Shown one piece after another: positions 1 through 64,000 of a DNA stretch of 64,000 nt. The stretch comes from Vampirovibrio chlorellavorus (GTDB lineage Bacteria > Cyanobacteriota > Vampirovibrionia > Vampirovibrionales > Vampirovibrionaceae). The notes under the pieces are model-generated. The model saw nothing but the letters and a program-made list of their open reading frames with translations. It had not been told where the DNA came from and did no database searches. Where the stretch lies: positions 14,004 to 78,003 of the forward strand of contig NZ_QFWH01000005.1 in the NCBI RefSeq assembly GCF_003149375.1, written 5' to 3'. Made by a program: the position numbers and the translations under genes. Positions within the stretch are counted from its first letter, which is position 1; each line of letters starts with the position of its first letter.

Positions 1-1
1 G

Positions 2-649
2 AATCAGGGCATTGCCGCCGGACGCAACGTTATCCTCCACGATGCCACCGTTTCCCAGCGTGTCAGCGCCGGAAACGAAGTAGCCCTTGAACATTCGGAA
101 GTCAAGGGCCTCATTGCACTGGGGGGGCACCTGGCGACGCTGGATGACAGCAAGGCCTCAGACATCCTCTTTTCCGAGAGAAATCAAACGATGGGCTCAG
201 GCATCATCATCGGCGGTAATAACAGTTCCACCGTGCGGGTGGGCCCCACCGGTCTTTCCGCCATCAACGGCTTTACCGTCAAAGGCGCCATGAGCCAGAC
301 CACGGTGATTACTCCGGAGCAAACCATCTATGTTAATGGCCGCAAAGTCTCCGGGGAAGGCCCAGTGAGTTATCAGGCCTATCAGGCCACCAACCCGGAA
401 GCACCCACCGTATATGGTCCGGGCTGGGATCCCTCGGTACTCTCCTCCTCTGCCCCAAAAACCGCTGCCCTTAGCAGTAAAAAGAAAGCGGAAAACAAAC
501 CGGTTGTGAATGTGCTGGAACTCCGCAATGGCAGTACCGTCAGTGGGCAAGTGCAGTTTGACAGTGGCTACGGAAAAATTGTGGTGTATCCCGGCAGTCA
601 GTTTCTGGGGAAAGTCGTTAACGGCTTTGTCGAGAAAAAGTCGCGCTAA
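2..649 (+). CDS. 3' portion of a larger secreted/surface protein of unknown function (reading frame is open from the window edge)
   Basis: Frame 2 is open from nt 2 with no stop until 649; the track ORF 191..649 is its C-terminal part. Gly/Ser/Thr/Val-rich, no recognisable catalytic motif. Confidence 0.35.
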   Translation, partial: NQGIAAGRNVILHDATVSQRVSAGNEVALEHSEVKGLIALGGHLATLDDSKASDILFSERNQTMGSGIIIGGNNSSTVRVGPTGLSAINGFTVKGAMSQTTVITPEQTIYVNGRKVSGEGPVSYQAYQATNPEAPTVYGPGWDPSVLSSSAPKTAALSSKKKAENKPVVNVLELRNGSTVSGQVQFDSGYGKIVVYPGSQFLGKVVNGFVEKKSR

Positions 650-795
650 TTTATAGCAGAAACCGCAACGAGACAGCTCATATCCTGTGGGCCCGAGTCT
701 GCTATCGGATTGCACTCCTGCCGATAGAGGATTTTCAAAAGCCTGAGGACTGCTATGCTGGGGCTTTGGGAATGTCGTTGGGAGCTTGATGATTA

Positions 796-1326
796 ATGAC
801 AAAGAAGCAAGAGCGTTGGCACGATAAAAAGCCGGATATGGCCAAAGCCATCCATTTTTTAGGCTCATTGCCAAATGAAGTCCAGACCATTATTGGCGAT
901 TGTGTGGTCAAAATCGCGGAAAAAGAATACAAGGTTTCCCAGTTAATGAACAACCTCAAATCGTTGGGCAGCGAAAAAATCCTTGGGCTCCACCAGTCCC
1001 AGAAAAAACGACGTAATTATGACAAAAACCCCGCCACCCACAAGGCGGTCAACCACGTCTATATATTACCCGAGAGTGATCAGGCCAAAATGACAAAGCA
1101 CGTCTTAAACCTGATGGATAGCGTTTTCTCCTACTTTGAAATTCATCAGTCCTTGAACGTGCCGCCAGAAAAAGAGACGCTTCAGAAGCTGGCCGATGCC
1201 TTTACGGAGGGTGGTCCCAAGCAGGCCACTGCGTTCAATAAAGCGCTTCGTCAAAAACTGACCCAAAACGCCAAGCCCGCGGAATATTTAAAGGACTCTC
1301 ACGGCGATTTGATTATTGGGCAGTAA
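796..1326 (+). CDS. hypothetical protein (paralog of the 19105..19722 product)
   Basis: 176 aa ORF. Clear colinear similarity to the 19105..19722 protein, for example MNNLKSLGSEKILGLHQSQKKRRNYDKNP...YILPESDQ aligns with INDLKSLGKDKALALYKSRARRRDYDLDP...MILEPSDQ. No family recognised. Confidence 0.55.
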   Translation: MTKKQERWHDKKPDMAKAIHFLGSLPNEVQTIIGDCVVKIAEKEYKVSQLMNNLKSLGSEKILGLHQSQKKRRNYDKNPATHKAVNHVYILPESDQAKMTKHVLNLMDSVFSYFEIHQSLNVPPEKETLQKLADAFTEGGPKQATAFNKALRQKLTQNAKPAEYLKDSHGDLIIGQ

Positions 1327-1365
1327 GTCACCCTGTCCATTGGATTAAATCACGCTGAAGGTCGC

Positions 1366-2805
1366 TCAGGGTGCGCCTTCTGTCTTGAGCCTGTTTCTCA
1401 CCGCAAGTAAAAACAGGCCCAGTGCCATTAATAATAAATAGGAATTCATCAGCACCATCCAGGACAGGCCGTGCAGGCCCATCAGCTGAAGCCCCAGCCA
1501 GTCCATGCCAATGCGCAGCGCTAACAAAACCACGCCAATCAAAAGCAAGGGGCGAATCAGGTTGAGGTTATAGAAGCAACTGCTCATCAAACGCCAGAGC
1601 GCCGTGTAGGGAACCATCACAATCAGAATCTGATAACACTGCGACACCAGCATTGTATTGTGAGCGGTGAACGCTCCCCGTTCGTACACGACTTTGATCA
1701 ACCAGGGGGCAAACACCACCGAGCCCACAATCAGGGGTAAACTCCACAACAGGATTTGGACACTGGCGCCTTTCAGGATGGCAAGCGCCTTTTCCAGATC
1801 CTGCTCGGAGCAGGCCTGATTCAGGTCTGCCAGTTTGACCATTTGCAAATTGACGACCGTAAGACTTCCCGCGATCAGAACACTTACGTAAGCGTATCGA
1901 AAGGCGCTGGGCTCGCCGGTGGGCAAAAAACTCAAAAAGTAGTTGTCCACCAGGGCCGTCAGTGAGAAAACACCCCAGGTCAGGCTGACCGGTATTATTT
2001 TTTGCAGGAAAGACGCTGACCCTTCCGTGCGCCAAACCCACCGGGGCCGGATTTTCAACCCCACACAGTACATCAACAATTCCACCAGTTGGGAAAGGGG
2101 CAATGCGATTACCAGCCCCATTGGTCCCATCATCTTCAATAAAAGCACAAAGCTGACAATAAATAGCAACAGGCTGGTGATTCGGGGAAGCTGGTAGAGT
2201 GCAAACCGTTTTTCCTGAATGCAGAGTACCCGAAACATTTCAGCCACCTGAAACATAAAGCAGGACGGCAGAACCAGCCAGGTCAGCAGTAGCAGGTGCT
2301 GTAACTTCTCACCGGACCAGCTTGGCGCTATCAGTTGTGCAATGGGTTGATGAAGCAGGCCAATGGCTCCCCCGACAAGCAGGGTAAACAGAATGGTGTA
2401 ATTGAGCAAGACGACTAATAGCCTTTGCGGCGAAAAAGGCGCGTCATGTTGATCTGTCTGAGCTGGCTGGTTGACTGGATGCGCCTGCTTTCGGCTGGAC
2501 TCTGCCGACTCACACTGAGCCACCGCCGGAATCAGCGCGCCGTAGCCCAACTGCTCAAAATAGCTTCTGGTAAATATCAGGATATTATTAACCAGCGTGT
2601 AGGCGTCCATGAATTGAGCCAGCCCCAGAAAGGCCGTCATCACAATTTCTTTTAAAAAAGTCAGCCCTACCACCAGAATCTGCAAGAGAGCGATTTTAGA
2701 GCCGCCCTGCCGGGACAGGGACGCTAACTTTTGCCAGCTACCCGGCGGCAGTTTCCGATAAATTGACGCTTGAAATTGTGTGAAGCGTTTCAGGTGAATA
2801 AGCAT
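1366..2805 (-). CDS. polysaccharide biosynthesis flippase (Wzx-like, MOP/MATE-like superfamily) membrane protein
   Basis: 479 aa, about 12-14 hydrophobic helices along the whole length. First gene position inside a polysaccharide cluster. Typical Wzx size and topology. Confidence 0.55.
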   Translation of the reverse strand: MLIHLKRFTQFQASIYRKLPPGSWQKLASLSRQGGSKIALLQILVVGLTFLKEIVMTAFLGLAQFMDAYTLVNNILIFTRSYFEQLGYGALIPAVAQCESAESSRKQAHPVNQPAQTDQHDAPFSPQRLLVVLLNYTILFTLLVGGAIGLLHQPIAQLIAPSWSGEKLQHLLLLTWLVLPSCFMFQVAEMFRVLCIQEKRFALYQLPRITSLLLFIVSFVLLLKMMGPMGLVIALPLSQLVELLMYCVGLKIRPRWVWRTEGSASFLQKIIPVSLTWGVFSLTALVDNYFLSFLPTGEPSAFRYAYVSVLIAGSLTVVNLQMVKLADLNQACSEQDLEKALAILKGASVQILLWSLPLIVGSVVFAPWLIKVVYERGAFTAHNTMLVSQCYQILIVMVPYTALWRLMSSCFYNLNLIRPLLLIGVVLLALRIGMDWLGLQLMGLHGLSWMVLMNSYLLLMALGLFLLAVRNRLKTEGAP

Positions 2806-2810
2806 GTTCG

Positions 2811-3587
2811 TTAATGACTAGCCGGATGACTGGCAGGGCTGGACGATCTTGAAATCAGTTTTCGGAGTGATCGAAAAAAGTAGACAGCGGTTTGACGCAT
2901 CAGCCAAAGCTCCAGCTTGACGCTCCAATTGGTAATGTACCAGAGATCCGCGTCTGTTTTTTCCTGGATCTGATCCACCGTGGGATTCGGGTTTTTCATT
3001 TGAGCGTAGCCGGTGATTCCGGGCCTGAAAAAGTGCCTGCAACTGTAATTCTGAACATCCTCATCACGGAACCGCTTTACAAAAACAGGACGCTCCGGGC
3101 GTGGGCCTATCAATGACATTTCGCCCAACAGAATATTCCAGAGCTGGGGCAATTCATCCACGTGCGTTTTCCGTAAAAAGCGCCCAATTGCCGTAATTCG
3201 CGCATCTCCCTCCTGCACCCAGGTGGGGCCTGTTTTAGCTTCCGCCTGATCCACCATGGTACGAAACTTGATCAGGGTAAACGGCTTTTCATAAATCGAC
3301 AATCGCTCCTGACGAAATAAGACCGGCCCCGGCGAGGTCAGTTTAATGGCCAGGGCAATCAGCACAAAAAGGGGGGCAAAAAAAACCAGTCCCAGGCTGG
3401 CAAGGATCACATCGAACACGCGCTTGAAACCATACCACCGACGATACTCCACAGAGGGGGTAAACGGCATGTATTCCAGCAAAAAGCGCTCCGAGGCCGC
3501 TTCTGGCTCAGGAAGGGAAGATTGCCTGGGAAATGATGACGGTTCCATCAAAAAAACAAACTCCTCGATTGGCCTTATGCGTTGCAC
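2811..3587 (-). CDS. bacterial sugar transferase (polyprenyl-phosphate glycosyl-1-phosphate transferase, WbaP/WcaJ C-terminal type)
   Basis: FKRVFDVILASLGLVFFAPLFVLIALAIKLTSPGPVLFRQERLSIYEKPFTLIKFRTM matches the bacterial sugar transferase (PF02397-type) signature. True start is probably an internal Met. Confidence 0.75.
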   Translation of the reverse strand: MQRIRPIEEFVFLMEPSSFPRQSSLPEPEAASERFLLEYMPFTPSVEYRRWYGFKRVFDVILASLGLVFFAPLFVLIALAIKLTSPGPVLFRQERLSIYEKPFTLIKFRTMVDQAEAKTGPTWVQEGDARITAIGRFLRKTHVDELPQLWNILLGEMSLIGPRPERPVFVKRFRDEDVQNYSCRHFFRPGITGYAQMKNPNPTVDQIQEKTDADLWYITNWSVKLELWLMRQTAVYFFRSLRKLISRSSSPASHPASH

Positions 3588-4603
3588 GCCTTGTCCGTAT
3601 AGTTCACCAAAGGCTCACCGGCCTGCAAAGTATCCCCGCAGGATCCCTTTTGACACCGGATGTACTCCACCACCTCCGCCAGTCCGTCTTTAAAGGCGAC
3701 GCTCGGGCAAAACCCAAGCAGCGTCCTGGCCTTCTCGATACTGGATAAAGAGTGCCGCAAGTCGCCCCGACGCTCCGGTCGATGCGCCACTTCAAAATTC
3801 TGGAACCCCAGCGCCCTTAAGCATTCAATCAAATCCAGCAGAGAGCGCTTTTGACCGCTTCCGATATTCAGAACCTCAAACGGGTACTGTCCGGTATTCG
3901 CTAGCGCCTTCAGGTTGGCTTGCACCACGTCGGCCACATTGACAAAATCGCGGGTCTGCTTCCCGTTCCCAAACACAGTTAAATTCCGGTTTGAGAGCAA
4001 GTTGCCAATGAATAACGAAATAACGCCCGCATAGTCAGAACTCTGACTCTGCCGGGCTCCGTAAATATTAAAGTACCGCAAGCAGGTCACCTGCATGTGA
4101 TTAAACCTGGAATAAAACTGACCATACTGTTCCCCAACCAGTTTACTGAGCCCGTATTGGGAGGCTGGTTGCGGCAGTAAGCCTTCGTGGCACTCCGGAT
4201 ACTCCACCGGCCCATACACAGCGGCACTGGAGGCAAACACCAGATGCTTGACCCCGGCTTGTCCTGCCGCCTCAAACACGTTGCCCGTCCCCAGAATATT
4301 CACCTCATAAGTACTTTGCGGATCCCGAACCGACTCAGACACGGAGGCAATGGCCGCCTTGTGAAAAATGATATCCTGATCCCGGCAGGCTTGCGTTAAA
4401 GCGGGCATGTCGCGAATATCACCCTGAATGAACTCAACCTTTCCGCCGTGCTGTAGAATGTTATGGCGTTTACCTGTCGATAGATTATCAAACACACTCA
4501 CCCGATGCCCCTCCGACACCAGGGCATCCACCAGATGTGAACCGACAAAACCTGCCCCGCCAGTGACAAGGCAGTTCATACCCGAACGTTCAGACTTCGT
4601 CAT
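3575..4603 (-). CDS. NAD-dependent nucleotide-sugar epimerase/dehydratase (SDR family)
   Basis: N-terminal GGAGFVGSHLV Rossmann motif and catalytic YxxxK (SQYGLSK). About 335 aa, UDP-sugar 4-epimerase-like. Confidence 0.8.
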   Translation of the reverse strand: MTKSERSGMNCLVTGGAGFVGSHLVDALVSEGHRVSVFDNLSTGKRHNILQHGGKVEFIQGDIRDMPALTQACRDQDIIFHKAAIASVSESVRDPQSTYEVNILGTGNVFEAAGQAGVKHLVFASSAAVYGPVEYPECHEGLLPQPASQYGLSKLVGEQYGQFYSRFNHMQVTCLRYFNIYGARQSQSSDYAGVISLFIGNLLSNRNLTVFGNGKQTRDFVNVADVVQANLKALANTGQYPFEVLNIGSGQKRSLLDLIECLRALGFQNFEVAHRPERRGDLRHSLSSIEKARTLLGFCPSVAFKDGLAEVVEYIRCQKGSCGDTLQAGEPLVNYTDKACNA

Positions 4604-4687
4604 ACTTTAACACCCAACAAGCACTTTCTTGACTCTACTTTGGTTCATATCGGCGAGGGCAGGGAAAACTTTAAGCCAATTTCAAAT

Positions 4688-5866
4688 TCAGGACGAATTG
4701 GAGCCCAGCAGATAGGAAGCAAGCGCCTGCAGCTTTTGACTGGCGTCGAAATGACGAGAAACAGAATCGCGGGCGTTCTGGCTCATTGACTGGCAATACG
4801 CCGGATTTTCTATAACCTTCCTCACCAGGGCGGTAGCGCCCTCCACATCGCCATGCTTCACCAGAAATCCGTTGCACCCTGACTCCAGTATTTCACCCAT
4901 CCCGCAAACGTCCGAAGCCAGCACAGGCACACCAGCGGCCATGCTTTCCAAAACCGAGTTGGGACACCCCTCATAATCGGTAAATAAAACCGTGAAATCC
5001 AGATCGCCATAAACTTTGGGCATATCGGCGCAATAACCCGCCATCCCAATGCGATCCGTAAAACCCGAGGCTTGAATCAGGCGCTCCAGATGGGGGCGAT
5101 CCGGGCCTTCCCCGATCAAGACCCCGTAAACGTGCGGAAATTCCCGGCATAAGGCGGTCATCAACTGAATGAAATAATCGTAGCGCTTGCCCGGCACCAA
5201 GCGGCCCACCATGCCAATTTTAAAAGCACCGGGTGGTCGCGCTTCCGCAAAGGGAGCGGTATCGGAGGTTAGAGACGCTGAGCGGTTGGCAAATTCCGCA
5301 ATCGGAATGCCATCGTGAATGGTGTGAATCCGATCCGGGCGACAAATGCCCCCATTCATCATCTGCCGCCGAATATATTCGGACACCGTGATGTAACGGA
5401 CGCCCAGCAGGGCCAACCCTCGATGCATGAGGTAAATCATTTTGAGTGTGCGAGAGCCCGGTGGCGCCCCCTCTCCCCGAATAATGGCAAACCGACCCGG
5501 AACCCTGCACAACCAGCTTGCCACACCACTCAACCCAATCAACTTGACCCCTGAGGCCAGTACCACATCCGGCTTTTCCTTGAGAAAAACCTTGATGATG
5601 AAAAAAAGCACCTGAAGTTCCTGCCAGGGCCGAATAGCCCGATCGATGAGAGGAGAGTAATACGTTTTCACAGGTAAGCCGTTTTGCGCAATCGTCTGTC
5701 CTAGCCAGGTCTTTTCCGCGTTGGAGATCAACACCGTTTGCACACCCTTGGCAACCAGTGCTTCCGCCAACAGAAACGTCTGCTTTGTACCCCCGCCGTA
5801 TAAATGCTCATGGGCCAGCAGGATAACTTTTTGGGCCTTCACTTCGGGCTTCACTCTGGACTTCAC
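4688..5866 (-). CDS. glycosyltransferase family 4 (GT-B, group 1)
   Basis: C-terminal EX7E-type motif ESMAAGVPVLASDVCGMGEIL. About 390 aa GT4 architecture. Confidence 0.75.
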   Translation of the reverse strand: MKSRVKPEVKAQKVILLAHEHLYGGGTKQTFLLAEALVAKGVQTVLISNAEKTWLGQTIAQNGLPVKTYYSPLIDRAIRPWQELQVLFFIIKVFLKEKPDVVLASGVKLIGLSGVASWLCRVPGRFAIIRGEGAPPGSRTLKMIYLMHRGLALLGVRYITVSEYIRRQMMNGGICRPDRIHTIHDGIPIAEFANRSASLTSDTAPFAEARPPGAFKIGMVGRLVPGKRYDYFIQLMTALCREFPHVYGVLIGEGPDRPHLERLIQASGFTDRIGMAGYCADMPKVYGDLDFTVLFTDYEGCPNSVLESMAAGVPVLASDVCGMGEILESGCNGFLVKHGDVEGATALVRKVIENPAYCQSMSQNARDSVSRHFDASQKLQALASYLLGSNSS

Positions 5867-7308
5867 GCTTTTCTCCCTGCCAATAGAAGCGGCAAATCCT
5901 GATCCAGCACAAAGCCTGCCATCAACCAGACATAAGCAGTTTCAATGGGAGAATAGAGCTTGTTATGAAATGCCCCGGTCAGGAAAAACACCAGAAAACC
6001 GGAGCAAGCCATGGCGTAGCGAACATTGTGGGACAATTGTTGCGTGCGCAGCGTCTTGAACAACAAGACAGCGGTTATCAACAGGTAGGGGGTGTAGTAC
6101 AGAACGGTACCGATCAGGCCAAAGACCGATAAGGCACAGGCCAGGGTGTCGTGCAGGTTAAAGTGAGCCAGTTGACGTTCCCGGAACATGCCATACCCAA
6201 ACAAAAATCGGGTAACGGTTTGAAAGCGCGTCACGTTCTCGAGATTGATGCCCGCTTGATAATCCTGAATAATTTTTTCCCGGCTATGGTTGCCCGACTC
6301 AATTTGACCCGGTGTAAACCGATTTCCCAATTCGGGCGTTGCGCACAAAAACAGCGCTAACGGCACTAAAACCAGCAGGCATCCCACCGTAAAATTTTTA
6401 AGCTGCCGCCAGCTTTGAGTCATCAGCAGCGATAAAGCTGCCATCATCACCACCAGACCCAGCGCCACAATGGCAATGCGGGTTTGTGTCATAGCCAAAA
6501 CCACCAGTCCCAGAAGGACGGTGGAAAGCCAGTAGAGCTTCCATTTTCCTTTAGACAAAACCAGCTGGGTGCAAATAAAGGTGAGGAACACCACGATAAA
6601 CGGTCCCAGTCGCGTGGGTAAACGCATAATGGAGGAGACCCGTATCATCCCCCCTGCTTGTATAAACTGGCACACGCCATACAACAGAATGCCATTGAAC
6701 ACCACACTCAGGCACAACAGAAAACGCTTTAAAAATAGGGGATGATTGACGTAAAGATCGTAAAGTAAACAGGGAATATAAATCAGCGGATAGACAATGG
6801 TAAAGCCCAGCAGGGAAGATGCCCCGCCCAACGAGAGCGCCGGAAATCCCGGATCGAATTGCATGCGATTGGTAAGTTGGACGGGTATTTCAACTGAACC
6901 CATGGCGATGGCCGTAAAAAAGTAGATCAGTCCCAGCAGCAGTAAGGGCGCGACCAAAAAACGCAAGCGGGTACTTCGCCAGCGTAGCATCAGATAAATA
7001 CAGTTGGGCAGCGTGGCGGCCATCAGGGCGGGAGCGCATAGCGCCGAAAAAGCGTCTCCAAAAAAAATGAGGAAAGTATAAATCACCAGACACAGTCGAC
7101 TGTTATTCCAGCTTAAAAACCAGAAAAACGGCACCACGGGCAGCATCAGGCCAAGCAAAAGGTGTATTTTGGGAGAGAGGCCAAGGGCGTCAATCAGGAA
7201 AGCGGATTGAAAAAAAGTAGCCCACAGCAACAGGATCACGACAGCGAACATTCCAAACAAAACCAGCGGAAATGCCTGCGTTTGAGTCAGCGAACGGGGA
7301 TGGCTCAT
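5863..7308 (-). CDS. O-antigen ligase / Wzy-like polysaccharide polymerase family membrane protein
   Basis: 481 aa with more than 10 TM helices and a large periplasmic loop near the C-terminal third. Start overlaps the upstream gene end (translational coupling). Assignment by topology and context only. Confidence 0.45.
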   Translation of the reverse strand: MSHPRSLTQTQAFPLVLFGMFAVVILLLWATFFQSAFLIDALGLSPKIHLLLGLMLPVVPFFWFLSWNNSRLCLVIYTFLIFFGDAFSALCAPALMAATLPNCIYLMLRWRSTRLRFLVAPLLLLGLIYFFTAIAMGSVEIPVQLTNRMQFDPGFPALSLGGASSLLGFTIVYPLIYIPCLLYDLYVNHPLFLKRFLLCLSVVFNGILLYGVCQFIQAGGMIRVSSIMRLPTRLGPFIVVFLTFICTQLVLSKGKWKLYWLSTVLLGLVVLAMTQTRIAIVALGLVVMMAALSLLMTQSWRQLKNFTVGCLLVLVPLALFLCATPELGNRFTPGQIESGNHSREKIIQDYQAGINLENVTRFQTVTRFLFGYGMFRERQLAHFNLHDTLACALSVFGLIGTVLYYTPYLLITAVLLFKTLRTQQLSHNVRYAMACSGFLVFFLTGAFHNKLYSPIETAYVWLMAGFVLDQDLPLLLAGRKA

Positions 7309-8660
7309 GGCGTGACTACGTTGGTATTGTCCAGAATGTACTTGATATTGGCCGCGGGCAAGGTGATGGCAGAGGCCGCCCCAAACGTGGATTTAATCCA
7401 GTGCTTCCAGTTTCCTTTGGACACAATCACGGAATCATTGGGAAACAGAATCATATCTTTCCTGGTGGCATCCACTTTTAAAGCCAGCATTTGTTGATTG
7501 GGCAGGGTTCTGGCCACAATAACCTGCCGGGGCTCCGCTTTATCAACATCAAGCCCGGCTTTGGCCAGCACGCTTTGTAAGCTCATCTCGGTAGGGCTTA
7601 ACTGGTACACATCCGGACGCGTTACATAACCGTAGACCCGAATGGGATAGGTCTCCTGCCCCAGATTGCTGTTTGCCAGCAGTTTCAGTACCTCAGGGTG
7701 ATTCCACTGAGCGTTTTCCAGTCGGGGAACGTAGATCACATCTTCCAGCCCCAGGGCAACATCGTTCGCCAATGCCCCGTAAGCCAGTAATTCAACAATG
7801 TTGGCCTCCACGCAAGAGGCGTTATTCAGGTTAAACACCCTTACATGGGCCAAATCCGCATCGGCCAGTAAACCGCCCGCTTTCACCAGGGCTGAACTGA
7901 GGTGGTAATCCAGTCTGGGCGGATTCACGCCAAGCGGTGTGATGGCGGAATTATCCTGCCCATCCAGTAGATACAGTCCGGGTTTTTTTACCGCTCCCAG
8001 AATATAAATGCGCTGCGGGGCAATTTTGTCCAGTGACACCGTCACTGCGGGATGACGCAAGGCGCTTGCGAATCCCTTGGTCAATACCGCAGTCAAACTG
8101 TCTACACTGTGATTGATGGTATTGACCTTACCCAACAAGGGCAAGGCAATGGTGCCATCGGGGGCGATTAAAAGGTTCCGAAGGGAAAATTCCGGATGAC
8201 TCAGCACCTGCAAGGAAATGACATCCCCCGGCTTTAAATGATAGTCCTGCCACTCGGCTTTGGCCACCAAAGGGTGATTCTCTTGATGACTGAGCGAAAC
8301 CGGATGAAAGCCTTTTTCTGGAGATGAGGCCGATGAAGCGGGCTGAGTGCTTTCCAGCGTTGCCTGAGGGTCGGACTTTGCATTTTGAGACAGGAGCTGT
8401 GTCCACCAGACCGAGAAGTCCTTGTCCGTCAGCACCACTGAAGAGGTGCTTTTCAGGGAACTCAGGGAAAGCGGCGCCGGATCTCGCTCCGCTTCCTCCA
8501 ATGAAAAACGGGTAACCGCGGACTCCGCATTCGCCTGCTGATGAGGCCCTTTCGCGGGCTCTGTGGCCATGGCGTTCTGCATGCCGAGCAACACCAGTGC
8601 CCCCCACACAGACAAGGCGGCTAGGGATTTTGGGACATTCTGTTTGAGAATCAACGACAT
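7305..8660 (-). CDS. polysaccharide export protein (Wza-like outer-membrane exporter: Poly_export plus SLBB domains)
   Basis: Signal peptide (ALSVWGALVLLGMQNAMA). The motif YHLKPGDVISLQVL...APDGTIALPLLGKV is a typical Poly_export (PF02563) signature. Confidence 0.7.
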   Translation of the reverse strand: MSLILKQNVPKSLAALSVWGALVLLGMQNAMATEPAKGPHQQANAESAVTRFSLEEAERDPAPLSLSSLKSTSSVVLTDKDFSVWWTQLLSQNAKSDPQATLESTQPASSASSPEKGFHPVSLSHQENHPLVAKAEWQDYHLKPGDVISLQVLSHPEFSLRNLLIAPDGTIALPLLGKVNTINHSVDSLTAVLTKGFASALRHPAVTVSLDKIAPQRIYILGAVKKPGLYLLDGQDNSAITPLGVNPPRLDYHLSSALVKAGGLLADADLAHVRVFNLNNASCVEANIVELLAYGALANDVALGLEDVIYVPRLENAQWNHPEVLKLLANSNLGQETYPIRVYGYVTRPDVYQLSPTEMSLQSVLAKAGLDVDKAEPRQVIVARTLPNQQMLALKVDATRKDMILFPNDSVIVSKGNWKHWIKSTFGAASAITLPAANIKYILDNTNVVTP

Positions 8661-8707
8661 ACGATATTTTCCAGCTCTGTTCAGGAAACGGCTTTTGGGG
8701 GAATTTT

Positions 8708-10777
8708 TTAAGGGAAAACAACGTTCCCGACAATCTGCTCCGGCTGAATCGACGACTCCAGAAACTTCAATTCCCGGACATCGCTGGCGGACTTTGAAAT
8801 CCCCAGAATGACGCCATCAGCGATATCCTCGATCAGGGCAACCCTATTCTGTCGTTCGATTGCCGCAGGCTGACCAGCGACAGGATTGCCACCGGTAGCG
8901 GACATCCACGGGTGCAGGAAAATCAGGTGAAAGCCCTGCTGTGCTTGCAGGTTTTTCAGGAAGCCGGGATCCAGAATATCTTCATCCACAGTTTCAGCGA
9001 GTAACTGGTAAAGATTCTCCTGGGTACAGGAGCGATACAATTCCAGGCGTCCCAGTTTGAGAACCAGTCGCTTATTGCGGAAGGGATTGAAGAGTGCAAA
9101 GCCATCCAGTTCTGCGGCCCGTTGCGTGAAATATAAAACCTTCAGCTCCGGATGCTTAAAGGCGTACAGCCCGCTCAATACACTGGCCAGATTGCCAGGG
9201 TGCCAGAACATCTCGGGCTTTTTACCGGAGCCATCCACATAAATGGGCAAGGCGCAACGAGAGTCCGCATTGTCAAACAGGGAAATAAACAACAGGGTTT
9301 GAATCCCTCGCTTGCGAATCTGAAGGGCGATACCCTGACCAAGGGCCGCAAGCTCCTCATACAAAGTTTCGGTGGTACGGGGCAATCTGCCGGAAAAACT
9401 GCCCAGTGAGAGGCCCGGTCTTTCCAGCAACGGAATACGAGGATCCAGAAATTCAGCGATGGCCACACTGGACAGCGCCAGAACCAGACTGGCCATCCCC
9501 CCCAGTATTAAAGTGGTTTTCAAGGAAATGGGAAATACGGCATCGCCCTGTTCCGGCTCGATGGGTGGCGTCAAAACCACAAAGGCACCCAAATTCAGTA
9601 GGCTGGCTTGCTCCAGTATGGTTTCCTGAATTTTATCCTGTAGCTTTTCCTCTTCGCTTTTCAAGGCGTTCAGAGCCAAGCGCAAGTCATCCATGTCCTT
9701 TTTCTCAAAAGCGACCGCTTTAAAGCCACTATCCAGCTGAGACAAAAAACTCTCGTAATAGGATTTTTGCTGAAGCAGGGCTGCCCGCTGCGTCGTCAGC
9801 TCGATGAGCTGCTTGCCAAACGTAACGTCCAAATCACTGAAGGCCTTGTCCTCTCCCACCAGTGCGGCAGGATGAATGTTCTGGCTGTAACTGGACTGGA
9901 TGCGCTGACCAATCAAACGCTCCAGACGTTGAATCAGATCTTCTTTCTCCAGTACCACCGGATAGCTGTCTGTAAAGGCGGATTTCAGTTTTGCCAGTTC
10001 TCCCTTTTCCATGGCCAGTTGCTTCTGCCAGATTTCCAGCTTGGGATCACTTTTAATACTGACCAGGCGCTGTACCTGTGCGGGAGACAATCCCAATATT
10101 CTTTCCAGGTGTTTGATCTGCTTTTCAGTGGCCAGAATTTCAGCACTGGTAGTGCCCAGCAACTGTGTAAAATTGCTTTTTAACTTAACCAACTCCGAGT
10201 TTTTTAGATCAATATCGGTGGTGCCGCTGGCAGCTTCCACCTGTTTCAGGTTTTCGGCCAACTGGTGACGATTTCTCTGCACTTCTGCCAGTCGCACCTT
10301 CAGGAAGTCGATCCCCTTCAGGCGGGTTTCCTGAGCAATGTGCGCCAACGCCTCCTCGTAAGATTTGAGGGTATGATCCAGCACTTTTTTGGCAAAGTGA
10401 GCCGAAGTATCCTGAAAATACAGATCAATAACCTTGGTAACCTGACTCAGCTCCGTACTCACGTTGCTGTCGGCTCTCAAACGTCTCAGCAACAGGTCCT
10501 GGGCCACGTCCTCCCGCTTGGGAAACTCTTTTCTCAGCCGACTCACCACTTTATCAAGCACCAGATTGGACTTTAAAATCCGGATATGATCCAGGGTGTC
10601 ATCATACTCGTAAGCCTGATACTGGTTTGGAATTTTTCGCTGAATATAAACGCTGGATTTCACCTCATACACGGGGGCGCTCAAAAAGTGAATCAGCACG
10701 ACCGTCAGAAACGAAAAACAGAATATAGCCGTTGCCAGCCAGCGATGGCGCTTTAAGACCAGAAAAATGGAGTCCAT
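8708..10777 (-). CDS. polysaccharide co-polymerase (GumC/Wzc-like chain-length determinant) with degenerate C-terminal kinase-like domain
   Basis: N-terminal TM, long coiled-coil periplasmic region, second TM, then a roughly 250 aa cytoplasmic domain. I found no canonical Walker A (GxxxxGK[ST]) in that domain. Confidence 0.6.
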   Translation of the reverse strand: MDSIFLVLKRHRWLATAIFCFSFLTVVLIHFLSAPVYEVKSSVYIQRKIPNQYQAYEYDDTLDHIRILKSNLVLDKVVSRLRKEFPKREDVAQDLLLRRLRADSNVSTELSQVTKVIDLYFQDTSAHFAKKVLDHTLKSYEEALAHIAQETRLKGIDFLKVRLAEVQRNRHQLAENLKQVEAASGTTDIDLKNSELVKLKSNFTQLLGTTSAEILATEKQIKHLERILGLSPAQVQRLVSIKSDPKLEIWQKQLAMEKGELAKLKSAFTDSYPVVLEKEDLIQRLERLIGQRIQSSYSQNIHPAALVGEDKAFSDLDVTFGKQLIELTTQRAALLQQKSYYESFLSQLDSGFKAVAFEKKDMDDLRLALNALKSEEEKLQDKIQETILEQASLLNLGAFVVLTPPIEPEQGDAVFPISLKTTLILGGMASLVLALSSVAIAEFLDPRIPLLERPGLSLGSFSGRLPRTTETLYEELAALGQGIALQIRKRGIQTLLFISLFDNADSRCALPIYVDGSGKKPEMFWHPGNLASVLSGLYAFKHPELKVLYFTQRAAELDGFALFNPFRNKRLVLKLGRLELYRSCTQENLYQLLAETVDEDILDPGFLKNLQAQQGFHLIFLHPWMSATGGNPVAGQPAAIERQNRVALIEDIADGVILGISKSASDVRELKFLESSIQPEQIVGNVVFP

Positions 10778-11184
10778 GGCTGTCCAGCTCTCCCAAATGA
10801 CCGTTCTTGAACCCTTCGCTTGGGAAAAACGCGCCGTAGCCCCGGCAGGCTAAAGAACGTTGTTCGGTCAATCACCGATCCCAACCGGTCATGTTCATAT
10901 TAGTCTCAAGCCAGGACAGACTTTATCCTTTAAATACAGGAGTTATTGGCGTCCCGCTCACAGTCCCCTGAATGGGGTACAGCCTCGCGAACAACCACCC
11001 AAGCGGGGCCGAATCGGGTAAAAATCCAAACGTTCGAAGATTTATCCTGCCAGTTCATTATTTTCACTTTTCAGCGTTTTAGTTTTTTTTCCAGCCTTTC
11101 AGCCCGAGACTGGAAACTGGCAAACAGTGCCAAAAGCGGGCCAAAACGCGTTTGGCAGGACGTGAATGGCTTAAGCGGGCCTGT

Positions 11185-11490
11185 TTACTTTTTCAGCCGC
11201 TTGTAACCCATATAGCTGGCGGATGACAAAGCGGCAACCGCGACCAGGGCCAGACCCGGCGTTTTTTTGGGGCCATTCCCATTACCATGTCCGTTGGCAT
11301 TTCCGTTTCCATTCCCGGGAGCCGCCTCCGCAGTGAGGGTAACGGCGCTGAGCAACAGGACGGTTACCGTACACAGCAAACCAGCGATTCTGAAAAATTG
11401 ATTCACAGCAATGCCTCTCATACTTATTTTACCCACAGAGAAATAAGAGTCCCTCATTTGAATGTTGATCCATGTTTTTATAAATGTCAA
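11185..11490 (-). CDS. small secreted Gly/Asn-repeat protein with C-terminal TM helix plus basic tail (candidate exosortase substrate)
   Basis: Predicted signal peptide ...LLLSAVTLTAEA, then APGNGNGNANGHGNGNGPKKTPGLALVAVAALSSASYMGYKRLKK ending at the stop. The track ORF starts at a TTG; the real start is probably the internal ATG near 11457 or 11421. Confidence 0.4.
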   Translation of the reverse strand: MTFIKTWINIQMRDSYFSVGKISMRGIAVNQFFRIAGLLCTVTVLLLSAVTLTAEAAPGNGNGNANGHGNGNGPKKTPGLALVAVAALSSASYMGYKRLKK

Positions 11491-11582
11491 TCTTTTTGCA
11501 GGATTTCCGATAAATCTTACCCTGTTCGAACTATTTAAAACGCGCTCATCCCCCTGAGAAGAGCCTCCGGAGCATTTACCCG

Positions 11583-13115
11583 GTGAAAATTTCTGATTTA
11601 CGAAAAAAATTAACTCTGGACGGTTTGTTACTGGCTGTCTTGCTGGTACTTCTCAGTCTGCCCGTGTTGACAAGCTGGCTGGAAACACTCTGGCAACGCC
11701 CGCTGGATCACAATTTAATTCAGCTGGGAGGCGCTATTGTATTGCTGTTTGCCCTCTTGAACAGCTTCAAGCGTGAGGCACTCAAAAAAGCCCTCACCGG
11801 GTCACCCCTTCTGAACACAAGCTGGATAGGCCTGGCTTTGTTAAGCGGGGTTCTTTTGGTGCACGCCCTGTTTGACTTTCTGCATATTAAATCGTTGTAC
11901 TGGATGAGCTATTTGGGAATACTGGCTTTTTCAGGCTGGACATTGCTTGGATTTCAGCGTTTCCTGCACTGTTTGCCGTACTTTCTGTTTTCAGCGTTTC
12001 TGCTGCCCGTGGTCAACGCGGAAATCCACACAGCCATCAGCCTTCCGTTGCAACTGGCTTCAACCTGGCTGGCCACCCAATTTTCCGCCTTGTTTATACC
12101 ACTCACCTACCATCAGAATATGATGTACATTAAGGGAGAAACTTTTGAAATCACCGCTGATTGCAGTGGCCTGCAGAGCTGGGTCGGGTTTATTTTCGCG
12201 GGGCTGCTCAAACATCTTTTTGAAGGGCTTCAAAAGCTGGAATTGGCTTTACTCATCCCCATTTCCCTGATTCTGGCCCTGTTTCTGAATAGTGTAAGGC
12301 TATGCCTGACCGCGCTGGTTGCCTACTTCGCCTCCGCCGATCAGGCGCTGGCCATCCATACCAATCTGGATTATGTGCTGCTACCCCTTGGGTTCTATCT
12401 CATCTGGGAAAGTGGCCATTGGCTCAAAGCCCGGTTCCCGGTCAAAGGGGAAGAACCGAATCCGGACAAAGCGCATCCCGCCTCTTCCGCAAAAAACAGG
12501 CTGATTACCGGAATCACGGCGTGTCTGTTCCTTTGCGTCATCGTGTTTCACTGGGTGGTGAACGTGCCACTGAACCACCCGACGCCAACGACTCTGAGCG
12601 TTCCCCATCATCTGGCAGACTGGCAGGGTTCGGAGCTGGCTCTATCGGAGGCCGAAAAAAAATCGCTGGCAGGGGCGCAAATTATCAATCGGGCCTATCA
12701 CCGCCCCAATCAACGGGTGTTGCTGACCGTGCTGCAAAGTGACTCTCCTGAATATATTCATAACTTTTGGGGATGTTTGGTGGGGCAGGGGCTTCAGCCC
12801 AAACAGGTGGCGCAGTTAAAGCTGACCCTGAATCAGCGGGTTTACGCCATTCCGGTCCTGCAGTATGAGTATGAGGGAAGGCAGTATTACGAAGCGCTCT
12901 GGTACCAGTGGGATAGCGGCATTACGGCCAGTCGGTGGCAATGGTATCAGGCGGTACTGCAATCCCGCTTTGGAAAACCACCCTCTGGCTGGAAGATTGT
13001 CACCGTCACCATGCCCTTACCGCTGCAGAACCCTACAGAATCCCGGCAGGACGATATCAGCATTTTGCAGGACTTTTCCGCGCTGATGCTTAAGACCCTG
13101 AGCCCAAATCCCTGA
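11583..13115 (+). CDS. exosortase family protein fused to EpsI-like C-terminal domain
   Basis: Polytopic N-terminal half with the exosortase-type motif ITADCSGLQS (conserved Cys) and downstream NSVRLCL (Arg). Soluble roughly 190 aa C-terminal domain resembling the exosortase-associated EpsI family. GTG start. Confidence 0.65.
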   Translation: MKISDLRKKLTLDGLLLAVLLVLLSLPVLTSWLETLWQRPLDHNLIQLGGAIVLLFALLNSFKREALKKALTGSPLLNTSWIGLALLSGVLLVHALFDFLHIKSLYWMSYLGILAFSGWTLLGFQRFLHCLPYFLFSAFLLPVVNAEIHTAISLPLQLASTWLATQFSALFIPLTYHQNMMYIKGETFEITADCSGLQSWVGFIFAGLLKHLFEGLQKLELALLIPISLILALFLNSVRLCLTALVAYFASADQALAIHTNLDYVLLPLGFYLIWESGHWLKARFPVKGEEPNPDKAHPASSAKNRLITGITACLFLCVIVFHWVVNVPLNHPTPTTLSVPHHLADWQGSELALSEAEKKSLAGAQIINRAYHRPNQRVLLTVLQSDSPEYIHNFWGCLVGQGLQPKQVAQLKLTLNQRVYAIPVLQYEYEGRQYYEALWYQWDSGITASRWQWYQAVLQSRFGKPPSGWKIVTVTMPLPLQNPTESRQDDISILQDFSALMLKTLSPNP

Positions 13116-13138
13116 AGCCAGATTCCTGATGCGGGTTC

Positions 13139-13408
13139 TTGATCATGAATTGGGCAAGGCTGCCTTATCCCTCACTGAATCAAGGAGACCCACCTGTGCC
13201 CGAGAAAAAGATGCCAGCTTACGCCCTGCTTTTGATGGCCTCTCTTGTGCCATTGGTTCTGGGGAGCGGGATACTGATCTTTCAGGCGCAGGCCAGAGCG
13301 CTGCTGCAGGCGATCGGTCTCGATCCCCTGTGGATAGGAACCGTGCTGGTGGGGACAGGCTTGATAGACATCGCATTGGCCGCTTTTCTCAAGAGCAGGA
13401 TCCAATAA
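13139..13408 (+). CDS. hypothetical small membrane protein
   Basis: ORF with two hydrophobic helices (ALLLMASLVPLVLGSGILIF; LWIGTVLVGTGLIDIALAAFL). No similarity recognised. Confidence 0.25.
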   Translation: MIMNWARLPYPSLNQGDPPVPEKKMPAYALLLMASLVPLVLGSGILIFQAQARALLQAIGLDPLWIGTVLVGTGLIDIALAAFLKSRIQ

Positions 13409-13588
13409 GCCAGAGATCTCCGGAAATACAGGGCCATCCGAGTCTTCTTCCCCAAAACCGATTTGAACCTTTGTAACATCCTGAGGACAAGGGTTTTGCC
13501 AGAGACGTTTGTTTGGTGTAGTTTAAAAGGGTTCAAGCAAGGGCTTTCTATTCAAGCCTTTCAAGTGGCTTCATTTACAACATAAAAT

Positions 13589-14020
13589 TTGCAGATTTCC
13601 ACCATGACCCGGATTGAAATCGTTCGTCCTCAACTGCCTGTAAAAAATAGCGGTGCCCCGGTTGCTCACAGGCAAAACCAGGGGCCAATAGCGGTTGATA
13701 CACTGGATTGGATCAGGCCCACAAACCGATCTGTCCACTTTCAGGGAAAACGCCCACAGACTGCCTCAACCGGACAGACAGGCCGCCAAACGCAGTCGCC
13801 CAAACCGCCCATGATCATTCACAAGTTGTTTGGCCAGCCCCGTAAAAACATGATGTGGACCTTGGGCTACAGCCTGGGTGGCGTTATGCTGCTGCCCATC
13901 CCCCCGGTGGCGACCGGCGCGTTTTGTCTGGCGCTGGTTCACTTTGTTTCGGCCACTTACCAGTTCCTGCAAGAAAAACCAGAGCCGCATATCAGCCCTG
14001 CCAACTCAAGCTCAAACTAG
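13589..14020 (+). CDS. hypothetical protein
   Basis: 143 aa ORF with one C-terminal hydrophobic segment. No recognised motif. Confidence 0.2.
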   Translation: MQISTMTRIEIVRPQLPVKNSGAPVAHRQNQGPIAVDTLDWIRPTNRSVHFQGKRPQTASTGQTGRQTQSPKPPMIIHKLFGQPRKNMMWTLGYSLGGVMLLPIPPVATGAFCLALVHFVSATYQFLQEKPEPHISPANSSSN

Positions 14021-14157
14021 AGACAATCAGGCTACAGGCCCCCTCTTCAAGCTCTGTTTTCAGGCTTCCGGCGGTGATATACTAATCCTGATGTCAGTCC
14101 GTTGCCGGGCTGGCCCCGGTCAGGCCGCACGGACAGAAGTACGGGATCCGTTTCAGT

Positions 14158-14757
14158 ATGCTGGATGTTCATTTTTGGGAAAATCGCTACATCACCCAGA
14201 ACACAGGGTGGGATTTGGCGGGCCCTTCTCCGCATTTTGTGGCACTGATCAAGGCGCCACCGGCATTCTTAAAACCGGGCGCTATGGCCGTTTTGGGTGC
14301 CGGGCGTGGTCACGATGCGGCCCTGTTTGGGCAGAACGCCTTTCAGGTTAGCGGCTTCGATTACGCCAGCAGCGCCGTGCAGGAGGCCCGGCAGCGCTAT
14401 GGCCAATGGGCTGATTTTCACCAGAGGGATATTTTTACGCTGGGGCAGGCAGACACCCCCTTTGCCCATCAGTTTGATTATGTGCTGGAGCATACCTGTT
14501 TTTGCGCCATTTTACCCAAACAGCGCCCCGACTACCTGCAAACCGTCACCCGCCTGCTCAAGCCGGAGGGCTATCTGATCGGCATTTTCTGGGAGCATGA
14601 GGAAGCCGATGGGCCACCGTTCAGCACCACGCTGGAGGCGGTTCAAGCTCTTTTTTGCGATAGCTTTGACATTATTTCCGTGGAGGAACGTCAGCCCGCC
14701 AGCAACCGCCGTGGTATCGAACGCCTGATGGTTCTCCGTCGAAAAAAGGAACTTTAG
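14158..14757 (+). CDS. SAM-dependent methyltransferase, thiopurine S-methyltransferase (TPMT) family
   Basis: N-terminal FWENRY...TGWDLAGPSP TPMT-type motif and a glycine-rich SAM loop (VLGAGRGHDA). Confidence 0.7.
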   Translation: MLDVHFWENRYITQNTGWDLAGPSPHFVALIKAPPAFLKPGAMAVLGAGRGHDAALFGQNAFQVSGFDYASSAVQEARQRYGQWADFHQRDIFTLGQADTPFAHQFDYVLEHTCFCAILPKQRPDYLQTVTRLLKPEGYLIGIFWEHEEADGPPFSTTLEAVQALFCDSFDIISVEERQPASNRRGIERLMVLRRKKEL

Positions 14758-14876
14758 AGCGCCCGGTGCGCAAAAGCGGAGAAAGTCCCTACAATAAAAG
14801 GAGTGATCTGGAGTCAGGTTCATTGGCCCTGCCAATTTGGCCTGTTTCCACAAATGCTCTGGGAGTGTCGACCAAA

Positions 14877-15626
14877 ATGTCATTTAAGCAAGCAAGTCAA
14901 AAGCGCCACGTATACCTTCTGGCCCTTTTTACCCTTTTTGTCAGTGCCAGTTTGAGCGGTTGTGAACTTCTGGAAAAACTGCCCTTCCTGCCCAAAGGAC
15001 AACCTGCCTCTCAAAGCGCAGACGGATCGTCCAGTTCCGAGCCGGGCAAGGCGGATGCAAAGTTCATCAAAAGCCATCTGGACGCGGGCAACAGCAAGGC
15101 CAAAGCCGGTGACTGGGCCGGAGCCACTGAAGAATTCAAGACCGTTCTGGCCGCGGACGCCCGCAACGTTCAGGGCCATGTGCAAATTGGCTGGGCCTAT
15201 GCCGAGCAGAAGATGTGGGACGAGGCCCAAAGCCATCTCATCAGCGCTGTAGCCCTGGAGCCGGGCAATGCCGGAGCCCATGCCAATCTGGCCTGGGTCT
15301 ACGCGGAAAAGAAGCGCTGGTCAGACGCTCAGGAGCAGGCCAAGCGGGCTATTGATCTGGATCCCAAAAACCCTTACCCGCACGCTACCCTGGCTTGGGC
15401 GTATCAATCCTCCAACCAGCACGATTTAGCCATTGCTGAATATGAAAAATCACTGGAACTCAACCCGAATCTGGACAACTCCCGGGTGGCATTGGGCATT
15501 GAATACTGCAATCAGGGTAACTTGCCCCGGGCCAAAGCCCAGCTTGAGAAATTAAAAAGTCTGGGGTCACCCAAGGCCAGCGAGGTAGAGGCCCGCATCA
15601 GCAAGGGGTGTGCCCGAAAGCCCTGA
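14877..15626 (+). CDS. tetratricopeptide-repeat lipoprotein
   Basis: Lipobox LSGC after a hydrophobic signal. Repeated W..A..Y......A/AI..DP.N TPR-like units. Start taken at the ATG at 14877 (the ORF track extends upstream to 14766). Confidence 0.6.
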   Translation: MSFKQASQKRHVYLLALFTLFVSASLSGCELLEKLPFLPKGQPASQSADGSSSSEPGKADAKFIKSHLDAGNSKAKAGDWAGATEEFKTVLAADARNVQGHVQIGWAYAEQKMWDEAQSHLISAVALEPGNAGAHANLAWVYAEKKRWSDAQEQAKRAIDLDPKNPYPHATLAWAYQSSNQHDLAIAEYEKSLELNPNLDNSRVALGIEYCNQGNLPRAKAQLEKLKSLGSPKASEVEARISKGCARKP

Positions 15627-16527
15627 GTCTCTGGACTTCAGCAAAACCCTGAAATACCAGCCTTTGAAGCAAGGCCGTTTTTATCGCATAATTGGATTCA
15701 TTCCATTTTATTCTATTAAGGAACTGTGCGCCGTGGGTGAGTCTTTGAATAGTGAGTCAACGGGGAAGTCCAGCGCCTCCAATCCCCACCCGGATGTGAC
15801 GGGACGGTATTACATCCCCGGCTTTCCCATTGGGGAAGGGAAAACCGACTATGAGAAGTATCTGCGCACCCTGGAGTTGCTCAACCTGCAAAAAACACCG
15901 GCTGAAACAGTCAGCCCCGATGAACTCCTGTTTCAGGTAACCCATCAGGCTTCCGAGCTTTGGATGAAACTGATGCTGAAAGAGTTAAAAGCGCTGATAG
16001 AGGCCATGAACGAAGACAGCCTGTGGGCTGCTTTGAGGAGCTTGCGGCTGGTACACGATTGTCAGCGGCTTCTGATTCAGCAGGTGGACTTAATCGGCAG
16101 CCATATCAGTATTGTGGAATACGGAAAAATCCGACAGGTACTGGGGCAAGGCAGCGGCATGGAGTCGCCTGGCTTCAACTGGCTGCTGGAAATGGCCCCG
16201 AAACTGGGAGAGGCTTTTGAACAGTTGCTGACTCGCCACCAGATCAGCGTTCGCCAGATTTACACGGATTATCACAATCATCTGGAATTGCACACGCTGG
16301 CCGAGGCGTTGATGGACTTTGACGATCTCTTCCACAAATGGCGGGCCCATCACTTGGCGCTGGTGGCCAGAACCATTGGCACCGAATCGCAGTCCTTAAA
16401 GGGTCTGGCCACTCAGGTGCTGCAAAAAGGGGTTAAAACCCGCTTTTTCCCGGAATTACTGGAATTGCGAAGCACCCTGACCAACGAAAGCGGTCTGGCC
16501 TATGGTGGGCAGCCCTTATCCAGCTAA
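15610..16527 (+). CDS. tryptophan 2,3-dioxygenase family protein (TDO-like)
   Basis: YEKYLRTLELLNLQ and DELLFQVTHQASELWMKL match the conserved TDO helices (YxxYLxLxxLLxxQ; DEhLFIxxHQxxELWxK). The ORF 5' end overlaps the upstream gene, so the true start is probably GTG near 15733. Confidence 0.6.
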   Translation: MPESPESLDFSKTLKYQPLKQGRFYRIIGFIPFYSIKELCAVGESLNSESTGKSSASNPHPDVTGRYYIPGFPIGEGKTDYEKYLRTLELLNLQKTPAETVSPDELLFQVTHQASELWMKLMLKELKALIEAMNEDSLWAALRSLRLVHDCQRLLIQQVDLIGSHISIVEYGKIRQVLGQGSGMESPGFNWLLEMAPKLGEAFEQLLTRHQISVRQIYTDYHNHLELHTLAEALMDFDDLFHKWRAHHLALVARTIGTESQSLKGLATQVLQKGVKTRFFPELLELRSTLTNESGLAYGGQPLSS

Positions 16528-16780
16528 ACCGCAACCTGGCGGGGAGTCGTCAATCCTCCCGAACAGCGAGGAGGATTGGATGCTGATTTGGAAAGGAATC
16601 TCCCGAGAAACAGAGAGTGTACCCGGTCGTTGAGCAAGGCCCGACCAACCCACGCCTGCGACCCAACCAGACATTCCGAACAGTGCAGTGATATTACCCA
16701 GCATTTTGGAACGGGAGGCCTTTCAGGGGCGTTCTCTCGTTTCAAAACGATTGTGTCAAAACGGTGGCGTCCCTGAAAAC

Positions 16781-16812
16781 AGAAAAAAGCCCTATTGGCG
16801 GGGCTTTTATTG
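16781..16812. terminator. bidirectional intrinsic terminator hairpin between the TDO-like gene and tRNA-Val
   Basis: AAAAAAGCCC-TATTGGCG-GGGCTTTTATT: GC stem flanked by an A-run and a T-run. Confidence 0.4.
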
Positions 16813-16848
16813 CATGGTTGGAGGTTTTATTTGTTTAGTGTAATAAAG

Positions 16849-16923
16849 TGGTGGGCGCAGTAGGACTTGAACCTACGACTTCCACCGTGTGAAGGTGGCA
16901 CTCTACCGCTGAGTTATGCGCCC
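16849..16923 (-). tRNA. tRNA-Val (anticodon CAC)
   Basis: Reverse complement folds as a cloverleaf: acceptor GGGCGCA/TGCGCCC, D-stem ACTC/GAGT, anticodon stem CCACC/GGTGG with loop TTCACAC, T-stem GTAGG/CCTAC, loop TTCAAGT, encoded CCA. Confidence 0.85.
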
Positions 16924-17020
16924 GACAGTCAGAAAGTTTTCTTTCTTGCGTTTTAGTATATGAAAAAGACTTGGGGACAACAAGCATCAACTTTTATTGT
17001 CTCAATAATATTAGGCAAGG

Positions 17021-17148
17021 CTGCCTTCACAACACATTATTAAAACTGCGTGCAGCTCAGACAAACCTATGGTGCTTTGGGCAAAGATGCCAACCTGAAT
17101 TTTTAACTCGCTGTCCTCCATACAGTTACAAACGTGTTGTGAAGGGAT
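17021..17148 (+). repeat. copy A of a roughly 130-160 bp structured intergenic repeat (conserved core, copy-specific self-complementary outer stem)
   Basis: Outer inverted repeat CCTTCACAACAC ... GTGTTGTGAAGG. Core TAAAACTGCGTGCAGCTCAGACAAAC ... GGCAAAGATGCC ... TTTTAACTCGCTGTCCTCCATACAGTTACAAACG shared with copies B and C. Confidence 0.75.
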
Positions 17149-17190
17149 CATTTCCTAAAATTGGATGTGTATTTGCCCTGCCCGCCCCCA

Positions 17191-17457
17191 CTAAAAAGCC
17201 GAGTCTGACTTCATCGCGCATTGCTGTAAAAGGGCTATCCGTCGCTCGGTTCGCTGGGTAGCGCCTTCCAAAGTATCCGCCAAAGCCTGTTCCAGCGGAA
17301 TATTTTGTTGATCCGCCAGCGCCCGGGCCCTGAAAATCAGCGCTATAATCCCTTTTTCGGGCTTGCGGGCGTCAACCCGTTTGAACAGGGCCTCCAGCTG
17401 TGCCCAGTAGGCTTTCTCCAAGGGGCTTAACGTTGTATAAAAACCGGAAATATCCAT
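17191..17457 (-). CDS. hypothetical protein
   Basis: 88 aa ORF, predicted helical. No recognised motif. Confidence 0.3.
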   Translation of the reverse strand: MDISGFYTTLSPLEKAYWAQLEALFKRVDARKPEKGIIALIFRARALADQQNIPLEQALADTLEGATQRTERRIALLQQCAMKSDSAF

Positions 17458-17603
17458 AAAATGGCCTTTTTCTTTTGAGATTTGACTTTTTAAAGCCCGG
17501 GGAAAGCATTTTCAGTAAATCGCCTTGAGATGCGGATTCTGGTCTTCAGGTTTCCAGATTATGGCCGAGACATAATCCATACACAAACCATGGGAGGGCT
17601 AAC

Positions 17604-17702
17604 ATGACTTGTCAGTGCTGTGGGGCCTATATCCCGGCTGGAAGCTATCACTGTGTACAGTGTGGCGCGCCCATCCTGCAACCGGAACCAGAGACCGGGT
17701 AA
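17604..17702 (+). CDS. 32-aa zinc-ribbon mini-protein (not in ORF track)
   Basis: ATG preceded by GGGAGG at -13..-8. Translation MTCQCCGAYIPAGSYHCVQCGAPILQPEPETG has two CxxC pairs spaced for a zinc ribbon. Confidence 0.3.
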   Translation: MTCQCCGAYIPAGSYHCVQCGAPILQPEPETG

Positions 17703-17815
17703 GCGCCTCTGAAATGTAAATCTGAGACGCAAAAAAGAACAGTGGCGCTCTTCAACAAGGCCACTGCTCTTCTTCATTAAAAAAACCAGACGCAATGAAA
17801 GGTTCAGGGGGGCAC

Positions 17816-18898
17816 TTACTCCGCGATGGATTTGCCAGCGGATTTCAAGTCCCGGAACGCCTCATCCAAACGGGCAATAACGCCCTCTTCCCCTGTGCGC
17901 AGCCACTTGCGGGGATCGTAGGCTTTCTTGTAAGGGGTATGGGTGTCCGGGTCAATCTGATACTGAAACGCTTTGGGGTTGGCCATCACGTACTTGCCCA
18001 CTTCATGGGCAAAGGCGAACTGCAAGTCGGTATCAATATTCATTTTGAACACCCCGTAGTTCAGGGTTTCCTCAATTTTGGCCTGTTCCGACCCGGAACC
18101 ACCGTGAAACACCAAGTTCAAAGGATTGGGCCCGGTTTTGTGCGTGGATTCCACCAGAGCCTGCGAATTTTTCAGGATTTCCGGGCGCAGTTTGACGTTG
18201 CCGGGTGCGTAAACCCCATGCACGTTCCCGAAAGAAGCGGCGATGGAGAAGAACCCGAGGGGCGACAAACGCTCGTAGGCTTGCAGCACATCTTGCGGCT
18301 GGGTGTAGAGGTTGGGATTATCCAAGTCGTCATGCTCAGAGCCAATGCCGTCCTCTTCGCCACCGGTAATGCCCAGTTCAATTTCGATGCTCATATCAAT
18401 GGCCGCCGCCCGCTTTAAAATCCGGGCGGATTCCGACAGGTTGAACTCCAGCGTCTCTTCGGACAAATCCAGCATGTGAGAGGTGAACAGGGGGCGTCCG
18501 GTTTGTTGATAGTGGGCTTCCCCGTGGGTTAGCAGGGCTTCCACCCAGGGAATCAGCTTTTTATTGGCGTGATCGGTATGCAGGACCACACAAACCCCGT
18601 AGTGTTGGGCCATCAGGTGAACATGCTGAGCCGCGGAGACCGCCCCCAGGACTTTGGCCTGAAAGGAGTCCGGGAAGCCTTTACCGGCGTAGAACTCCGC
18701 CCCGCCGTTGGACAGCTGGATGATGACATCGGATTTATTTTTCCGGGCCGCCTCCAGCACAGCGTTAATGCTGTTGGTTCCTACCACGTTGACGGCAGGC
18801 AGAATGTATTTTCCAGCCTTACAGGCCTCTACCAGGGTCTGATAATCCTTTCCGGAAACCACGCCCGGCTTTAGCTTGGCTTGAGTGGCAATGCTCAT
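17816..18898 (-). CDS. fba: fructose-bisphosphate aldolase, class II
   Basis: 360 aa. Class II FBA-type TIM-barrel sequence with conserved His/Asp-rich metal-site segments (LHTDH, FHGGSG). Confidence 0.85.
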   Translation of the reverse strand: MSIATQAKLKPGVVSGKDYQTLVEACKAGKYILPAVNVVGTNSINAVLEAARKNKSDVIIQLSNGGAEFYAGKGFPDSFQAKVLGAVSAAQHVHLMAQHYGVCVVLHTDHANKKLIPWVEALLTHGEAHYQQTGRPLFTSHMLDLSEETLEFNLSESARILKRAAAIDMSIEIELGITGGEEDGIGSEHDDLDNPNLYTQPQDVLQAYERLSPLGFFSIAASFGNVHGVYAPGNVKLRPEILKNSQALVESTHKTGPNPLNLVFHGGSGSEQAKIEETLNYGVFKMNIDTDLQFAFAHEVGKYVMANPKAFQYQIDPDTHTPYKKAYDPRKWLRTGEEGVIARLDEAFRDLKSAGKSIAE

Positions 18899-19104
18899 GT
18901 CAAAATCCTCTGATCAACATCATGACGGTCATTGGATTATTTTCTTACAAAAGCCGCCATTGTCACCCCGCCAAGTGTCGTAAATCCGGATTCTCACTGA
19001 CCAGTCCTCTTTCCGGCCAGTCCTCTCTCCCTCCTTCCGATCCGCGAACACCGCAGTCGGCCCGTCTCTTCACAGGCTCGTGCTCCAGAAGTAAAGGGGG
19101 GCGG

Positions 19105-19722
19105 CTAATTTTCCAGGCAAATGCGCATGCCGGTATCCTGATCGGTGATGGCCTCCGTGGCATACGGGCTGGCTGTTTTGTCCCCAAATCCTGCCTGCGT
19201 CGCCCGGGAGGTGGGTTGTGGGGTGGCCGGGGGCGTCTTTTTCATGCCGGAAAAGTATTTATGGAATTTCCCGTGGATGATTGAAAGCAAATCCTGAGCC
19301 TCGTGCAATCCGCCCTGCACGTAGGTTCCGGTCAATCGTTCCACGATGGTTAGCTGGATTTTTTGCGAGTAGACCTGGCATAAGTCCATAAACTCTCGCA
19401 CCACCCGGATCATATCGTTCACTTTCACGGCCAGAAAAAACTGATCCGAAGGCTCCAGAATCATTAAATAGTTCATCGCTTTGGACAGGTACGGGTCCAG
19501 ATCATAGTCACGGCGTCTGGCCCGGGACTTATACAGGGCCAAAGCCTTGTCCTTGCCCAGACTTTTTAGGTCGTTAATGCGAATGTGGGCATTGAAGTCA
19601 CTTTCAGCGATTGAACACATCCCCTTGGCCAGAATCGAGCGGATATCCCCGGAAAACCCGAATAGAGAAGTCACGGCCTCTTTGACCGTGGGGTTTTTCT
19701 CGTAAAAACGAACATGGGTCAT
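19105..19722 (-). CDS. hypothetical protein (paralog of the 796..1326 product)
   Basis: 205 aa. Colinear similarity to the 796..1326 product over about 110 aa (LKSLG...RRRDYDLDP...ILEPSDQ) with a divergent C-terminal tail. Confidence 0.55.
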   Translation of the reverse strand: MTHVRFYEKNPTVKEAVTSLFGFSGDIRSILAKGMCSIAESDFNAHIRINDLKSLGKDKALALYKSRARRRDYDLDPYLSKAMNYLMILEPSDQFFLAVKVNDMIRVVREFMDLCQVYSQKIQLTIVERLTGTYVQGGLHEAQDLLSIIHGKFHKYFSGMKKTPPATPQPTSRATQAGFGDKTASPYATEAITDQDTGMRICLEN

Positions 19723-19782
19723 CTTGCTCTAAGATTCCATCGTTCAGGGGAACACGACAATCAACGGTGTCAACAGCAAAAT

Positions 19783-19862
19783 CGGGTAGGAAAGTTCTGG
19801 TTAGGAAAGCTCTGACGATAGAGAAGTCTGACGGTAGAGACGTGCTAAATCGTAGGGAAGTA
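19783..19862. repeat. five tandem degenerate 15-16 bp direct repeats with (G/T)TAG(G/A)RAAG core
   Basis: GTAGGAAAGTTCTG / GTTAGGAAAGCTCTG / ACGATAGAGAAGTCTG / ACGGTAGAGACGTGC / ...CGTAGGGAAG, located in the promoter region of 19105..19722. Confidence 0.5.
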
Positions 19863-19963
19863 CTAATACAAATGGACCAGTCTTACTATTTCTAAACACC
19901 CGGTTCCCCATATCCAAAAATTATTGTGTTTTCCTCAAAACCCAATGCACGGCTCTGCTCGCC

Positions 19964-20752
19964 TTAAATCAGGCCTGCGCCCAGCAACAGGCCGTAAGCC
20001 ACCAGTAAAATGCCCACAACCGTCTGCATCCAGGACAAGGTCACTTTTTGCAGCCAGCGACTGCCCAGCCAGGTGCCCAAAAAAGCGCAAGCCATGGCCC
20101 AAAGCAGCAACTGCCACTGGGCTGGAGTCTGGAGCAGCGCCTGATGCCCCTGAGTCAGGGTAAACCCATACACCCCAATGCGGGCCACATCCACCAGAAC
20201 CGCGGCCAGCACTGTTGTCCCGATGAAAGCCTGCTTGTCCAGACCGAGTCGAATTAAAAAGGCCGAACGAAACGCCCCCTGATGGCCGGTCAAACCGCCA
20301 AAAAAACCGGACAACGCCCCACCCAGGGGAACCCACTGCCGGGACAGGGTCAACGCTCTGAATTTGGGGCTTAACTCCAGACTGGCAAAGACAATCATCA
20401 GCAAGCCGATGGTGAACCGAATCGGCGTTACCTGAAACCACTGCGCTTGCCAGAGGTATTGGAACAACGGGGGGAGCGCATTCAGGTACTGAAGCAGAAA
20501 AGCGCCTCCAAAGGCGGCCAGAACGGCAGGCACCGAGAACCTCAGCAACACCCCGGCATGGGCGTGTCTGGCAAACAACAGGGCCTTTAGCAGGTTGTTG
20601 GCCAAATGTACGATGGCCGTGGCGGCAATGGCGATGGGCGGATCAAAAAACACCAGAAACACCGGCAGCAGCAGGGTGCCCAGCCCAAAACCGGAAAACA
20701 GGGTGAGCAGGGAAATCAGCAGGGTTAAACCACCCACAATCAGGAAAGCCAA
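19964..20752 (-). CDS. TauE/SafE family sulfite-exporter-like membrane permease (DUF81)
   Basis: 262 aa, 8 TM helices in two 4-TM halves. Gly-rich motifs (LSGFFGGLTG) typical of the family. Confidence 0.65.
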   Translation of the reverse strand: MAFLIVGGLTLLISLLTLFSGFGLGTLLLPVFLVFFDPPIAIAATAIVHLANNLLKALLFARHAHAGVLLRFSVPAVLAAFGGAFLLQYLNALPPLFQYLWQAQWFQVTPIRFTIGLLMIVFASLELSPKFRALTLSRQWVPLGGALSGFFGGLTGHQGAFRSAFLIRLGLDKQAFIGTTVLAAVLVDVARIGVYGFTLTQGHQALLQTPAQWQLLLWAMACAFLGTWLGSRWLQKVTLSWMQTVVGILLVAYGLLLGAGLI

Positions 20753-20958
20753 TGGAAAACACCTCCCCTTGATGATGATGAACGCCTACTGTAATACAAA
20801 CCCCATCACCCTTGCACGGGCAGCCAAGATCCGCCTGAAAATGCAAAAGGAAATCGATGCCGCTTTGACCGCATGATAAACATTGCCTGTTCTGGCAATA
20901 GGCGCGCCCTGTATCAACCGATATAATTCCAGATTGGGATGATTAAGGGTTCATTGTT

Positions 20959-21159
20959 ATGGAAATTCGTCACACACGCTGTCCGAACTGCGGGAAACTG
21001 TCTGTGGTCACGCAGGACATTGAGGTCCTGTGTGATTCCGCGCTGCTGGTAAAACTGGAGAACCGCATTCAGCGTTGCTGCCAGCAATGCGGCTGGATGG
21101 ACTTTCTGGACATTGACCTCGATAATCCCCCGTCCGCTGCCTCCACCACCCACCGATAA
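20959..21159 (+). CDS. small zinc-ribbon protein, hypothetical
   Basis: 66 aa with CPNCG ... CCQQCG Cys pairs. Confidence 0.35.
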   Translation: MEIRHTRCPNCGKLSVVTQDIEVLCDSALLVKLENRIQRCCQQCGWMDFLDIDLDNPPSAASTTHR

Positions 21160-21211
21160 CGATCGCTCCCCAGTTCGGGCAGTAAATCCCACCACAAAAA
21201 GGGAGATGGCT

Positions 21212-21430
21212 ATGGAACCGGAATCCGCTCACCTGATTTTACCCGCCAACCTGTATCGGCAATTCAGCCGTTTGAAAACCATGGGCCAGTTTCAAAGCGA
21301 TGCGGACGTGTTGCAAGCCAGCCTGACCGCGCTGGAGCAGCAGTGGGCACACCACCGCCTGGAAAGGGCTCACGGCAGAACCCCCTACATGTCCCGCCCT
21401 CCCATGAGTATTGAGGACTATGACACCTGA
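21212..21430 (+). CDS. small ribbon-helix-helix-like (ParD/CopG-type) protein, hypothetical
   Basis: ATG at 21212 lies 6 nt after GGGAG. 72 aa; the AHLILPANLYRQF beta-strand then helices (LQASLTALEQQW) resemble RHH antitoxin folds. The track ORF extends further upstream. Confidence 0.3.
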   Translation: MEPESAHLILPANLYRQFSRLKTMGQFQSDADVLQASLTALEQQWAHHRLERAHGRTPYMSRPPMSIEDYDT

Positions 21431-23397
21431 GCGGGCCAATCCACGATGCCATCGTCCGCCGGGTCCGCCGGGTCCGCCGGGGCGTCATTCCCTCGGGCTC
21501 TGGACAGGCACAGTTCGGATGCCTGACGGACTGTGGGCAAAATCTGTTCCTCCAGAAAGCTGGCCGCCGACTGGCAAAAGGTTTTAATCACCTTCTGGGC
21601 CTTCAAGGGGCCATCCGGTAGCGTTAAAGTTTCCTGAAACTGCTCCCGATACGCTCGCATTTCATGAATCAGCAAATAGGCGGCAAAGGGGGCTTCCGAA
21701 AATCGGGTGTAAATGGCCTGATTCACCCCCAGGGTCAGGTTGGCCAGCTTCCGCAAATCGGATTGATTGCGGCCCGCCAATCGTCCCTGCTCTTTTAAAA
21801 AGCGGATGTGACCGATCAGTTCCACCTGCAAATCCTGAATCGCTTTGTTCAGGGACTTGGCCCGACCCTGTTGCGCTTCCGCCGTCCATGCCGGTGGCTG
21901 GGACAGGGCGTGGGGCTGCTTCCAGCAGGGCCACTGACCCACCCAGCGCTGTAAGTCCAGCAGCGGGAAGCCTTCGATATGCGCGCCGCCCAGGGAGGCG
22001 TTCCACAGTTGCGCAGGTCGTTCGCTTTTGGCGTTCAAGGCGGCCATCTCTTCCAGATGAATCAAGAAACTCTGGTAGGACTGCAAGGTGGGCAGTGGCT
22101 TGCCATCCTGCCCCGGCACGGTGGTCAGGTCGTAAGGGGCGGTGTACAAGCTCTCGGAGGCTTCCAGATCCAGCTGCCCCTTCTCGTTCAGGCGCATAGC
22201 GACGCCACCGGCGTACACCTGATTGTGAGGAAAGGCCAGATCCTGCCCGACCAGCGCAATGGGATTACAGCCCATCCGTTGGGCCATCTGGAAGCCAATG
22301 ATCGACACGGTACCCCCGCCGCCCAAACGGCAATGCTTGCGCTGCAAGGCCTCATCCAGAAAATCCACAAACTGCATGTTATTTTGAGCCAGCATCAACA
22401 GCTTGCCCCGGCTGGGCATGTCAAACACAGCGGGCTGGGTAAAGGGGCTCATAACAAAGGTGATCTGCTCCAGGTAGGCGTCTGGCAAGCCATGCACCTG
22501 CTCCTTCATGCCGTTGGCGTCGTAAAACAAGGCGAAATCCGGGGTAATGCCGTGATCGTGTAAACGATGCAAAGCCCCGCCTACGGCAATCAGCACCACG
22601 GCATCAGCCAAAGCCCGAACCCAGGGTAGGGCCGCATCCAGAGACGGCCCCCGGGATATGACCAGGGCGGGCTTGTCTGTAAAAGAATCCACCAAGTCAT
22701 CCAGAGTGGGCATGGCGGCAAAATTCGGGGCGTTGCCAAAGAATTGCTGAATCCATTTCTGGTGGAAGTGCTGGCCCGTTTTAAAGTCCTGCACCCGAAA
22801 CAGTTCCATGCGGGTAATCTGCTCCATCAGCGGCTGAATTTCCTGAGCCAATAAAGCGGCACTTCCCCGCAGGGTTAAAATATCCAGCTTGTATTGACTG
22901 TAAAGTTTTTTACGCAAGTACAGCAAAAAGTCCTGCTGATCGCAGAACAGGGCCACCCGGGGCAGCGACAGCAAATGGGCCAGATCCACGTTTTCCAGTA
23001 CAAAGCGCAGCAAGGCCGCATCCGGCTCATACACCACCATCTGACCGGGGCTTTTTTCACTCAGGGCCTCCAGCAGGTACCCCAACCCCAGACCCAGCAC
23101 CACATGCACCCGATCCGCCACCAGGGTGGCCTGTTGGGCAATGACCGCCTCCGCCTCACTCAGTGGGCCCTGAGGATCATGCAAGGCCACCCCCCGGTAC
23201 AACAGGGTGTAGCCGCCATCCGGACAGGGGTTCAGCTCAAACTCGGTGATGGGCGATACGGCCCGCAACTGGTCCACCGTCGCCGCATGCTGGGCATGGG
23301 TGGATAACAAGGCCTGACAATTGGATTCAAAATACATAGGGGCCACCCTCGTTGCTGGCTGTGGGCACTGCTTCAGTTTAGCGTCCCAAACCGGCAA
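21418..23397 (-). CDS. DUF115 / MptE-like (Maf, motility-accessory-factor family) putative glycosyltransferase
   Basis: Central segment ALVISRGPSLD ... GGGGTVSIIGFQMA ... ALVGQDLAF matches the conserved Maf/DUF115 core. 659 aa with additional N- and C-terminal helical regions. Confidence 0.55.
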   Translation of the reverse strand: MPVWDAKLKQCPQPATRVAPMYFESNCQALLSTHAQHAATVDQLRAVSPITEFELNPCPDGGYTLLYRGVALHDPQGPLSEAEAVIAQQATLVADRVHVVLGLGLGYLLEALSEKSPGQMVVYEPDAALLRFVLENVDLAHLLSLPRVALFCDQQDFLLYLRKKLYSQYKLDILTLRGSAALLAQEIQPLMEQITRMELFRVQDFKTGQHFHQKWIQQFFGNAPNFAAMPTLDDLVDSFTDKPALVISRGPSLDAALPWVRALADAVVLIAVGGALHRLHDHGITPDFALFYDANGMKEQVHGLPDAYLEQITFVMSPFTQPAVFDMPSRGKLLMLAQNNMQFVDFLDEALQRKHCRLGGGGTVSIIGFQMAQRMGCNPIALVGQDLAFPHNQVYAGGVAMRLNEKGQLDLEASESLYTAPYDLTTVPGQDGKPLPTLQSYQSFLIHLEEMAALNAKSERPAQLWNASLGGAHIEGFPLLDLQRWVGQWPCWKQPHALSQPPAWTAEAQQGRAKSLNKAIQDLQVELIGHIRFLKEQGRLAGRNQSDLRKLANLTLGVNQAIYTRFSEAPFAAYLLIHEMRAYREQFQETLTLPDGPLKAQKVIKTFCQSAASFLEEQILPTVRQASELCLSRARGNDAPADPADPADDGIVDWPAQVS

Positions 23398-23441
23398 GGG
23401 CCTCCCTCAGGCAAAGGACTCCCCCGAACGCCCAAGGACGA

Positions 23442-24101
23442 TCAGCGCATGGCCTTGCGCTCGCCAAACCCGGGGGAGGTTTCCGGCAAGCCTTTATACC
23501 CCGGACTGGAGCGCACGAAGGCTTCCAGCGTTCCCGCCTTTAACTCTTTTTCCAGCCGGTTTTCCCGATCCACCAGGGGATGCGTGCCTTCGGCCAGTTG
23601 GGCCAGCGCCGGATTTTTGGCTTTCAGGGCCATCCATACAGTGGCCTCAAATCGCCAGCTTTCCACCTCTTCGCTCAGGGAATTTTCGGCGTCATCGTGC
23701 AAGGCCTCGTGGGCAATCAGGGCGGCCAAGGCCTCCGGCGGCGCCTGACGGTGTTTTTCATTCACAAAAATCACCTGATCCCCCTGATTGCTCATCCAGC
23801 TCAGGGCGTCATAATTCTTCAGGCTTTTGTTCAGCAGACGCATGTCCTTAAACACTACCCGCACCGGTTTGCTGACGATCTGGCGCAGCGACGGTTCCGC
23901 TGGCCCTTCGGTCATCAGCTGAAAGGCCTTTAAAATGCTGTCCTCCCGGGTGCAGTGCAGTAGGGCGGTTAAGCTGTAGCGGGTCTGGGAAAAGGCGGGA
24001 GCCAGGCCATCGGACACCGCCAGACTCAAGAAGATGAGGAGTGAGCAGGCCACCTGTATGCGGGACAAGGGTGACACGGAAAAAACAGGCGCGGTTGGCA
24101 T
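23442..24101 (-). CDS. hypothetical secreted protein
   Basis: N-terminal signal-like segment ACSLLIFLSLAVSDGLAPAFS, then an acidic/helical domain. No recognised family. Confidence 0.35.
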   Translation of the reverse strand: MPTAPVFSVSPLSRIQVACSLLIFLSLAVSDGLAPAFSQTRYSLTALLHCTREDSILKAFQLMTEGPAEPSLRQIVSKPVRVVFKDMRLLNKSLKNYDALSWMSNQGDQVIFVNEKHRQAPPEALAALIAHEALHDDAENSLSEEVESWRFEATVWMALKAKNPALAQLAEGTHPLVDRENRLEKELKAGTLEAFVRSSPGYKGLPETSPGFGERKAMR

Positions 24102-24268
24102 GGCAGTCTAAGCCCCCAATTGGGTGAACGCTACTTTAAAGTGTGCGCAAAATATTGCGATTCTCTATGGAATCGGCGATTTCAGAAAATCTTGAATCCC
24201 ATTTCAAAAAGATCGGGCAGGTGACGGAACCCCCTCCGCTTGGGGTGGCCTGTCTGGCATTTCACTTT

Positions 24269-25492
24269 TCAGAACAGGTACAACCAGCGTAGTACCAGCC
24301 ATCCTCGCAGTCGGGACTGGAAAAACTGAAAAAATCGGGGTTGATGTCCGGTGTAATAGCGCTCCACCAGCCGAATGGCCGTCGCCACACCCGAGGGTGT
24401 GGTTGCTTCCGCATGTTGCAGCACGGCCAGAGACCGGGCGTACCAGCGCGCCAGCCCAATCGCTACCCCCGCCATGGCCACCAGCGCTTGCGCCGAGCCT
24501 CCCGAGGCCAGTAAGCGATTCCGGGTGAGGAGGTTGTAGACAAAGGCTTTCAGCAGGCGCTCGCCCTCAGGCGACCAGCGAACCCGGCCCATATCCTTCA
24601 GGGGCAAGGGCTCTCCAAACAGGCGGGGATCATGGTACAGTTCCCCGCTGAGCAGTTGAAACAGGCTGAAACTTTGATAGGGCTTGCGTAAAAAGTACAC
24701 TAGTAGCGTCTGTTGCCGACCCGCCCAACCCCATGGCATACGGGTGGAAGTCGGTCGCCCGGTATTCGATCGCTGAGCGGTTAAGCTGGCCTGCACCCGT
24801 GACAGGGCTTGATCCGCCGTGCAGTCCTCCGACTGAAACCAGTCCTTCCACTCGGCCCGCAGCCTCTGTAGCGATTCCCAATCCGTTTGCCGAAACAGGG
24901 TTTGCCACACCCGGGCGGGCATGGTTTGCACATCGGCCAGCCATTCTTCCGGCGTACGGTCCAATCTGCATTCCGACTGGCCTTCTGGCAGAGAGGGAGC
25001 CGCAAGGCTTGTGTGTGCCGGCCCTGAAGCCTGCTCCGGTGCCTGCCTCTGTGTCTCAACCGGTGTCTGCCCTCGAGTCTGATCCACTGGCCGGGGCTGA
25101 ATGGGCCGGAAGGCCAGCAGCAATTTTTCCGAAACCGACTTGCAAGCCGCCGAGGTATCGTGAATGGTGGCGCCATTGGGGGCCTTGACCGTGGCAAAGG
25201 GGAAGCGCTGGCACTCATGCGGCTTCAGCGCCAGTCCTTCATGGACTTCCACCAGACAACGTCGATCCGCGCCTAAAAATACGCACACGTTCTCATCGGT
25301 GAGCGGAATGCGGTACATGCTTTCGGACTGGCGCTGTAATTGGCGTCCAGTTTCCTGCAGCCTTTCCTGTACCCAGGGCTTTTGCAGCAAGGCTTCCGCT
25401 TTTTCCGCCTCAATGGGGATGTTCCAGCTACTGCAACACTCCCCGCACAGCTGACACTGAAAATAAACGGCCTGATTTGAGTCCTGATTCAT
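24269..25492 (-). CDS. YkgJ/UPF0153-type Cys-cluster (putative Fe-S/Zn-binding) domain protein with long uncharacterised C-terminal region
   Basis: N-terminal YFQCQLCGECCSSW ... CVFL ... RCLVEVHEGLALKPHECQRFPF matches the CxxCxxCC...C YkgJ pattern. Pro/Gln/Thr-rich linker, then a unique roughly 230 aa domain. Confidence 0.5.
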   Translation of the reverse strand: MNQDSNQAVYFQCQLCGECCSSWNIPIEAEKAEALLQKPWVQERLQETGRQLQRQSESMYRIPLTDENVCVFLGADRRCLVEVHEGLALKPHECQRFPFATVKAPNGATIHDTSAACKSVSEKLLLAFRPIQPRPVDQTRGQTPVETQRQAPEQASGPAHTSLAAPSLPEGQSECRLDRTPEEWLADVQTMPARVWQTLFRQTDWESLQRLRAEWKDWFQSEDCTADQALSRVQASLTAQRSNTGRPTSTRMPWGWAGRQQTLLVYFLRKPYQSFSLFQLLSGELYHDPRLFGEPLPLKDMGRVRWSPEGERLLKAFVYNLLTRNRLLASGGSAQALVAMAGVAIGLARWYARSLAVLQHAEATTPSGVATAIRLVERYYTGHQPRFFQFFQSRLRGWLVLRWLYLF

Positions 25493-25506
25493 ATTCCCTT
25501 ATGATA

Positions 25507-25663
25507 CTAGAAGGTGAGCATCCCTTCCCGACCCGTTTCTAAAACTGCGTGCAGCTCAGACAAACCAATGGAGTTGCTCCTGGCAAAGATGCATCGCGTC
25601 AAGTTGAACTCGCTGTACTCGGACAGTTACAAACGTATCGGGAAGGGATGCTCACCTCCTAGA
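25507..25663 (+). repeat. copy B of the structured intergenic repeat
   Basis: Outer inverted repeat CTAGAAGGTGAGCATCCCTTCCCGACCCG ... CGTATCGGGAAGGGATGCTCACCTCCTAG. Core CGTTTCTAAAACTGCGTGCAGCTCAGACAAAC ... TGGCAAAGATGCA ... TTGAACTCGCTGTACTCGGACAGTTACAAACG. Confidence 0.75.
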
Positions 25664-25693
25664 GTTATGTAACCCCAAGGCTGGAAATGACCC

Positions 25694-26476
25694 ATGTGCC
25701 CGCTGTTATTTGAATTATCTGGTATCAAAATCTATGCCTACGGAGTATTGGTGGCCTTGGCCTTTTTGGTGGGGTTCGCTTTCATCGCCCAAAGGGCCAA
25801 ACAGGCCGGGGATCGGGTGGATGATTATACGGAAGCCCTCATCTGGTTTATTATCGCTGGTATTGGCGGGGCCAGACTGTTTTATTTCATCTGGTTTCCA
25901 GCCCAGTTTTTCAGCGATCCGCTGGGCTCCATCCTCAGTAAGGGGGGATTAGTTTGGTATGGCGGTGTCATTGGGGCTTTTTTAGCCATGGCCATTTACA
26001 CCCGCCTGAGAAAAATCCCCCTGTTGCGCTTTGCCGATATTGTAGCCCCGGCGGCCGCTTTGGGTTTGGCCATCGGACGGATCGGCTGCCTGCTGGCGGG
26101 CTGCTGTTATGGAGCCCCGTGCGACTTGCCCTTGGCCATCCATTACCCCTTGCAACACGAAACCCACGGCTTGGCCGTGCATCCGGCCCCGCTGTACGAA
26201 ACAGTGCTGATGGTGCTGGTCACCTTCGTTTTGATCAAGCTGGATCGTAAAAAACCGTTTGAGGGTTTTACCACCTGGTGGTTCTTTATTCTGGCGGGCA
26301 TAGTGCGTTTTGCGCTGGAGTTTGTGCGAGGCGATCAACTGGTGTGGAGTCAGGAATTACACATTAGCGCCTCTCAGTGGGTGAGTCTGGGGGGCATCGC
26401 CCTAGGCGCTTTCATGCTGGCCTATCTCTCCCGAAAAAAGCAATCCTCTGCCAAACAGCCCCCCGCCTTGGTTTAA
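25694..26476 (+). CDS. lgt: prolipoprotein diacylglyceryl transferase
   Basis: 260 aa polytopic protein with Lgt signature regions (YGVLVALAFLVGF..., GGARLFYF, WYGGVIGA, GRIGCLLAGCCYG). Confidence 0.85.
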   Translation: MCPLLFELSGIKIYAYGVLVALAFLVGFAFIAQRAKQAGDRVDDYTEALIWFIIAGIGGARLFYFIWFPAQFFSDPLGSILSKGGLVWYGGVIGAFLAMAIYTRLRKIPLLRFADIVAPAAALGLAIGRIGCLLAGCCYGAPCDLPLAIHYPLQHETHGLAVHPAPLYETVLMVLVTFVLIKLDRKKPFEGFTTWWFFILAGIVRFALEFVRGDQLVWSQELHISASQWVSLGGIALGAFMLAYLSRKKQSSAKQPPALV

Positions 26477-26608
26477 GATTGATTCCAATGTTATAAAGCG
26501 GCAGGATCATTGCTGGCCCTTCTGTTTGCCATTCGCACGTAGGTGGGAATGACAAATAGCCAATGGGATGACTTTGCATTTTTTTGATGTCGGCCCATGA
26601 AAATCTCT

Positions 26609-26751
26609 GGCAGGTTCCGTTTACACCACGTTTCTAAAACTGCGTGCCGCTCAAACAAGTTGTGGAATTTTTTTTGGCAACGTTGCCAAGCTCAAGTTTT
26701 TTAACTCGCTGTACTTAAACAGTTAGAAACGTGGTGTAAACGGAACCTGCC
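26609..26751 (+). repeat. copy C of the structured intergenic repeat
   Basis: Perfect outer inverted repeat GGCAGGTTCCGTTTACACCACGTTTCTAAAACTG ... CAGTTAGAAACGTGGTGTAAACGGAACCTGCC. Core with central palindrome TTGGCAACGTTGCCAA and TTTTTAACTCGCTGTACTTAAACAGTTAGAAACG. Confidence 0.75.
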
Positions 26752-26867
26752 AAATCTTTTTAGCCGGGGAGGGCTGCTGGAGGGGGCACAGAACGAGCGG
26801 CAAGCTCTCCCCCCCAGTGGGGGTAACAGAGGGCAAGGTCCCCTGAAAAAGAATTGAATTGAGTAAG

Positions 26868-27371
26868 CTATGTGGAGAGATACAAGAGAGCCGTAACACT
26901 GGCGGCAATGGCCTCTTGGGTGCCCACGGGCGGAAACTTCTCGGCGGTTTTGGCCTTCACGCTCACGCAATCGACCGCCAAATCCAGCAACTCGGCCAGC
27001 TTTTCCCGGATGTCTGCCTTGTAAGGTCCCAGCTTGGGCTTCTCCAGAAAAATAGTGACATCCACGTTACCCGGTCTGTAGCCAGTGGCCGTTACCAAGG
27101 GCAGAGTTTTAGCCACAAAGGCGCTGCTGTCCATGCCCTTGTATTGATCATCAGACGGGGGGAAGTGATCACCGATATCCCCCAGCGCACAGGCCCCCAG
27201 TAAGGCATCAATCAGGGCATGCAAAACAACATCCCCGTCGGAATGGGCCTCACACCCCACGGGGGACTCCACCTGAATCCCCCCAATCATCAGTTTTTGA
27301 CCGGCCACCAGCCGATGCAAATCGTAGCCCTGCCCAATTTTAAAGGGAAGTACCGTGCCCATTCCGGTCAT
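26868..27371 (-). CDS. ispF: 2-C-methyl-D-erythritol 2,4-cyclodiphosphate synthase
   Basis: 167 aa. IGQGYDLHRL ... HSDGDVVLHALIDALLGA ... GDIGDHFPPSD conserved IspF metal/substrate motifs. Confidence 0.85.
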   Translation of the reverse strand: MTGMGTVLPFKIGQGYDLHRLVAGQKLMIGGIQVESPVGCEAHSDGDVVLHALIDALLGACALGDIGDHFPPSDDQYKGMDSSAFVAKTLPLVTATGYRPGNVDVTIFLEKPKLGPYKADIREKLAELLDLAVDCVSVKAKTAEKFPPVGTQEAIAASVTALLYLST

Positions 27372-27373
27372 CG

Positions 27374-28189
27374 TTAGGCCCGCAAGGGCAAGTGGCCCAA
27401 CACAAACTTCTCAATGGCCTCGGCCACCCCATCCTCGTGGATGGTGCGGGTCACAAAATTGGCCTTCTCTTTCACATAATCCGGGGCGTTGCCCATGGCC
27501 ACCCCAACGCCGGCATGCTCAATCATAGACAGATCGTTGCCCTGATCGCCGATGGCCATAATTTCATGCGGCTCAATGCCCCATTCTTCGGCCAGCGTTT
27601 TTAAAGCGTTCCATTTGGAGGCGGACACATCGATAATTTCGCAAAAGTTTGAACGAGAGCGACAGAAGGACAGGCGCCCTGCAAAATGGACGCTGAGATG
27701 GGCCAATAAAATATCCAGCCGTTCATCGTCAATAACCATAATCTTGGTGGGGTCCTGGGTCATGCTGCCCAGCAGATCCTCGGTGAAAATAGGTTCCACC
27801 CCGGCGGCCTTTTGATAGTAACCGGCATGGTGGTTGGTGGGATGCGTCCACAGCCGATCGTCCATGTACAGGTTAATGTGGTAGCCATCGGTCACCAGTG
27901 TTCGCATGACCTCTTGAGCCAAGGGCAAAGCAATGGGCGTATGAGAGCGCAAGGCATGGCCATCGGCGATATCTCGCACCATGGCCCCCTGGTAGGTTAC
28001 CAGCGGCTCCACTACCCCGATTTGCCGGGCAAAGGGCAAGGCCGAACTGAACATCCGCCCTGTGGCAATGACCACCCGCACCGAAGTTTCGGTGATCAGG
28101 TGCTTTAAAAGCCTCAACAGGGATTCGCTGATTTTGAGCTGATCGTTGACGACGGTGCCGTCCAGATCCAGCGCTACCAATTTGATCAT
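27374..28189 (-). CDS. Cof-type HAD-IIB family hydrolase (sugar phosphatase-like)
   Basis: N-terminal LVALDLDGTV (HAD motif I) and C-terminal GDQGNDLSM (motif IV). 271 aa. Confidence 0.8.
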   Translation of the reverse strand: MIKLVALDLDGTVVNDQLKISESLLRLLKHLITETSVRVVIATGRMFSSALPFARQIGVVEPLVTYQGAMVRDIADGHALRSHTPIALPLAQEVMRTLVTDGYHINLYMDDRLWTHPTNHHAGYYQKAAGVEPIFTEDLLGSMTQDPTKIMVIDDERLDILLAHLSVHFAGRLSFCRSRSNFCEIIDVSASKWNALKTLAEEWGIEPHEIMAIGDQGNDLSMIEHAGVGVAMGNAPDYVKEKANFVTRTIHEDGVAEAIEKFVLGHLPLRA

Positions 28190-28230
28190 GGCTTTATCAT
28201 ACTATTACGGCCCCGGAAGGCCAACCGATT

Positions 28231-28635
28231 TTAACCGTTATACCTGTCGTAATCAGCAACAGGATCTTCAGCGTCTTCATCCTGCCAGCGTTTGGCGATT
28301 TTGAACAGTTCATCCATAGCCGTTAACAATTCCTTACCCCGATCGGTCAGTCCATAAGTCACCTGGGGCGGGATACTGGGCACATGCTCCCGATACAAGA
28401 TACGGGCATCCTCCAGCAGGCGAAGCCGCTCCGTAAGGACCTTGGCGGATAAGCCCGGAATGTTGCGCTTAAGCGTACCAAAACGCTGCGGCCCTTGCGA
28501 GCAAAGCACCCACAAAATGTAGCAGGTCCACTGACCCATAATCAGGCGGAGTAAAGAGTCCATGGGGCAACCCGACGGACTGGGGGGCAGGATGGGTTTT
28601 AACGGTCGCTGGGGCATGGGGGCATCATTCACCAT
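28231..28635 (-). CDS. HxlR-family winged-helix transcriptional regulator
   Basis: CPMDSLLRLIMGQWTCYILWVL...GPQRFGTLKRNIPGLSAKVLTERLRLLEDARIL matches the HxlR/YodB-type HTH signature. Confidence 0.75.
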   Translation of the reverse strand: MVNDAPMPQRPLKPILPPSPSGCPMDSLLRLIMGQWTCYILWVLCSQGPQRFGTLKRNIPGLSAKVLTERLRLLEDARILYREHVPSIPPQVTYGLTDRGKELLTAMDELFKIAKRWQDEDAEDPVADYDRYNG

Positions 28636-28665
28636 AAACTGAGCGGTGCAGGAAAGCGTGCTGAA

Positions 28666-28764
28666 AGTAAAACCAGTTACTTTGAAGTGCCTACTTTTCT
28701 AAAGGAACTTGTGGGTTTATACTGCAATGCAGTTACTTATAGTAACCAGATTACTCTAAGTAAT
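28666..28764. promoter_or_regulatory. three palindromic operator-like sites (RTTACT-N3-6-AGTAAY) in the HxlR / 28832 divergent promoter region
   Basis: AGTAAAACCAGTTACT (28666..28681), GTTACTTATAGTAAC (28732..28746), ATTACTCTAAGTAAT (28750..28764), plus CTGCAATGCAG between them. Confidence 0.4.
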
Positions 28765-28831
28765 GAGATTTGAAAAGAGATCGACCAAAACCCAGTGATC
28801 CATCAGTCAGACTTGAAAGGACACCCACCTC

Positions 28832-29296
28832 ATGAGTACGACGACTGTTTCTGAGCAACTCAAAACATTGGCCAAGGATTTGCGCAAGGACTACCCGCGT
28901 AGTCCCCGGGAGACTTTGGGCGGATACGTGATTGCTGGAAGAATGCTGGACAAGTGCCGGGCCGTGCTGAATGGCACCAACGGCGAATACCACTTCAATT
29001 GCCCGCTGGATAGAATGTTTTTCGACTTTGCGGGCATTGACGCCGATGAGTTCAAAGCCTTTGTGGCCACCGGCGCTTCCGATGCCGCCGTGGGCGAATG
29101 GATAAAGCAGCACGCCAGGCAGAAGGAGCGTTTGGACGTGGTGAAGTGGAACAATCAGCATCGCTACAGCACCATTAAAGAGTTGCCCGATAACCTGCAA
29201 CTGTTTATGGAAGATTACATTGCCGAAGTGGTGCCCCCGGGCAAAGTGGTATATCACTGGTTTGACGTTTACGATTTTGAAGAAAAGCGGCTTTAA
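28832..29296 (+). CDS. hypothetical protein (DUF-type, divergently paired with HxlR regulator)
   Basis: 154 aa soluble ORF with conserved-looking YPRSPRETLGGYVIAGRMLDKCRA segment. No function recognised. Confidence 0.45.
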   Translation: MSTTTVSEQLKTLAKDLRKDYPRSPRETLGGYVIAGRMLDKCRAVLNGTNGEYHFNCPLDRMFFDFAGIDADEFKAFVATGASDAAVGEWIKQHARQKERLDVVKWNNQHRYSTIKELPDNLQLFMEDYIAEVVPPGKVVYHWFDVYDFEEKRL

Positions 29297-29494
29297 AAAC
29301 GGCTTCAGGAATCCGGCAAGTGCCCTGCTGCCCGTGAGACATTGGAAGACATTGGCGGGTTTGCTCAACCCAAGGCTTTGGCTATCATGACACTGCTTTG
29401 CGGCAAGCCCGCCAACTCTCCCTCCATCCGAAAGTGCCCGGAAACGACGTAAGAAAAGTTTGAATCACTCCAATTTGAAATGCTTGCTCATTAA

Positions 29495-30661
29495 TTGAAG
29501 GGAAAAATCATCATGGCCCAAATGCTGACCAATCACCTGGATCCACCGGCGTTCAACCTGAGTCTGCCCCTTTTGAAAAACTTTGCCGTGGAAAAATTAC
29601 AACCGGAGTGGCACGATTGGAAATGGCAGTTCCGCAACCGCGTGACCAGCCTCGAAGCGCTGAAGCAATTCATTCCGGTAACGACTGAAGAAGAAAAAGC
29701 CTTTCAGGCCGCCGGTAAAAATTTGCCCTTTGCCATCACCCCTTACTATCTTGATTTAATCAATCCCCACGATCCGCAAGATGCGATTCGCAAGACCGTG
29801 ATTCCCCGCATGGCCGAGTTTACAACCACTGCCGCCGAAATGGTGGACCCCTGCGGAGAGGACGGCAGCATGGTGGCCCCGGGTCTGGTGCATCGTTACC
29901 CGGATCGGGTGCTTTTTCTGGTCAACGAGACCTGCTCCGTATACTGTCGCTACTGTACCCGCAGTCGGCTGGTGGGCAGTGGTAAGCACGAAGTGGATTT
30001 TTCCGCCGCTTACGAATACTTGCGTAAGCACCCCGAAGTGCGGGATGTGCTTATTTCCGGTGGCGATCCGCTGGTGATGAGTGATGACAAGCTGGAAGGC
30101 ATCATTCAGAATTTGCGGGCCATTCCCAGTATTGAAATTGTGCGGCTTGGCACCAAAATTCCGGTGGTGTTGCCCCAACGAATCACCGATGAACTGGTCG
30201 ATCGCCTGAAAAAGTACCATCCCTTTTTTATGAGCATCCATTTTTTACACCCCGATGAAATCACCCCGGAAGTGGAAGCGGCCTGCAACAAGCTGGCCGA
30301 CGCGGGCATTCCCACCTTCAGCCAGACCGTCTTGCTGAAAGGGGTGAACGATGATCCGGCCGTGATGAAAACCCTGATGCAAAAACTGCTGAAGCTGCGG
30401 GTACGCCCCTATTATATTTACCAATGCGATCCGGTGCAGGGGACCGCGCACTTCCGTACCAGCATTGCCAAGGGGCTGGAAATTATGGAACACCTGCGGG
30501 GGCATACCACCGGGTACGCCATTCCCACCTACGTGGTGGACGCCCCCGGCGGTGGTGGCAAGATCCCCGTGTCGCCGGATTATATTGTGTCCCGAGAGCC
30601 CGGCAAAACCGTGCTGCGGAACTACAAAGGCGATGTTTACGAATATCTGGAAGAAGCCTGA
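29495..30661 (+). CDS. KamA-family radical SAM aminomutase (lysine 2,3-aminomutase-like)
   Basis: Radical SAM cluster motif CSVYCRYCTRS (CxxxCxxC with the KamA-type Arg). Length about 380 aa and C-terminal conserved Cys/His region consistent with KamA. Confidence 0.8.
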   Translation: MKGKIIMAQMLTNHLDPPAFNLSLPLLKNFAVEKLQPEWHDWKWQFRNRVTSLEALKQFIPVTTEEEKAFQAAGKNLPFAITPYYLDLINPHDPQDAIRKTVIPRMAEFTTTAAEMVDPCGEDGSMVAPGLVHRYPDRVLFLVNETCSVYCRYCTRSRLVGSGKHEVDFSAAYEYLRKHPEVRDVLISGGDPLVMSDDKLEGIIQNLRAIPSIEIVRLGTKIPVVLPQRITDELVDRLKKYHPFFMSIHFLHPDEITPEVEAACNKLADAGIPTFSQTVLLKGVNDDPAVMKTLMQKLLKLRVRPYYIYQCDPVQGTAHFRTSIAKGLEIMEHLRGHTTGYAIPTYVVDAPGGGGKIPVSPDYIVSREPGKTVLRNYKGDVYEYLEEA

Positions 30662-30681
30662 CCCCTCACCCGTCACGCGAA

Positions 30682-30714
30682 TCCCTCTCCGGCTTTGGCT
30701 GGGGAGGGATTTTG
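30682..30714 (+). terminator. intrinsic terminator after the KamA-family gene
   Basis: TCCCTCTCC-GGCTTTGGCT-GGGGAGGGA hairpin followed by TTTTG. Confidence 0.5.
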
Positions 30715-30873
30715 TAAATAAATTGTAATGATTTCAATTCAAATTTGGTTTAAATGTTTTTATACAAGCATAAGGGATGACACACCATTCGCCACACGCA
30801 TTCAGCGACCGGCTTGGGCCGGAGGCTTTGGAATCACGGCGACAGTAGGGGACAGTGGGTTAACAATAATAAG

Positions 30874-31188
30874 GGGGAATACGATATGCCAATGATGGTT
30901 GGGAATGCTTCCAAGGGTTTAAAAATGCTCAAAGACGTTTTCAAAAAAGGTAAAGATGGCGTTATTAAAAGCAAGAAAACGGGTGAGTTACGGTTTAAAC
31001 CCGGATACGGTGAAGTCGCGGGTAAGGCAGGCGCTCAAAAACTAGGCGGTATTGGGAATGCAATTTTAAGAAACCCAAAAACCACGCTGGCCGTGGGGGC
31101 TGCCGCACTGGGCGGCGCTTACCTGTACAGCCAGTCGGGCAGCTCGGGCGCTAATGCTACCGGTCAGCAGACCTACGGCTATTACTAA
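30874..31188 (+). CDS. hypothetical small basic/Gly-rich protein
   Basis: ATG at 30874 preceded by AAGGGGGAA RBS. 104 aa with a Gly/Ala-rich hydrophobic stretch (TLAVGAAALGGAYLY). Confidence 0.3.
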   Translation, partial: GEYDMPMMVGNASKGLKMLKDVFKKGKDGVIKSKKTGELRFKPGYGEVAGKAGAQKLGGIGNAILRNPKTTLAVGAAALGGAYLYSQSGSSGANATGQQTYGYY

Positions 31189-31520
31189 TCTAGCACTGTA
31201 TCTATTAGCCTCCAAAAGAAGCGGTCTGAGCAATTGGGCCGCTTCTTTGGCCATGGGCCTGTTGGGCCTAATCGGTCTATTCCCGACTTGTCCGGCCAAA
31301 GCACCCATGCACGTGCCCGAAAACTCCTGCCGAGCGAAACGTAAAGAAATATAAAGCATTGCATTGAGTTTCTTGAAACTCTGCCGATGATATCCTATAG
31401 GTAAACCCTTGGCAGAGACTGGCGAATTTGAGGCGATAGAATTATCCATCCAGATCTCATTCCTGAATCGTCCGTCCAAACGCCCGTTATTGGGTCATTA
31501 CAGAGAGAAAGTTTCGGAAC

Positions 31521-32147
31521 ATGCGCCTGCTGAGATACCTTTGGCCAGTGGCCCAAAACCAGGCCGCCCCGACAGGTTTTACCCTGGCGGAATTGTTGAT
31601 CAGTTTGCTCATTCTGGCGGAAATCGCCACCTTTTCCATCCCCAAAATCCTCAGCACCCAGCAGGATGCCCGCAAAAAAGCCATTTTCAAGGAATGCATC
31701 GCCACATTGTATGAGCTCAATACAAAGGCCAGGATGGATCTCAGCGCTAACGTGGCCACGCCAGCTTTACAGAGACAGTTTTTTAGAAACAACCTGAATT
31801 ACGTGAAGGAATGTGCCACCAATCCCGGTTTGGAAGGGTGTCTGGAAGTTGGCGCACCCTATTCGGATCCCGGGAATGCTTCCGCCTTTGTGTTGCCGAA
31901 TGGAGCGGTGCTTACCAGTATAAACGGCCCTCCACTGCCCAGTGCAGAGTCGGTGGGCATTGACTGGAACGGCCCGGCTGGCCCCAACACCTTTGGGGAC
32001 GATATTATATCAGTGACGGTGTGCTACGGCCCCAGCGCCTGTAACGGTGGTATTGGCCCGATTCTGATGGGGCCGACTGGCCCAGGTGCCATAGGACCAA
32101 GCGGCAATCTCGAAAGCGTGACTCTGTGGACAGAAATTTTTAACTGA
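31521..32147 (+). CDS. prepilin-type (type IV pilin / pseudopilin-like) protein
   Basis: Leader then G|FTLAELLISLLILAEIATFSI: canonical prepilin peptidase site with Glu at +5 and a hydrophobic helix. Confidence 0.55.
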   Translation: MRLLRYLWPVAQNQAAPTGFTLAELLISLLILAEIATFSIPKILSTQQDARKKAIFKECIATLYELNTKARMDLSANVATPALQRQFFRNNLNYVKECATNPGLEGCLEVGAPYSDPGNASAFVLPNGAVLTSINGPPLPSAESVGIDWNGPAGPNTFGDDIISVTVCYGPSACNGGIGPILMGPTGPGAIGPSGNLESVTLWTEIFN

Positions 32148-32193
32148 TTTTTAACTAAGGCAGCCTTGCCTCAGTTAAAGCGGGTTCAGGCGG

Positions 32194-33852
32194 TCAAGGC
32201 TTCAGGCGCAACTGGTCAAAATCCGGCAAGTTCAGCGAATTAATGGTAAGCCCCTGAAAGCGTGGCTTGACCAGATAGGTTTTTTCGGTGGCGTAAACCG
32301 GAATAATGGCCGTATCCAGCTCCAGTAACAAGCGCTGGGCCTGATCATACAATCGTTGCCGCTGCTGAGGGTTTAAGGTGGTCACGGCCTGCTGCACCAG
32401 GGCATCGTAACGGCTGTTTTTCCAGCGGGTGTGGTTGTTACCGCTATCAGACAAAAACACGTTCATAAAGCTGTCGGCGTCCGGGTAATCCACAAACCAG
32501 CCCAGCCGGAAGAGTTGCGGCGGATCTTCATCCAGCTTGCTCAGCAACACTTTCCACTCCATGTTATCCAGCCGCACATCCACGTTCAGGTTTTTTTTCC
32601 ACAAATACTGGGCGATTTCCGCTTCTTTCTGGATGTCATAGAGGGTCTGAAAACTTAAATGCACCGTGGGAAAGCCCTTGCCATCGGGATAGCCCGCCTC
32701 GGCCAGCAATTGTCTGGCTTTTTGCGGGTTGTAACTCAAGCCCATGTGGGGGTTATAGCCCACCAGCCCCGGCGTGATCCAGGAGGTCATGGGACGCTGC
32801 CCGCTTTGCATCAGGCGGGGGTAATAACTGCGATCCAAGGCGTAGGCAAAGGCCTGCCGAACTTTGGGGTTGTTGAACGGCGGCTTTTGAACATTGAAGC
32901 CAAAGTAATTGATGCGGTGCAGCACCGTGCTTTCGCAGTCGGGACTCTTGCGCAAACGGCGCACATCGAAGGAGGGAATACTGGTGGTGGTCTCGATAAA
33001 ATCCAGTTCGTTGTTCTCGTACATCACCACGCTGGTGTTGGCGTCGTTAATCATGTACATGTCAATGCCCGCCACTTGGGGGCGTTTGGCTGGCGCCGAC
33101 TCATAAAAATGCGGGTTGGGCACCAACCGGATCTTTTCCTCGTGCGTCCAGTCGGCCATGCGGTAGGCCCCGTTGCTTAAAAAGTGTCGGGCCTCGGTAA
33201 AGCGTTCCCCGTAACGAGTGACCACGTCCCGCCGCAGGGGCAACATGACCGGGGCCGCCGCCAAATCCAGAAAAAACGGGGTGGGGCGCTCCAGATCCAC
33301 AATCAGGGTATGGGCATCCCGGGCATGCACCCCCACCTGGGCAAAATCCTTGATTTTACCCTCGTAGTAAGCCTTGCCGTTTTTCAGCTCATACAGAAAA
33401 AACACGTAGGGGGCCCCGGTGGCCGGGGTCAGGGCCCGCTGCCAGGCGAACAGAAAATCATCGGCGGTCACGGGTTTGCCGTCACTCCAGCGGGCGTTTT
33501 GCCGCAGGTGGAAGGTGTAGCGCAAGCCATCCGGGCTGACCTCCCAGGACTGGGCCATGGCGGGCTGTGGCTTCATGTGGGCATCCAGTTGGGTGAGGCC
33601 CTTCATCAGGGGCAGCAGGACGGTAAAGGAGGTCAGATCATCGGTCTTGGCCGGGTCTAAATCGGGCGGTTCGGTACCCAGATTCATACGAAAAATGGAA
33701 GCCCCCGGGTGTCTGGACTGCTGGGCAGTTCCCCCGCAGCCAGCCACGGTCACCAGCAGCAGGAGGGCGACCAGAAATCGCCCGAATCGATACCGCTTAT
33801 GGCCGAAAGGAGTCACTGCAAGCCTCTCAAATATACCGGATTGAAAAGTCAA
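32194..33852 (-). CDS. ABC transporter substrate-binding protein, family 5 (oligopeptide/dipeptide/nickel type), lipoprotein
   Basis: Lipobox LVTVAGCGG. 552 aa, with family-5 SBP conserved regions (for example FHLRQNARWSDGKPVTADDF, VGYNPH). Confidence 0.75.
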   Translation of the reverse strand: MTFQSGIFERLAVTPFGHKRYRFGRFLVALLLLVTVAGCGGTAQQSRHPGASIFRMNLGTEPPDLDPAKTDDLTSFTVLLPLMKGLTQLDAHMKPQPAMAQSWEVSPDGLRYTFHLRQNARWSDGKPVTADDFLFAWQRALTPATGAPYVFFLYELKNGKAYYEGKIKDFAQVGVHARDAHTLIVDLERPTPFFLDLAAAPVMLPLRRDVVTRYGERFTEARHFLSNGAYRMADWTHEEKIRLVPNPHFYESAPAKRPQVAGIDMYMINDANTSVVMYENNELDFIETTTSIPSFDVRRLRKSPDCESTVLHRINYFGFNVQKPPFNNPKVRQAFAYALDRSYYPRLMQSGQRPMTSWITPGLVGYNPHMGLSYNPQKARQLLAEAGYPDGKGFPTVHLSFQTLYDIQKEAEIAQYLWKKNLNVDVRLDNMEWKVLLSKLDEDPPQLFRLGWFVDYPDADSFMNVFLSDSGNNHTRWKNSRYDALVQQAVTTLNPQQRQRLYDQAQRLLLELDTAIIPVYATEKTYLVKPRFQGLTINSLNLPDFDQLRLKP

Positions 33853-34061
33853 CCAATTGGGGTCTGTGCTTGTACCCCTATCATACCTTATGATGATGAG
33901 AGGCGGTTCTATGACGCTGTGTGTTTCACGCAGGCATTATTACCACGCCGGTTTTACATCAAATCGCTCTATCGTTTGACAGACACCGTCCATTGCAGCG
34001 AAGCCCTTGACACCGGAACCCTTCCACACGTTTTCAGGGCAAACCATTCGGGAGGCGACAA

Positions 34062-36620
34062 TTGGGATTACAGATTCGCTATGACAAGTATTCGCTGATC
34101 ATTGACGGCCAGCGTACCTTTATACGCAGCGGGGCCATGCATTACTTTCGCCTGCCCAGTCAGGCGCTTTGGCAGGATCGGCTCTTCAAGCTGAAGGCGG
34201 CAGGCTATAACGCCGTGGATTTGTATTTCTGCTGGAATTACCACAGCCCGGCCCAAGGGGTGTACGATTTCACCGGCATTCGGGATGTGCAGGAACTACT
34301 CAAAATCACGCAGGAATTGGGATTATTCGTCATTGCCCGGCCGGGCCCGTACATTAACGCGGAATACTCTGGCGGGGGCTTCCCCGGCTGGCTGCTGGCC
34401 AAGCGGCACTTGCCCCTGAGAAATCGACGGGAAGGGGCCTTTGAGTGGTCGGAGGAATATATGGCCTACGTCACCGAATGGTGGCGGCAGATCATACCGT
34501 TTATCAACGCGGCCCCCAACGTCATACTGATGCAAATTGAGAACGAGTACGCCACGCTGGAAGTGGAGCCGGATTACATGCGGGCCTTGTACGATCTCAG
34601 CCGCCAACTGGGTGTGACCGTGCCCCTGTTTCATAATGACTTGTACGTGGCGGGCCTGTACGAAGACATTGTGGATATTTATGCCTTCGACAATTACTCC
34701 GTAACCCAGTTTGAAACCGACTGGCGGGAGATGCCCGAGGTGTTTCAGGTGCTGGATCACGTGGAAGATAATTTACGCCCCTTTTGCCAGAATCGCCCGC
34801 TGATGGCCGCCGAGCTTCAGGCGGGCTGGTTTGGCACCTGGAGAGGCTACAAGTATCAGGAAATCACGGAAACCCTGGGTCGGGAGCATATTGCCCTGTC
34901 CACCAAAAGCCTGTTGGGGCAGGGGCTCACCATTTTTAACCATTACAAGGCCATTGGGGGTACCAACTGGGATTATACCGGCAGCATCGAGACTTACACC
35001 TCTTACGATTTCGGGGCCCCCATTTCGGAGACGGGCCTGAACACTGAGCGCTTGTTCGAGAGCAAGGCCCTCAACTACTTTCTGGAGAGTTTTGATCTGA
35101 GCGCCACCGAGCGGGAGGTGGATTTTCCGCTGCCCCTGTCCCACCGGGAGTGCTTCTACGCCTGTCGCTCCGTGGTGGGAGACACACAGGCCCGCTGGCT
35201 GTTTTTACGCAACCTGACCTACGAGCCCGCCACCCTGACCGTGGCAGAAGCATACCCGGTTACGGTCAATGCCTTTGAGGCGCAAATTCTGCCCCATCAG
35301 GTTCCCTTGCGCTGCGGATACCGACTGGCTTTCAGTACGGTGGAAGCCCTTCACCAGAACGAATCGCTGCTGATCCTCAAGGGCGATCGGGCGGCCACGG
35401 TCACACTCAGCCAGAACGGTCACTCGCAGCCCTTGACCGTGGAGGGCGACTCTTTGCCAAACGGGGTGGAGATCCTGAGTCAGGAGCCAGAAGCCGTGAC
35501 CCTGTACTGCCGGGAAATGCGGGATCAGGAGGCTTGCCAAGTCCAGATTGGCGCATTGACCCTGATTTTCCTGAGTAAGGATCTGGTGGATACCTTCTGG
35601 GTGGAACCGGAGGGTCATCTGGTGTTTGGCCCGGAGGCCCGACTGCCGGATCGCCAATATGGCTTGCTACTGGGGAAAACCCGGTTCTGGAGTACCGATC
35701 CAACCGCCCGGGCTCTACAGGCCCATGTGCTTGAGGCGGCTCCTCCGTTGCCCGTACCTGCCTTGCGGGACTGGCACATTTTCAATGAAGCCCCGGAGCT
35801 GACTGAATTCGAGACACTCAAGCCGGGCTTTGTGCCCGTCAGTCCTCACGGGCTGGACTTTGACAGCAACGGCATTTATGAAGGCTCCGCCTGGTATTGG
35901 GTGCCACTGGGCCGTCAACGACCCGAAACCCTGACCCTCGACGCCCGTCATATTTGGGCCGTTTATTTCAATGGGCAGCGTATCGGGCATGGGCATCAGC
36001 TGGTGGTCATTCACGGTATGGCCCATGCCGAACCTGTGGAAATTCCCGTGCCAGAGTCTCTCTGGCGGCCCAATCAGGACAACGAACTTTTGATCTTCGT
36101 CAATGGGTTGGGGCATCCCAAGGGGTTTCATGATGACGCCCAATTGCCGCAGGGCTTGCTCAGCCTATCGGTGGATGGGGTATCACAGCAGCCGTTCTGC
36201 CATATTCGGCAAGAGACCTTTAGTCGGAGTGCCTCATCATCGACCGAGAACGCTTTGGCCACGCTGGAAGGGTTTGAGGTCAGCCCGATCGTCTTGATGC
36301 AAACCCACTTTATGCTACCGGATGATCAGGGCTGTGAGACCGCATGGGGACTCAAATTGCAGGATGTGGACTTTGAGCGCATCAATATTTATCTGAACAA
36401 TGTGCTAATCGGCCGGTACTGGCGGGATTGTCGTCGGCAAGAAGTGTTTTATTTGCCCACTGGTGTTTTAAAGCAAGGCGCTGATGAGCAGAATTTGCTG
36501 GCATTGGTTTTGATCAATTTCGATCCGCCCATCGATAAGACCCGCTTGTCGCTACAGCCCCATCAGGTGGCCTTGTATCCGTATGCCACCTTGCAGAAGG
36601 CTTTACACCGAGCCGATTGA
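34062..36620 (+). CDS. glycoside hydrolase family 35 beta-galactosidase
   Basis: N-terminal IDGQRTFIRSGAMHYFRLP...LFKLKAAGYNAVDLYFCWNYHSP...PGPYINAEYSGGGFPGWL...ILMQIENEY is the GH35 catalytic signature (acid/base Glu in NEY). Confidence 0.8.
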   Translation: MGLQIRYDKYSLIIDGQRTFIRSGAMHYFRLPSQALWQDRLFKLKAAGYNAVDLYFCWNYHSPAQGVYDFTGIRDVQELLKITQELGLFVIARPGPYINAEYSGGGFPGWLLAKRHLPLRNRREGAFEWSEEYMAYVTEWWRQIIPFINAAPNVILMQIENEYATLEVEPDYMRALYDLSRQLGVTVPLFHNDLYVAGLYEDIVDIYAFDNYSVTQFETDWREMPEVFQVLDHVEDNLRPFCQNRPLMAAELQAGWFGTWRGYKYQEITETLGREHIALSTKSLLGQGLTIFNHYKAIGGTNWDYTGSIETYTSYDFGAPISETGLNTERLFESKALNYFLESFDLSATEREVDFPLPLSHRECFYACRSVVGDTQARWLFLRNLTYEPATLTVAEAYPVTVNAFEAQILPHQVPLRCGYRLAFSTVEALHQNESLLILKGDRAATVTLSQNGHSQPLTVEGDSLPNGVEILSQEPEAVTLYCREMRDQEACQVQIGALTLIFLSKDLVDTFWVEPEGHLVFGPEARLPDRQYGLLLGKTRFWSTDPTARALQAHVLEAAPPLPVPALRDWHIFNEAPELTEFETLKPGFVPVSPHGLDFDSNGIYEGSAWYWVPLGRQRPETLTLDARHIWAVYFNGQRIGHGHQLVVIHGMAHAEPVEIPVPESLWRPNQDNELLIFVNGLGHPKGFHDDAQLPQGLLSLSVDGVSQQPFCHIRQETFSRSASSSTENALATLEGFEVSPIVLMQTHFMLPDDQGCETAWGLKLQDVDFERINIYLNNVLIGRYWRDCRRQEVFYLPTGVLKQGADEQNLLALVLINFDPPIDKTRLSLQPHQVALYPYATLQKALHRAD

Positions 36621-36636
36621 CTACTAAACTAGAAGT

Positions 36637-37005
36637 ATGACTGTAATCCCCAACTTTATTTTAAAGCGCATGTACAAGGCCGGGAGTTTGCGTCGGGTGC
36701 CGGAGGGTGTCGGCTTTGACATCATCAATAACCTGGGGCCGGGACAAATCTCGCTGGTGCAGTCCATCAAGCTGAATGATCAGGTTTATGCCGCCGAGCA
36801 TCTGGTACTGGTTATCAATGGGGAATCGGTGGCCGCCACCACCATTCATGAGGACAATCCGGCCACTTTTTTCCTGAATCAGGTTATTACCTGTGTCATT
36901 CAGGACACTCAACTGGTGGCAGGGAGGTATGACTTGACGCTGGAGTTGGTGAGCCGGGAGGCTGGTAAGGTCAGCTTGTCAATCAGCGATACGTTGGCCG
37001 ATTAA
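36637..37005 (+). CDS. hypothetical protein
   Basis: 122 aa ORF directly downstream of GH35. No motif recognised. Confidence 0.3.
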   Translation: MTVIPNFILKRMYKAGSLRRVPEGVGFDIINNLGPGQISLVQSIKLNDQVYAAEHLVLVINGESVAATTIHEDNPATFFLNQVITCVIQDTQLVAGRYDLTLELVSREAGKVSLSISDTLAD

Positions 37006-37271
37006 ATCGGTGGTTCATTCGCAAGAGAGGTAGATCTGTCGGGGGATCCTGTTCGGGGAGCGATTTTGGGTTGCTTGGCTTGGGGCGATGATCCAAGATT
37101 GGGTGGCATCAGGATGGGTTACAGGCGACTAGAACTAATGTTAGTGGCTTTTGGGGGATTGGGAGCTTGAGAAGACTTGCAAGGAAGATCGTTCGCCCAG
37201 AGGGTCGTTAAAAGAAGTTAAAAACACTTTGAATTGGGCGATAGATTCTGAAAAATACAGAGCAAAATCGC

Positions 37272-37300
37272 TTGACTCTGGGATACCATTTCAGTATCTT
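37272..37300 (+). promoter_or_regulatory. candidate sigma70-type promoter for tRNA-Glu
   Basis: TTGACT, 17 bp spacer, TATCTT; ends about 20 nt upstream of the tRNA 5' end. Confidence 0.35.
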
Positions 37301-37320
37301 ATATGAACTCGCTTCTACAC

Positions 37321-37393
37321 GCCCCCATCGTCTAGAGGCCTAGGACACCTCCCTTTCACGGAGGCGACGGGGATTCGAATTCCCCTGGGGGTA
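37321..37393 (+). tRNA. tRNA-Glu (anticodon UUC)
   Basis: GCCCCCATCGTCTAGAGGCCTAGGACACCTCCCTTTCACGGAGGCGACGGGGATTCGAATTCCCCTGGGGGTA: cloverleaf with anticodon loop CTTTCAC. Very similar to the proteobacterial tRNA-Glu scaffold. CCA not encoded. Confidence 0.85.
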
Positions 37394-37411
37394 ATTATTT
37401 TTACATTTAGC

Positions 37412-37445
37412 ACCTTCGACCAATATGTCGAAGGGCTTTTTGTAT
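37412..37445 (+). terminator. intrinsic terminator downstream of tRNA-Glu
   Basis: CCTTCGAC-CAATAT-GTCGAAGG stem-loop followed by GCTTTTTG. Confidence 0.6.
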
Positions 37446-37600
37446 GTGGTGACTGAGACCCACGGCCGGTTTGTACTCAATCTTCCTATGGTGTGCATAG
37501 TCTGGCTCAGGGTTAATGTCAACCTTGTCCTTTAATCCGATGCGGATGGTATGATTCGGCGTATTCTGGTGGGGATGCTGACCAAAGGAGTCCGCTGCCA

Positions 37601-40234
37601 ATGAACAGCCAGAAATCCGAAAAGCAGACAGCAACGAACAATCCCGAGCATCGTCTGGCCTATTTCCGGGCATTGGCCTGCATGTCAGTCGCCGCGGTTC
37701 TGAAGAAGCTGAAAACCGAGACCATTGGCTTGACGGACGCCGAAGCTCAGGCGCGACTGTCTGAATACGGACTGAACGAGATCACTCGAGAACAGCGTCA
37801 TCCCTGGCTGATTCGCTTGATGATGCTGTTCAATAGCCCCTTTAATTACCTGTTAATGGTGCTTGGCCTTCTCTCCTACGTTAGCGGTAATCGATCGTCC
37901 GCCATTATGATTGCCATTATGGTATTGCTGAGCGTCCTCTTGCGCTTTATTCAGGAATCCCGATCCAATCGGGCGGCGGAAGAACTGCAAGCGCTTGTTA
38001 CCAGTCGGGTTAATGTGCGCAGGCGTCATTCCGGGGAGGATACGCAGGGCGCTTCGCAGGAAATCCCCCTGAACAATCTGGTTCCGGGCGATATTATTAC
38101 CCTGGGCCCGGGGGATCTCATTCCTGCCGATGTACGGTTGATTGAAGCCCGGGATTTGCATATTAACCAGTCCGCGCTCAGTGGGGAAGCCTTTCCGGTG
38201 GAGAAGAAAGCGGAACCGGATGGCCATACAGCCGGTAGCCTGATTGATCTGGGCAATCTCTGCTTTATGGGCACCAGTGTGGTCAGCGGCATGGCTGTGG
38301 CCGTGGCGCTGGCAACCGGCGATCAGACCTACTTTGGCAATCTGGCAGCGAAAATTGTGGAAGATGAACCGCCCACGAGCTTTGATCAGGGGATCAACAA
38401 GCTGAGCTGGCTGCTGATTCGCTTTATTACCGCCATGGTGCTGGTGATTTTTCTGATTAACGGGCTGACCAAGCACGACTGGCTAACCGCCTTGCTCTTC
38501 GCCCTGGCGGTTGGCGTGGGGCTGACACCGGAGATGCTTCCCATGATCCTCATCACCAACCTGTCGCGAGGGGCCATCGCTTTGTCGAGGCAAAAAGTGA
38601 TCGTCAAACGGCTGGCCTCCATCCAGAATTTGGGCGCTATTGACGTGCTATGCACTGACAAGACCGGTACCCTGACGCAGAACAAGGTCATTCTTTATCG
38701 GCATCTGGACCTGCACGGCCAGGAAAGTATCGAGGTTCTGAAAGCGGCGTATCTCAACAGCTATTTTGAATCAGGCCTGAAGAATCTTTTGGATGACGCC
38801 ATCATGGCCCATGCCGAGCAAGATGACGCCCTCAACATTGAAAGTGATTACGTGAAGGTGGATGAGATTCCCTTTGACTTTGAGCGTCGCCGCCTTTCCG
38901 TGGTCATTGCCCGGGAGGGCAAGCATACGCTGATCTGCAAGGGGGCCATTGAGGAAATGCTGAGTGTCTGCGTGCGCATTCACGATAAGGATCGAGAATA
39001 TCCCATTACCCCGGCAATTCGGGCGCAAATCCACAAGGACATCCAAAAGCTGGGTGAGGAGGGTTTTCGGACGATTGCCGTGGCTTGCAAAAATATGGAT
39101 GTGCCACAAAAAGCGTACACGGTTGAAGATGAGCAGGCGTTGACCTTGCTGGGATACATCGCGTTTCTGGATCCGCCCAAGGAAAGCACAGCGCAGGCCA
39201 TTTCGGCGTTAAGTCAGCTGGGAGTCACCCTTAAAATACTGACCGGCGACAACGAGTGGGTCACCCGCAAAATCTGCACCGTGGTGGGCTTGCCCATTCA
39301 GGGCATCCTGCTGGGGCGGGATATTGAATCGCTGAGTCCTGAGCAACTGGCCGAGCAAGCGGAACACACCACCATTTTTGCCAAGCTGACCCCTGAACAT
39401 AAAGAGCGGGTGATTCAGGCGATTCAGCAAAAAGGCCATGTGGTGGGTTTTCTGGGCGACGGTATCAACGACTCTCCCGCCTTGCACCGGGCCGATGTGG
39501 GTGTTTCCGTGGCAAACGCGGTGGATATCGCCCGGGAATCAGCCGATATGATTCTGCTGGAGCAAAGCCTGCTGGTTCTGAAAGACGGGGTGATTGAGGG
39601 GCGCAAGGTGTTTGGCAACATTATCAAGTACATTCGCATGACCACCAGCTCCAATTTCGGCAATGTGTTCAGCATGGTGGGGGCCAGTTTTCTGTTGCCG
39701 TTTTTGCCCATGATGCCCATCCAGATCCTGGCCCAGAACCTGTTGTACGATATTTCGCAGACGGCCATCCCCTTTGATCGGGTGGATGAAGCGTTTCTGG
39801 CCCGGCCCCATCGCTGGGAAGTCCCCAATGTGGAGCGATTCATGCTGACCTTCGGTCCGGTGAGTTCTATTTTTGATTACGTTCTTTTTGCCGTGATGTG
39901 GTTTGTCTTTCAGGCCAATACGGAACCTCGGCAGGCACTGTTCCATACCGGCTGGTTCATTGAAGGATTGCTGTCGCAAGTGCTGATCGTGCATTTCATC
40001 CGCACCGCCAGCATTCCATTCCTGCAAAGCTGGGCCGCTCCACAATTGCTGGTGATGACTGGTCTCATCATTGCCGTTGGCATTTACTTGCCGCATTCTC
40101 CGCTGGCCCCGTTTTTCGGGTTCGTAACGCTACCCGCTCATTATTTTGCCTGGCTGGTGGGTATTCTGGCCGCCTATTTTGTCCTGATCCAGGTGGTCAA
40201 GCGCTGGTTCATCGGGAAGTTCGGCTATGACTGA
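37601..40234 (+). CDS. mgtA: magnesium-translocating P-type ATPase
   Basis: 877 aa. DKTGTLT phosphorylation motif, TGDN and GDGINDSPAL hinge motifs. 10-TM topology and length typical of MgtA/MgtB. Confidence 0.85.
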   Translation: MNSQKSEKQTATNNPEHRLAYFRALACMSVAAVLKKLKTETIGLTDAEAQARLSEYGLNEITREQRHPWLIRLMMLFNSPFNYLLMVLGLLSYVSGNRSSAIMIAIMVLLSVLLRFIQESRSNRAAEELQALVTSRVNVRRRHSGEDTQGASQEIPLNNLVPGDIITLGPGDLIPADVRLIEARDLHINQSALSGEAFPVEKKAEPDGHTAGSLIDLGNLCFMGTSVVSGMAVAVALATGDQTYFGNLAAKIVEDEPPTSFDQGINKLSWLLIRFITAMVLVIFLINGLTKHDWLTALLFALAVGVGLTPEMLPMILITNLSRGAIALSRQKVIVKRLASIQNLGAIDVLCTDKTGTLTQNKVILYRHLDLHGQESIEVLKAAYLNSYFESGLKNLLDDAIMAHAEQDDALNIESDYVKVDEIPFDFERRRLSVVIAREGKHTLICKGAIEEMLSVCVRIHDKDREYPITPAIRAQIHKDIQKLGEEGFRTIAVACKNMDVPQKAYTVEDEQALTLLGYIAFLDPPKESTAQAISALSQLGVTLKILTGDNEWVTRKICTVVGLPIQGILLGRDIESLSPEQLAEQAEHTTIFAKLTPEHKERVIQAIQQKGHVVGFLGDGINDSPALHRADVGVSVANAVDIARESADMILLEQSLLVLKDGVIEGRKVFGNIIKYIRMTTSSNFGNVFSMVGASFLLPFLPMMPIQILAQNLLYDISQTAIPFDRVDEAFLARPHRWEVPNVERFMLTFGPVSSIFDYVLFAVMWFVFQANTEPRQALFHTGWFIEGLLSQVLIVHFIRTASIPFLQSWAAPQLLVMTGLIIAVGIYLPHSPLAPFFGFVTLPAHYFAWLVGILAAYFVLIQVVKRWFIGKFGYD

Positions 40235-41096
40235 AGAACAGGCACGGAAATATCCGTTTTGGGCCTGGCTCAGGGGCTTGTTTCAGAAAGTCAGTGCGGA
40301 TGATTGTCAGGGGCTTGCCGCCGAGGTGGCCTTTAACATGATTCAATCCCTTATCCCGGCCACGTTTTTCCTGATATCCCTGTTCGGTCTGTTGGGGCAG
40401 ACCAGTGTTTTTTACGCTCTGAGCGTGGACTTTATCGATGAACTGGCCCCGGCGCACACCGGCAGTCTGTTGCTTCATCTGCTTGACGCCACCATTCGGG
40501 GTAGCACCACTGGACTGACGCTGGCGGGGATGATGATTACGTTGTGGTCGGCATCCGGGAGTGGCGGTGTCATTGTCAAGGGTCTGAGACGTGCCTACGG
40601 GATTCCGGAAAAAGGCTTTCCCTTCTGGTACACGCCGATGGTATCCATTGTGCTGGTGTTACTCCTGGGCCTGATGCTGGTGGTGGCGATTTATCTCATT
40701 ATGTTTGGCGATGCCCTGATTTCCTGGCTGCATGGCCGCTTCCACTTGCCCTTCAGCGCCGTGACCCTGTTGCGTATCAGTCGCTGGCTGGTGTTGGGCT
40801 GCGGCATTACCGCCATCACCACTCTGACGTACGCCCTGATTCTGCGCCCCAAAACGGGCGGGTTTCGCTGGCGGGTCAGCCTGCCGGGCGCTGTTTTTTT
40901 TCTGATAGCCTGGGTCAGCGTGTCAGAGCTGTTCAGTCTGTACATCAACCACTTGCACCAGTTTAACCCGGTTTACGGAGCGCTGGGAGCCCTGATCATT
41001 CTGGTGACATGGCTTTATTATTCGGCGCTGATTTTCTTTGTGGGGGCTGAAATCACCGCCCGGAGAGCAGGGTCTGCGGATAAAATCGGATTTTAG
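40227..41096 (+). CDS. YihY/BrkB (virulence factor BrkB / RNase BN-like) family inner membrane protein
   Basis: 289 aa, 6 TM. N-terminal LAAEVAFNMIQSLIPATFFLISLFG matches the YihY family. Start overlaps the mgtA stop by 8 nt. Confidence 0.7.
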   Translation: MTEEQARKYPFWAWLRGLFQKVSADDCQGLAAEVAFNMIQSLIPATFFLISLFGLLGQTSVFYALSVDFIDELAPAHTGSLLLHLLDATIRGSTTGLTLAGMMITLWSASGSGGVIVKGLRRAYGIPEKGFPFWYTPMVSIVLVLLLGLMLVVAIYLIMFGDALISWLHGRFHLPFSAVTLLRISRWLVLGCGITAITTLTYALILRPKTGGFRWRVSLPGAVFFLIAWVSVSELFSLYINHLHQFNPVYGALGALIILVTWLYYSALIFFVGAEITARRAGSADKIGF

Positions 41097-41252
41097 GAAA
41101 TGATGAAAATCGGGTTAAAGTTTTTGGCAAACAGAACGATGATCCATGAAAGAGTGTTTAAAATAGTTATATCCGTTACAGGTAAAACGCGTTGGTTGAA
41201 TGTTGAATAATGTAACTCGAAGTAACTCGAAAAGCCGATTGGTGCCAATCCT

Positions 41253-44200
41253 ATGTCTACAATAGGGTCTAAAACAGGCAAAGCTGGTAAAGCCGGATTT
41301 CAGTGGACGCAATTGTTGAAAGTTGCCGGTCGCTTTCCCGTGAGGGGTAAGGGATACGGGCTGGCCATGCTCATGGTGTTTTTGGGCACCACCATGGCCA
41401 TTGGCGCCTCTTTGCAATTAATGAGTGGCCCTTTATCAGCCATTGTCATGGGCAGCGCCAGCCAGAACCGTCTGGCGGCGGAAGAACTGGCCAAAAGTGG
41501 ATTGAGGGCGGTGACCGGCCAGCTTCAGGCTTACTACAATGGCGGGCAAACCATTTCCGCTGGCCTTTCTTTCAACTCTACCAGCGCCCCGGCTTACGTT
41601 CTCATGCCCCAGAGTCCCGACAGTCCGGCTGGAGCGACCCGCTCTGTTGGTTCTTACACCAGCCGGGTTAGTTATGTGAATGGCAATACCCTGCTGGTTA
41701 TGGTAACGGCCACAGTGGGGAGCAGCCAGTCCAGCGTCAGCCAGTTATTGACCCTGACGCGGGACGCTTACCCAATGGCGTTCAACAACATTACAGGTGC
41801 CACCGCCGCTTACGGCTTGCGTCGATTAACCAGCAGCGCCGCTATTACCCGGGCCATTCGGGTACGACGGGGCAGAGACAATGCCGAAACGGACATTGGC
41901 TTTTTACCCAACGGCGATTTGGACATACCCGCCTTGATGACTTTCCTGAATGATGGTCTGACCACTTACCCCAAACCGCTGGATCGGGTGACTGGCGCAG
42001 TTCGGGCTTATAGTTTAAGGAAAATCAACACTGCCTACACGGGCAACGCCATTATCGTCAGGCGCAGTAGCGATGATGCCACCACCAACATAGGCTTTTT
42101 GCCCAATGGCGATTTGGATGCGCCCGCCCTGCTGAGCTTTTGCAAGACGGATAGTTGCTTTGTAACCGCCTGGTATGACCAGAGCGGCAATGGCCGTCAC
42201 GCCACCCAGACCACCCTGGCCGCCCAACCCCGCATTGTGAATGCGGGCGCGCTGGAGATGATCAATGGCCGGGTGGCCCTTCGATTTGATGGCGTGGATG
42301 ATACCATGCTTGGAGCCACCAACAATACAGCCAACAGTTCTTTTAATCTGGTGGTGGCTCAGGTGGACGCCGGGGCCAGCATCACTTTACAAAGCAAAGC
42401 CACTAGCGGTACGTCTGGGACTGGTGGTCAAAAGTATTTGCTGAGCCCTCCCAATGCGGGGGCCGTCAACGCGGGGACAGGAATCTCGCTGGGGGAAAAT
42501 GGGGCGGGTGTCTATGAGCATGGCAATAGTTACATGCCCTGTCTTGCAAATTCGGTCATAAGCCCCAATAGCAACGATGGCCTAGTCGTATCGTACAACT
42601 ACATCAACAAGCAGCCTTTTCTCTTTATCAATAGTAAACTGGTGGATGTGGGGTTCACCTCTCCCCGGGCCGATTTAGCGCTTCCTGTCCATGTCGGCGG
42701 CCCGCCGCCAGTTCATGCGCCCTACGGCTATTTTAAAGGAGCTGTGGGGGAATGGATTCAATACCCTACTAGTTTAACCACCGCCAACCGGCAAATGCTG
42801 GAGAACGATGAAGCCCGATATTATGACCTGACTCTGGCTGATCCGGGGTATACCCCACCGCTGGTAACCGTACCCAGTGCCACCGCCGCTTACGGCTTGC
42901 GTAGATTAATTACTGACAATACCGGAACGACTGATGATGATAAAGCCATTCAGGTGCGTCGTAGCAGTGATAACACCACCCAGATTATTGGTTTTGACCC
43001 CAAAGGAAATCTGGATCTTGCAAACTTGTACAAGTTTTGCGGGGCTGGCAGTTGTTTTGTCTCCATCTGGTACGATCAAAGCGGGAACAACCGGCACCTG
43101 ACCCAGCCCACCGCGGCCAACCAGCCTCGCATTGTGAATGCCGGGGTTTTGGATACCATTAATGGGCGACCTGCCATGCGTAACATAGGAAGCCGGATTT
43201 TGCTGGGGGCGGGTGCAAATCTCATGGCGGGAACCGGTGGGTGGTGGTATTCCACTATACTGGCCGACTATGGCAGCGTTGATACTGCGAACTTCCTGGA
43301 TCGTAACCCCGCCGGCAACAGTAATCCAATTGTGGGGTTAATGAAGGCTTCCGGGAAATTTGGGATTGTGACACGCCGGAATGATGGAACCAATCAAACT
43401 GTGCGGACAGGTTCTTATACCATTCCCAGTGATGGTACGGGTCAACTGGTTTCCTGGCAACGAGTCCGAGGGGTCGAATATACCTTGTTTGTCAATGGCC
43501 TGGTGGATGCTTCCACACCGGATACCGATACGGATATTACCCCACAGGGAGTGGCTGTTCTGGGGCATAATGAGATTGGTTATTATCCCGGTGCCAGTGC
43601 GGCCATGTCAGAACTGATTATTTATAACACCAGCGTTACCACCGCCACTCGGAACCGTCTGGAAGGCAATCAAATGGCCTATTACAACATCAACAATCAG
43701 GAGCCGGACACCGGTTTTGTGACCACCTGGTACGACCAAAGCGGCAATGGTTTCAATTTTATGCAAGGCGAGCGGGAATTACAGCCGGTGATTCGGCTGG
43801 ATAGCAAAACGGGCCGCCCCACCATTCAGTTTAATGGCTTAAACAATTACATGGCCACCGGCACCACCCTCAACTTTACCGGTACCAATGCCCGGGCACT
43901 GGTGGTGGCCAGTATGGACGGTTCTACTGGTAGTGCTGGCAGGTTGTTTGGTGGTAAAAAAAATTCGGACGTCTACGATTACGCCACGCCTGAATCGGTT
44001 TCCTTCCTGCGCCGTTACGGCGCTACCAATCAACTGTTTAGTTACCGAAATAACGCCACGCTGGGCATATCTCCGGCCTTTACCCTGAACCAGCCCTTTC
44101 AGGCCACCTCTGTTTTTAATGGCAGTTCCCATCAAATTCGCGTTAATGGAGTCAATGGTACCTCTGTAGCCAGCAGCGGCTCCTTTGGCATCAACCAGCT

Positions 44201-44345
44201 CTGGCTGGGCGGCGCGCCTTTTCTCTTTCTGGGGGATCTCTGGGCCGGTGGGGTCAGCGAGATTCTTCTCTATCCCAACGCCATGAACGCGGTCCCATTG
44301 GCGCAGCTGGAGCAGGATCAGCGCAGTTACTATGGTACCCCCTGA
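41253..44345 (+). CDS. large surface protein with N-terminal hydrophobic (PilX-N-like or signal) segment and at least three LamG/concanavalin-like lectin-type repeats
   Basis: Repeated modules A(Y)GLRRL...AI.VRRSSD....IGF.P.G.LD...L..FC....CFV..WYDQSGN..H.TQ......QPRIVNAG (three or more copies). The D.SGNGNH motif is characteristic of LamG_3-type domains. Confidence 0.5.
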   Translation: MSTIGSKTGKAGKAGFQWTQLLKVAGRFPVRGKGYGLAMLMVFLGTTMAIGASLQLMSGPLSAIVMGSASQNRLAAEELAKSGLRAVTGQLQAYYNGGQTISAGLSFNSTSAPAYVLMPQSPDSPAGATRSVGSYTSRVSYVNGNTLLVMVTATVGSSQSSVSQLLTLTRDAYPMAFNNITGATAAYGLRRLTSSAAITRAIRVRRGRDNAETDIGFLPNGDLDIPALMTFLNDGLTTYPKPLDRVTGAVRAYSLRKINTAYTGNAIIVRRSSDDATTNIGFLPNGDLDAPALLSFCKTDSCFVTAWYDQSGNGRHATQTTLAAQPRIVNAGALEMINGRVALRFDGVDDTMLGATNNTANSSFNLVVAQVDAGASITLQSKATSGTSGTGGQKYLLSPPNAGAVNAGTGISLGENGAGVYEHGNSYMPCLANSVISPNSNDGLVVSYNYINKQPFLFINSKLVDVGFTSPRADLALPVHVGGPPPVHAPYGYFKGAVGEWIQYPTSLTTANRQMLENDEARYYDLTLADPGYTPPLVTVPSATAAYGLRRLITDNTGTTDDDKAIQVRRSSDNTTQIIGFDPKGNLDLANLYKFCGAGSCFVSIWYDQSGNNRHLTQPTAANQPRIVNAGVLDTINGRPAMRNIGSRILLGAGANLMAGTGGWWYSTILADYGSVDTANFLDRNPAGNSNPIVGLMKASGKFGIVTRRNDGTNQTVRTGSYTIPSDGTGQLVSWQRVRGVEYTLFVNGLVDASTPDTDTDITPQGVAVLGHNEIGYYPGASAAMSELIIYNTSVTTATRNRLEGNQMAYYNINNQEPDTGFVTTWYDQSGNGFNFMQGERELQPVIRLDSKTGRPTIQFNGLNNYMATGTTLNFTGTNARALVVASMDGSTGSAGRLFGGKKNSDVYDYATPESVSFLRRYGATNQLFSYRNNATLGISPAFTLNQPFQATSVFNGSSHQIRVNGVNGTSVASSGSFGINQLWLGGAPFLFLGDLWAGGVSEILLYPNAMNAVPLAQLEQDQRSYYGTP

Positions 44346-44404
44346 CACCTCAGGAGATCTTCACCATCAAGCCCTTTAACCGGAGTCGTGAGGACAAGCA
44401 GCCA

Positions 44405-45343
44405 ATGGACGTCGAGACGCCGCTCAAGCAGGCAAAGCCACTCAAAAGGGCTGGCAGGGGGCTTTCCCTGCTGGAAGTGCTGCTGATGATCACCCTGCTT
44501 TCGGCCACCATTCTGCCCTGCGCCCTCATGCTGACCCGAACCGGCCAAAACGCCCGCGATGTGTACTTGCAGTCCACCCGCAGCATTCTACTCAACAGCC
44601 TGCAGGACGAACAGACTGTCGATCGGAATAATTATGCCTACACGTCTGTTGGTATGAATACCGACACCAGCGAATCCGGGCAGGTCATTCCCTGGCGCTC
44701 CGTGGTGGATGTGACCAATGCCGGGGCTTCGGACAGCTTCCAGAAAACCGTGTTTTATTACCTGTACAACACCGCTGCCGATGCGGCCAATGCCCCCCGC
44801 TACAGTACCAAAGTTATCCAGACCCGAAACACCCTGCGGGTTCGTTTTGACTCTCTACAAGCAGGCTACATGGACTCCTCCGGGCAGTGGTGGAACCCCT
44901 GGGTTCTCTACAATGGGGCTGCCATGGTGCCCGGCATTAATAACGCCAGCAGCGTGTATACCAATTATCCAGCCCAGGCCATCACTAACCTGCCCTCTCA
45001 CCGGGATGCCGATATTTACCGGGGGGGCTGGTATCGTAACGGTGCATCAATCACCTATAGCGCCCCGGTTTCCACAGGGTTATACACGGTCAAGTTGTAC
45101 TTTGCTGATAATTCAGTCGCATCAACACGACTCATGGATATTGTGATGGAAGGAAAGTTAATGAATCCGGGTAATCCATATTTTGCCCCCCCATATTGTG
45201 GCAGCCAGAGTTTTTGCGCCAACGTGCAAATGTTTGACGTGATGGTAACCGATGGCAATCTGGACATCACCATATCTCCCAACAGTAACACGGTCAATGA
45301 CGATCCCTATATTCAGGCGCTTTCCATTAAGAAAAGGACTTAA
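44405..45343 (+). CDS. prepilin-type protein with C-terminal malectin-like carbohydrate-binding domain
   Basis: AGRG|LSLLEVLLMITLLSATIL prepilin cleavage motif (Glu +5). C-terminal YTVKLYFADN...RLMDIVMEGKLM...FDVMVTDGNLDITISP...DPYIQALSI resembles the malectin fold signature. Confidence 0.5.
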   Translation: MDVETPLKQAKPLKRAGRGLSLLEVLLMITLLSATILPCALMLTRTGQNARDVYLQSTRSILLNSLQDEQTVDRNNYAYTSVGMNTDTSESGQVIPWRSVVDVTNAGASDSFQKTVFYYLYNTAADAANAPRYSTKVIQTRNTLRVRFDSLQAGYMDSSGQWWNPWVLYNGAAMVPGINNASSVYTNYPAQAITNLPSHRDADIYRGGWYRNGASITYSAPVSTGLYTVKLYFADNSVASTRLMDIVMEGKLMNPGNPYFAPPYCGSQSFCANVQMFDVMVTDGNLDITISPNSNTVNDDPYIQALSIKKRT

Positions 45344-45347
45344 CCCC

Positions 45348-46970
45348 ATGGCCTGCTTTCAGCGTTTGACGGTTCAAAAAAGACTGCCCGGCTTAACCCT
45401 GGTGGAAATGCTGATTGCCATGGCCCTGATGGGCTTTGTGGTGCTTTCCATGGGGAACTTGCTCTTTGGGGCCAATCTCCGCTCCGTCTCCCTCAACGAG
45501 CGGTTCAAGCTGGCCAGCGAAGTGCATAGCCTGATCGATGACATTCGGGAGGATTTGCACCGGGGGGCCTACATCAGTCCCAATTCTTTCCGCAACCGGT
45601 TGGAATACACCACCTACGATTCCAGTACCGGGGATGCGGTCAAAAAAGTCTACGGCATCTGTTATTACAGCAGCGTGCAAACGGCCAGCACCGATACCAG
45701 CTGTCCCTTGCAGCAGTCGGGGGGCACGTTCCCCTACATCAAACGTTCCGACGATGGCGGGGCCACCTGGGGCTCTCCTTACCGCATTTCCGGCTTTAAC
45801 AAGTACCGGCTGGTTAATGCCAGTGGGCCCCGGTTTTTGTTTGCCCAGTCTGCCAACAATTGTATTGATTACGTGGATAATAACGCCAACGGGGTGCTGG
45901 GAAGCGGCGACACCACCCAGACTCAGGTGAGCTGTGGCACCGCTGCAAACTCATGGTTCGGGGCGACCGCCAATTCCTTAAACCCTACTTACGCCAGTAA
46001 AGTGATATTGAACAACTTTAACTTCACCACGGGCACCGGAAGGCCCGAGACCCTGCGAACCCTGCCCCAGTATATTTTTATCGCTGCCCCGCCCGGCCCG
46101 GTGCGCAGCAATCTGGCGGCGGTGTCCCCGGGGGTGAAAGACACCCAACTGGTCCAGTCTTTTTCCTTTGACAGTACGGTCAATAACATGTGGCCCGCTG
46201 GCTTCAACACCGTGGATTTGGCCTGGGACGCCGCCCATGATCGATTAATTATCGGCAGTGACTCGCATTCAATTCTTTACACCACCGAGCGCAACGGGGT
46301 GTTTATTAATCAGCCTTACGCCCTGAATGACGGCAAATATACAGCCCGAGGAGTGGCCATTGAAGACGACGGTAACACGCTTCACGCCATTAGCAATACC
46401 ACCAGTGAACGCTATCATCGCTATAACCTGAACAGTATCAGCCCCCTGACCGAAGTGGCGGGCGGGGCCAGCGCCACCTTTGTAACGGCGCAGTCCAGCA
46501 GGCTTTTTATGGCTTTTGATCCCAAGAACCGACGCCTTTACATTACCCGGGTGGATAATGACGGATTTTTCAAAATCGTGGAGTTGAACGGCCCGGACTC
46601 TACCGCGCCCCAGACCGAAACGGGTAACAAGTGGCAATTGCCCAGCGCCATCGCAACTTCTTCTCAAATAGGCGGCTTTGAAATTGAGCCGACCACGGGT
46701 GATTTTTTAGTTGTGCGCGATCAGGTCTATGCGGCCGGTGGCAATAACTATCTGGATCTCTACCGCATTCCTCGCACTGGCAGCTACAGTCTGGCCATGG
46801 CTCCTTATTTATCAATCAACCTGACCGATTTGGGCAGTACGGCCACCGGAACCGCTGGCCAGTTTGGGTTGACGTATGATGCGGCGCTCCATCGCCTGTT
46901 TTTGGCCGACAATGTGAGCAAAAGAATTTATGAAGTGGCCCCGGTCAAAATCATCACCCCAAGGACTTGA
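45348..46970 (+). CDS. prepilin-type protein with large C-terminal (propeller-like) extracellular domain
   Basis: LPG|LTLVEMLIAMALMGFVVL prepilin motif. Start at the ATG at 45348 immediately after the upstream stop. About 480 aa C-terminal domain with repeated blade-like segments. Confidence 0.5.
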   Translation: MACFQRLTVQKRLPGLTLVEMLIAMALMGFVVLSMGNLLFGANLRSVSLNERFKLASEVHSLIDDIREDLHRGAYISPNSFRNRLEYTTYDSSTGDAVKKVYGICYYSSVQTASTDTSCPLQQSGGTFPYIKRSDDGGATWGSPYRISGFNKYRLVNASGPRFLFAQSANNCIDYVDNNANGVLGSGDTTQTQVSCGTAANSWFGATANSLNPTYASKVILNNFNFTTGTGRPETLRTLPQYIFIAAPPGPVRSNLAAVSPGVKDTQLVQSFSFDSTVNNMWPAGFNTVDLAWDAAHDRLIIGSDSHSILYTTERNGVFINQPYALNDGKYTARGVAIEDDGNTLHAISNTTSERYHRYNLNSISPLTEVAGGASATFVTAQSSRLFMAFDPKNRRLYITRVDNDGFFKIVELNGPDSTAPQTETGNKWQLPSAIATSSQIGGFEIEPTTGDFLVVRDQVYAAGGNNYLDLYRIPRTGSYSLAMAPYLSINLTDLGSTATGTAGQFGLTYDAALHRLFLADNVSKRIYEVAPVKIITPRT

Positions 46971-46992
46971 TCCGCTGCAAGACCCTGCGCGG

Positions 46993-48480
46993 TTAACGCC
47001 AGCCCCCTCCCAGCGCGCGATACAGATCCACTTTGGAGCCGATTAAATTCATTTTCAGCTCCACCAGTTCCTTTTCGGCATTGAGTTTTTCTTCTTGTGT
47101 CAGCAACACTTCCACATAATCGGCCTTTGCGTATTGAAATAAATTATTGGCAATAGTGACCGAGTCATCCAGTAAGCGCACTTCTCTTTGTTTTGTCTCG
47201 TAGCTTTGTTGTATGTTCTTGATGTTTAACATTTGATTCAGCACTTCGGTATAAGCCTGTAGCAGGGTTTGCTCGTAGTTCAGCACCACCTGTGTTTGAT
47301 AGGAGTCCGCAATGGCGATTCGGGCGATGATGGCCTTTCTGTTGATAACAGGAGCCGTTAAATCCCCCATTAAATTGTAGACCAGGGATTTTGGATTGAA
47401 TAGCAATGCGGAGCCAAACGCTGAAAAGCCAGACTTGGCGTTAATACTCAGGCTGGGATACAAATTGGCCTGGACACTTTTTAGATCCAGTTTCGCCGCC
47501 TTGATGGCAAATTCGGCCTGACGAATATCGGGCCTGTTTTCTAACAGTTGCGTGGGAACACCGACCTGTAATTCGTCAACCTGCATGGTCATTAATTTTT
47601 CGGAGTTTCTGGGAATGGGGGCACCATCATACAAGCCCGATAAAAACTTGAGGCGATTCTTTTTTTCAACGATCTTTTGACTGATTTCAAACCGTTGGCT
47701 TTTGGTTTTCAGCAACTGTGCTTCAAACCGGTTCACTGCCAGGTTATTGGCTTTGGCATATTCCTTCAGCAACTTCATTTTAAGAAAGGCTTTTTCCTGA
47801 ATTTGAATGTTTGCATCCACTATCTTCAAGGAATTATCCAGGGCCATCAATTCATAATAACAGCGGGCGATTTCAGCGACCAATCGTGAGATAAGATAGT
47901 TCCGGCCTTCGTATTGGGCCATTAAACGCATTCTGGCCGCGTCTTTGGCGTTCTGTAACTTTTTCCATATATCCACTTCCCAGGTCATGTTGGGGCCTAT
48001 GTTCAAACCCAGATTGCGGGAATTCAGATCGTTCCTGTCAATAATTTTGTCTAGCACCCCATCCCGTGTGTTTTTTGACACAGCATAGTTTTCAATGCCC
48101 ATCCCCAGGCCCACTTTGGGCAAGTATTCGGCTTGTTTCTCCTTCACCTCATTCCGGGCAATCTCGATATCCTGCAAAAAGATATTGAATTCCTGGTTGT
48201 TTGACAGGGCTGTTTCGATGAGACGAATCAGGTAGGGATCGGAGAAAAATTCCCGCCAGCTGATATGAGCGGCGTTCTCCACTCCTACACTCTCAAAGCC
48301 GTCCGGGTTCTGGGAATCGCTGGACTGACTGTAGCGATACTTGTCAGGAACGTTAAATTTGGGCTCTTTTTGAACCAGATTGAGGGGGTGAAACCAGGAT
48401 CGCGCAAGCACAGGCTCTTGCGTGTTCAATACAAGGAGCGTTAGTGCCGATAGAAAGCCAATTATTTTTATGAACTTCAT
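46993..48480 (-). CDS. efflux transporter outer membrane factor (TolC/NodT family)
   Basis: 495 aa, signal peptide. Two internal repeats of coiled-coil/beta-barrel OMF architecture. C-terminal LYRALGGGW typical of NodT-type OMFs. Confidence 0.75.
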   Translation of the reverse strand: MKFIKIIGFLSALTLLVLNTQEPVLARSWFHPLNLVQKEPKFNVPDKYRYSQSSDSQNPDGFESVGVENAAHISWREFFSDPYLIRLIETALSNNQEFNIFLQDIEIARNEVKEKQAEYLPKVGLGMGIENYAVSKNTRDGVLDKIIDRNDLNSRNLGLNIGPNMTWEVDIWKKLQNAKDAARMRLMAQYEGRNYLISRLVAEIARCYYELMALDNSLKIVDANIQIQEKAFLKMKLLKEYAKANNLAVNRFEAQLLKTKSQRFEISQKIVEKKNRLKFLSGLYDGAPIPRNSEKLMTMQVDELQVGVPTQLLENRPDIRQAEFAIKAAKLDLKSVQANLYPSLSINAKSGFSAFGSALLFNPKSLVYNLMGDLTAPVINRKAIIARIAIADSYQTQVVLNYEQTLLQAYTEVLNQMLNIKNIQQSYETKQREVRLLDDSVTIANNLFQYAKADYVEVLLTQEEKLNAEKELVELKMNLIGSKVDLYRALGGGWR

Positions 48481-48520
48481 AGGGTTTTCCTGATTTTTCT
48501 GGTTCCGTGTTTTCTACTGT

Positions 48521-51500
48521 TTAATCCGGTTTGCTGATTTGCCGGGAGGTTCTCAGTTTGCGAATGAGTCGCCTGAACATCAGCCTGAGTATTTTGAACT
48601 GTGTCTTGTTCCTGGCTTTTTTGCCGACGATTGCTTCTGTCAAGGTGGTCTGCGTTTCATCCTGCAGTAGCTTTTTTCCGTCGACCAGGGTTGCAAACGC
48701 AAAATACAATCCGGGGATGATGACGATGCCAATCAGGGTCCCGGAAATCATGCCGCCCATGGCGGAAGAGCCCAGCGTTCTGTTTCCCACCGCGCCCGCG
48801 CCGTGCGACAAGACCAGTGGCAGGAGTCCGGCTATAAAGGCGAAGGAGGTCATCAAGATCGGCCTGAAACGCATTTTTGCCCCTTCAAGCGCAGCCTCCA
48901 GTATGGATAAGCCTTCATTGCGCTTTTGCACCGCAAACTCGACAATCAACACCGCGTTTTTACCCAAAAGCCCGATCAGCGTGATGATCGCGATCTGTGC
49001 GTAGACATCGTTTGCCAACCCCATGAGCTTGAGCATGAAGTAAGACCCAAAAATCCCGATGGGCAGGGATAATAGCACGGCCAGGGGTAATACAAAGCTC
49101 TCGTACTGAGCCGCCAAGACCAAGTAAACAAATAGCACCACGATCAGGGAGATAACGGCAAATTCATTTCCTCGCTTGGCCTGATCGTATGAGAGATCCT
49201 CCCAGGCAATATCGTAGCCTCTGGGGAGGGTTTTCAGCGCCACGTCTTTTATGGCGTCAATGGCATCGCCCGAGGTGAAGTTATTGCCGGGAAAGCCCCG
49301 AATGACCGCCGAGTTATAGAGGTTATAGCGGGTAATTTCATTGGCCCCCTGTGTTTTCTCAGTGGTCATAAAGGAGCTGTATGGAACCATTTCGCCGTGA
49401 TCGTTCTTGACAAAATAATTGTTCAGGTCATCCAGATTCCTTCTGTACTCCGGTGCGGCCTGGGTGAACACTTTGAAAAAGCGTCCAAACCGGATAAAGC
49501 CCTGCTCGTAGGAACCGCTGATGAGAATATTCAAATTTTCCATGGCGTTGTTGATGGATACGCCCTTTTGCATGGCCAATTGGTTATCTATTTTGATTTT
49601 GTATTGCGGGTATGTGGCGTTGTAAAAAGTAAACAGGCCTCGAATTTCTTTTCGTTTTTCCAGATTGCGCATAAACTCCTGAGTGACTTTTTCAAGTTCC
49701 TGGTAATTGGTTTCACCCGATTTGTCGAGAAGGCGCAAGGAAAACCCGCCAGAGGTACCGAAGCCGGGAATGGCAGGTGGTTCAAAAAATTCCACCTTGG
49801 CGCCCAGGGCCTCGGATTTTTTCTCCAGCGCCTCAATGATGTCATGCACACTCTCTTTTCTTTCTTCCCAGCTTTTCAGGTTGATCAGGCAGGTGCCGGC
49901 GTTGGAGCCCCTACCTTCCGTCATAATCTCATAGCCCACCATTGAGGTGACGGATTCGACCCCCTCTACTTTTTCGGAAATTTTTTGTAACTGACTCACG
50001 ACCTGGTTGGTATATTCCAGGGTCGAGCCGGGGGGCGTTTGCACAATCGCGTAAATGGTGCCTTGATCTTCACTGGGTACAAAGCCTGAGGAGACGATTT
50101 TGTTAAAAATAAAAATCCCGATTGCAAATAATACGATAACCCCGAAGGTGATGACACGCTTGGTGACAATTTTATCCAGAAGCCACATGTAGCGTTGCGT
50201 CAATTTATCGAAAAGCACATTGAATTGATCGATCCCGCGTTTCAATAAATTCCTGGATTTTTTGTGGCTGGCGTGTTCGCCGTGACTGTCATGATTGCCG
50301 TGGCTGCCATGATTTCTGAGAACCATCGCGCACAGTACAGGCGTCAGGGTGAGCGCCACTAACCCCGAAATGATAATGGAACTGGCCATGGTAATGGAAA
50401 ATTGCCTGTAAAATACGCCCACAGGGCCACTCATAAAGGCAATCGGACAGAATACGGAAATCATAACCAGGGTGATGGCAATAATGGCTCCCCCCAGTTC
50501 CTTCATGGCTTTTTGGGTGGCAGCGTAGGGAGAGAGTGTGGGATCTTCCTCCATTTTACTGTGGACGGCTTCTACCACCACAATGGCATCGTCTACCACA
50601 ATCCCGATTGCCAGAACCACCGCAAACAGGGTAATCAGGTTGATGGACATTCCAAATAGAAGCAGCACGAAAAAGGCGCCAATCAGGGAAATGGGTACCG
50701 CGATAATGGGAATGATGGTAGATCGCCAATCCCCCAGGAATAAAAATACCACCAGGGTTACCAAAATAAACGCGTCTCTGATGGTATCCACTACCTGCTC
50801 AATTGAAGCGTCCAGAAATTTGGAAACATCGTAACTGTATTTGACTTTGATGCCGTCTGGAAAATCTTTTTCAAGCTCTTTGATCTTTTCCTTGATATTT
50901 TTGATGACGGCCGCCCCATTGCTGTTGGGTGTTTGCTTCAGTATGAGCGAGGCGGACGGCTTGCCATCCAGCGTGTTATAGATGTCATAAAATTCGCTTC
51001 CCAGTTCAACTTCGGCGACATCCTTGAGCTTGACCATTTCTCCAAACTCGGAACTTTTGATAATGATGTTCTCGTATTGCTTGGGCTCATTGTAGCGACC
51101 CTCATAGTCAAGAACGTACTCCGTTGCCTGGGCTTTTTTCCCGGAACTTTGACCCAACCTGCCGGGACGGGCAATAATACTTTGTTCGCTAATCGCCTTG
51201 ACCACTTCTTCCGGAGAGATGCTGTAAGCCCTCAACCTGTCTGGCTTTAACCAAATTCTCATGGAGTAGGTCCGGGTACCCAGCAAGCTGGCGTTGGCCA
51301 CCCCGTTTATGCGTTGAATTTCGGGAATCAGCTTGGTGTAGGCGTAATTAAAAAGGTATTTTTGATCGATATTTTTGGATTCAGAATATAAATCGATGTA
51401 CATCAACATGGAGGGTTGGAGCGGTAATAAGATGACACCCTCTCGTTGCACCAACTCGGGCAGAGAGGTCATGACCCTATCCACCCGTGTTTTCACGTTG

Positions 51501-51814
51501 ACCACGGCCTGGTTTGAATCGGTTCCGGGTTCAAAAACCAGTCTCAGCGTCGCCTCACCGGCACTGGTCGCGTCGGAGGCCATATAACGCATGCCCGGAA
51601 CGCCGTTAATGGCCGCCTCTAGCGGAATTAAGGTGGATTTTGTCAGGACATCCGCACTGGCGCCCGGATAGGCAATGAAGACGTTGACCACTGTGGGCGC
51701 GATTTGTGGAAACTGTGAGATAGGCAGTTGCTGAATGGAAAGACAGCCCAAAAATACGATAAATATTGAGATGACCAGACCTAAAACCGGTCTTTTAAGT
51801 ATATTCTGAAACAT
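48521..51814 (-). CDS. RND efflux pump permease (AcrB/HAE1-like) with His-rich insertion in the TM6-TM7 cytoplasmic loop
   Basis: 1097 aa, 12 TM with two large periplasmic loops. N-terminal MFQNILKRPV...FIVFLG...QLPISQFPQIAPTVVNV matches AcrB. Insert VLRNHGSHGNHDSHGEHASH at about 50255..50330. Confidence 0.85.
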   Translation of the reverse strand: MFQNILKRPVLGLVISIFIVFLGCLSIQQLPISQFPQIAPTVVNVFIAYPGASADVLTKSTLIPLEAAINGVPGMRYMASDATSAGEATLRLVFEPGTDSNQAVVNVKTRVDRVMTSLPELVQREGVILLPLQPSMLMYIDLYSESKNIDQKYLFNYAYTKLIPEIQRINGVANASLLGTRTYSMRIWLKPDRLRAYSISPEEVVKAISEQSIIARPGRLGQSSGKKAQATEYVLDYEGRYNEPKQYENIIIKSSEFGEMVKLKDVAEVELGSEFYDIYNTLDGKPSASLILKQTPNSNGAAVIKNIKEKIKELEKDFPDGIKVKYSYDVSKFLDASIEQVVDTIRDAFILVTLVVFLFLGDWRSTIIPIIAVPISLIGAFFVLLLFGMSINLITLFAVVLAIGIVVDDAIVVVEAVHSKMEEDPTLSPYAATQKAMKELGGAIIAITLVMISVFCPIAFMSGPVGVFYRQFSITMASSIIISGLVALTLTPVLCAMVLRNHGSHGNHDSHGEHASHKKSRNLLKRGIDQFNVLFDKLTQRYMWLLDKIVTKRVITFGVIVLFAIGIFIFNKIVSSGFVPSEDQGTIYAIVQTPPGSTLEYTNQVVSQLQKISEKVEGVESVTSMVGYEIMTEGRGSNAGTCLINLKSWEERKESVHDIIEALEKKSEALGAKVEFFEPPAIPGFGTSGGFSLRLLDKSGETNYQELEKVTQEFMRNLEKRKEIRGLFTFYNATYPQYKIKIDNQLAMQKGVSINNAMENLNILISGSYEQGFIRFGRFFKVFTQAAPEYRRNLDDLNNYFVKNDHGEMVPYSSFMTTEKTQGANEITRYNLYNSAVIRGFPGNNFTSGDAIDAIKDVALKTLPRGYDIAWEDLSYDQAKRGNEFAVISLIVVLFVYLVLAAQYESFVLPLAVLLSLPIGIFGSYFMLKLMGLANDVYAQIAIITLIGLLGKNAVLIVEFAVQKRNEGLSILEAALEGAKMRFRPILMTSFAFIAGLLPLVLSHGAGAVGNRTLGSSAMGGMISGTLIGIVIIPGLYFAFATLVDGKKLLQDETQTTLTEAIVGKKARNKTQFKILRLMFRRLIRKLRTSRQISKPD

Positions 51815-51831
51815 CGTGATAAAAATCTCAG

Positions 51832-52926
51832 TTAATTGGCATACAATTCCAGGTGATTGATGACAGCTTTGGGGTCTATCATCCTGTATTTAATTTTGTC
51901 CCCTTTGTAGATTTTGCTTTGTCTTTCAAGCAAGAACATTTCGTCCGGGCTAAGACCCGACTTGAGAATGAAGATATTGGGGGCCTCCTCGGCCACTTCA
52001 ATCTCGCGCTCGTGGAGGACGCCATTTTTATCGACTACCAGTACAAATTTTTTGTCTAATATTTCGAATGTTGATTTCTGGGGAATAATGACAGCGTGTT
52101 TGATTAACTTTGGCCACAGGATAGTCCCGGTTTCTCCGTGACGCAAGAGTGTACGGGGATTGTTGAAACTCGCTCGAAATGCAATGTTTCCCGATGTATT
52201 GTTAAAATCGGACTCAATCGTTTCGATCGTTCCGGCTTCAGGGTACAGGTCATTGTTGGCCAGCTTCAATTGAACGGTCTGGGCAATATTGTTCCGTCTG
52301 CGTTTCATATAGTCCAGGTAACGGGCTTCAGGAACGTTGAAATACACCCACATTCTGTGGTTATCACTCAACGTGGTCAGCAGATCTCCCTCATCCAGCA
52401 AACTGCCAATCCGGATGTCTCCGAACCTGCCAATCAACCCACTGAAAGGGGCCCGAATTTCAGTAAAACCCAGATGCGTCTGGGCCATCTCCAGTTCCGC
52501 CGAGGCTTTGGCTAATTTGGCGGCAGACATGGCCGCTTCACTTTTGGAAATAATATCTTTTTCCACCAATGCCTTGTTGTTCTTTAGCTCAATTTCAGCC
52601 AGATCCACTTCAGCCTCGGATTTATCAACATCGGCTTTGTAAACATTCGGCTTGATCTGAAAGAGCAGTTGTCCCTGCCGAACCAGTTGTCCTTCGTCTA
52701 CGAATTTTTTTTGCAAATACCCCTTTTCCAGCGAGCGCAGCTCAATATGTTGAATGGCTCGAATCTGGCAAACATATTCGTCATTCAGCTTCATATCCTT
52801 TACCAGAGGCTTGCTCACCTGATAGGTGTATTCTGGCTCCTTGCTTTCATGAGGCGCCTGACAGCCCGTTAAAAACAACGTGATTAGGGCACAGTGAATA
52901 AAAATGGATTTCTTGATCAGGTTCAT
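51832..52926 (-). CDS. RND efflux periplasmic adaptor (membrane fusion protein, HlyD/AcrA family), lipoprotein
   Basis: Lipobox LTGCQ. Coiled-coil hairpin plus lipoyl/beta-barrel domains typical of membrane fusion proteins. First gene of the MFP-RND-OMF operon. Confidence 0.8.
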   Translation of the reverse strand: MNLIKKSIFIHCALITLFLTGCQAPHESKEPEYTYQVSKPLVKDMKLNDEYVCQIRAIQHIELRSLEKGYLQKKFVDEGQLVRQGQLLFQIKPNVYKADVDKSEAEVDLAEIELKNNKALVEKDIISKSEAAMSAAKLAKASAELEMAQTHLGFTEIRAPFSGLIGRFGDIRIGSLLDEGDLLTTLSDNHRMWVYFNVPEARYLDYMKRRRNNIAQTVQLKLANNDLYPEAGTIETIESDFNNTSGNIAFRASFNNPRTLLRHGETGTILWPKLIKHAVIIPQKSTFEILDKKFVLVVDKNGVLHEREIEVAEEAPNIFILKSGLSPDEMFLLERQSKIYKGDKIKYRMIDPKAVINHLELYAN

Positions 52927-53131
52927 GCCAGTTGTTCCTTGTTTCGGTATTTAAATCAGATTTGCAAGGTGAGCCTGCGCCCTGCGAGATTTTTTGTGCA
53001 AATAGACTGGATTGCCTGAGTGTAAAAACGCAGGCCAAAGCAAAGAGCCGGTGTCTTTGCATAGTGACCGCTCTATATCTTTAATTGACTGAGGATAAAT
53101 ATCGAGAGTTTAGAACTGATAAGAATTGAGA

Positions 53132-53770
53132 TTATTTTACCTGGGGTCGCTTAAGTTTAACGTCGTTATTTTGAGAGACTTCCATTTGCTCACCTTGAAG
53201 TTCATCCATCATTTCCCGCAGGGTCGATGCGTTGAGCCCGCCCATGGAAAAGAAGAACATCAGGATTAAATTGCCGGTTAGCAAGGTTTTTTGGAGATGG
53301 TGCAACCGATCCAGCAAACGCCGTTTATCATAGATTTTAAAGAAATCCACCCGAGCGACTTCATCAATATTTTTTTTGGCCTTGCGGATATCCCGCTTAA
53401 TGGAGACCACTTTATTCGGATCCTTGGCCTGCTCAGCGTGTTGTGTTTCAAGCAGCGCTTCCAATTCACTGATGAACGCTTCAATTTGCCGGTAATCCGC
53501 CATGCGCTCATTCCGAAAAATATCGATTACCTTGTCATCCGGCAGATTTTCAAACCGATCGACCTGCATGACAATGGCTTCACCGCTTTCCTGCTCCACT
53601 TCGGCGGCTAGCCAGCGAACCGTCTCCACGCAGTCATCGTTGTAGGGTAAAACATGAACACCCAGCTTGGGGGAAATGGCACCCGACTTGCGTAATTTTC
53701 GCCAAATGCGAACCCTGGAGGCTGCCGTGAGATTGGAAGGCAATGAGTAGGAAAAAACGAGCCATTTCAT
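53132..53770 (-). CDS. ChrB N-terminal-domain-like protein (chromate-resistance regulator family)
   Basis: N-terminal MKWLVFSYSLPSNLTAASRVRIWRKLRKSGAISPKLGVHVLP follows the ChrB N-domain pattern (WL.L.YSLP...RV..WRKL...GA......V.VLP). Confidence 0.45.
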   Translation of the reverse strand: MKWLVFSYSLPSNLTAASRVRIWRKLRKSGAISPKLGVHVLPYNDDCVETVRWLAAEVEQESGEAIVMQVDRFENLPDDKVIDIFRNERMADYRQIEAFISELEALLETQHAEQAKDPNKVVSIKRDIRKAKKNIDEVARVDFFKIYDKRRLLDRLHHLQKTLLTGNLILMFFFSMGGLNASTLREMMDELQGEQMEVSQNNDVKLKRPQVK

Positions 53771-54078
53771 CGTGAGACTCCTTAGGAGAGACCTTACTTT
53801 TGCAGCACGAAAATTTTGCGCAGAGCTGGGACAATGGTTAATGTAACAGGTGTAACATATTTGCGCAACTGTTAAACATCCATTTATGCGTATTGGAAAA
53901 TAAGCAATTAAAAACAGACAAATTAGAAGGCAAGTTATAAATAGGAATTTTCGGGCCCCGCTATGGTGACAGCCTGTTGTGCCGTCTCCCTTCCCTTTCC
54001 TGGTTTATCAGACCGGGTTTTGGCTTGGGATGCTGTGAAGACGGCTTTTTCTCGGACTGTGACTACTAACGGTAATTG

Positions 54079-55368
54079 TTAGAAGAAGCGCAGCCAGCTG
54101 TTGGGATGCCGTTTTTTCAGGGCGGCGTATTGCTGAATCAAAGGGTAAGACATGAGCAGGCAAGCTGCGGCAATTAGCCACACCCATCCAATGTCCGGCA
54201 CACTGAACTTTTCCCCAGCAGAAGGTGGCCACAGTCGGGCTGCTATGAAGGCTGCCCCGTGCAGGAGGTACAAATGCAGCAGGTAGTAAAACATGGACAC
54301 ACGCCCAAACTGGAGTAGCACGGTTGTGACAGCGTTTCGGGGGCCTTCCAGCCAGCCCAGCGCCAGGCAGGTTCCACCCACTGTCATCAGGGTGAATAAA
54401 AAGGAGGGCGGGTATTTGGTCAGGTTGACAAAAGACATCAGGGTTTGCAGCGGCTGGCCCGCAGCCGGGGTAAACAGACCTGCTTCTCCGTAGAGGTTGC
54501 CCCACCGGAGGATGGCAAACCCCAATAGCAGCGCAGTCCCTCCCCAAAGCAGCCAACGCTTTCGTTGCCGGGCGGGGATGGTTTTATTAAACAAGGGACC
54601 CGTCAAAAAACCGGCGCTCATCATGCCAATCCAGGGAATCAGGGGATAGGAGGTCCGTATTTTGAAAGTGTCGGTAATGGGAATCAGGTTGCGCTCATGC
54701 AGGATGGAGCAGAGAACGTGTTGCGGGGTGCCTTCCATAAAATGAACGTTGTCCAGCAACGGATGAGCGGCAATCAGCAAAGCGGTGATCAGGATCTGCA
54801 GGGGGCGAGGGAGCCATATCATTCCTGCCAGGGCGATCATGCTCATTCCGATGGCCCAGATGACCTGCAGGTACAAGGTGGTGGGGGGGACGATAAACGT
54901 CCAGGAAACGTTGATGAGGGTGATTTCCAGCAAGATGAGAATAAAACCCCGTGTGATGAGGAACTGGCACAAGTCTTTTTTGCTGAGGCCCGGTTTTTGG
55001 CTGTATAGATAAGCGGAGACCCCGGCCAGAAAGACAAAGGTGGGGGCGCAAAAATGGGTCAGCCAGCGGGTAAAAAAGACTTCGGGGGGCAGGCAGCCCA
55101 CGCACAGCGGATCAGACAGGGAAATCCGTTTAAAGAAAAACTCACGGGCGTGATCCACGGTCATCAGGGTGATGGCCAGCCCTCGCACGATGTCGATACT
55201 GTTTATTCGGGACGTGGAATCGGGAGAGGCTGATGGCAAAGCGGGAATCCTTTCGCTTGAAGTCGAACTTTTTTTGGGGGGATGATGGGCCAGTCGCTGC
55301 AGGGTAAGCACGGCGCAGGGGAAACACGCCATGGAAGGGCTGCCACCGGGGCGCTCTGGTATCGCCAT
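54079..55368 (-). CDS. DUF1624 (HGSNAT-like) membrane acyltransferase family protein
   Basis: SIDIVRGLAITLMTVDHA motif, then about 10 TM helices. N-terminal roughly 60 aa may be an over-extension of the ORF. Confidence 0.5.
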   Translation of the reverse strand: MAIPERPGGSPSMACFPCAVLTLQRLAHHPPKKSSTSSERIPALPSASPDSTSRINSIDIVRGLAITLMTVDHAREFFFKRISLSDPLCVGCLPPEVFFTRWLTHFCAPTFVFLAGVSAYLYSQKPGLSKKDLCQFLITRGFILILLEITLINVSWTFIVPPTTLYLQVIWAIGMSMIALAGMIWLPRPLQILITALLIAAHPLLDNVHFMEGTPQHVLCSILHERNLIPITDTFKIRTSYPLIPWIGMMSAGFLTGPLFNKTIPARQRKRWLLWGGTALLLGFAILRWGNLYGEAGLFTPAAGQPLQTLMSFVNLTKYPPSFLFTLMTVGGTCLALGWLEGPRNAVTTVLLQFGRVSMFYYLLHLYLLHGAAFIAARLWPPSAGEKFSVPDIGWVWLIAAACLLMSYPLIQQYAALKKRHPNSWLRFF

Positions 55369-55529
55369 GCCGCAAGATTGCTGGCCAGACGATTTTTGCG
55401 ATTTTGGGGCACGCTCTATTTTTATAGCGTTTTATTTTAACGCTTTATTTTAACATTGTTGCATTTGAAGATGAAGCCCTGCGGACTTTCTTTGGGGAGC
55501 GGGCGTGGATCGGACGAACCCGCCAGTGA

Positions 55530-57449
55530 CTATCTGGCCGCCAGGGTGGGTACGGGCAGCTGAATTACAAACACCGAGCCTTGGCCCGGGCTGCTGGTGG
55601 CCCAGATGTGGCCGTTGTGTCGTTCCACAATCCGGTGGCATATGGCCAGACCAATGCCGTTGCCGTGATAAGCGCTGGACTTCCCGTGCAGGCGCTCAAA
55701 GGGTCGAAATATTCGTTCCGCCTGACTTTGAGAAAAGCCAATGCCGTTATCACGCACGGATATCTGGCACAAGTGGCGCTCGGGATTGATGGCCTCAATT
55801 TCAACCTGCGGCTTCTGTCCGGGCGGCTGGTATTTAATGGCGTTTTCCAGCAGATTCTGGATTAGCAGGGTCAGCTGTTCCCCATCCCCATAGACCTGAA
55901 CGAGTTGCTTGATTTGGATGACGGCCCCTGTTTCCTCGATTAAATCCGATAGCGTGGTGATAACGCGTTTTAAAATGGGGGAAAGATCAATCAAATCAAA
56001 GGCCTGGGCCTCAGTGGACACCTGCGACAGCGATAATAAATCTGAAACCAGACTTTGCATGCTTTCCAGCGATGCATGAATCCGACCCATCAGGCTGTAG
56101 GTTTCCGGGTCGAGCTGGACCTGCAGGCGGGGCCGGATCATTTCGCAAAAGCTCTTGGCTTTTCTCAGGGGCGCCTGCAAGTCATGGGAGGCAATGGCGG
56201 CGAATTGTTCCAAATCCCGGTTGCTGATGGCCAGTTGCCTTTGGCTGCGCTCCAGAGCCTCTTGCATCTCCTGCAGCTCGTGGATGTCCGTATTGGTGCC
56301 AAACCAGCGTATGATCTCTCCGTCAGCATTTTCAATGGGCATCGCGCGGGACAGAAACCATCGATACTGTCCATTTTTAGCCCGTATGGCCACAGTCGCC
56401 TCAAACGGGGCTTTGGTATGGCTGGCAAGCCGGATGTTCTCCACCAGCGCCTCGGCCTGATCTTCCCGAATGAACGAAGTCCACCCCCAGCCTTGAGACG
56501 CCTCCATGGTCGAGCCGGTGTAGTCCAGGTACGGTTGATTCAGCCAGAATCGGTAGCCTTCGGCGTCGGCCATCCATGCTTGCTGGGGAATGGAATTGGC
56601 CAGCGCCCGCCAGGTGGACTCATTTTGGGTGATAACAAACTCTGCCTGCTTGCGCTCGGTGATGTCGATGACATACCCGATATAACCCTGAAAATCTCCG
56701 TTGTCAGTGGTCAAAGGAATGCCAGCTTCGGACATGTAGCGGTACTCACCATCTTTTCGTTTTAACCGATACTCCAGCGAGATTTGCGCACGCTGGTCAG
56801 CGGCCTGCAGGAATGCCTGTCGCACACTCTCTCGCTCTTCCGGGTGAATTTGGGTCAGCCAGCCTGATGACAGGAGTTCTTCCGGGGTGAGGCCGGTAAA
56901 TTCTTGCCAGGCCTGATTAAGATAAGTCGTGTTCAGGCTGGCGTCCGTCAGCCAGATCATGACAGGAACGCTATCGGTGACGAAGCGAAAGTGGGCCTCA
57001 CTGGTCTCCAGCCTCTTCTGGCTTTCAATCAATTCGGCTTCTTTCTGTTTTAGCTGCGTAATATCCTGGATCACGGCCAACCCCAGCGGGGATTCCGTGG
57101 CATGGTCCGCCTCGGTGTGGGTGGGCGGTTTAACCAGTGAACAGGAAATATAAACCCAGACCCAATCTCCCGATTTTCGGATATAACGCTTTTCCAGCTC
57201 ATAGTTCTCGATTTCGCCCTTAAAGAGCCGTGCGGCCTGCTGATCATCAACGGCCAGATCATCCGGATGGGTAATACTGCCGAACGTGCGCTGCAACAGT
57301 TCAGATTCGGTATAGCCGGTAATTTGGCAAAGTCGGGGATTGACACTGACAAAATAGCCACTGGTATCTACCAGTCCCACACCTGCGCAACTTTGCCTGA
57401 AAATGGCGTCAAGCAAGGACCCGGACTCATACACTGGTGGGATAATCAC
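55530..57449 (-). CDS. multi-PAS sensor histidine kinase
   Basis: Several PAS/PAC units (for example HPDD, WLNQPYLDYTG), HisKA with phospho-His (AAIASHDLQAPLRK), and HATPase_c (NLLENAIKY...GNGIGL...GQGSVF). Confidence 0.8.
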   Translation of the reverse strand: MIIPPVYESGSLLDAIFRQSCAGVGLVDTSGYFVSVNPRLCQITGYTESELLQRTFGSITHPDDLAVDDQQAARLFKGEIENYELEKRYIRKSGDWVWVYISCSLVKPPTHTEADHATESPLGLAVIQDITQLKQKEAELIESQKRLETSEAHFRFVTDSVPVMIWLTDASLNTTYLNQAWQEFTGLTPEELLSSGWLTQIHPEERESVRQAFLQAADQRAQISLEYRLKRKDGEYRYMSEAGIPLTTDNGDFQGYIGYVIDITERKQAEFVITQNESTWRALANSIPQQAWMADAEGYRFWLNQPYLDYTGSTMEASQGWGWTSFIREDQAEALVENIRLASHTKAPFEATVAIRAKNGQYRWFLSRAMPIENADGEIIRWFGTNTDIHELQEMQEALERSQRQLAISNRDLEQFAAIASHDLQAPLRKAKSFCEMIRPRLQVQLDPETYSLMGRIHASLESMQSLVSDLLSLSQVSTEAQAFDLIDLSPILKRVITTLSDLIEETGAVIQIKQLVQVYGDGEQLTLLIQNLLENAIKYQPPGQKPQVEIEAINPERHLCQISVRDNGIGFSQSQAERIFRPFERLHGKSSAYHGNGIGLAICHRIVERHNGHIWATSSPGQGSVFVIQLPVPTLAAR

Positions 57450-57610
57450 GGTTAAACTCTACTCATTTCATAATTAAACGACTAACCACTTGCTGCCTAG
57501 TTATAATCAATTTCACTGATTTTAACAAGGTTGTGTCAAAAATAAATTACACACATAGACAATGTGGTAAAAAGTATGAGCAAGCGGGATCGTGGAAGGA
57601 TTGAAGTTTA

Positions 57611-57664
57611 GAGAGATTGTAGTAAGGCAGGTTGTAGTAAGGTAGATTGGAGTAGGACAGATTG
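57611..57664. repeat. three tandem 15-16 bp direct repeats (TTGTAGTAAGG core) in the divergent promoter region
   Basis: GATTGTAGTAAGGCAG / GTTGTAGTAAGGTAG / ATTGGAGTAGGACAG. Confidence 0.5.
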
Positions 57665-57696
57665 CCGTCATCCGTTTTTGGCTAGCAACAAAATTC

Positions 57697-58137
57697 GTGT
57701 TGCGGTTTTATACCAGTACTTGTCCATTTCCAAGCCTGCAAATTGCTTTGCCAGAAAGGCCAGTCATTATGCTGTCCGTATTACCGTCCAACATTCCCCG
57801 CCCCTTGGCGGACTCATCGTTTCCCCGCCCCGCGAGAGGGGTTCAGCCAATGCTTGGCCCATTGTCCCGGAACGCTGCCCCATCGGGCGACGACCAGTTC
57901 ACGCGTTTGCCTGCCCCGAATGCCCGCACTAAGCCTGTGCAGTTCGGTGGTGGCGGTAAGGCTATGGCGTTCGGCACGGGCGGTCTGGCCACAGGGGTTC
58001 TTTTGTGGCCACTGAGTCTGGTGGTCGGTCTTTTCGGCTTGATTATCCATCCCTTACTGCCCATCGCCGCGCTTATGGGTGTCGCTCCCATTGGGCTATC
58101 CATCTGGGGCGCTATATCGGGCTGGAAAAGTAAATAG
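57697..58137 (+). CDS. hypothetical small membrane protein
   Basis: C-terminal Gly-rich hydrophobic helices (LATGVLLWPLSLVVGLFGLIIHPLLPIAALMGVAPIGLSIWGAISGW). Start uncertain (alternative Met at 57769). Confidence 0.3.
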   Translation: MLRFYTSTCPFPSLQIALPERPVIMLSVLPSNIPRPLADSSFPRPARGVQPMLGPLSRNAAPSGDDQFTRLPAPNARTKPVQFGGGGKAMAFGTGGLATGVLLWPLSLVVGLFGLIIHPLLPIAALMGVAPIGLSIWGAISGWKSK

Positions 58138-58316
58138 AGTCCAAAGTAAATTAAACCCAAAGTAAATAGGGCCCAAATCCAGTAAAGCCCCTGCTTGGCA
58201 TAGACGGCAGAGAAGAGCGTCCCCCCTGAGCCGGTTTCAATCAGCCCTGATTTTGGCTTGCCCCGGGATTTTGGTCTGCCCTGGCTGCTCCGGTTGGCAG
58301 TTTCAATCCCCGAGCC

Positions 58317-59135
58317 CTAGATCAGGAAGCTCTTGGCTCCGAATTGCTCTTTCTGGACGGCAAGATGAGGGGCTATCATGGCGTAGCTACTGGCCAAGCC
58401 TTCCAGGGTGGAGGTTTCAATGGCCAGATGGATCTTTTGGGGCAGTAGGGCCAGATGGTTCAGGAACCCGGGCATGTCAATCAGGCCTTTTTCAAAGGAA
58501 TCATGGCTATCCAGCGCTCCCCCGTTGTTGTGGGCGTGGATGTAGGCCACCTGACTCCCCAGTTCTTGCAGCCAGTCAATGGGAGAGAGTTTGGAAAAAA
58601 TATTAATGTGCCCGATATCCACGCAGGCCTTGAGATGGGGCGAGTTAATCCGGCTGAGCAGGGCGTGAATGGACTCGGGACTGTCATCAAGAAAGTTTTC
58701 AATCACAATGGTCAGGTTGGTGTCCCGAACCTCTTCCTCTAATAGCCTTTCCCAAAAGTCAGTCACCTTGTTCAGCCACATGTAAGTGGCATTGGCGGCC
58801 CTGTAAATGGGGGTCCACTGGGAGTGAAAGACCAGATAGCGCACATCCAGCGCCTTAGCCACCTCAATGGCCTGTTTGTAGCGATGCCGGGACACTTTCA
58901 GGATTTCCGGGTCCAGGCTGACCACGTTGGTGTCAAAAATAGGGCCGTGCATGGAGAGAATGCCCCGAAAATCCTTCAGCAGATGACGATAACGGAGGAT
59001 CTCCTGGTGTCGGTTGTCCAGGTTTTCCACGTGGTAAAAGGTCGGAATTTCATAGTCCAGCCCGTGAGTCAGGGCGAATTGAATTCCGGCTTCAAGCGCT
59101 GGGCCTTTGGGGGCGGCAAATATCCGTTCAATCAT
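58317..59135 (-). CDS. sugar phosphate isomerase/epimerase (xylose isomerase-like TIM barrel) family protein
   Basis: 272 aa; metal-binding-type segments (VIENF, CVDIGH, HAHNN) typical of the AP endonuclease 2 / xylose isomerase-like fold. Confidence 0.65.
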   Translation of the reverse strand: MIERIFAAPKGPALEAGIQFALTHGLDYEIPTFYHVENLDNRHQEILRYRHLLKDFRGILSMHGPIFDTNVVSLDPEILKVSRHRYKQAIEVAKALDVRYLVFHSQWTPIYRAANATYMWLNKVTDFWERLLEEEVRDTNLTIVIENFLDDSPESIHALLSRINSPHLKACVDIGHINIFSKLSPIDWLQELGSQVAYIHAHNNGGALDSHDSFEKGLIDMPGFLNHLALLPQKIHLAIETSTLEGLASSYAMIAPHLAVQKEQFGAKSFLI

Positions 59136-59523
59136 GGGCTGTTCTCAATTGGCACGTTCATTGCGTGGAGTGTTGAGGGTCTTCAGCGGCGCTGACTGTG
59201 GCACTACGGAGCAAAAACACAGATGCGGGGTCAGGCGCCTTTAAAGCAAAGAAAGTCTGTTATTTCTTGACAATCCCAATTTAACTTATTATGCCCGTTT
59301 TGGGGAATGGATTGCTCCCCTATTTCGAGGAATCCAAAAAACGGAATGCTCAAGGCCGGACCCAGCGAACTGGGACGCTGGGGTACCCTGGAAGCGAAAA
59401 TGGAGATTGCGACTCAGGAGAAGGGCCTGCGAGCCGGGAGAGGAGCCTCTTGTGGTGTGTTTTGTTGCTGAAAGCGGAGGCCGCACTGGCCAATCGGATC
59501 GGGCAAAAATGGTATGATAGAAA

Positions 59524-59898
59524 ATGTTGCCTGACGGGAGTTGTTGGATGGATTTGTCCAATCGTTTTTTGCCGGACTGCGTTGTGGTGGACGTGATAGA
59601 CGATAAGTTCGGCTATCCCAAGACCATGGTCTTGAAAAACCATGTCGCCAAGTTGCTTATGGAAGGTCACCGGCATGTGGTGCTAAATTTGTCACAGGTG
59701 CAGACGCTGGACAGTTTTGGTATTGCCGTTTTAATTTCCTTGCTGAAGCTCTGCCGGGAAATCAAAGGCAATTTGACCCTGTTCGGGTTGAATAAGCAAG
59801 TGTCCAATCTCATGGAAATAACCCACATGGATCGGGTGCTGGATATCTGGGAATCTGAGGCGCAGGCCATCAGTCAGGTGCGCGCAGCGCAGTCCTAG
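59524..59898 (+). CDS. STAS-domain protein (anti-sigma-factor antagonist-like)
   Basis: 124 aa. VVLNLSQVQTLDSFGIAVLISL...GNLTLFGLNKQVSNLMEITHMDRV matches the SpoIIAA/STAS fold with the conserved Ser (DSFG) phospho-site region. Confidence 0.65.
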   Translation: MLPDGSCWMDLSNRFLPDCVVVDVIDDKFGYPKTMVLKNHVAKLLMEGHRHVVLNLSQVQTLDSFGIAVLISLLKLCREIKGNLTLFGLNKQVSNLMEITHMDRVLDIWESEAQAISQVRAAQS

Positions 59899-59937
59899 TC
59901 CATAGTCTGGACCCCCTGGTCCGGGAGGTCTGGCCTT

Positions 59938-62838
59938 TTAAGGGGTCGGTTGCGCTTTAACGCCTTGGGGATAGGGGATATGCGAGCCCGGGTTTGGCCG
60001 GTTCAGTGCCGCAGGGGGTGTGAATCCGGGTGGCTGGGGCCGGTAGGGCTGAAAGGGAAAGCTCTTGGGTGGAGCCTGAGTGCTGAAGGGGCTTACCGGC
60101 GTGAAGGCTGGTACAGCACTGCTGGCCGGTTTAGACAGGGCGTTGAAAGTCGGCTGCAGGGCGGGTGATGGTTTGGGCCCTGCTGGGGCGGGAGCCGGTT
60201 TTTTGGGGTAGCCGGGCTGAGGCGCGGATTTTTTCTCCAGCACTTTCAGCAGACCATAGGAAGATCCCGCAAACACGCCCAGCGCCACACCGCCGACGGT
60301 GGCAAAGCGGCTGAAGTGGTTCATGTGTCTCAGGCCTTTCAGGAATGGCAGGGTGGTTTTGTCCCAGGCCTGGGATAGAACGGCCAGTGCTGGCAAAGTA
60401 CCCAGATAGCCAGCGTTGACAATATCCTGCGCTGTGCCTTTTTGAGCCACCAGCTTTTCCTGGTAGGGTTGCAGGACTTTGTTGTCAAAGCGACTGGCCA
60501 GCCAGCCGTAGAAGATGAAGTTAAGCCCAACCGTGGTCAGAATTTTGGGCCAGGTGCCGTTTCTCTGGATTTTATTCACCGCGGACTTGACCATGTGGCT
60601 TTGCAGGCCATCGGTGATCAGGCTTTTAATGGTCCATTCCGCGCTTTTAACCTTTTGGCCCAGCTGATTCTCAATGGTGTGCAGATTCTTTTCGTTCAGT
60701 ACTTTTTTCAGCAGGGTTTCCAGGCCCTCTTCTTTCGGGTTGGCGAGCGGGTTGCCGAAGGCATCGGTGTTGGTGAGTTGTCGAAACAGCTTGCCCCGGA
60801 TTTTTCCGGCTTTCAGGGCGAGTTGCTCTTCCGGGCTGAGCGCGGCCAGTTTGCTGTCCAGTTGGGCTTTCAGGTTCGGACAGAACGAGTCGTTCAGGTG
60901 GCTGTAATCCATATCACCGGTCAGATGCGCCCAAATGGTCTTTTTGACCTTGCCCATCACCGATTCCACGCTGTGTTGTTCCAGATCCTTGACCGCCCCG
61001 GTGGCGCTGGACATTTTGGGTAAATGCTGACCCAAATCCTGGCTTAAATGCCTGATTTCGCCATCATCCAGCCAGTGGCGCAAGCCCATATCCTGCAAGC
61101 GGGCTTCCAGCAGTTTCCATTTCTCCACGGGCTGACCTTTGAGGGGGCCGTCGGTGTAGCGGGGCAAGTGTTCATAAGGTAATTTGTTGACGTCCTCAAA
61201 CGCGGTTTTTACTTTCTTCTTGACCTGCAGTAGCAAATCGGCGCCCAAATGCTGCCAAAGGCTGTCCAGCATCATATTTTTGATCTGGAGGCTTTTGGAA
61301 ATGGTTTCAAACCAGCTTTCAAAATGTCCCAGCTTTTTGTTCAGCTGGTTCATGGAAATATATCCCCGGGGCTTGTGGGGCCGCTCGCCTGGATTGGTCA
61401 GGAAGGCTTGCAACCGGCCTTTTTCATTTCGGAATTCATCTTCCCAGTTGCGCCATACTTTTTCGTTTTCTTTCGCCCATTCTTCCTGAAACTTCAGCTT
61501 TTGATCCTGATTGCCCTGCTGCTTTTTGCTTTTATGGATGCCCTGCAGGATGGTTTGCAGCGTCAGGTTATCCCGTTTGATGCGATCCTGAATGGCGTTA
61601 TGATCCAGCCCTTCTTCCTGCATCCGTTTCAAAATATCCTGGTTGGTGGAGGCATGCCAAAAGTCGGTCAGGGACTCTTTTTTGTAGAGAAACTGCAAGT
61701 TCTCGATTTCCTGAATGCCCTTGGTAAAGGCTTTTTCCCGCTGATCCAGAGGCAGCCTGCGCACTTTTTCAGCCAGATTGCGTAAATCGGCTTTTCCTTT
61801 GTGCTGCAGGCCATGGAGCTTGTTGATATAGAAGCGCATGCGATCGGACACAATGTCGGACATTTCATCCACGGCGCTGAAGGGATTCTTTGGGGCCAGG
61901 GCTTCCGGCAACTGGAAGTTTCGAGGTTCAATGAGGCCTTTGGGCTTCAGGACTTCCGCTTTGGGTTTTAAAAAGTTGCTTTCCAGATAGTGCTGAAAGT
62001 TCAGGTTGCGATCCAGGTGGTTGATGAGAATACCCAACTGCTCCGTTTTGAGTAATTGAACGGATTGGTGGATGTGGGTTTTCAGTGTTTGTTTGTCCGG
62101 GTGACCGGCGGAGAGCTTTTGAAAGAGCGTTTGCGTTTCCGCCTTGGCCAGGGCTTTGTTGTCAATTTTGGCGATGCGTTCCAAATCAGCCCGATGGTTA
62201 CCCAGTTTGGCCGTTTCCGCAATAAACGCTTCCACCTGAGAGCCATTCTCCGGGTTGAGCGGATGGGTGATGAGCTGGCGCAGGGTGTCATAGAGCGGAG
62301 AATTCTTGTCCTGGAGCGCCTTGATTTCATTCAGGGCTTCTTCCTGCAGTACTTGAGGCACCAGCTCGGCGCTGTTGCGGATCAGGGTGCCCATCATCTT
62401 TTCACGCAGCGCTTCGGGCAGCTCGGCATAGTTCCAGGCCCGTGGGTATAACGCGGTGGAATTCAGCAGTTGGGCCGTTTCAGTTCGCGCGGCGGCGACC
62501 CCATTCCGGGCGGGGGCCGTCTCATTCCGGATTTCCACCGTGTCAAAGGTGGGGATGACCCGCTTCTGCCCCAGCTTGGTGTTCAGGGCATGCAGCTCCA
62601 GGGCGTTGGTCAGCAGGGGCATGGTGTAAAACCGCTCGGTTCCCCGGAAGCCCATTTCGGTCATATAGGTGCAGGCCATGACCATGCCGAAGTCCCGGAA
62701 CCAATAGTCCCCTTTGCGCTCGGGGTTGGTTTCATGAACCCGATAGGCACCCCGGCCCGCGTAGCCCAGGTTGACTGACTGGGCCAGCGCCCGTTGGGCC
62801 CAGGGATTCAGCTGCATAGCCATGGGAAGCATACCCAT
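59938..62838 (-). CDS. large hypothetical membrane-anchored protein (helical, K/E/Q-rich, C-terminal TM helices and Pro-rich tail)
   Basis: 966 aa. Long predicted-helical charged region, two hydrophobic segments near residues 790-860, C-terminal low-complexity P/A/Q tail. N-terminal region resembles the upstream 363-aa protein. Confidence 0.45.
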   Translation of the reverse strand: MGMLPMAMQLNPWAQRALAQSVNLGYAGRGAYRVHETNPERKGDYWFRDFGMVMACTYMTEMGFRGTERFYTMPLLTNALELHALNTKLGQKRVIPTFDTVEIRNETAPARNGVAAARTETAQLLNSTALYPRAWNYAELPEALREKMMGTLIRNSAELVPQVLQEEALNEIKALQDKNSPLYDTLRQLITHPLNPENGSQVEAFIAETAKLGNHRADLERIAKIDNKALAKAETQTLFQKLSAGHPDKQTLKTHIHQSVQLLKTEQLGILINHLDRNLNFQHYLESNFLKPKAEVLKPKGLIEPRNFQLPEALAPKNPFSAVDEMSDIVSDRMRFYINKLHGLQHKGKADLRNLAEKVRRLPLDQREKAFTKGIQEIENLQFLYKKESLTDFWHASTNQDILKRMQEEGLDHNAIQDRIKRDNLTLQTILQGIHKSKKQQGNQDQKLKFQEEWAKENEKVWRNWEDEFRNEKGRLQAFLTNPGERPHKPRGYISMNQLNKKLGHFESWFETISKSLQIKNMMLDSLWQHLGADLLLQVKKKVKTAFEDVNKLPYEHLPRYTDGPLKGQPVEKWKLLEARLQDMGLRHWLDDGEIRHLSQDLGQHLPKMSSATGAVKDLEQHSVESVMGKVKKTIWAHLTGDMDYSHLNDSFCPNLKAQLDSKLAALSPEEQLALKAGKIRGKLFRQLTNTDAFGNPLANPKEEGLETLLKKVLNEKNLHTIENQLGQKVKSAEWTIKSLITDGLQSHMVKSAVNKIQRNGTWPKILTTVGLNFIFYGWLASRFDNKVLQPYQEKLVAQKGTAQDIVNAGYLGTLPALAVLSQAWDKTTLPFLKGLRHMNHFSRFATVGGVALGVFAGSSYGLLKVLEKKSAPQPGYPKKPAPAPAGPKPSPALQPTFNALSKPASSAVPAFTPVSPFSTQAPPKSFPFQPYRPQPPGFTPPAALNRPNPGSHIPYPQGVKAQPTP

Positions 62839-63929
62839 CAGTGGAGCCCTCCGGGAAGCGTGGCGCCGGGAAGGGCGGATGGGTTGCTATGGCGGCGGTG
62901 ACTCACATAACTCTGAAAAAATTGGATGGGGGGAGTGGTGATGCTACTTGGGTTGGAGGGAAGGGAACTGTTGGTGAAGGGACTCTGAGGGGGGTGGGTT
63001 TTGGCCAGGATGGGGTTTTTGTGAATTTGATCGGGAGGAAGGTTCTTGTTGCCTTCAAAGTCCTTGTCTAACGGAGAGATGACTTTGTTGACGATATCCA
63101 TGGCCACCCCGCCGATGAAATAAATGGTGGCTCCAACGACAAGCCCTGTAGATAAAAGGTTCCAGCCATTTATTCGTTTGAAAAACCGGGGGATCTCTTT
63201 TTCGATGGCCTCTTCCATCGGGGTCAGGATGTGGGGAAGGGGCTTGTTGTCGGCAATGGCCTTGGCGTTTTCCTGTATCTTGTGATGAAGGTCTCGATAT
63301 CGCTTTTTAATGAGATCGGTTTTATTGGCGTCCAGCCAGGAGGACGCCCACAGCGCTTTTTTACCCTTTCGGGCGCCTTTCAGCTCGTCATTGCTGATTT
63401 TGATACCGGCATCTTGCAGGATATCCAGGTAATCCACGTCCATGCGCCCGTGATCCAGGAATTTTTGCAGCCCGGACATTTCCGAGGAGAGATACCCTTT
63501 CTGCCGCATAAACGGGTTGAAGAGCAGGGTATTCACCCCGTAATTCTCACTTTTGGCCAGGTTTTGCAGCAGCAGGGTCATCATCCAGATTACCGCGTTT
63601 CGGCCATTGGTTTCCCAGGGGTGCTTGTCGTCCTTGATGGCGTAATAGCCTTGCAGCAAGTAAACGCCCAACAGGGTTTGCACCCGACTGGCCATATCCT
63701 CCAGGGATAAACCGCCCCAGCGGATGTCGTTGTTAAACAGCTTGCCCGCCAACAAACGATTTTTGACGAAGCTGGCAAAACGGTACCCTCGAACCACCGC
63801 CTCCTGCGGTACCTCTGACCTGGCCACTTTGGCAAGGCCAGTGCCTCCAGATCCAAAGCGCAGGGGGATAGAATTCCCTTTGGACCATCTGGACGGCAAG
63901 GTAATACTGTTTAGCGTTGTCGTTACCAT
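62838..63929 (-). CDS. hypothetical membrane-anchored protein (paralogous N-domain to the 59938..62838 product, TM helix, Pro/Ser-rich tail)
   Basis: 363 aa. GYYAIKDDKHPWETNGRNAVIWMMTLL resembles GYAGRGAYRVHETNPERKGDYWFRDFGMVMACTY of the downstream protein. TM (LLSTGLVVGATIYFIGGVAMDIV), then P/S-rich tail. Stop overlaps the downstream start (ATGA at 62838). Confidence 0.4.
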   Translation of the reverse strand: MVTTTLNSITLPSRWSKGNSIPLRFGSGGTGLAKVARSEVPQEAVVRGYRFASFVKNRLLAGKLFNNDIRWGGLSLEDMASRVQTLLGVYLLQGYYAIKDDKHPWETNGRNAVIWMMTLLLQNLAKSENYGVNTLLFNPFMRQKGYLSSEMSGLQKFLDHGRMDVDYLDILQDAGIKISNDELKGARKGKKALWASSWLDANKTDLIKKRYRDLHHKIQENAKAIADNKPLPHILTPMEEAIEKEIPRFFKRINGWNLLSTGLVVGATIYFIGGVAMDIVNKVISPLDKDFEGNKNLPPDQIHKNPILAKTHPPQSPFTNSSLPSNPSSITTPPIQFFQSYVSHRRHSNPSALPGATLPGGLH

Positions 63930-64000
63930 AACACCCTAGTAGCTAACGAGCTTGATATTGCTATCAATAACGGTGAAGGAGGAAAGTTGCTCGTTTGTAC

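Follow-up and report, generated by a model that had tools for sequence, protein, structure and literature searches.

The window, a 64-kb stretch of DNA whose source genome is Vampirovibrio chlorellavorus, contains two genes for hypothetical proteins. Both were found where a preliminary description of this DNA had placed them:

796..1326, + strand: ORF A, 176 aa, subfamily-A member of an orphan family
19105..19722, - strand: ORF B, 205 aa, subfamily-B member of the same family

A 'hypothetical protein [Vampirovibrio chlorellavorus]' matches ORF B at 100% identity. BLASTP aligned ORF A with ORF B without gaps over 138 aa (28% identity, 58% positives, E=1e-23), and the family HMM picked out just these two proteins in a six-frame translation of the window (6e-63 and 4e-61), which bears out the proposed homology. 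The core motifs quoted for the pair, LKSLG, RRR(N/D)YD and ILPESDQ/ILEPSDQ, were also recovered and are where the family is most strongly conserved. Together, the sequence comparisons indicate that ORF A and ORF B are true paralogs.

Among 1.84 billion representatives, a profile search returned 492 cluster representatives at E<=1e-3, of which 143 reached E<=1e-30. Almost all of the 492 have lengths of 160-250 aa, and all the named ones among them are from Vampirovibrio, Vampirovibrionales or Melainabacteria; a protein at the weak end of the listed matches (P0188) comes from a Melainabacteria MAG. A genome scan, which used the narrower alignment A4 and is thus biased to members with the (E/D)K(V/I)LALYKS motif, gave 12 loci carrying the family, all 12 of the same origin with one label excepted. 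This exception is a Coleofasciculaceae-labelled contig, on which the neighbouring gene is one common to Vampirovibrionales contigs. A third word-indexed homolog search, with profile A3, mostly returned the same proteins again.

HMM searches of Pfam, NCBIfam, PHROGs and PADLOC gave no match to the family. The best Pfam/NCBIfam scores were 13 bits against cut-offs of 22-27, below the curated thresholds, and no known family recurred in Pfam searches of ten distant members or of all 83 members of alignment A3. The PDB contains no significant match by sequence or fold, and BFVD no fold match for either paralog. No relative was found in the viral contigs searched, and PHROGs, BFVD, IMG/VR and PADLOC gave no HMM, fold or locus match that would point to a phage or defence origin. 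Two earlier statements, that the proteins could not be assigned to any known family and that they seem lineage specific, agree with the searches. By its sequences, this appears to be a protein family not described before and confined to Vampirovibrionales, which are non-photosynthetic Melainabacteria.

Both subfamilies are present in at least four genomes. Orthologs are 77-92% identical, compared with 25-28% for paralogs; the range for ORF A orthologs is 51-92%. ORF A orthologs always lie between a gene for a 326-334-aa hypothetical protein and a convergent MurJ-like/Bac_transf/epimerase/GT cluster. In subfamily B, L001-L003, L005 and L023 keep the order TauE - B - class II fructose-bisphosphate aldolase, and all-against-all BLAST of neighbouring ORFs grouped L011 and L012 with these loci. 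A third subfamily adjoins a convergent MBL-fold gene. Across the 25 loci compared in this way, no universal neighbour or conserved operon partner emerged, only subfamily-specific neighbourhoods. The family genes stand alone in varied housekeeping contexts. The separate neighbourhood and the separate conserved upstream element of each subfamily indicate that the A/B duplication is old.

The upstream regions of the two genes contain the following features:

702-708 and 721-727, + strand: palindrome CTATCGG-N12-CCGATAG, upstream of ORF A
732..759, + strand: candidate ORF A promoter TTTTCA-N16-TATGCT, with TG at 751-752 as extended -10
19783..19848, - strand: genome-specific 66-bp insertion, a 66-column gap in relatives (alignment A5)
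19784..19864, - strand: whole imperfect repeat array of five units (families D1, D2 and D3, and core count)
about 19850-19864, - strand: putative single ancestral repeat copy, part of the five-unit array
19860..19901, - strand: subfamily-B conserved upstream element, GGGTGTTTAGAAAT-N-GTCCATTTGTATTAGTAC, candidate promoter or operator

Upstream of ORF A, positions 732..759 are a candidate promoter by conservation, and the orthologous loci show a matching layout (TTTCCA-N16-TATGCT in L008 and TTTTAA-N16-TATGAT in L009). The site is absent from the list of the consensus scan. The palindrome was present as described earlier. Its left arm is missing in L008 and L009, and the right-arm region, beside the -35, is partly kept; as a unit, the palindrome is probably not functional. 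It was also considered as an intrinsic terminator (7-bp stem, 12-nt loop, tail AGGAUUUUC) and rejected: the terminator-like sites listed for 500-1500 do not include it, and it is not conserved in L008/L009. RNA folding of 650-795 was no better than that of shuffles (z=-0.13), the region upstream of ORF B was less stable than shuffles (z=+1.70), and Rfam found two tRNAs only in the window and no known structured RNA in either upstream region. Rfam, folding and the terminator scan all argue against a structured-RNA or terminator reading of the two regions. A sigma-54 promoter reading was dropped because the spacing is wrong.

The subfamily-B element is near-identical in four genomes of the V. 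chlorellavorus group. It recurs as GGGTTTAG(A/T)-N~14-(C)CAT(A/T)(A/T)G, at -84 to -116, in L004, L005, L006, L013 and L014. A scan for the sigma-70 consensus lists no promoter at 19860..19901, so we infer the role of the element from conservation only and regard it as a candidate promoter or operator. A TTGACA at about 19766-19771 was considered as the -35 of ORF B; this reading was abandoned because L011 and L012 have TTAATA there and no -10 follows.

Five tandem repeats had been described upstream of ORF B, and five TAGRRAMG cores were indeed detected, at + strand positions 19787, 19802, 19819, 19835 and 19853. The whole window contains 12 such cores on both strands, 5 of them in this array, and the repeat units themselves occur nowhere else in it. 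A repeat search recovered the array as 15-16-nt families D1 and D2, with D3 also located in it. The units, which read TAGRRAMG on the + strand and are CU-rich on the sense strand of ORF B, are imperfect and differ in length (14-22 nt). Tandem Repeats Finder made no call for the array, the units being too dissimilar (about 60-88% alike).

Alignment with related loci (A5) showed a clean 66-column gap in L023 (91% protein identity), L012 (81%) and L011 (83%), with conserved flanking intergenic DNA. The corresponding 66-bp insertion contains four of the array's five repeat units of ~15-16 nt, and its ends can be placed only to within one such unit. It is located between the subfamily-B upstream element and the ORF B start codon, downstream of that element and probably in the 5' leader. 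Parsimony across the four genomes indicates that the 66 bp were gained rather than lost, and the five repeats would have arisen by local tandem expansion of one ancestral copy.

The preliminary description had seen GATAGAG/GTAGGAAAG-type repeats upstream of both genes and had proposed that a factor reading this motif co-regulates the paralogs. The five TAGRRAMG cores clustered upstream of ORF B and the word CGATAGAG, found in both upstream regions, speak for this proposal. However, what precedes ORF A is a single GATAGAG word inside the 7-bp palindrome, and the palindrome's left arm is not kept in ORF A orthologs. CGATAGAG is the only word common to both regions and occurs at the level expected by chance from shuffles; the regions have 3 seven-mers in common versus 3.9 expected, and CGATAGAG lies in opposite orientations relative to ORF A and ORF B. 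The three closest available genomes lack four of the five units although the flanking DNA is conserved, and the 15-16 nt period of the units is out of step with helical phasing. Subfamilies A and B also differ from each other in their conserved upstream elements. Failure of the motif to recur at other paralogs had been named beforehand as refuting the proposal, and in 23 loci no homolog has an upstream cluster. Since the repeats are neither conserved at orthologous promoters nor recurrent at homologs, they do not behave as an operator- or iteron-type array. Co-regulation through shared upstream repeats is thus very improbable and was not upheld. Stand-alone genes with upstream elements conserved only within the subfamily indicate that ORF A and ORF B are independent loci and not a repeat-coupled regulon.

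The expansion might still matter in this strain, as a new operator array or as a leader of variable length that adjusts how strongly ORF B is expressed, in the manner of a contingency locus. Its position, with the conserved element on one side and the start codon of a gene that is itself conserved on the other, is consistent with such a role, as are the CU-rich sense-strand units, which, read from the sequence, resemble an anti-Shine-Dalgarno sequence. We nevertheless consider a function unlikely. The units are diverged (60-88% alike), unlike the perfect short repeats of phase-variable loci, the RNA structure is not unusual (z=+1.7, weaker than shuffles), and the expansion is known from one genome only.

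AlphaFold (AF2) predicted the same eight-helix domain, with the same helix order, in both paralogs (pLDDT 82 and 85, pTM 0.71 and 0.75). The structure prediction and comparison that had been suggested for the pair thus gave one common domain, with no match among PDB/BFVD folds. The models contain these segments:

ORF B residues 11-161: eight-helix domain
ORF B residues about 162-195: disordered P/T-rich linker, with the disordered stretch of the model at 169-195
ORF A residues 164-175: C-terminal beta-hairpin

The C-terminal hairpin is predicted at low confidence (pLDDT 55-58). The tails had been described as different. This holds for their composition, K/Q-rich in A and P/T-rich in B, but not for relatedness, because both proteins end in a homologous C-terminal motif (EAITDQDTGMRICLEN in ORF B, EYLKDSHGDLIIGQ in ORF A). 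This motif was overlooked in the first reading of the sequence. Family-wide it reads E-x-I-x5-G-M-R-I-R and is conserved across subfamilies; ORF A's own version, GDLIIGQ, has no Arg. The linker before it is disordered and variable in length and composition. The most conserved segment of the domain, (K/R)SLGxEKvLaLyKSkxKRRxYDxNPxxHKAMNYL, is positively charged (net charge +4 to +6). With pI values of 9.4 (ORF A) and 8.9 (ORF B) and no hydrophobic stretch in either, the family proteins are small, basic, soluble and cytoplasmic.

Our best guess for the function is a putative cytoplasmic binding or adaptor protein. The helical domain would bind a partner, nucleic acid or protein, via its conserved basic face, and the tethered C-terminal peptide may dock either to another partner or back onto its own domain. 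A protein of this design would work as a small regulator or adaptor and not as an enzyme; this assignment draws on size, charge, architecture and lack of operon partners only. Pfam searches of the 83 members revealed no HTH or other DNA-binding signature. The helix-hairpin-helix pattern, h-x-x-h-x-G-h-G-x-x-x-A-x-x-h, consists of two helices joined by a Gly hairpin. The LKSLGxEKvLaLY segment has a helix-Gly-helix layout in the models (H52-55, G56, H57-66) but lacks the G-h-G hairpin, and helix-hairpin-helix Pfam models gave no match among the 83 members.

One alternative weighed is that the family binds a metal or a cofactor, for example as a sensor or as a small protein with a redox or storage role; conserved aromatic, His and Cys residues in the helical bundle would form the site. 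Most members have Y, Y/H/F, H, Y, Y and C at positions 7, 64, 80, 85, 111 and 115, and in subfamily A these change jointly to H, H, H, H/C, Y and H, that is, to nearly all His. Cys-to-His exchange is typical of metal ligands, and R5, R71 and D74, invariant in the family, are also there. However, Vampirovibrio members of subfamily B have Ser or Thr in place of H80, so there is no universal ligand set, and no metalloprotein family or fold matched. We therefore regard this alternative as doubtful, though it is the least improbable of the rivals considered. An HEPN-type RNase (R-x(4-6)-H) was rejected, given that R71 and H80 are eight residues apart and that H80 is Ser/Thr in subfamily B.

Secreted effectors of the predatory lifestyle, exported for example by VirB/D4-type secretion with the disordered tail and the Arg-containing C-terminus as the signal, would fit the restriction of the family to Vampirovibrionales and the disordered linker followed by the conserved G-M-R-I-R motif; a T4SS (VirB/D4-type) has reportedly been described in the V. 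chlorellavorus genome paper. Yet the C-terminal motif is a defined short sequence and not merely a charged tail, and its ORF A version lacks Arg. In addition, the genes lie amid housekeeping genes in conserved neighbourhoods with no secretion genes nearby, and fast-evolving effectors would not be expected to show conservation of up to 92% together with 2-3 ancient paralogs. This explanation is highly unlikely. The boldest version of the regulator/adaptor proposal, a new Vampirovibrionales-only fold acting as a hub, with paralogs wired to different processes, docking through the C-terminal G-M-R-I-R motif and a link to predation, would be a long shot. Such a hub would combine 2-3 ancient paralogs, a conserved docking partner and a tie to the epibiotic predatory lifestyle. 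One example of its wiring would be subfamily A to the adjacent exopolysaccharide/exosortase cluster.

Overall, we think it somewhat better than an even bet that ORF A and ORF B are ancient paralogs of a Vampirovibrionales-only family with a helical regulator/adaptor role, and that the repeats are a genome-specific insertion. This is an ordinary lineage-specific orphan family, one of many such uncharacterised families, beside an ordinary indel. The regulatory story that gave the finding its appeal was not sustained, and the lesson is to check short upstream repeats against sister genomes before calling operators. If followed up, the proteins would provide a new Pfam family (about 500 clusters at 50% identity) as a marker of Vampirovibrionales, and a confident predicted fold without a solved analogue. 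They could also open a way into the biology of a lineage that is harmful to Chlorella cultures and is the only predatory one described among cyanobacteria.

Among known systems, the cyanobacterial KGK domain (PF08872) gave sub-threshold matches in 2 of the 83 members, including ORF A residues 35-73. With best E-values of 0.007-0.14 and 13 bits against a 25.6-bit cut-off, these matches are inconsistent across the family and were treated as chance. The ORF B array resembles VNTR/contingency-locus indels in the strain-specific copy number of a short unit between an upstream element and a start codon, but its units are imperfect, of 14-22 nt, and escape a Tandem Repeats Finder call. The protein has the same layout as SSB with its tip and FtsZ with its C-terminal peptide, namely a folded domain, a variable low-complexity linker and a short terminal motif. 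This resemblance is architectural only, with no relationship in sequence or fold, and to our knowledge E-x-I-x5-G-M-R-I-R does not resemble DDDIPF or the C-terminal peptide of FtsZ. Finally, the family is like small all-alpha bacterial regulators, such as TetR-like and Rsd/AlgQ-like anti-sigma proteins, in being 160-200 aa in size, all-helical, soluble and basic, and in being encoded by stand-alone genes with their own promoters.

Vampirovibrio chlorellavorus is a predatory, non-photosynthetic member of the Melainabacteria. Both hypothetical genes named in the preliminary description are present in the window:

796..1326, + strand: ORF A, 176 aa, subfamily A
19105..19722, - strand: ORF B, 205 aa, subfamily B

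BLASTP aligned the two proteins without gaps over 138 residues (28% identity, 58% positives, E=1e-23), and a family HMM run against the whole window, translated in six frames, matched these two alone. Thus, ORF A and ORF B are genuine paralogs, and the preliminary description of them was largely right. Public databases already list the sequences as 'hypothetical protein' entries; ORF B is 100% identical to P0001, 'hypothetical protein [Vampirovibrio chlorellavorus]'.

AlphaFold2 models of ORF A (pLDDT 85, pTM 0.75) and ORF B (pLDDT 82, pTM 0.71) showed eight helices in identical order. The helices of ORF B are followed by a disordered stretch (residues 169-195), and a low-confidence beta-hairpin (164-175) forms the end of ORF A. 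A 190-sequence family alignment showed R71 and D74 to be invariant and R5 and G56 almost invariant. Conservation was highest in the block (K/R)SLGxEKvLaLyKSkxKRRxYDxNPxxHKAMNYL, whose net charge is +4 to +6 in the two proteins. With pI values of 9.4 and 8.9, both proteins are basic, and neither contains a hydrophobic segment. A C-terminal motif, E-x-I-x5-G-M-R-I-(R/K), is also conserved and follows a linker of varying length and composition. The ORF B version is EAITDQDTGMRICLEN and the ORF A version EYLKDSHGDLIIGQ. The tails do differ, as had been noticed, but this shared motif had been overlooked.

A word-indexed protein search returned 31 homologs for ORF B and 9 for ORF A, all 138-231 aa long and none with a Pfam domain. 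We built a family profile from both homolog sets and searched 1.84 billion cluster representatives. At E<=1e-3 it returned 492 proteins, of which 143 reached E<=1e-30; almost all had 160-250 aa and aligned over their full length. Neither ORF was recognized by Pfam or NCBIfam; Pfam searches with 10 distant members and, after these, the full 83 of a broad alignment did not recognize the family either. PHROGs and PADLOC gave no match, the PDB none by sequence or by profile, and IMG/VR viral contigs no relative. Foldseek found no real match to the fold in the PDB (best E about 1) or in BFVD. The family is undescribed, with no detectable relative or fold analogue in the libraries searched (Pfam, NCBIfam, PHROGs, PADLOC, PDB, BFVD, and IMG/VR).

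Named sources of family members were Vampirovibrio chlorellavorus, Vampirovibrio sp., Vampirovibrionales bacterium, and Candidatus Melainabacteria bacterium. The one exception was locus L015, labelled Coleofasciculaceae cyanobacterium:

DATNPJ010000033.1, 158-kb MAG contig: family member with a downstream MBL-fold gene

This label is doubtful because the MBL-fold neighbour is common to L015 and the Vampirovibrionales contigs L007/L017 and L018. Mis-binning or mislabelling of the contig is more probable than occurrence of the family in oxygenic cyanobacteria. These sources, together with the lack of recognition by the reference libraries, support the earlier view of a lineage-specific family.

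Orthologs of ORF A and ORF B share 77-92% identity within the V. chlorellavorus group and the paralogs about 25-28%, and at least four genomes contain both subfamilies. The 18-kb spacing is not a conserved feature: strain NCIMB 11383 has the two genes on separate contigs, with ORF A >100 kb from either end of its own. Subfamily A genes always lie between a gene for a 326-334-aa hypothetical protein and a convergent MurJ-like/Bac_transf/epimerase/glycosyltransferase cluster, an arrangement kept down to 58% identity (loci L008-L010). Besides ORF A, positions 2-13115 of the window contain the following:

2..649, + strand: C-terminal 215 aa of the 326-334-aa hypothetical protein, running off the window start; 87% identical to the L008 ortholog, no Pfam or NCBIfam match
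1366..10777, - strand: Wzx/Wzy-type exopolysaccharide cluster, convergent with ORF A; MurJ-like flippase, Bac_transf sugar transferase, epimerase, GT4 glycosyltransferase, 689-aa Wzz-like protein
5863..7308, - strand: in this cluster, 481-aa polytopic protein, possibly Wzy or ligase-like; no Pfam match
7305..8660, - strand: in this cluster, Poly_export+SLBB protein
11185..11490, - strand: 101-aa ORF adjoining and divergent from the exosortase gene
11583..13115, + strand: exosortase with fused EpsI-like domain (PF09721 Exosortase_EpsH, E=2e-23; PF11984 DUF3485)

The best NCBIfam match of the exosortase was exosortase W, far below its cut-off. In the 101-aa ORF, the N-terminus resembles a signal peptide, a GNGNGNANGHGNGNG repeat is present, and the C-terminus has a hydrophobic helix with a KRLKK tail; the ORF lacks a PEP motif and matched no family. 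It could be a candidate sorting-signal substrate.

Subfamily B genes lie between a TauE-family gene and a class II fructose-bisphosphate aldolase gene in L001-L003, L005, and L023. In L004, the gene lies between TauE and a GH8/Poly_export/Wzz/Wzy cluster; an exopolysaccharide export cluster thus adjoins a subfamily B gene as well, a putative association or a coincidence. A third subfamily adjoins the convergent MBL-fold gene (L007/L017, L015, and L018); L018 and the B-type locus L013 belong to one and the same MAG. More distant members lie amid unrelated housekeeping genes. No neighbour common to all loci was found, and every family member looks like a stand-alone gene.

Two further features were seen around subfamily B. 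A TPMT-like methyltransferase gene followed by a TPR protein gene lies about 4 kb from ORF B (14158..15626), and such a pair (L026, 5301..6799) adjoins P0188, a distant member of the family from a Melainabacteria MAG, which hints at very old synteny. A phage-type integrase gene (HTH_17 + Phage_integrase) is located about 2 kb downstream of the B-aldolase pair in L005 (7609..8841) and L023 (5299..6030), after a conserved 88-94-aa ORF. A tRNA gene of the window (16852..16923, - strand) lies in the corresponding direction. The region beyond the B-aldolase pair may be an integration hotspot.

The preliminary description proposed co-regulation of the paralogs through shared upstream repeats. Upstream of ORF B, five TAGRRAMG cores are indeed present (19787-19853). 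Their 15-16-nt units were recovered by a repeat search of the window; TRF made no call because the units are imperfect. We aligned it with the corresponding DNA of the closest available genomes, which were L023, L012 (Vc_AZ_2), and L011 (NCIMB 11383), with 91, 81, and 83% protein identity. All three showed a clean 66-column gap over ~19783-19848, which removes four of the five units from otherwise highly conserved intergenic DNA. Since the relatives retain one copy, the array represents a local, genome-specific tandem expansion. The core occurs only 12 times in the whole window on both strands, and units elsewhere in it did not exceed chance. Nor did the core cluster upstream of homologs in 23 loci.

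A different element is conserved upstream of subfamily B genes:

19860-19901: GGGTTTAG(A/T)-N~14-(C)CAT(A/T)(A/T)G...TA(A/G)TAC, distinct from the repeats

Five further species-level loci also have it, between -84 and -116 relative to the start codon. The 66-bp insertion separates this element from the ORF B start codon, which would place the repeats in the 5' leader if the element serves as the promoter. A sigma-70 consensus scan called no promoter at 19860-19901, and the leader RNA folds less stably than shuffled sequences (z=+1.7). A function of the repeats is unlikely, and an ordinary strain-specific indel is the best-supported reading of the array.

The palindrome CTATCGG-N12-CCGATAG does occur upstream of ORF A (702-727). 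Three results argue against its being functional: its left arm is unconserved in L008 and L009, it is not terminator-like, and its region gives no better folding than shuffled sequence (z=-0.13). A conserved TTTTCA-N16-TATGCT with a TG extension (732-759) is, judged by its conservation, a candidate ORF A promoter. The sole word common to both upstream regions is CGATAGAG, in opposite orientations relative to the two genes; three 7-mers are shared, versus 3.9 in shuffles. Rfam detected two tRNAs and nothing else in the whole window. The absence of four of the five units in the three relatives, the lack of clustering, and the chance-level 7-mer sharing refute the proposed co-regulation by the standard that the preliminary description had itself laid down.

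The best-supported interpretation places ORF A and ORF B, as anciently diverged paralogs, in an orphan family that is restricted to the Vampirovibrionales and consists of small, basic, helical proteins whose C-terminal motif is tethered. We favour a putative cytoplasmic binding or adaptor (regulator-like) role on account of protein size and charge, the domain-linker-peptide arrangement, the occurrence as stand-alone genes whose upstream elements are conserved, and the absence of any enzyme signature. A metal or cofactor site made up of covarying Tyr/His/Cys positions is the main rival. Positions 7, 64, 80, 85, 111, and 115 (ORF B numbering) are Y, Y/H/F, H, Y, Y, and C in most members and switch jointly to H, H, H, H/C, Y, and H in subfamily A; they may form a ligand or metal site. 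A role as secreted effectors is unlikely. Nothing in ORF A or ORF B indicates a new kind of system, and lineage-specific orphan families such as this one are common.

What the first reader, a model, noticed from the sequence alone, without database searches (positions are those of the whole stretch)
1366..10777. Seven-gene EPS export/biosynthesis operon whose Wzc/GumC-like co-polymerase carries a degenerate (Walker-A-less) kinase-like domain
The operon is contiguous on the minus strand and includes two start/stop overlaps (3575..3587 and 5863..5866, plus 7305..7308). The order is co-polymerase, Wza, Wzy/ligase-like, GT4, epimerase, sugar transferase, flippase. The 689-aa co-polymerase has the two-TM coiled-coil periplasmic architecture plus a cytoplasmic C-terminal domain where BY-kinases carry Walker A/B and a Tyr cluster. 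I find no GxxxxGK[ST] motif and no Tyr-rich tail. A pseudokinase co-polymerase next to an exosortase locus, where the kinase is usually a separate EpsG-like protein, may reflect an alternative regulatory arrangement. A roughly 400 nt untranslated leader (10778..11184) precedes the operon.
Basis: partly seen in the sequence, partly recalled or inferred. Interest (0 to 1): 0.5.

Follow-up and report, generated by a model that had tools for sequence, protein, structure and literature searches.

The report
Kinase-dead Wzc-like co-polymerase in Vampirovibrio

Summary
Window 1366..10777 (minus strand) holds seven contiguous genes: PCP, Wza/OPX, Wzy-like, GT4, epimerase, small phosphoglycosyl transferase and MurJ/Wzx-like flippase. 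The stated ATGA/GTGA overlaps are present. The organism is Vampirovibrio chlorellavorus.

- **Motifs.** In all 17 family members Walker A is replaced by a 13-50-residue insertion, the Walker A' DxDxR is lost, the Walker B Asp is His/Gln/Asn, and the ExxRxxR ring motif and the Tyr tail are absent.
- **Selection.** The domain is under purifying selection (dN/dS 0.12-0.17).
- **No partner enzymes seen.** No kinase or phosphatase gene lies in the 64-kb window or near four distant homologues.

Fused kinase-dead PCP-2 proteins are already known (PssP2, GumC, SMc01795; stand-alone EcpK and HfsB), so this is a divergent new member, probably a phosphorylation-independent scaffold.

The "400-nt leader" is a spacer after a conserved small gene encoding a candidate exosortase substrate. 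Only its proximal ~170 nt are conserved, and no RNA structure is supported.

The parts
9437..10777 (-). PCP gene, residues 1-447: TM1, alpha/beta base, long helical periplasmic domain, TM2 (PCP-2 body)
   Evidence: TM segments predicted at 14-32 and 417-435. Wzz domain at 25.3 bits and TIGR03007 over residues 7-447. AF2 shows helices spanning 126-396. Foldseek best hits are full-length Wzc, E 1.7e-16.
8708..9436 (-). PCP gene, residues 448-689 plus stop codon: cytoplasmic BY-pseudokinase domain (BY-kinase fold, all catalytic motifs lost)
7305..8660 (-). Wza-like outer-membrane polysaccharide export (OPX) protein, 451 aa
   Evidence: Poly_export at 61.3 bits and SLBB_2 at 40.6 bits. A signal-peptide-like N-terminus is visible. 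It follows the PCP gene in every family locus examined.
5863..7308 (-). Wzy-like polymerase (O-antigen ligase/Wzy_C superfamily), 481 aa, about 10-12 TM segments
   Evidence: No Pfam or NCBIfam hit of its own. About 10-12 hydrophobic segments. 31% identity, E 1e-53, to the Wzy_C-positive protein at the same position in L006. 44% identity to the L004 orthologue.
4688..5866 (-). GT4 glycosyltransferase, 392 aa
   Evidence: Glycos_transf_1 at 111.5 bits and Glyco_transf_4 at 36.7 bits.
3575..4603 (-). NAD-dependent nucleotide-sugar epimerase (GalE/TviC-like), 342 aa
   Evidence: Epimerase at 207.4 bits. GalE at 192.7 bits and TviC at 163 bits, both below the equivalog cut-offs.
2811..3587 (-). 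Small polyprenyl-phosphate phosphoglycosyl transferase (Bac_transf), 258 aa, priming enzyme
   Evidence: Bac_transf at 211.1 bits. TIGR03025 at 271 bits over the catalytic C-terminal part. One TM segment.
1366..2805 (-). MurJ/Wzx-type flippase, 479 aa
   Evidence: MurJ at 77.6 bits and Polysacc_synt_3. About 10 TM segments.
10778..10950 (-). Conserved non-coding block directly upstream of the PCP start codon (promoter, operator or 5' UTR; function unknown). An invariant 43-nt run lies at 10863..10905.
   Evidence: 84-95% identical among four Vampirovibrio genomes, against synonymous pS of 0.30-0.64 in the adjacent gene. No Rfam match. No compensatory pairs, and MFE z = -1.5.
10951..11184 (-). 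Variable distal part of the spacer, not conserved in sequence or length
   Evidence: The whole spacer is 407, 311, 373 and 196 nt in the four genomes, and the distal part does not align.
11185..11421 (-). Conserved 78-aa gene: signal peptide, (Gly-Asn)n stretch, then a 'PKKTPGLALVAVAALSSASYMGYKRLKK' C-terminal TM helix plus basic tail. Candidate exosortase substrate, possibly the first gene of the transcription unit.
   Evidence: Sequence. Conserved in L001-L003, with the MRGIAVNQ start supported by L002. It is the only ORF in the window with such a tail. No family model matches it.
11583..13115 (+). Divergently transcribed exosortase fused to an EpsI-like (DUF3485) domain, 510 aa
   Evidence: Exosortase_EpsH at 83.5 bits and DUF3485 at 31.9 bits. 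TIGR04178 signature at 34.7 bits against a cut-off of 23. The best subtype, XrtW, reaches only 64.8 bits against a cut-off of 425.

Best explanation
Shown. The locus is a self-contained Wzx/Wzy-dependent exopolysaccharide pathway. Its co-polymerase is a Wzc-type PCP-2a with a fused cytoplasmic bacterial-tyrosine pseudokinase domain. That domain is homologous to BY-kinase catalytic domains and keeps their fold. It has lost the P-loop (a 29-residue insertion sits between strand beta1 and helix alpha1), the Walker A' DxDxR, the Walker B Asp (His here), the ExxRxxR ring-interface motif and the C-terminal Tyr cluster. It is maintained by purifying selection.

Inferred. The domain can neither bind or hydrolyse ATP in the canonical way nor be autophosphorylated, so there is no Wzc/Wzb-type phosphorylation cycle. 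It most likely acts as a structural scaffold at the cytoplasmic base of the PCP oligomer, stabilising or timing assembly of the PCP-Wzy-Wza machine through protein-protein contacts alone. This is the model proposed for EcpK/HfsB, GumC and PssP2.

Pathway steps, inferred from the families:
1. The small PGT primes undecaprenyl phosphate with a sugar supplied via the epimerase.
2. The single GT4 completes a short repeat unit.
3. The MurJ-like flippase flips it.
4. The Wzy-like protein polymerises it.
5. The PCP and Wza export it.
For: - Gene content and order.
- Homology: hhalign 93.8%, E 1.8e-7 over 141 columns. Reversed and shuffled controls give ≤0.3%.
- Motif loss in all 17 members, while all 9 authentic BY-kinase controls have GK[ST], [DE]xDxR, the Walker B Asp and a Tyr tail, and 8 of 9 a full ExxRxxR motif.
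- Purifying selection: dN/dS 0.12-0.17.
- The cluster PCP-Wza-Wzy-GT4 is conserved around distant members.
- No ParA/MinD/BY-kinase, LMW-PTP or PHP phosphatase gene in the 64-kb window or within ±10 kb of four distant homologues.
- Precedent and scaffold model: PMC12004946, PMC9800525, PMC4182512.
Against: - Nothing here tests function. Loss of ATP binding and the lack of phosphorylation are inferred from sequence and a predicted structure.
- The canonical ring-interface motif (ExxRxxR) is also missing, so an octameric ring formed by this domain in the Wzc manner is not assured.
- The rest of the genome could not be searched for a trans-acting BY-kinase or phosphatase.
- The N-terminal third of the domain (helix, beta1, insertion) aligns to BY-kinases only at low confidence, so the exact position equivalent to the Walker A Lys is approximate.
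Confidence: 0.8

Rival explanations
1. The domain is a pseudokinase that still works within a phosphorylation circuit. A separate active BY-kinase, with a phosphatase, encoded elsewhere in the genome would pair with it or phosphorylate it, as eukaryotic pseudokinases pair with active kinases.
For: The genome outside this 64-kb window could not be searched. The family keeps an invariant Tyr (LYRS, residue 581 of the full protein) and several other Tyr residues in the domain.
Against: There is no Tyr cluster or flexible tail to serve as substrate. No kinase or phosphatase gene lies in the window or near four distant homologues. In M. xanthus the pseudokinase EcpK appears independent of the active BY-kinases (PMC12004946).
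Confidence: 0.1
2. The remodelled P-loop region (a 13-50-residue insertion between beta1 and alpha1) has become a new binding site for a small ligand or a partner protein. The partner could be the priming transferase, the GT4 or the exosortase system. The domain would then be a regulatory sensor or adaptor rather than a passive scaffold.
For: An insertion is present in every member at the same place, with the conserved features 'LPIY' and 'FW.PG' among the Vampirovibrio-type members. The domain is under purifying selection.
Against: The insertion varies in length and sequence across the wider family and is modelled with lower confidence. No partner or ligand is indicated by any data here.
Confidence: 0.1
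3. The domain is a cryptic active kinase or NTPase that binds nucleotide through non-canonical residues.
For: The P-loop NTPase-like fold is retained. Distant members keep the first Asp of Walker A' ('LLVDCS').
Against: No GK[ST] occurs anywhere near the P-loop position in 17 members. The Walker B Asp is His, Gln or Asn in all. The second Walker A' Asp and the Arg are lost. There are no substrate tyrosines.
Confidence: 0.03
4. The domain is a functionless, decaying remnant of a former kinase.
For: It evolves about 2-3 times faster than the periplasmic part (dN/dS 0.12-0.17 against 0.04-0.06).
Against: dN/dS is far below 1. The domain is full length with a confident fold, and it is retained in all 17 members down to about 28% identity, with invariant core residues and an invariant C-terminal 'G..(V/L)FP'.
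Confidence: 0.02

Closest known systems
PssP2 of Rhizobium leguminosarum (PCP with a kinase-fold C-terminal domain lacking all BY-kinase motifs; PMC4182512)
   Same: Single polypeptide with a PCP body plus a cytoplasmic domain of BY-kinase-like fold. No Walker A, A' or B and no Y-cluster. Part of a Wzx/Wzy-type EPS system.
   Different: PssP2 is proteobacterial. No detectable sequence relationship was found: the exhaustive HMMER search with the C-terminal profile found only 10 representative proteins (9 genuine, ~580-730 aa, with this architecture, plus one spurious repeat protein). PssP2 is described as much smaller than PssP and acts alongside a second PCP. Here the protein is the only PCP in the cluster. 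PssP2 has genetic data; this protein has none.
GumC of Xanthomonas campestris ('pseudo-BY-kinase' in the review PMC9800525); NCBI names this protein 'GumC family'
   Same: A PCP working with an OPX protein (GumB/Wza) in a Wzx/Wzy pathway. Phosphorylation-independent, with no Y-cluster.
   Different: No GumC sequence was compared directly here. The annotation 'GumC family' rests on the N-terminal PCP part only. The C-terminal domain here has no family-model hit at all.
Fused PCP-2/BY-pseudokinase variants listed by Cuthbertson et al. 2009, as cited in PMC12004946 (S. meliloti SMc01795, M. japonicum Mlr8439, V. vulnificus VV1_2305, B. ceti BCETI_6000729)
   Same: The transmembrane/periplasmic part and a kinase-dead BY-kinase-like domain are joined in one polypeptide.
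   Different: All of those are Proteobacteria. This family is seen in Vampirovibrio (non-photosynthetic Cyanobacteria lineage) and in metagenomic relatives, and it appears to be a separate, strongly diverged lineage.
EcpK/EpsV of Myxococcus xanthus and HfsB/HfsA of Caulobacter crescentus (stand-alone BY pseudokinases; PMC12004946)
   Same: BY-kinase fold without Walker motifs or a Tyr tail. Required partner of a PCP-2. Proposed scaffold mechanism independent of phosphorylation.
   Different: Those are separate proteins that dock onto the C-terminus of the PCP. Here the domain is covalently fused, so binding/unbinding cycles cannot be the control step. EcpK ends in a basic helix, whereas this protein ends directly after the last strand (…VVFP).
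Wzc of E. coli (canonical PCP-2a BY-kinase)
   Same: Overall architecture (TM1, periplasmic helical domain, TM2, cytoplasmic alpha/beta domain). Gene is adjacent to wza. Best structural match for both the domain and the full-length model.
   Different: The equivalents of K540 (Walker A), D562/D564 (Walker A') and D642 (Walker B) are absent, as are the ExxRxxR motif and the Tyr cluster at 708-718. There is no wzb-like phosphatase gene in the locus.

Membership tests
Active BY-kinase (Wzc/Etk/CapB/EpsG type) | Walker A P-loop GxxxxGK[ST] directly after strand beta1 | tested here: not met
   No [AG]xxxxGK[ST] in any of 17 members. A GK[ST] triplet occurs in five members, but only by chance, outside the P-loop position. 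Instead, 13-50 residues lie between beta1 and alpha1 (29 in this protein), and 'HPG' precedes alpha1. All 9 control BY-kinases have GK[ST].
Active BY-kinase (Wzc/Etk/CapB/EpsG type) | Walker A' motif hhhhDxDxR | tested here: not met
   Aligned by hhalign to 'VLYFTQRAA' (T and R in place of the two Asp). Distant members keep only the first Asp ('LLVDCS') and lose the second Asp and the Arg.
Active BY-kinase (Wzc/Etk/CapB/EpsG type) | Walker B motif hhhhDxxP (DTPP) with a catalytic Asp | tested here: not met
   Aligned to 'HLIFLHPWM'. The Asp position is His, Gln or Asn in all 17 members.
Active BY-kinase (Wzc/Etk/CapB/EpsG type) | C-terminal Tyr-rich cluster (autophosphorylation substrate) | tested here: not met
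   The protein ends '…VGNVVFP', two residues after the last strand, at the equivalent of about Wzc residue 696. Tyr count in the last 20 residues is 0 in 16 members and 1 in the other.
Active BY-kinase (Wzc/Etk/CapB/EpsG type) | ExxRxxR oligomerisation motif on helix alpha2 (ring interface I1; PMC9800525) | tested here: not met
   The helix preceding beta1 reads 'TETLYEELAALGQGIALQIRKR' (family pattern ELxxxYQxxAL). No E..[RK]..R occurs there in any member, whereas 8 of 9 controls have the full motif on that helix and the ninth (Azospirillum) ends in Gly. This part of the alignment is low confidence, but the regex result does not depend on the alignment.
Active BY-kinase (Wzc/Etk/CapB/EpsG type) | BY-kinase catalytic-domain fold (P-loop NTPase, MinD/ParA-related) | tested here: met
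PCP-2a (Wzc-like polysaccharide co-polymerase) | Two transmembrane helices flanking a large, mostly helical periplasmic domain | tested here: met
   TM segments at 14-32 and 417-435. AF2 helices spanning 126-396. Full-length Wzc chains are the best Foldseek hits, E 1.7e-16, followed by WzzE, KpsE and FepE. Sequence models are weak (Wzz 25.3 bits, TIGR03007 32 bits) and there is no PDB sequence hit.
PCP-2a (Wzc-like polysaccharide co-polymerase) | Cytoplasmic BY-kinase(-like) domain fused after TM2 | tested here: met
   Residues 448-689.
PCP-2a (Wzc-like polysaccharide co-polymerase) | Encoded next to an OPX (Wza) gene within a Wzx/Wzy cluster | tested here: met
   The Wza gene starts 47 nt downstream. 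Wzy-like and flippase genes are in the same operon. The same arrangement is seen in distant loci.
Phosphorylation-independent PCP-2 with BY pseudokinase (PssP2 / GumC / SMc01795 fused type; EcpK, HfsB stand-alone type) | BY-kinase-like fold together with absence of Walker A/A'/B and of the Tyr tail | tested here: met
   The definition follows PMC12004946.
Phosphorylation-independent PCP-2 with BY pseudokinase (PssP2 / GumC / SMc01795 fused type; EcpK, HfsB stand-alone type) | No ATP binding or Tyr phosphorylation; required for polysaccharide synthesis | not testable with these tools
   Needs biochemistry and genetics.
Phosphorylation-independent PCP-2 with BY pseudokinase (PssP2 / GumC / SMc01795 fused type; EcpK, HfsB stand-alone type) | Common descent with the named proteobacterial examples (as opposed to independent loss of activity) | not tested
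The exhaustive HMMER search with the C-terminal profile returned only this narrow family (10 representatives), which argues against a close relationship.
XrtA/PEP-CTERM-type exosortase EPS locus | Exosortase (EpsH family) gene in the locus | tested here: met
   Exosortase_EpsH at 83.5 bits. TIGR04178 at 34.7 bits against a cut-off of 23. No subtype model reaches its cut-off, the best being XrtW at 64.8 against 425.
XrtA/PEP-CTERM-type exosortase EPS locus | Canonical PEP-CTERM substrates and a separate TIGR03018/EpsG-type tyrosine autokinase | tested here: not met
   No kinase gene in 64 kb. The only candidate substrate has TPG rather than PEP before its TM helix and basic tail, and it matches no model.

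The most novel reading that the evidence does not exclude
The Vampirovibrio-type proteins would be an independently evolved lineage of kinase-dead PCP-2a. It is invisible to all current sequence models. In this reading the former ATP site, disrupted by a lineage-specific insertion, has become a new interaction or ligand site that couples polysaccharide polymerisation to the adjacent exosortase system and its minimal 78-aa TPG-type substrate. That would be a phosphorylation-free control mode for surface-polymer assembly in a predatory, non-photosynthetic cyanobacterial relative.
Probability: 0.12. Interest if true: 0.55.

Novelty: new member of a known kind. Interest (0 to 1): 0.3.

Why it matters
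It extends the recently defined phosphorylation-independent PCP-2 subfamily to the Vampirovibrionia (Melainabacteria) lineage. It also gives a clean natural example in which every catalytic and ring-forming motif is gone while the fold is kept under selection. That is useful for asking what the BY-kinase domain does apart from phosphorylation. In practice, the C-terminal domain is missed by Pfam, NCBIfam and PDB sequence searches, so such proteins are annotated only as 'GumC family' or 'uncharacterized'. The polysaccharide itself may matter for how V. chlorellavorus attaches to Chlorella, but nothing here tests that.

Tried and rejected
- **Sequence-model searches of the C-terminal domain.** All gave nothing relevant: Pfam, NCBIfam including BY-kinase models at E ≤ 10, and PDB profile searches.
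- **Exhaustive HMMER over 1.8 billion representatives.** It found no bridge to active kinases, only the narrow family. One hit, P0017, is a spurious repeat protein.
- **Separate kinase or phosphatase in the window.** None found.
- **Whole-genome search for a BY-kinase.** Not possible.
- **Leader as a structured or known RNA.** No Rfam family at the gathering threshold, and only a chance-level snoRNA hit at E 0.1. RNAalifold found 0 compensatory pairs. MFE z = -1.54.
- **Promoter and terminator scan.** No sigma-70-like promoter on the operon strand, and terminator-like hairpins at chance level. No ops/JUMPstart-like element is conserved among the relatives, by inspection of the alignment.
- **Primary source.** Cuthbertson et al. 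2009 (PMC2650888) is not held, so its content is cited only through PMC12004946.
- **Other literature.** Nothing on XrtW and nothing on this locus in the V. chlorellavorus genome paper.

Full report
**Source and gene map.** The 689-aa protein is 100% identical to a protein that NCBI names 'GumC family protein [Vampirovibrio chlorellavorus]'. Two junctions are 4-nt start/stop overlaps: GCC**ATGA**GCC at 7305..7308 and GC**GTGA**AG at 5863..5866. The third is a 13-nt overlap if the GTG at 3587 is the true start. Pfam and NCBIfam assign Poly_export+SLBB (Wza/OPX), GT4, NAD-dependent epimerase, Bac_transf (a small priming phosphoglycosyl transferase) and a MurJ-like flippase.

**The Wzy-like protein.** The 481-aa protein matches no model. 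It has about 10-12 hydrophobic segments. It is 31% identical (E 1e-53) to a protein at the same position in a distant locus that does carry Wzy_C, so the 'Wzy/ligase-like' call is supported. The same seven-gene order is present in another Vampirovibrio genome.

**The co-polymerase body.** Only the first ~80 residues touch the Wzz model (25.3 bits, cut-off 25.5). TIGR03007, the XrtA-system chain-length determinant, aligns weakly over residues 7-447. Two TM segments lie at 14-32 and 417-435. A full-length AF2 model (pLDDT 74) shows TM1, an alpha/beta base, helices spanning 126-396, TM2 and a cytoplasmic alpha/beta domain. Its best Foldseek matches are full-length Wzc chains (E down to 1.7e-16), followed by WzzE, KpsE and FepE. 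Global TM-scores are low because the domain orientations differ, but the architecture is that of a PCP-2a.

**The C-terminal domain: sequence searches.** Residues 448-689 match nothing in Pfam, in NCBIfam even at E ≤ 10, or in the PDB by profile. An exhaustive HMMER search of 1.8 billion representative proteins with a profile of the domain found only 10 proteins. Nine are genuine family members of about 580-730 aa and one is spurious.

**The C-terminal domain: structure and profile comparison.** An AF2 model from the 10-sequence alignment is confident (pLDDT 80.9, pTM 0.82).
- The first 31 Foldseek hits are all BY-kinases.
- I built a BY-kinase profile from E. coli Wzc plus eight diverse plasmid-borne kinases and compared it with a 17-sequence profile of the family. 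hhalign gives 93.8% probability, E 1.8e-7, over 141 columns.
- Reversed or column-shuffled controls give ≤0.3%.

The domain is therefore a true BY-kinase homologue, not just a generic Rossmann-like fold.

**Motif by motif.**
- All nine control kinases carry [ST]SxxxxxGK[ST], [DE]xDxR, the Walker B Asp (D[TCVA][PS]P) and a Tyr-rich tail. Eight of the nine carry a full ExxRxxR motif; the Azospirillum control ends in Gly instead of Arg.
- Strand beta1 ('TLLFIS') is followed by 29 residues (13-50 across the family) before helix alpha1, with 'HPG' where GK[ST] should be.
- Walker A' aligns to 'VLYFTQRAA'.
- The Walker B Asp aligns to His, and is His, Gln or Asn in all 17 members.
- The helix before beta1 has no E..[RK]..R.
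- The chain ends '…VVFP' two residues after the last strand, at about the position of Wzc residue 696, so the whole Tyr-cluster tail is missing.

No member has a Walker A anywhere.

**Is the domain functional?** Across four Vampirovibrio genomes dN/dS is 0.12-0.17 for residues 448-689, against 0.04-0.06 for residues 1-447. Constraint is looser but clearly purifying. The domain is also retained full length down to about 28% identity.

**Context.**
- No ParA/MinD/BY-kinase-like protein, LMW-PTP or PHP phosphatase is encoded in the 64-kb window.
- Four distant family members sit in the same PCP-Wza-Wzy-like-GT4 cluster, with an epimerase, PGT or flippase nearby. None has a kinase or phosphatase gene within ±10 kb.
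- Those distant loci have no exosortase, so the exosortase link is specific to Vampirovibrio and is not a feature of the protein family.
- Among GTDB species representatives, close relatives were found only in three Vampirovibrio genomes. That scan used patterns from the closest members, and the taxonomy of the distant metagenomic members is unknown.

**Mechanism.**
- Shown: a Wzx/Wzy gene set with a PCP-2a whose kinase domain is catalytically gutted but conserved.
- Inferred from established knowledge of Wzc (an octameric ring of kinase domains, trans-phosphorylation of the tail, dissociation, and resetting by Wzb; PMC9800525, PMC12004946): none of that cycle can run here.
- Most likely role: a phosphorylation-independent scaffold at the cytoplasmic base of the PCP, as proposed for EcpK/HfsB, GumC and PssP2.
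- Two points remain open. Because the domain is fused, on/off binding cannot be the control step. Because the ExxRxxR interface is absent, ring formation in the Wzc manner is uncertain.

**Comparison with what is known.** Kinase-dead PCP-2 proteins are documented.
- PssP2 of R. leguminosarum lacks Walker A/A'/B and the Y-cluster, has a kinase-like fold by HHpred, is not phosphorylated, and affects EPS chain length (PMC4182512).
- GumC is called a 'pseudo-BY-kinase' in a review (PMC9800525).
- Blocher et al. [quoted passage not shown] 2009 (SMc01795, Mlr8439, VV1_2305, BCETI_6000729) (PMC12004946).

This protein meets the defining features of that kind and fails every catalytic criterion of an active BY-kinase. 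What is new is the lineage, the extreme divergence (invisible to all sequence models) and the large P-loop insertion. I rate it a new member of a known kind.

**The 'leader'.** Directly upstream, on the same strand, is a conserved 78-aa gene (11185..11421). It encodes a signal peptide, a Gly-Asn repeat and the C-terminal tail 'PKKTPGLALVAVAALSSASYMGYKRLKK'. This looks like an exosortase sorting signal with TPG in place of PEP. It lies between the operon and a divergent exosortase-EpsI fusion.

The spacer between this gene and the PCP start is 407, 311, 373 and 196 nt in the four genomes. Only the proximal ~170 nt align, at 84-95% identity including an invariant 43-nt run at 10863..10905, whereas synonymous sites next door differ at 30-64%. 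So a constrained non-coding element exists. However, Rfam finds nothing, there are no compensatory changes, folding is not exceptional (z -1.5), and consensus scans show no clear promoter or terminator signal. Whether it is a promoter/operator or a 5' UTR cannot be decided from sequence.

**Verdict.** Novelty is modest and interest is 0.3.

Noticed in passing
window 11185..11421 (-): Conserved 78-aa gene encoding a signal peptide, a (Gly-Asn)n stretch and the C-terminal tail 'PKKTPGLALVAVAALSSASYMGYKRLKK' (motif, TM helix, basic tail). It looks like an exosortase sorting signal with TPG instead of PEP. It matches no Pfam or NCBIfam model and is the only such ORF in the window. After both cleavages only a peptide of about 20 aa would remain. 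It may be the first gene of the EPS transcription unit.
   Followed up: partly
window 10778..10950 (-), invariant run 10863..10905: Non-coding block upstream of the PCP gene that diverges 4-6 times more slowly than neighbouring synonymous sites in four Vampirovibrio genomes. It contains a 43-nt invariant run, GACTAATATGAACATGACCGGTTGGGATCGGTGATTGACCGAA, with a TGACCG direct repeat and an ACCGGT palindrome. No Rfam match and no covariation, so it may be an operator or promoter.
   Followed up: partly
window 11583..13115 (+): Exosortase (EpsH domain) fused to a DUF3485/EpsI-like domain. It fits no curated exosortase subtype: the best, XrtW, scores 64.8 bits against a cut-off of 425. It is probably an undescribed subtype whose cognate signal would be the TPG-type tail.
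   Followed up: partly
window 13130..13408 (+); L003 7623..7841 (-): A small two-TM protein ('…LFIGIFLVGAGFMDIAFAAFLKSKEQ' in L003) is conserved immediately downstream of the exosortase. The 115-aa ORF 13129..13476 listed mechanically in another frame is probably spurious.
   Followed up: no
loci of P0014 (no DNA held) and L006 2064..4040: Distant family loci carry an asparagine-synthase-like gene (EpsI-type, typical of exosortase EPS loci), a CDP-OH_P_transf gene and very large proteins without Pfam hits (1780 aa and 1188 aa) beside the PCP cluster, but no exosortase within ±10 kb.
   Followed up: no
window 21418..23397 (-): A 659-aa protein with MptE-like/Maf (motility-associated factor, flagellin glycosyltransferase-like) domains, possibly a second glycan-related function in the window.
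   Followed up: no
window 41253..46970 (+): A large secreted-looking arabinofuranosidase-like protein (1030 aa) is followed by a malectin-domain protein and a 572-aa protein with an N-terminal pilin-type methylation motif. With the GH35 beta-galactosidase at 34062..36620, these may belong to the prey cell-wall-degrading repertoire.
   Followed up: no

What the first reader, a model, noticed from the sequence alone, without database searches (positions are those of the whole stretch)
17021..26751. Three-copy intergenic repeat family with conserved core and copy-specific but perfectly self-complementary outer stems; two copies bracket lgt
Copies at about 17021..17148, 25507..25663 and 26609..26751 share a core (CTAAAACTGCGTGCAGCTCAGACAAAC ... 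GGCAA-AGATGCC-like mini-palindrome ... TTAACTCGCTGTNCT...CAGTTA(C/G)AAACG), all in the same orientation. The outer 12-30 bp differ completely between copies, yet each is an exact inverted repeat within its own copy: CCTTCACAACAC/GTGTTGTGAAGG; GGTGAGCATCCCTTCCCGA/TCGGGAAGGGATGCTCACC; GGCAGGTTCCGTTTACACCACG/CGTGGTGTAAACGGAACCTGCC. Complementarity preserved without sequence conservation is the classic signature of selection on secondary structure. Two readings are possible: a structured RNA family, or a hairpin-forming DNA element (MITE-like or recombination-site-like). All three copies are intergenic. Two lie immediately upstream and downstream of lgt; the third sits between tRNA-Val and a small ORF. 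No transposase or integrase is nearby.
Basis: seen in the sequence. Interest (0 to 1): 0.85.

Follow-up and report, generated by a model that had tools for sequence, protein, structure and literature searches.

The report
Palindromic mini-transposon family of Vampirovibrio
The three repeats are copies of a small non-coding jumping element (a MITE, about 144 bp) found only in Vampirovibrio genomes; this is an ordinary kind of element, but its two arms stay complementary while their sequence drifts, and its core holds a 22-base box that also sits at the tip of long hairpins in unrelated bacteria.

Summary
The three copies are real: 17014-17155, 25513-25656 and 26609-26751, all on the + strand. 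They are not a free-standing RNA family. They belong to a multi-copy family, with 33 copies recovered from the window plus three Vampirovibrio genomes.

The family has the hallmarks of a MITE:
- GG...CC termini with terminal inverted repeats.
- 8-bp AT-rich target-site duplications.
- Two clean filled/empty polymorphisms. The copy upstream of lgt is absent from strain NCIMB 11383.

The "copy-specific" stems are diverged versions of one arm consensus, GGTGAGGCTGCCCTTCACAACACGTTTGTAA. Its outer 12 nt match an E. coli IS1 end at 11/12.

Covariation in the arms is strong: 23 of 27 pairs show double changes. It is symmetric between strands (G:T about equal to A:C) and independent of gene orientation. 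One core is inverted in situ, and some palindromes extend into the flanks. I therefore favour DNA-level arm-to-arm correction over RNA selection.

The core evolves more slowly than its flanks. Its right box, AACTCGCTGT(G/A)CTCAAACAGTT, also caps long locus-specific hairpins in Ralstonia, Ilyobacter, Aureibacter and many metagenome contigs. This is unexplained and is the only potentially novel part.

Verdict: a new member of a known kind, of moderate interest.

The parts
17014..17155 (+). MITE copy 1 (partly decayed). Left arm 17014-17041, box L 17042-17064, box R 17105-17127. The right arm is complementary only in its inner 12 bp.
   Evidence: 120.5 bits. The fold is weak (z -1.5 to -2.2). The orthologous copy in Vampirovibrio sp. 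clean456 (L026) has the same flanks but an inverted core.
17006..17013 (.). Left target-site duplication of copy 1 (TAATATTA). Its degenerate partner is TAAAATTG at 17156-17163.
   Evidence: (6/8 identical), sequence.
25513..25656 (+). MITE copy 2, with intact arms (GGTGAGCATCCCTTCCCGA.../...TCGGGAAGGGATGCTCACC). Box L 25541-25563, box R 25607-25628. It lies 37 nt upstream of the lgt ATG and just downstream of a promoter-like site at 25477-25505.
   Evidence: 138.8 bits; z -7.0/-8.4. Absent from the orthologous site in V. chlorellavorus NCIMB 11383.
25505..25512 (.). Left target-site duplication of copy 2 (TACTAGAA).
   Evidence: The empty site in L020 reads TACTGGAA once.
25657..25664 (.). 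Right target-site duplication of copy 2 (TCCTAGAG).
26609..26751 (+). MITE copy 3, with intact arms (GGCAGGTTCCGTTTACACCACG/CGTGGTGTAAACGGAACCTGCC). Box L 26636-26658, box R 26703-26724. It lies between the convergent genes lgt and ispF.
   Evidence: 149.1 bits; z -8.4/-8.9. Orthologous copies exist in NCIMB 11383 (L020) and Vc_AZ_2 (L003), with 4 compensated arm changes including a compensated 1-bp indel.
26601..26608 (.). Left target-site duplication of copy 3 (AAATCTCT).
   Evidence: Sequence. The orthologues have AAATCTCT/AAATCTTT (7/8) and AAATCTTT/AAATCTTT (8/8).
26752..26759 (.). Right target-site duplication of copy 3 (AAATCTTT).
17470..17485 (.). Empty target site (AATCTCAA on the - strand). 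It is occupied by a further MITE copy in Vampirovibrio sp. clean456 (L026:4624-4800, TSD AATTTTAA/AGTTTTAA).

Best explanation
The three repeats are copies of a non-autonomous DNA transposon (a MITE of about 142-155 bp) specific to the genus Vampirovibrio.

Shown:
- Each copy is GG...CC-terminated, with inverted arms of about 30 bp around a non-palindromic core of about 85 bp. The core consists of box L, a small central hairpin, and box R.
- Insertion duplicates 8 bp of AT-rich target.
- Copies are dispersed and differ in presence or absence between related genomes.

Inferred:
- The element is moved in trans by a DDE transposase encoded elsewhere in the genome. An IS1- or IS6/IS26-type enzyme is most likely, judging from the GGTGAGGCTGCC termini and the 8-bp duplication.
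- The arms drift at about the rate of the surrounding intergenic DNA, yet they stay complementary mainly through DNA-level arm-to-arm copying. This could be intramolecular template switching or gene conversion between the inverted arms.
- The same process occasionally flips the core and extends the palindrome into the flanks.
- Selection for fold-back during transposition or in transcripts may contribute.

The core, especially box R, evolves more slowly than the flanks. It is probably a binding or structural module needed by the element or used by the host, and its partner is unknown. Copy 2 is probably transcribed as part of the lgt 5' UTR, so the hairpin does not act as a strong terminator.

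The confidence given applies to the MITE identity. The arm-to-arm correction mechanism on its own I would put at about 0.5, and the IS1/IS6-type partner at about 0.5.
For: Family and distribution:
- A pattern scan of 185,579 species genomes returned 28 loci, all from Vampirovibrio.
- nhmmer finds 33 full-length copies in the loci plus the window.
- Arm termini occur only as pairs about 125-131 nt apart.

Transposition footprints:
- With boundaries set at GG/CC, 16 of 33 copies have flanking 8-mers identical at >= 7/8 positions, against 1.3% for mismatched controls. Shifting the register by 1-2 nt abolishes the signal.
- Copy 2 is missing from NCIMB 11383, where the 8-mer occurs once.
- A clean456 copy is missing from the window at about 17478, where a single 8-mer is present.

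Termini:
- The outer 12 nt match the E. coli IS1A end GGTGATGCTGCC at 11/12.
- The IS1 family has 8-9 bp duplications and GGnnnTG ends. IS6/IS26 has 8 bp duplications and shares GGnnnTG.

Covariation:
- 23 of 27 outer-stem pairs show changes on both sides, and 93.5% of cells are paired.
- None of 500 shuffles reaches the observed values, and slid registers fall to 30-43% paired.

DNA-level signature:
- G:T and A:C mismatches are balanced, 22 vs 21.
- Both strands fold equally well.
- There is no orientation bias in tandem-gene contexts (7 same, 4 opposite).
- The core is inverted between orthologous copies that share identical insertion flanks.
- A compensated single-base indel occurs in orthologous copy 3.
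- 4 of 33 copies have inverted-complementary flanks instead of direct repeats, against a 1.1% control.

Evolutionary rates in the orthologous trio:
- Core 2-6% different, arms 5-24%, 80-nt flanks 4-31%.
- Fourfold-degenerate sites 28-49% across the two genome pairs compared in that trio.

Precedent: compensated stems in mobile hairpin repeats are reported for bcr1 and REPINs.
Against: - No autonomous partner element was found. There is no IS1- or IS26-like transposase in the roughly 270 kb of Vampirovibrio DNA held, and whole genomes could not be rescanned.
- Positions 6-7 of the terminus are GG or GT rather than the TG of GGnnnTG.
- Arm-to-arm correction is inferred, not observed. Selection on a hairpin (ssDNA or RNA) would give the same covariation.
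- The central mini-hairpin carries several G:U-type single changes.
- Core conservation in orthologues suggests a function that a purely selfish model does not explain. That estimate is partly inflated because 24 core columns were fixed by the search pattern.
- Gene calls used for the context statistics were crude ORF calls.
Confidence: 0.85

Rival explanations
1. A family of structured non-coding RNAs (sRNA genes or cis-acting RNA elements). The conserved core would be the functional part, and the outer helix would be kept by selection on RNA pairing.
For: - Covariation in the outer helix is strong.
- An orthologous copy carries compensated changes.
- The core evolves more slowly than the flanks.
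- The central mini-hairpin shows G:U-type one-sided changes.
- Copy 2 probably lies within the lgt 5' UTR.
Against: - There is no Rfam family, even at E <= 10.
- G:U and A:C mismatches are balanced.
- Both strands fold equally well.
- Core orientation is unrelated to gene direction and is flipped at one orthologous site.
- 8-bp target duplications and empty sites show these are insertions, not genes.
- No consistent promoter or terminator is found.
Confidence: 0.1
2. A MITE that the host has co-opted, for example as a bidirectional terminator or RNA-stabilising hairpin between convergent genes. Stem complementarity would then be kept by host-level selection at each locus. This is compatible with a MITE origin.
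For: - 16 of 29 classifiable copies lie between convergent 3' ends, and only 2 lie between divergent genes.
- Copy 3 is retained at the lgt/ispF convergent junction in three genomes, with a compensated stem and a conserved core.
- Many copies have A-rich left flanks and T-rich right flanks.
Against: - Enrichment at 3' ends is equally expected from purifying selection against promoter-disrupting insertions and from an AT-rich target preference.
- Several insertions sit next to pre-existing terminators.
- The terminator scan does not flag the elements.
- Copy 2 sits between lgt and its likely promoter, and a clean456 copy sits just upstream of a small ORF. Neither would be tolerated if the element were a strong terminator.
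- Some copies decay.
Confidence: 0.15
3. An invertible DNA switch (inverton). The inverted arms would be recombination sites for an invertase that flips a core carrying a promoter or another oriented signal.
For: The core of copy 1 is inverted relative to identical flanks in clean456. The arms are about 30-bp inverted repeats around a core of about 85 bp.
Against: - Only one inversion was seen among the three orthologous sites where both genomes carry a copy.
- No invertase or recombinase lies near any copy examined.
- No convincing promoter lies in the core.
- Target duplications and dispersal indicate a transposon.
- Homologous recombination between arms explains a rare flip.
Confidence: 0.03
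4. Recombination sites of the integron attC type, or other structure-specific sites, with lgt as a cassette.
For: The elements are hairpin-forming, have AAAC/GTTT-like inner boundaries, and two same-orientation copies flank one gene.
Against: - In attC sites the ends are conserved and the centre is variable, which is the opposite of what is seen here.
- No integrase is present.
- The upstream copy is a recent insertion with an 8-bp duplication.
- lgt is a housekeeping gene in conserved synteny.
Confidence: 0.01

Closest known systems
Bacterial MITEs in general (e.g. Nezha in Anabaena/Nostoc, Chunjie in Geobacter, Correia elements in Neisseria; review PMC3184786)
   Same: Size of about 100-250 bp, no coding capacity, terminal inverted repeats, flanking direct repeats, very stable predicted fold-back, intergenic multi-copy distribution, and filled/empty sites between relatives (for the definition; here).
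   Different: No sequence relationship to any of these families was found. The arms are less conserved than the core, whereas in a typical MITE the termini are the best conserved part. No cognate IS has been identified yet.
bcr1 repeats of the Bacillus cereus group
   Same: A mobile repeat of about 155 bp with short flanking direct repeats. Base-pair compensatory changes maintain a long double-stranded structure, and some copies have lost stability.
   Different: bcr1 has 5-bp duplications and is reported to be transcribed, with RNA-level conservation. Here the duplication is 8 bp and the mismatch spectrum is symmetric between strands, which gives no support for an RNA-specific constraint.
REPINs (REP doublets mobilised by RAYT transposases)
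   Same: A hairpin-forming mobile unit in which compensatory changes on the two sides of the hairpin are common. Hairpin capacity rather than sequence is what is kept.
   Different: In REPINs the ends are conserved and the spacer varies. REPINs make no target duplication and depend on an IS200/IS605-like HUH enzyme. The Vampirovibrio element makes 8-bp duplications and has IS1/IS6-like GG ends.
IS1 family and IS6/IS26 family insertion sequences
   Same: The termini begin with GG. The outer 12 nt match IS1A GGTGATGCTGCC at 11/12. The duplication size of 8 bp lies within IS1's 8-9 bp range and equals that of IS6/IS26.
   Different: No transposase gene lies between the ends. Similarity is confined to the first 12 nt. 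Position 6 is usually G, not T. No related transposase was found in the DNA held.
ERIC/IRU and RIP/RIB-type BIMEs of enterobacteria (from my own knowledge; ERIC is listed in PMC3184786)
   Same: Imperfect palindromes of about 127 bp (ERIC) found at orthologous intergenic sites. RIP/RIB elements are palindromic units flanking a host-factor (IHF) binding site, which is a possible analogy for a conserved central box between variable arms.
   Different: No sequence similarity: the box has no match in 5,426 E. coli genomes. Whether any protein binds the box is untested.

Membership tests
MITE (non-autonomous DDE-type transposon) | Short (< ~600 bp), without coding capacity | tested here: met
   142-155 bp. 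Only spurious ORFs overlap the copies.
MITE (non-autonomous DDE-type transposon) | Terminal inverted repeats shared by the copies | tested here: met
   Arm consensus GGTGAGGCTGCCCTTCACAACACGTTTGTAA and its complement across 33 copies.
MITE (non-autonomous DDE-type transposon) | Target-site duplication of fixed length | tested here: met
   8 bp. 16/33 copies are identical at >= 7/8 against 1.3% in controls, and only in the GG/CC register.
MITE (non-autonomous DDE-type transposon) | Dispersed multi-copy family with insertion polymorphism between relatives | tested here: met
   28 loci in three genomes plus the window. Two filled/empty pairs were found.
MITE (non-autonomous DDE-type transposon) | A cognate autonomous IS with matching ends in the same or a related genome | tested here: inconclusive
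   None was found in about 270 kb held.
IS1 / IS6-IS26 type ends | Ends GGnnnTG | tested here: inconclusive
   GG at positions 1-2 is nearly invariant. Positions 6-7 are mostly GG or GT, and TG occurs only in L004. The match to the IS1A end is 11/12.
IS1 / IS6-IS26 type ends | 8-9 bp (IS1) or 8 bp (IS6) duplication | tested here: met
   8 bp, compared with the family tables quoted.
Structured RNA family | Match to a curated RNA family | tested here: not met
   No Rfam hit at gathering scores. At E <= 10 only weak matches to miRNA-precursor and other unrelated families appear.
Structured RNA family | Covariation supporting a helix | tested here: met
   This feature is also expected for a DNA palindrome.
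Structured RNA family | Strand-specific signature (G:U tolerated, A:C not) and constant orientation relative to transcription | tested here: not met
   22 G:U-type vs 21 A:C-type mismatches. Orientation in tandem contexts is 7 same, 4 opposite. One core is inverted in situ.
Structured RNA family | Discrete transcript | not testable with these tools
   No expression data are available.
REP/REPIN (RAYT-mobilised) | No target duplication; conserved REP ends with a variable spacer | tested here: not met
   An 8-bp duplication is present. The centre is conserved and the arms are variable.
Integron attC | Conserved R''/R' ends, variable centre, adjacent integron integrase or cassette array | tested here: not met
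   The architecture is the opposite. No integrase is present. The upstream copy is a recent insertion.
Intrinsic terminator | Short GC-rich hairpin with a small loop, followed by a U-tract | tested here: not met
   The scan does not flag the elements. T-rich right flanks are present in only some copies.

The most novel reading that the evidence does not exclude
The MITE core may carry a module that is functional in its own right and is far older and more widespread than the Vampirovibrio family.

- The 22-nt box AACTCGCTGT(G/A)CTCA(A/G)ACAGTT is present 22/22 in one Vampirovibrio copy.
- The same box forms the apex of long (60 to > 300 nt), locus-specific, compensated palindromes in Betaproteobacteria (Ralstonia), Fusobacteriota (Ilyobacter), Bacteroidota (Aureibacter, inside a type I-D cas operon) and at least a dozen unrelated metagenome lineages.
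- In several of these an upstream hairpin occurs, GTTACTTTCTTTG-CTTGnn-CAAAGAAAGTAAC.
- It matches no Rfam family, and no paper in the library contains the sequence string.

This would define a cross-phylum class of 'conserved tip, free-running stem' DNA palindromes. Examples of what they could be include a protein-binding or nicking site that seeds self-extending palindromes, or the shared centre of a MITE superfamily. Arm-to-arm copying would be the mechanism that keeps and lengthens the stems.
Probability: 0.3. Interest if true: 0.65.

Novelty: new member of a known kind. Interest (0 to 1): 0.45.

Why it matters
For annotation, the result removes a tempting false lead. These are transposon copies, not a new RNA gene family, and lgt is not part of a cassette.

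For Vampirovibrio biology, it gives the first described MITE family of this predatory, non-photosynthetic cyanobacterial relative. The family includes recent insertions next to essential genes (lgt) and could serve as strain markers.

More generally, the orthologous copies offer a clean natural example of a palindrome whose arms drift at roughly the neutral intergenic rate yet stay paired, flip their centre and creep into the flanks. This is a caution that covariation alone does not prove RNA structure.

If the cross-phylum box turns out to be a real functional module, it would point to an undescribed, widely shared partner for hairpin-forming mobile DNA, either a protein or a mechanism.

Tried and rejected
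- **Rfam.** Searches of the window, the three copies, 17 metagenome loci and the Ilyobacter and Ralstonia loci gave nothing, apart from tRNAs at gathering score and, at relaxed E-values, weak sub-threshold matches mostly to miRNA-precursor families.
- **Left-box scans.** Scans of metagenome and viral contigs gave zero hits. A right-box scan of viral contigs also gave zero.
- **Search for the parent transposase.**
  - A search for solo or widely spaced termini found none.
- **Terminator and promoter readings.** The scans do not support either as a general property.
- **attC and inverton readings.** Both were rejected on architecture and the absence of a recombinase.
- **Coding reading of the box** (K-T-R-C-A-Q-T-V). 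Rejected because the frame is not kept between the two Ralstonia orthologues.
- **Small Desemzia plasmid hit.** It was only a partial, probably chance match.
- **E. coli genomes.** No match to the box.
- **Literature string search for the box.** No paper found.
- **My early impression that the arms are hypermutable.** Corrected: the arms evolve at about the flank rate, and it is the core that is slow.
- **Boundaries of the Ralstonia element.** An attempt to define them from an empty site failed because the short GMI1000 spacer is not alignable.
- **MFE folding of 800-nt stretches.** It gave meaningless outermost pairs.

Full report
**Observation.**
- The three copies exist and lie on the + strand. 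The left box occurs three times in the window against zero expected.
- A covariance model built from 31 family members and run without filters finds only these three sites in 64 kb. Their scores are 120-149 bits, and the next hit has E >= 1.1.
- Copies 2 and 3 fold far better than shuffled sequence on either strand (z -7 to -8.9). Copy 1 does not (z -1.5 to -2.2), because its outer right arm has decayed.
None of the ten neighbouring ORFs tested is a transposase or integrase.

**What it is.**
- A pattern spanning both conserved boxes was scanned over one genome per species (185,579 species). It hit 28 loci, all in three Vampirovibrio genomes.
- A profile search raised this to 33 full-length copies, including the window. 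The window itself is 82-89% identical to those genomes, so it comes from a fourth Vampirovibrio lineage.
- With 33 copies in view, the 'copy-specific' stems turn out to be variants of one arm, GGTGAGGCTGCCCTTCACAACACGTTTGTAA. It has two main subtypes, GGCTGCC and GTATCCC.
- With the element defined as GG...CC, 16 of 33 copies are flanked by 8-mers identical at >= 7/8 positions, against 1.3% for mismatched pairs. The signal vanishes if the boundary is moved by one or two bases.
- Two sites are polymorphic.
  - Copy 2 is absent from V. chlorellavorus NCIMB 11383. There TACTGGAA occurs once, while the window has TACTAGAA-element-TCCTAGAG.
  - A copy in clean456 (AATTTTAA-element-AGTTTTAA) is absent from the window near 17478, which reads AATCTCAA.
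- A third locus (L018/L004) carries members of different subtypes and a leftover arm fragment, which indicates repeated hits.
- These features define a MITE. The bracketing of lgt is coincidental.

**Which transposase.**
- The outer 12 nt of the arm match the E. coli K-12 IS1A end GGTGATGCTGCC at 11 of 12 positions.
- Family tables quoted in two papers give IS1 duplications of 8-9 bp and GGnnnTG ends. IS6/IS26 has 8-bp duplications and the same GGnnnTG feature.
- No IS1- or IS26-like transposase, and no widely spaced pair of termini, is present in the roughly 270 kb of Vampirovibrio DNA held.
- The genome paper reports 13 transposases and does not mention such repeats.
- Assignment to an IS1/IS6-like partner is therefore an inference.

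**Why the stems stay complementary.**
- Covariation is very strong. 23 of 27 outer-stem pairs change on both sides and 93.5% of cells are paired. None of 500 shuffles reaches the observed values, and slid registers fall to 30-43% paired.
- It also happens in place. At the orthologous site downstream of lgt, the window differs from NCIMB 11383 by four compensated pair changes, one of them a compensated single-base deletion.
- The pattern carries no RNA signature.
  - G:U-type and A:C-type mismatches are equal, 22 vs 21.
  - Core orientation is unrelated to gene direction.
  - Both strands fold alike.
- At the tRNA-Val site the core is inverted relative to identical flanks in clean456. This is the expected product of recombination between the arms.
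- In four copies that lack a good direct repeat, the flanks are inverted-complementary instead (>= 8/10, control 1.1%). It looks as if the palindrome has been copied outward across its axis.
- I therefore favour DNA-level arm-to-arm correction, by template switching or gene conversion between the inverted arms. Selection for fold-back is a possible contributor.
- Compensated stems are already documented in mobile hairpin repeats: bcr1 and REPINs.

**Rates.**
- In the orthologous trio the core differs by 2-6%, the arms by 5-24% and the 80-nt flanks by 4-31%.
- Fourfold-degenerate sites of neighbouring genes differ by 28-49% across the two genome pairs compared in that trio; the FBA and orf19105 genes compared with clean456 give 23-29%.
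- So the arms drift at about the local intergenic rate and the core is constrained.
- This estimate is somewhat inflated because 24 core columns were fixed by the search pattern.

**Context.**
- 16 of 29 classifiable copies lie between convergent genes, 11 between tandem genes and 2 between divergent genes (crude ORF calls).
- This fits an AT-rich target preference plus selection against promoter disruption. It is also what a terminator-like exaptation would give.
- Against a strong terminator role, copy 2 sits between a promoter-like site (25477-25505) and the lgt start. In addition, the scans do not flag the elements.

**An unexpected lead.**
- A metagenome scan with the left box found nothing. 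The right box, AACTCGCTGTNCTCANACAGTT, hit 34 contigs that are not the Vampirovibrio element.
- In nearly all of them the box is the tip of a long, locus-specific, mostly compensated inverted repeat. Folding energies for 202-nt stretches reach -90 to -128 kcal/mol.
- These sites are intergenic, next to unrelated housekeeping genes, and in either orientation.
- The same arrangement occurs in three plasmid records:
  - the Ilyobacter polytropus megaplasmid;
  - Ralstonia megaplasmids;
  - an Aureibacter plasmid, between cas5d and cas7d.
- In several cases a second conserved hairpin, GTTACTTTCTTTG-CTTGnn-CAAAGAAAGTAAC, lies about 90 nt upstream.
- Two Ralstonia species share an orthologous copy. 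Roughly 110 nt (the upstream hairpin and the stem base) are identical, while about 12 of 22 positions in the upper stem differ, nearly all compensated. GMI1000 lacks the roughly 290-nt insert.
- One Vampirovibrio copy (L002) has the box 22/22. Box L of the Vampirovibrio core looks like a diverged direct copy of box R (sequence inspection).
- Some metagenome members have GGTGA(T/G)...TCAC ends and sit inside still larger palindromes.
- Mismatch types are again balanced, 9 vs 11.
- There is no Rfam family, no E. coli match, no viral match and no paper containing the string.
- I could not determine what the box does. Candidates recalled from memory include a host bending-protein site, an HUH nicking site (the CTTG/TTGAT loops resemble IS91, RCR and ISDra2 sites), or the shared centre of a MITE superfamily. 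None of these was tested.

**Verdict.** The finding is a genuine repeat family. It is a MITE, not a new RNA class: a new member of a known kind, with well-documented palindrome dynamics. One open thread, the cross-phylum box, deserves a proper genome-wide search.

Noticed in passing
L029-L065 (metagenome contigs; Ilyobacter NC_014633.1:672.8 kb; Ralstonia CP076412.1:499.7 kb; Aureibacter NZ_AP025311.1:54.7 kb): The 22-nt box AACTCGCTGT(G)CTCA(A/G)ACAGTT from the MITE core caps long, locus-specific, compensated hairpins in several phyla. They are intergenic, occur in either orientation, and match no Rfam family or paper.
   Followed up: partly
L063:1413-1449 and 1770-1801; L064:1404-1435; L065:2497-2527; L033:7589; L061:243: A second widely shared hairpin, GTTACTTTCTTTG-CTTGnn-CAAAGAAAGTAAC, often followed by CAAAAG/A. 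It lies about 90 nt upstream of the box hairpin. The 431-nt query containing it matches at 20 places in the Ilyobacter megaplasmid, and it also matches Pseudoalteromonas, Burkholderia and Caballeronia replicons. In Ilyobacter and Aureibacter its loop can pair with a downstream ATCAAG (a possible pseudoknot).
   Followed up: partly
L064:1449-1574 vs L068 (Ralstonia wenshanensis vs R. sp. RRA.1): In an orthologous box hairpin, the base and the upstream hairpin are 100% identical while about 12 of 22 upper-stem positions changed, nearly all compensated. GMI1000 lacks the roughly 290-nt insert between nasA and the upstream oxidoreductase gene.
   Followed up: partly
window 26477-26608 and 26752-26867: The lgt-ispF intergenic DNA around copy 3 is unusually conserved between the window and NCIMB 11383 (about 4% different on the left side, against 40% at fourfold sites). 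It contains G-rich runs and a GGGGGCAACGCCCCC hairpin. Its function is unknown.
   Followed up: no
window 25477-25505 (+): A promoter-like TTGAGT-17-TATGAT lies immediately upstream of copy 2. This implies that lgt is transcribed through the 144-nt palindrome in this genome but not in NCIMB 11383.
   Followed up: no
window 17005-17032 (-): A promoter-like site uses TTGTGA in the MITE arm as a -35 element and the AT-rich target duplication as a -10 element, facing outward toward tRNA-Val. The arms could therefore create hybrid outward promoters at some insertions.
   Followed up: no
L018:1790-1975 vs L004:7169-7346: The same locus in two genomes holds MITE copies of different subtypes, plus a leftover arm fragment (GGTGAGGGTAGCC) in L018. 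This suggests repeated insertion and decay at a hot spot.
   Followed up: partly
window 58127-58190: Four tandem 16-nt units, AAAGTAAATnnnnCCC, in an intergenic stretch.
   Followed up: no
window 41797-43750: Diverged internal repeats (60-80% identical over 49-134 nt, with one 33-nt pair at 97%), many spaced 897 nt apart, inside the 1030-aa ORF 41253-44345. This indicates a repeat-domain protein.
   Followed up: no
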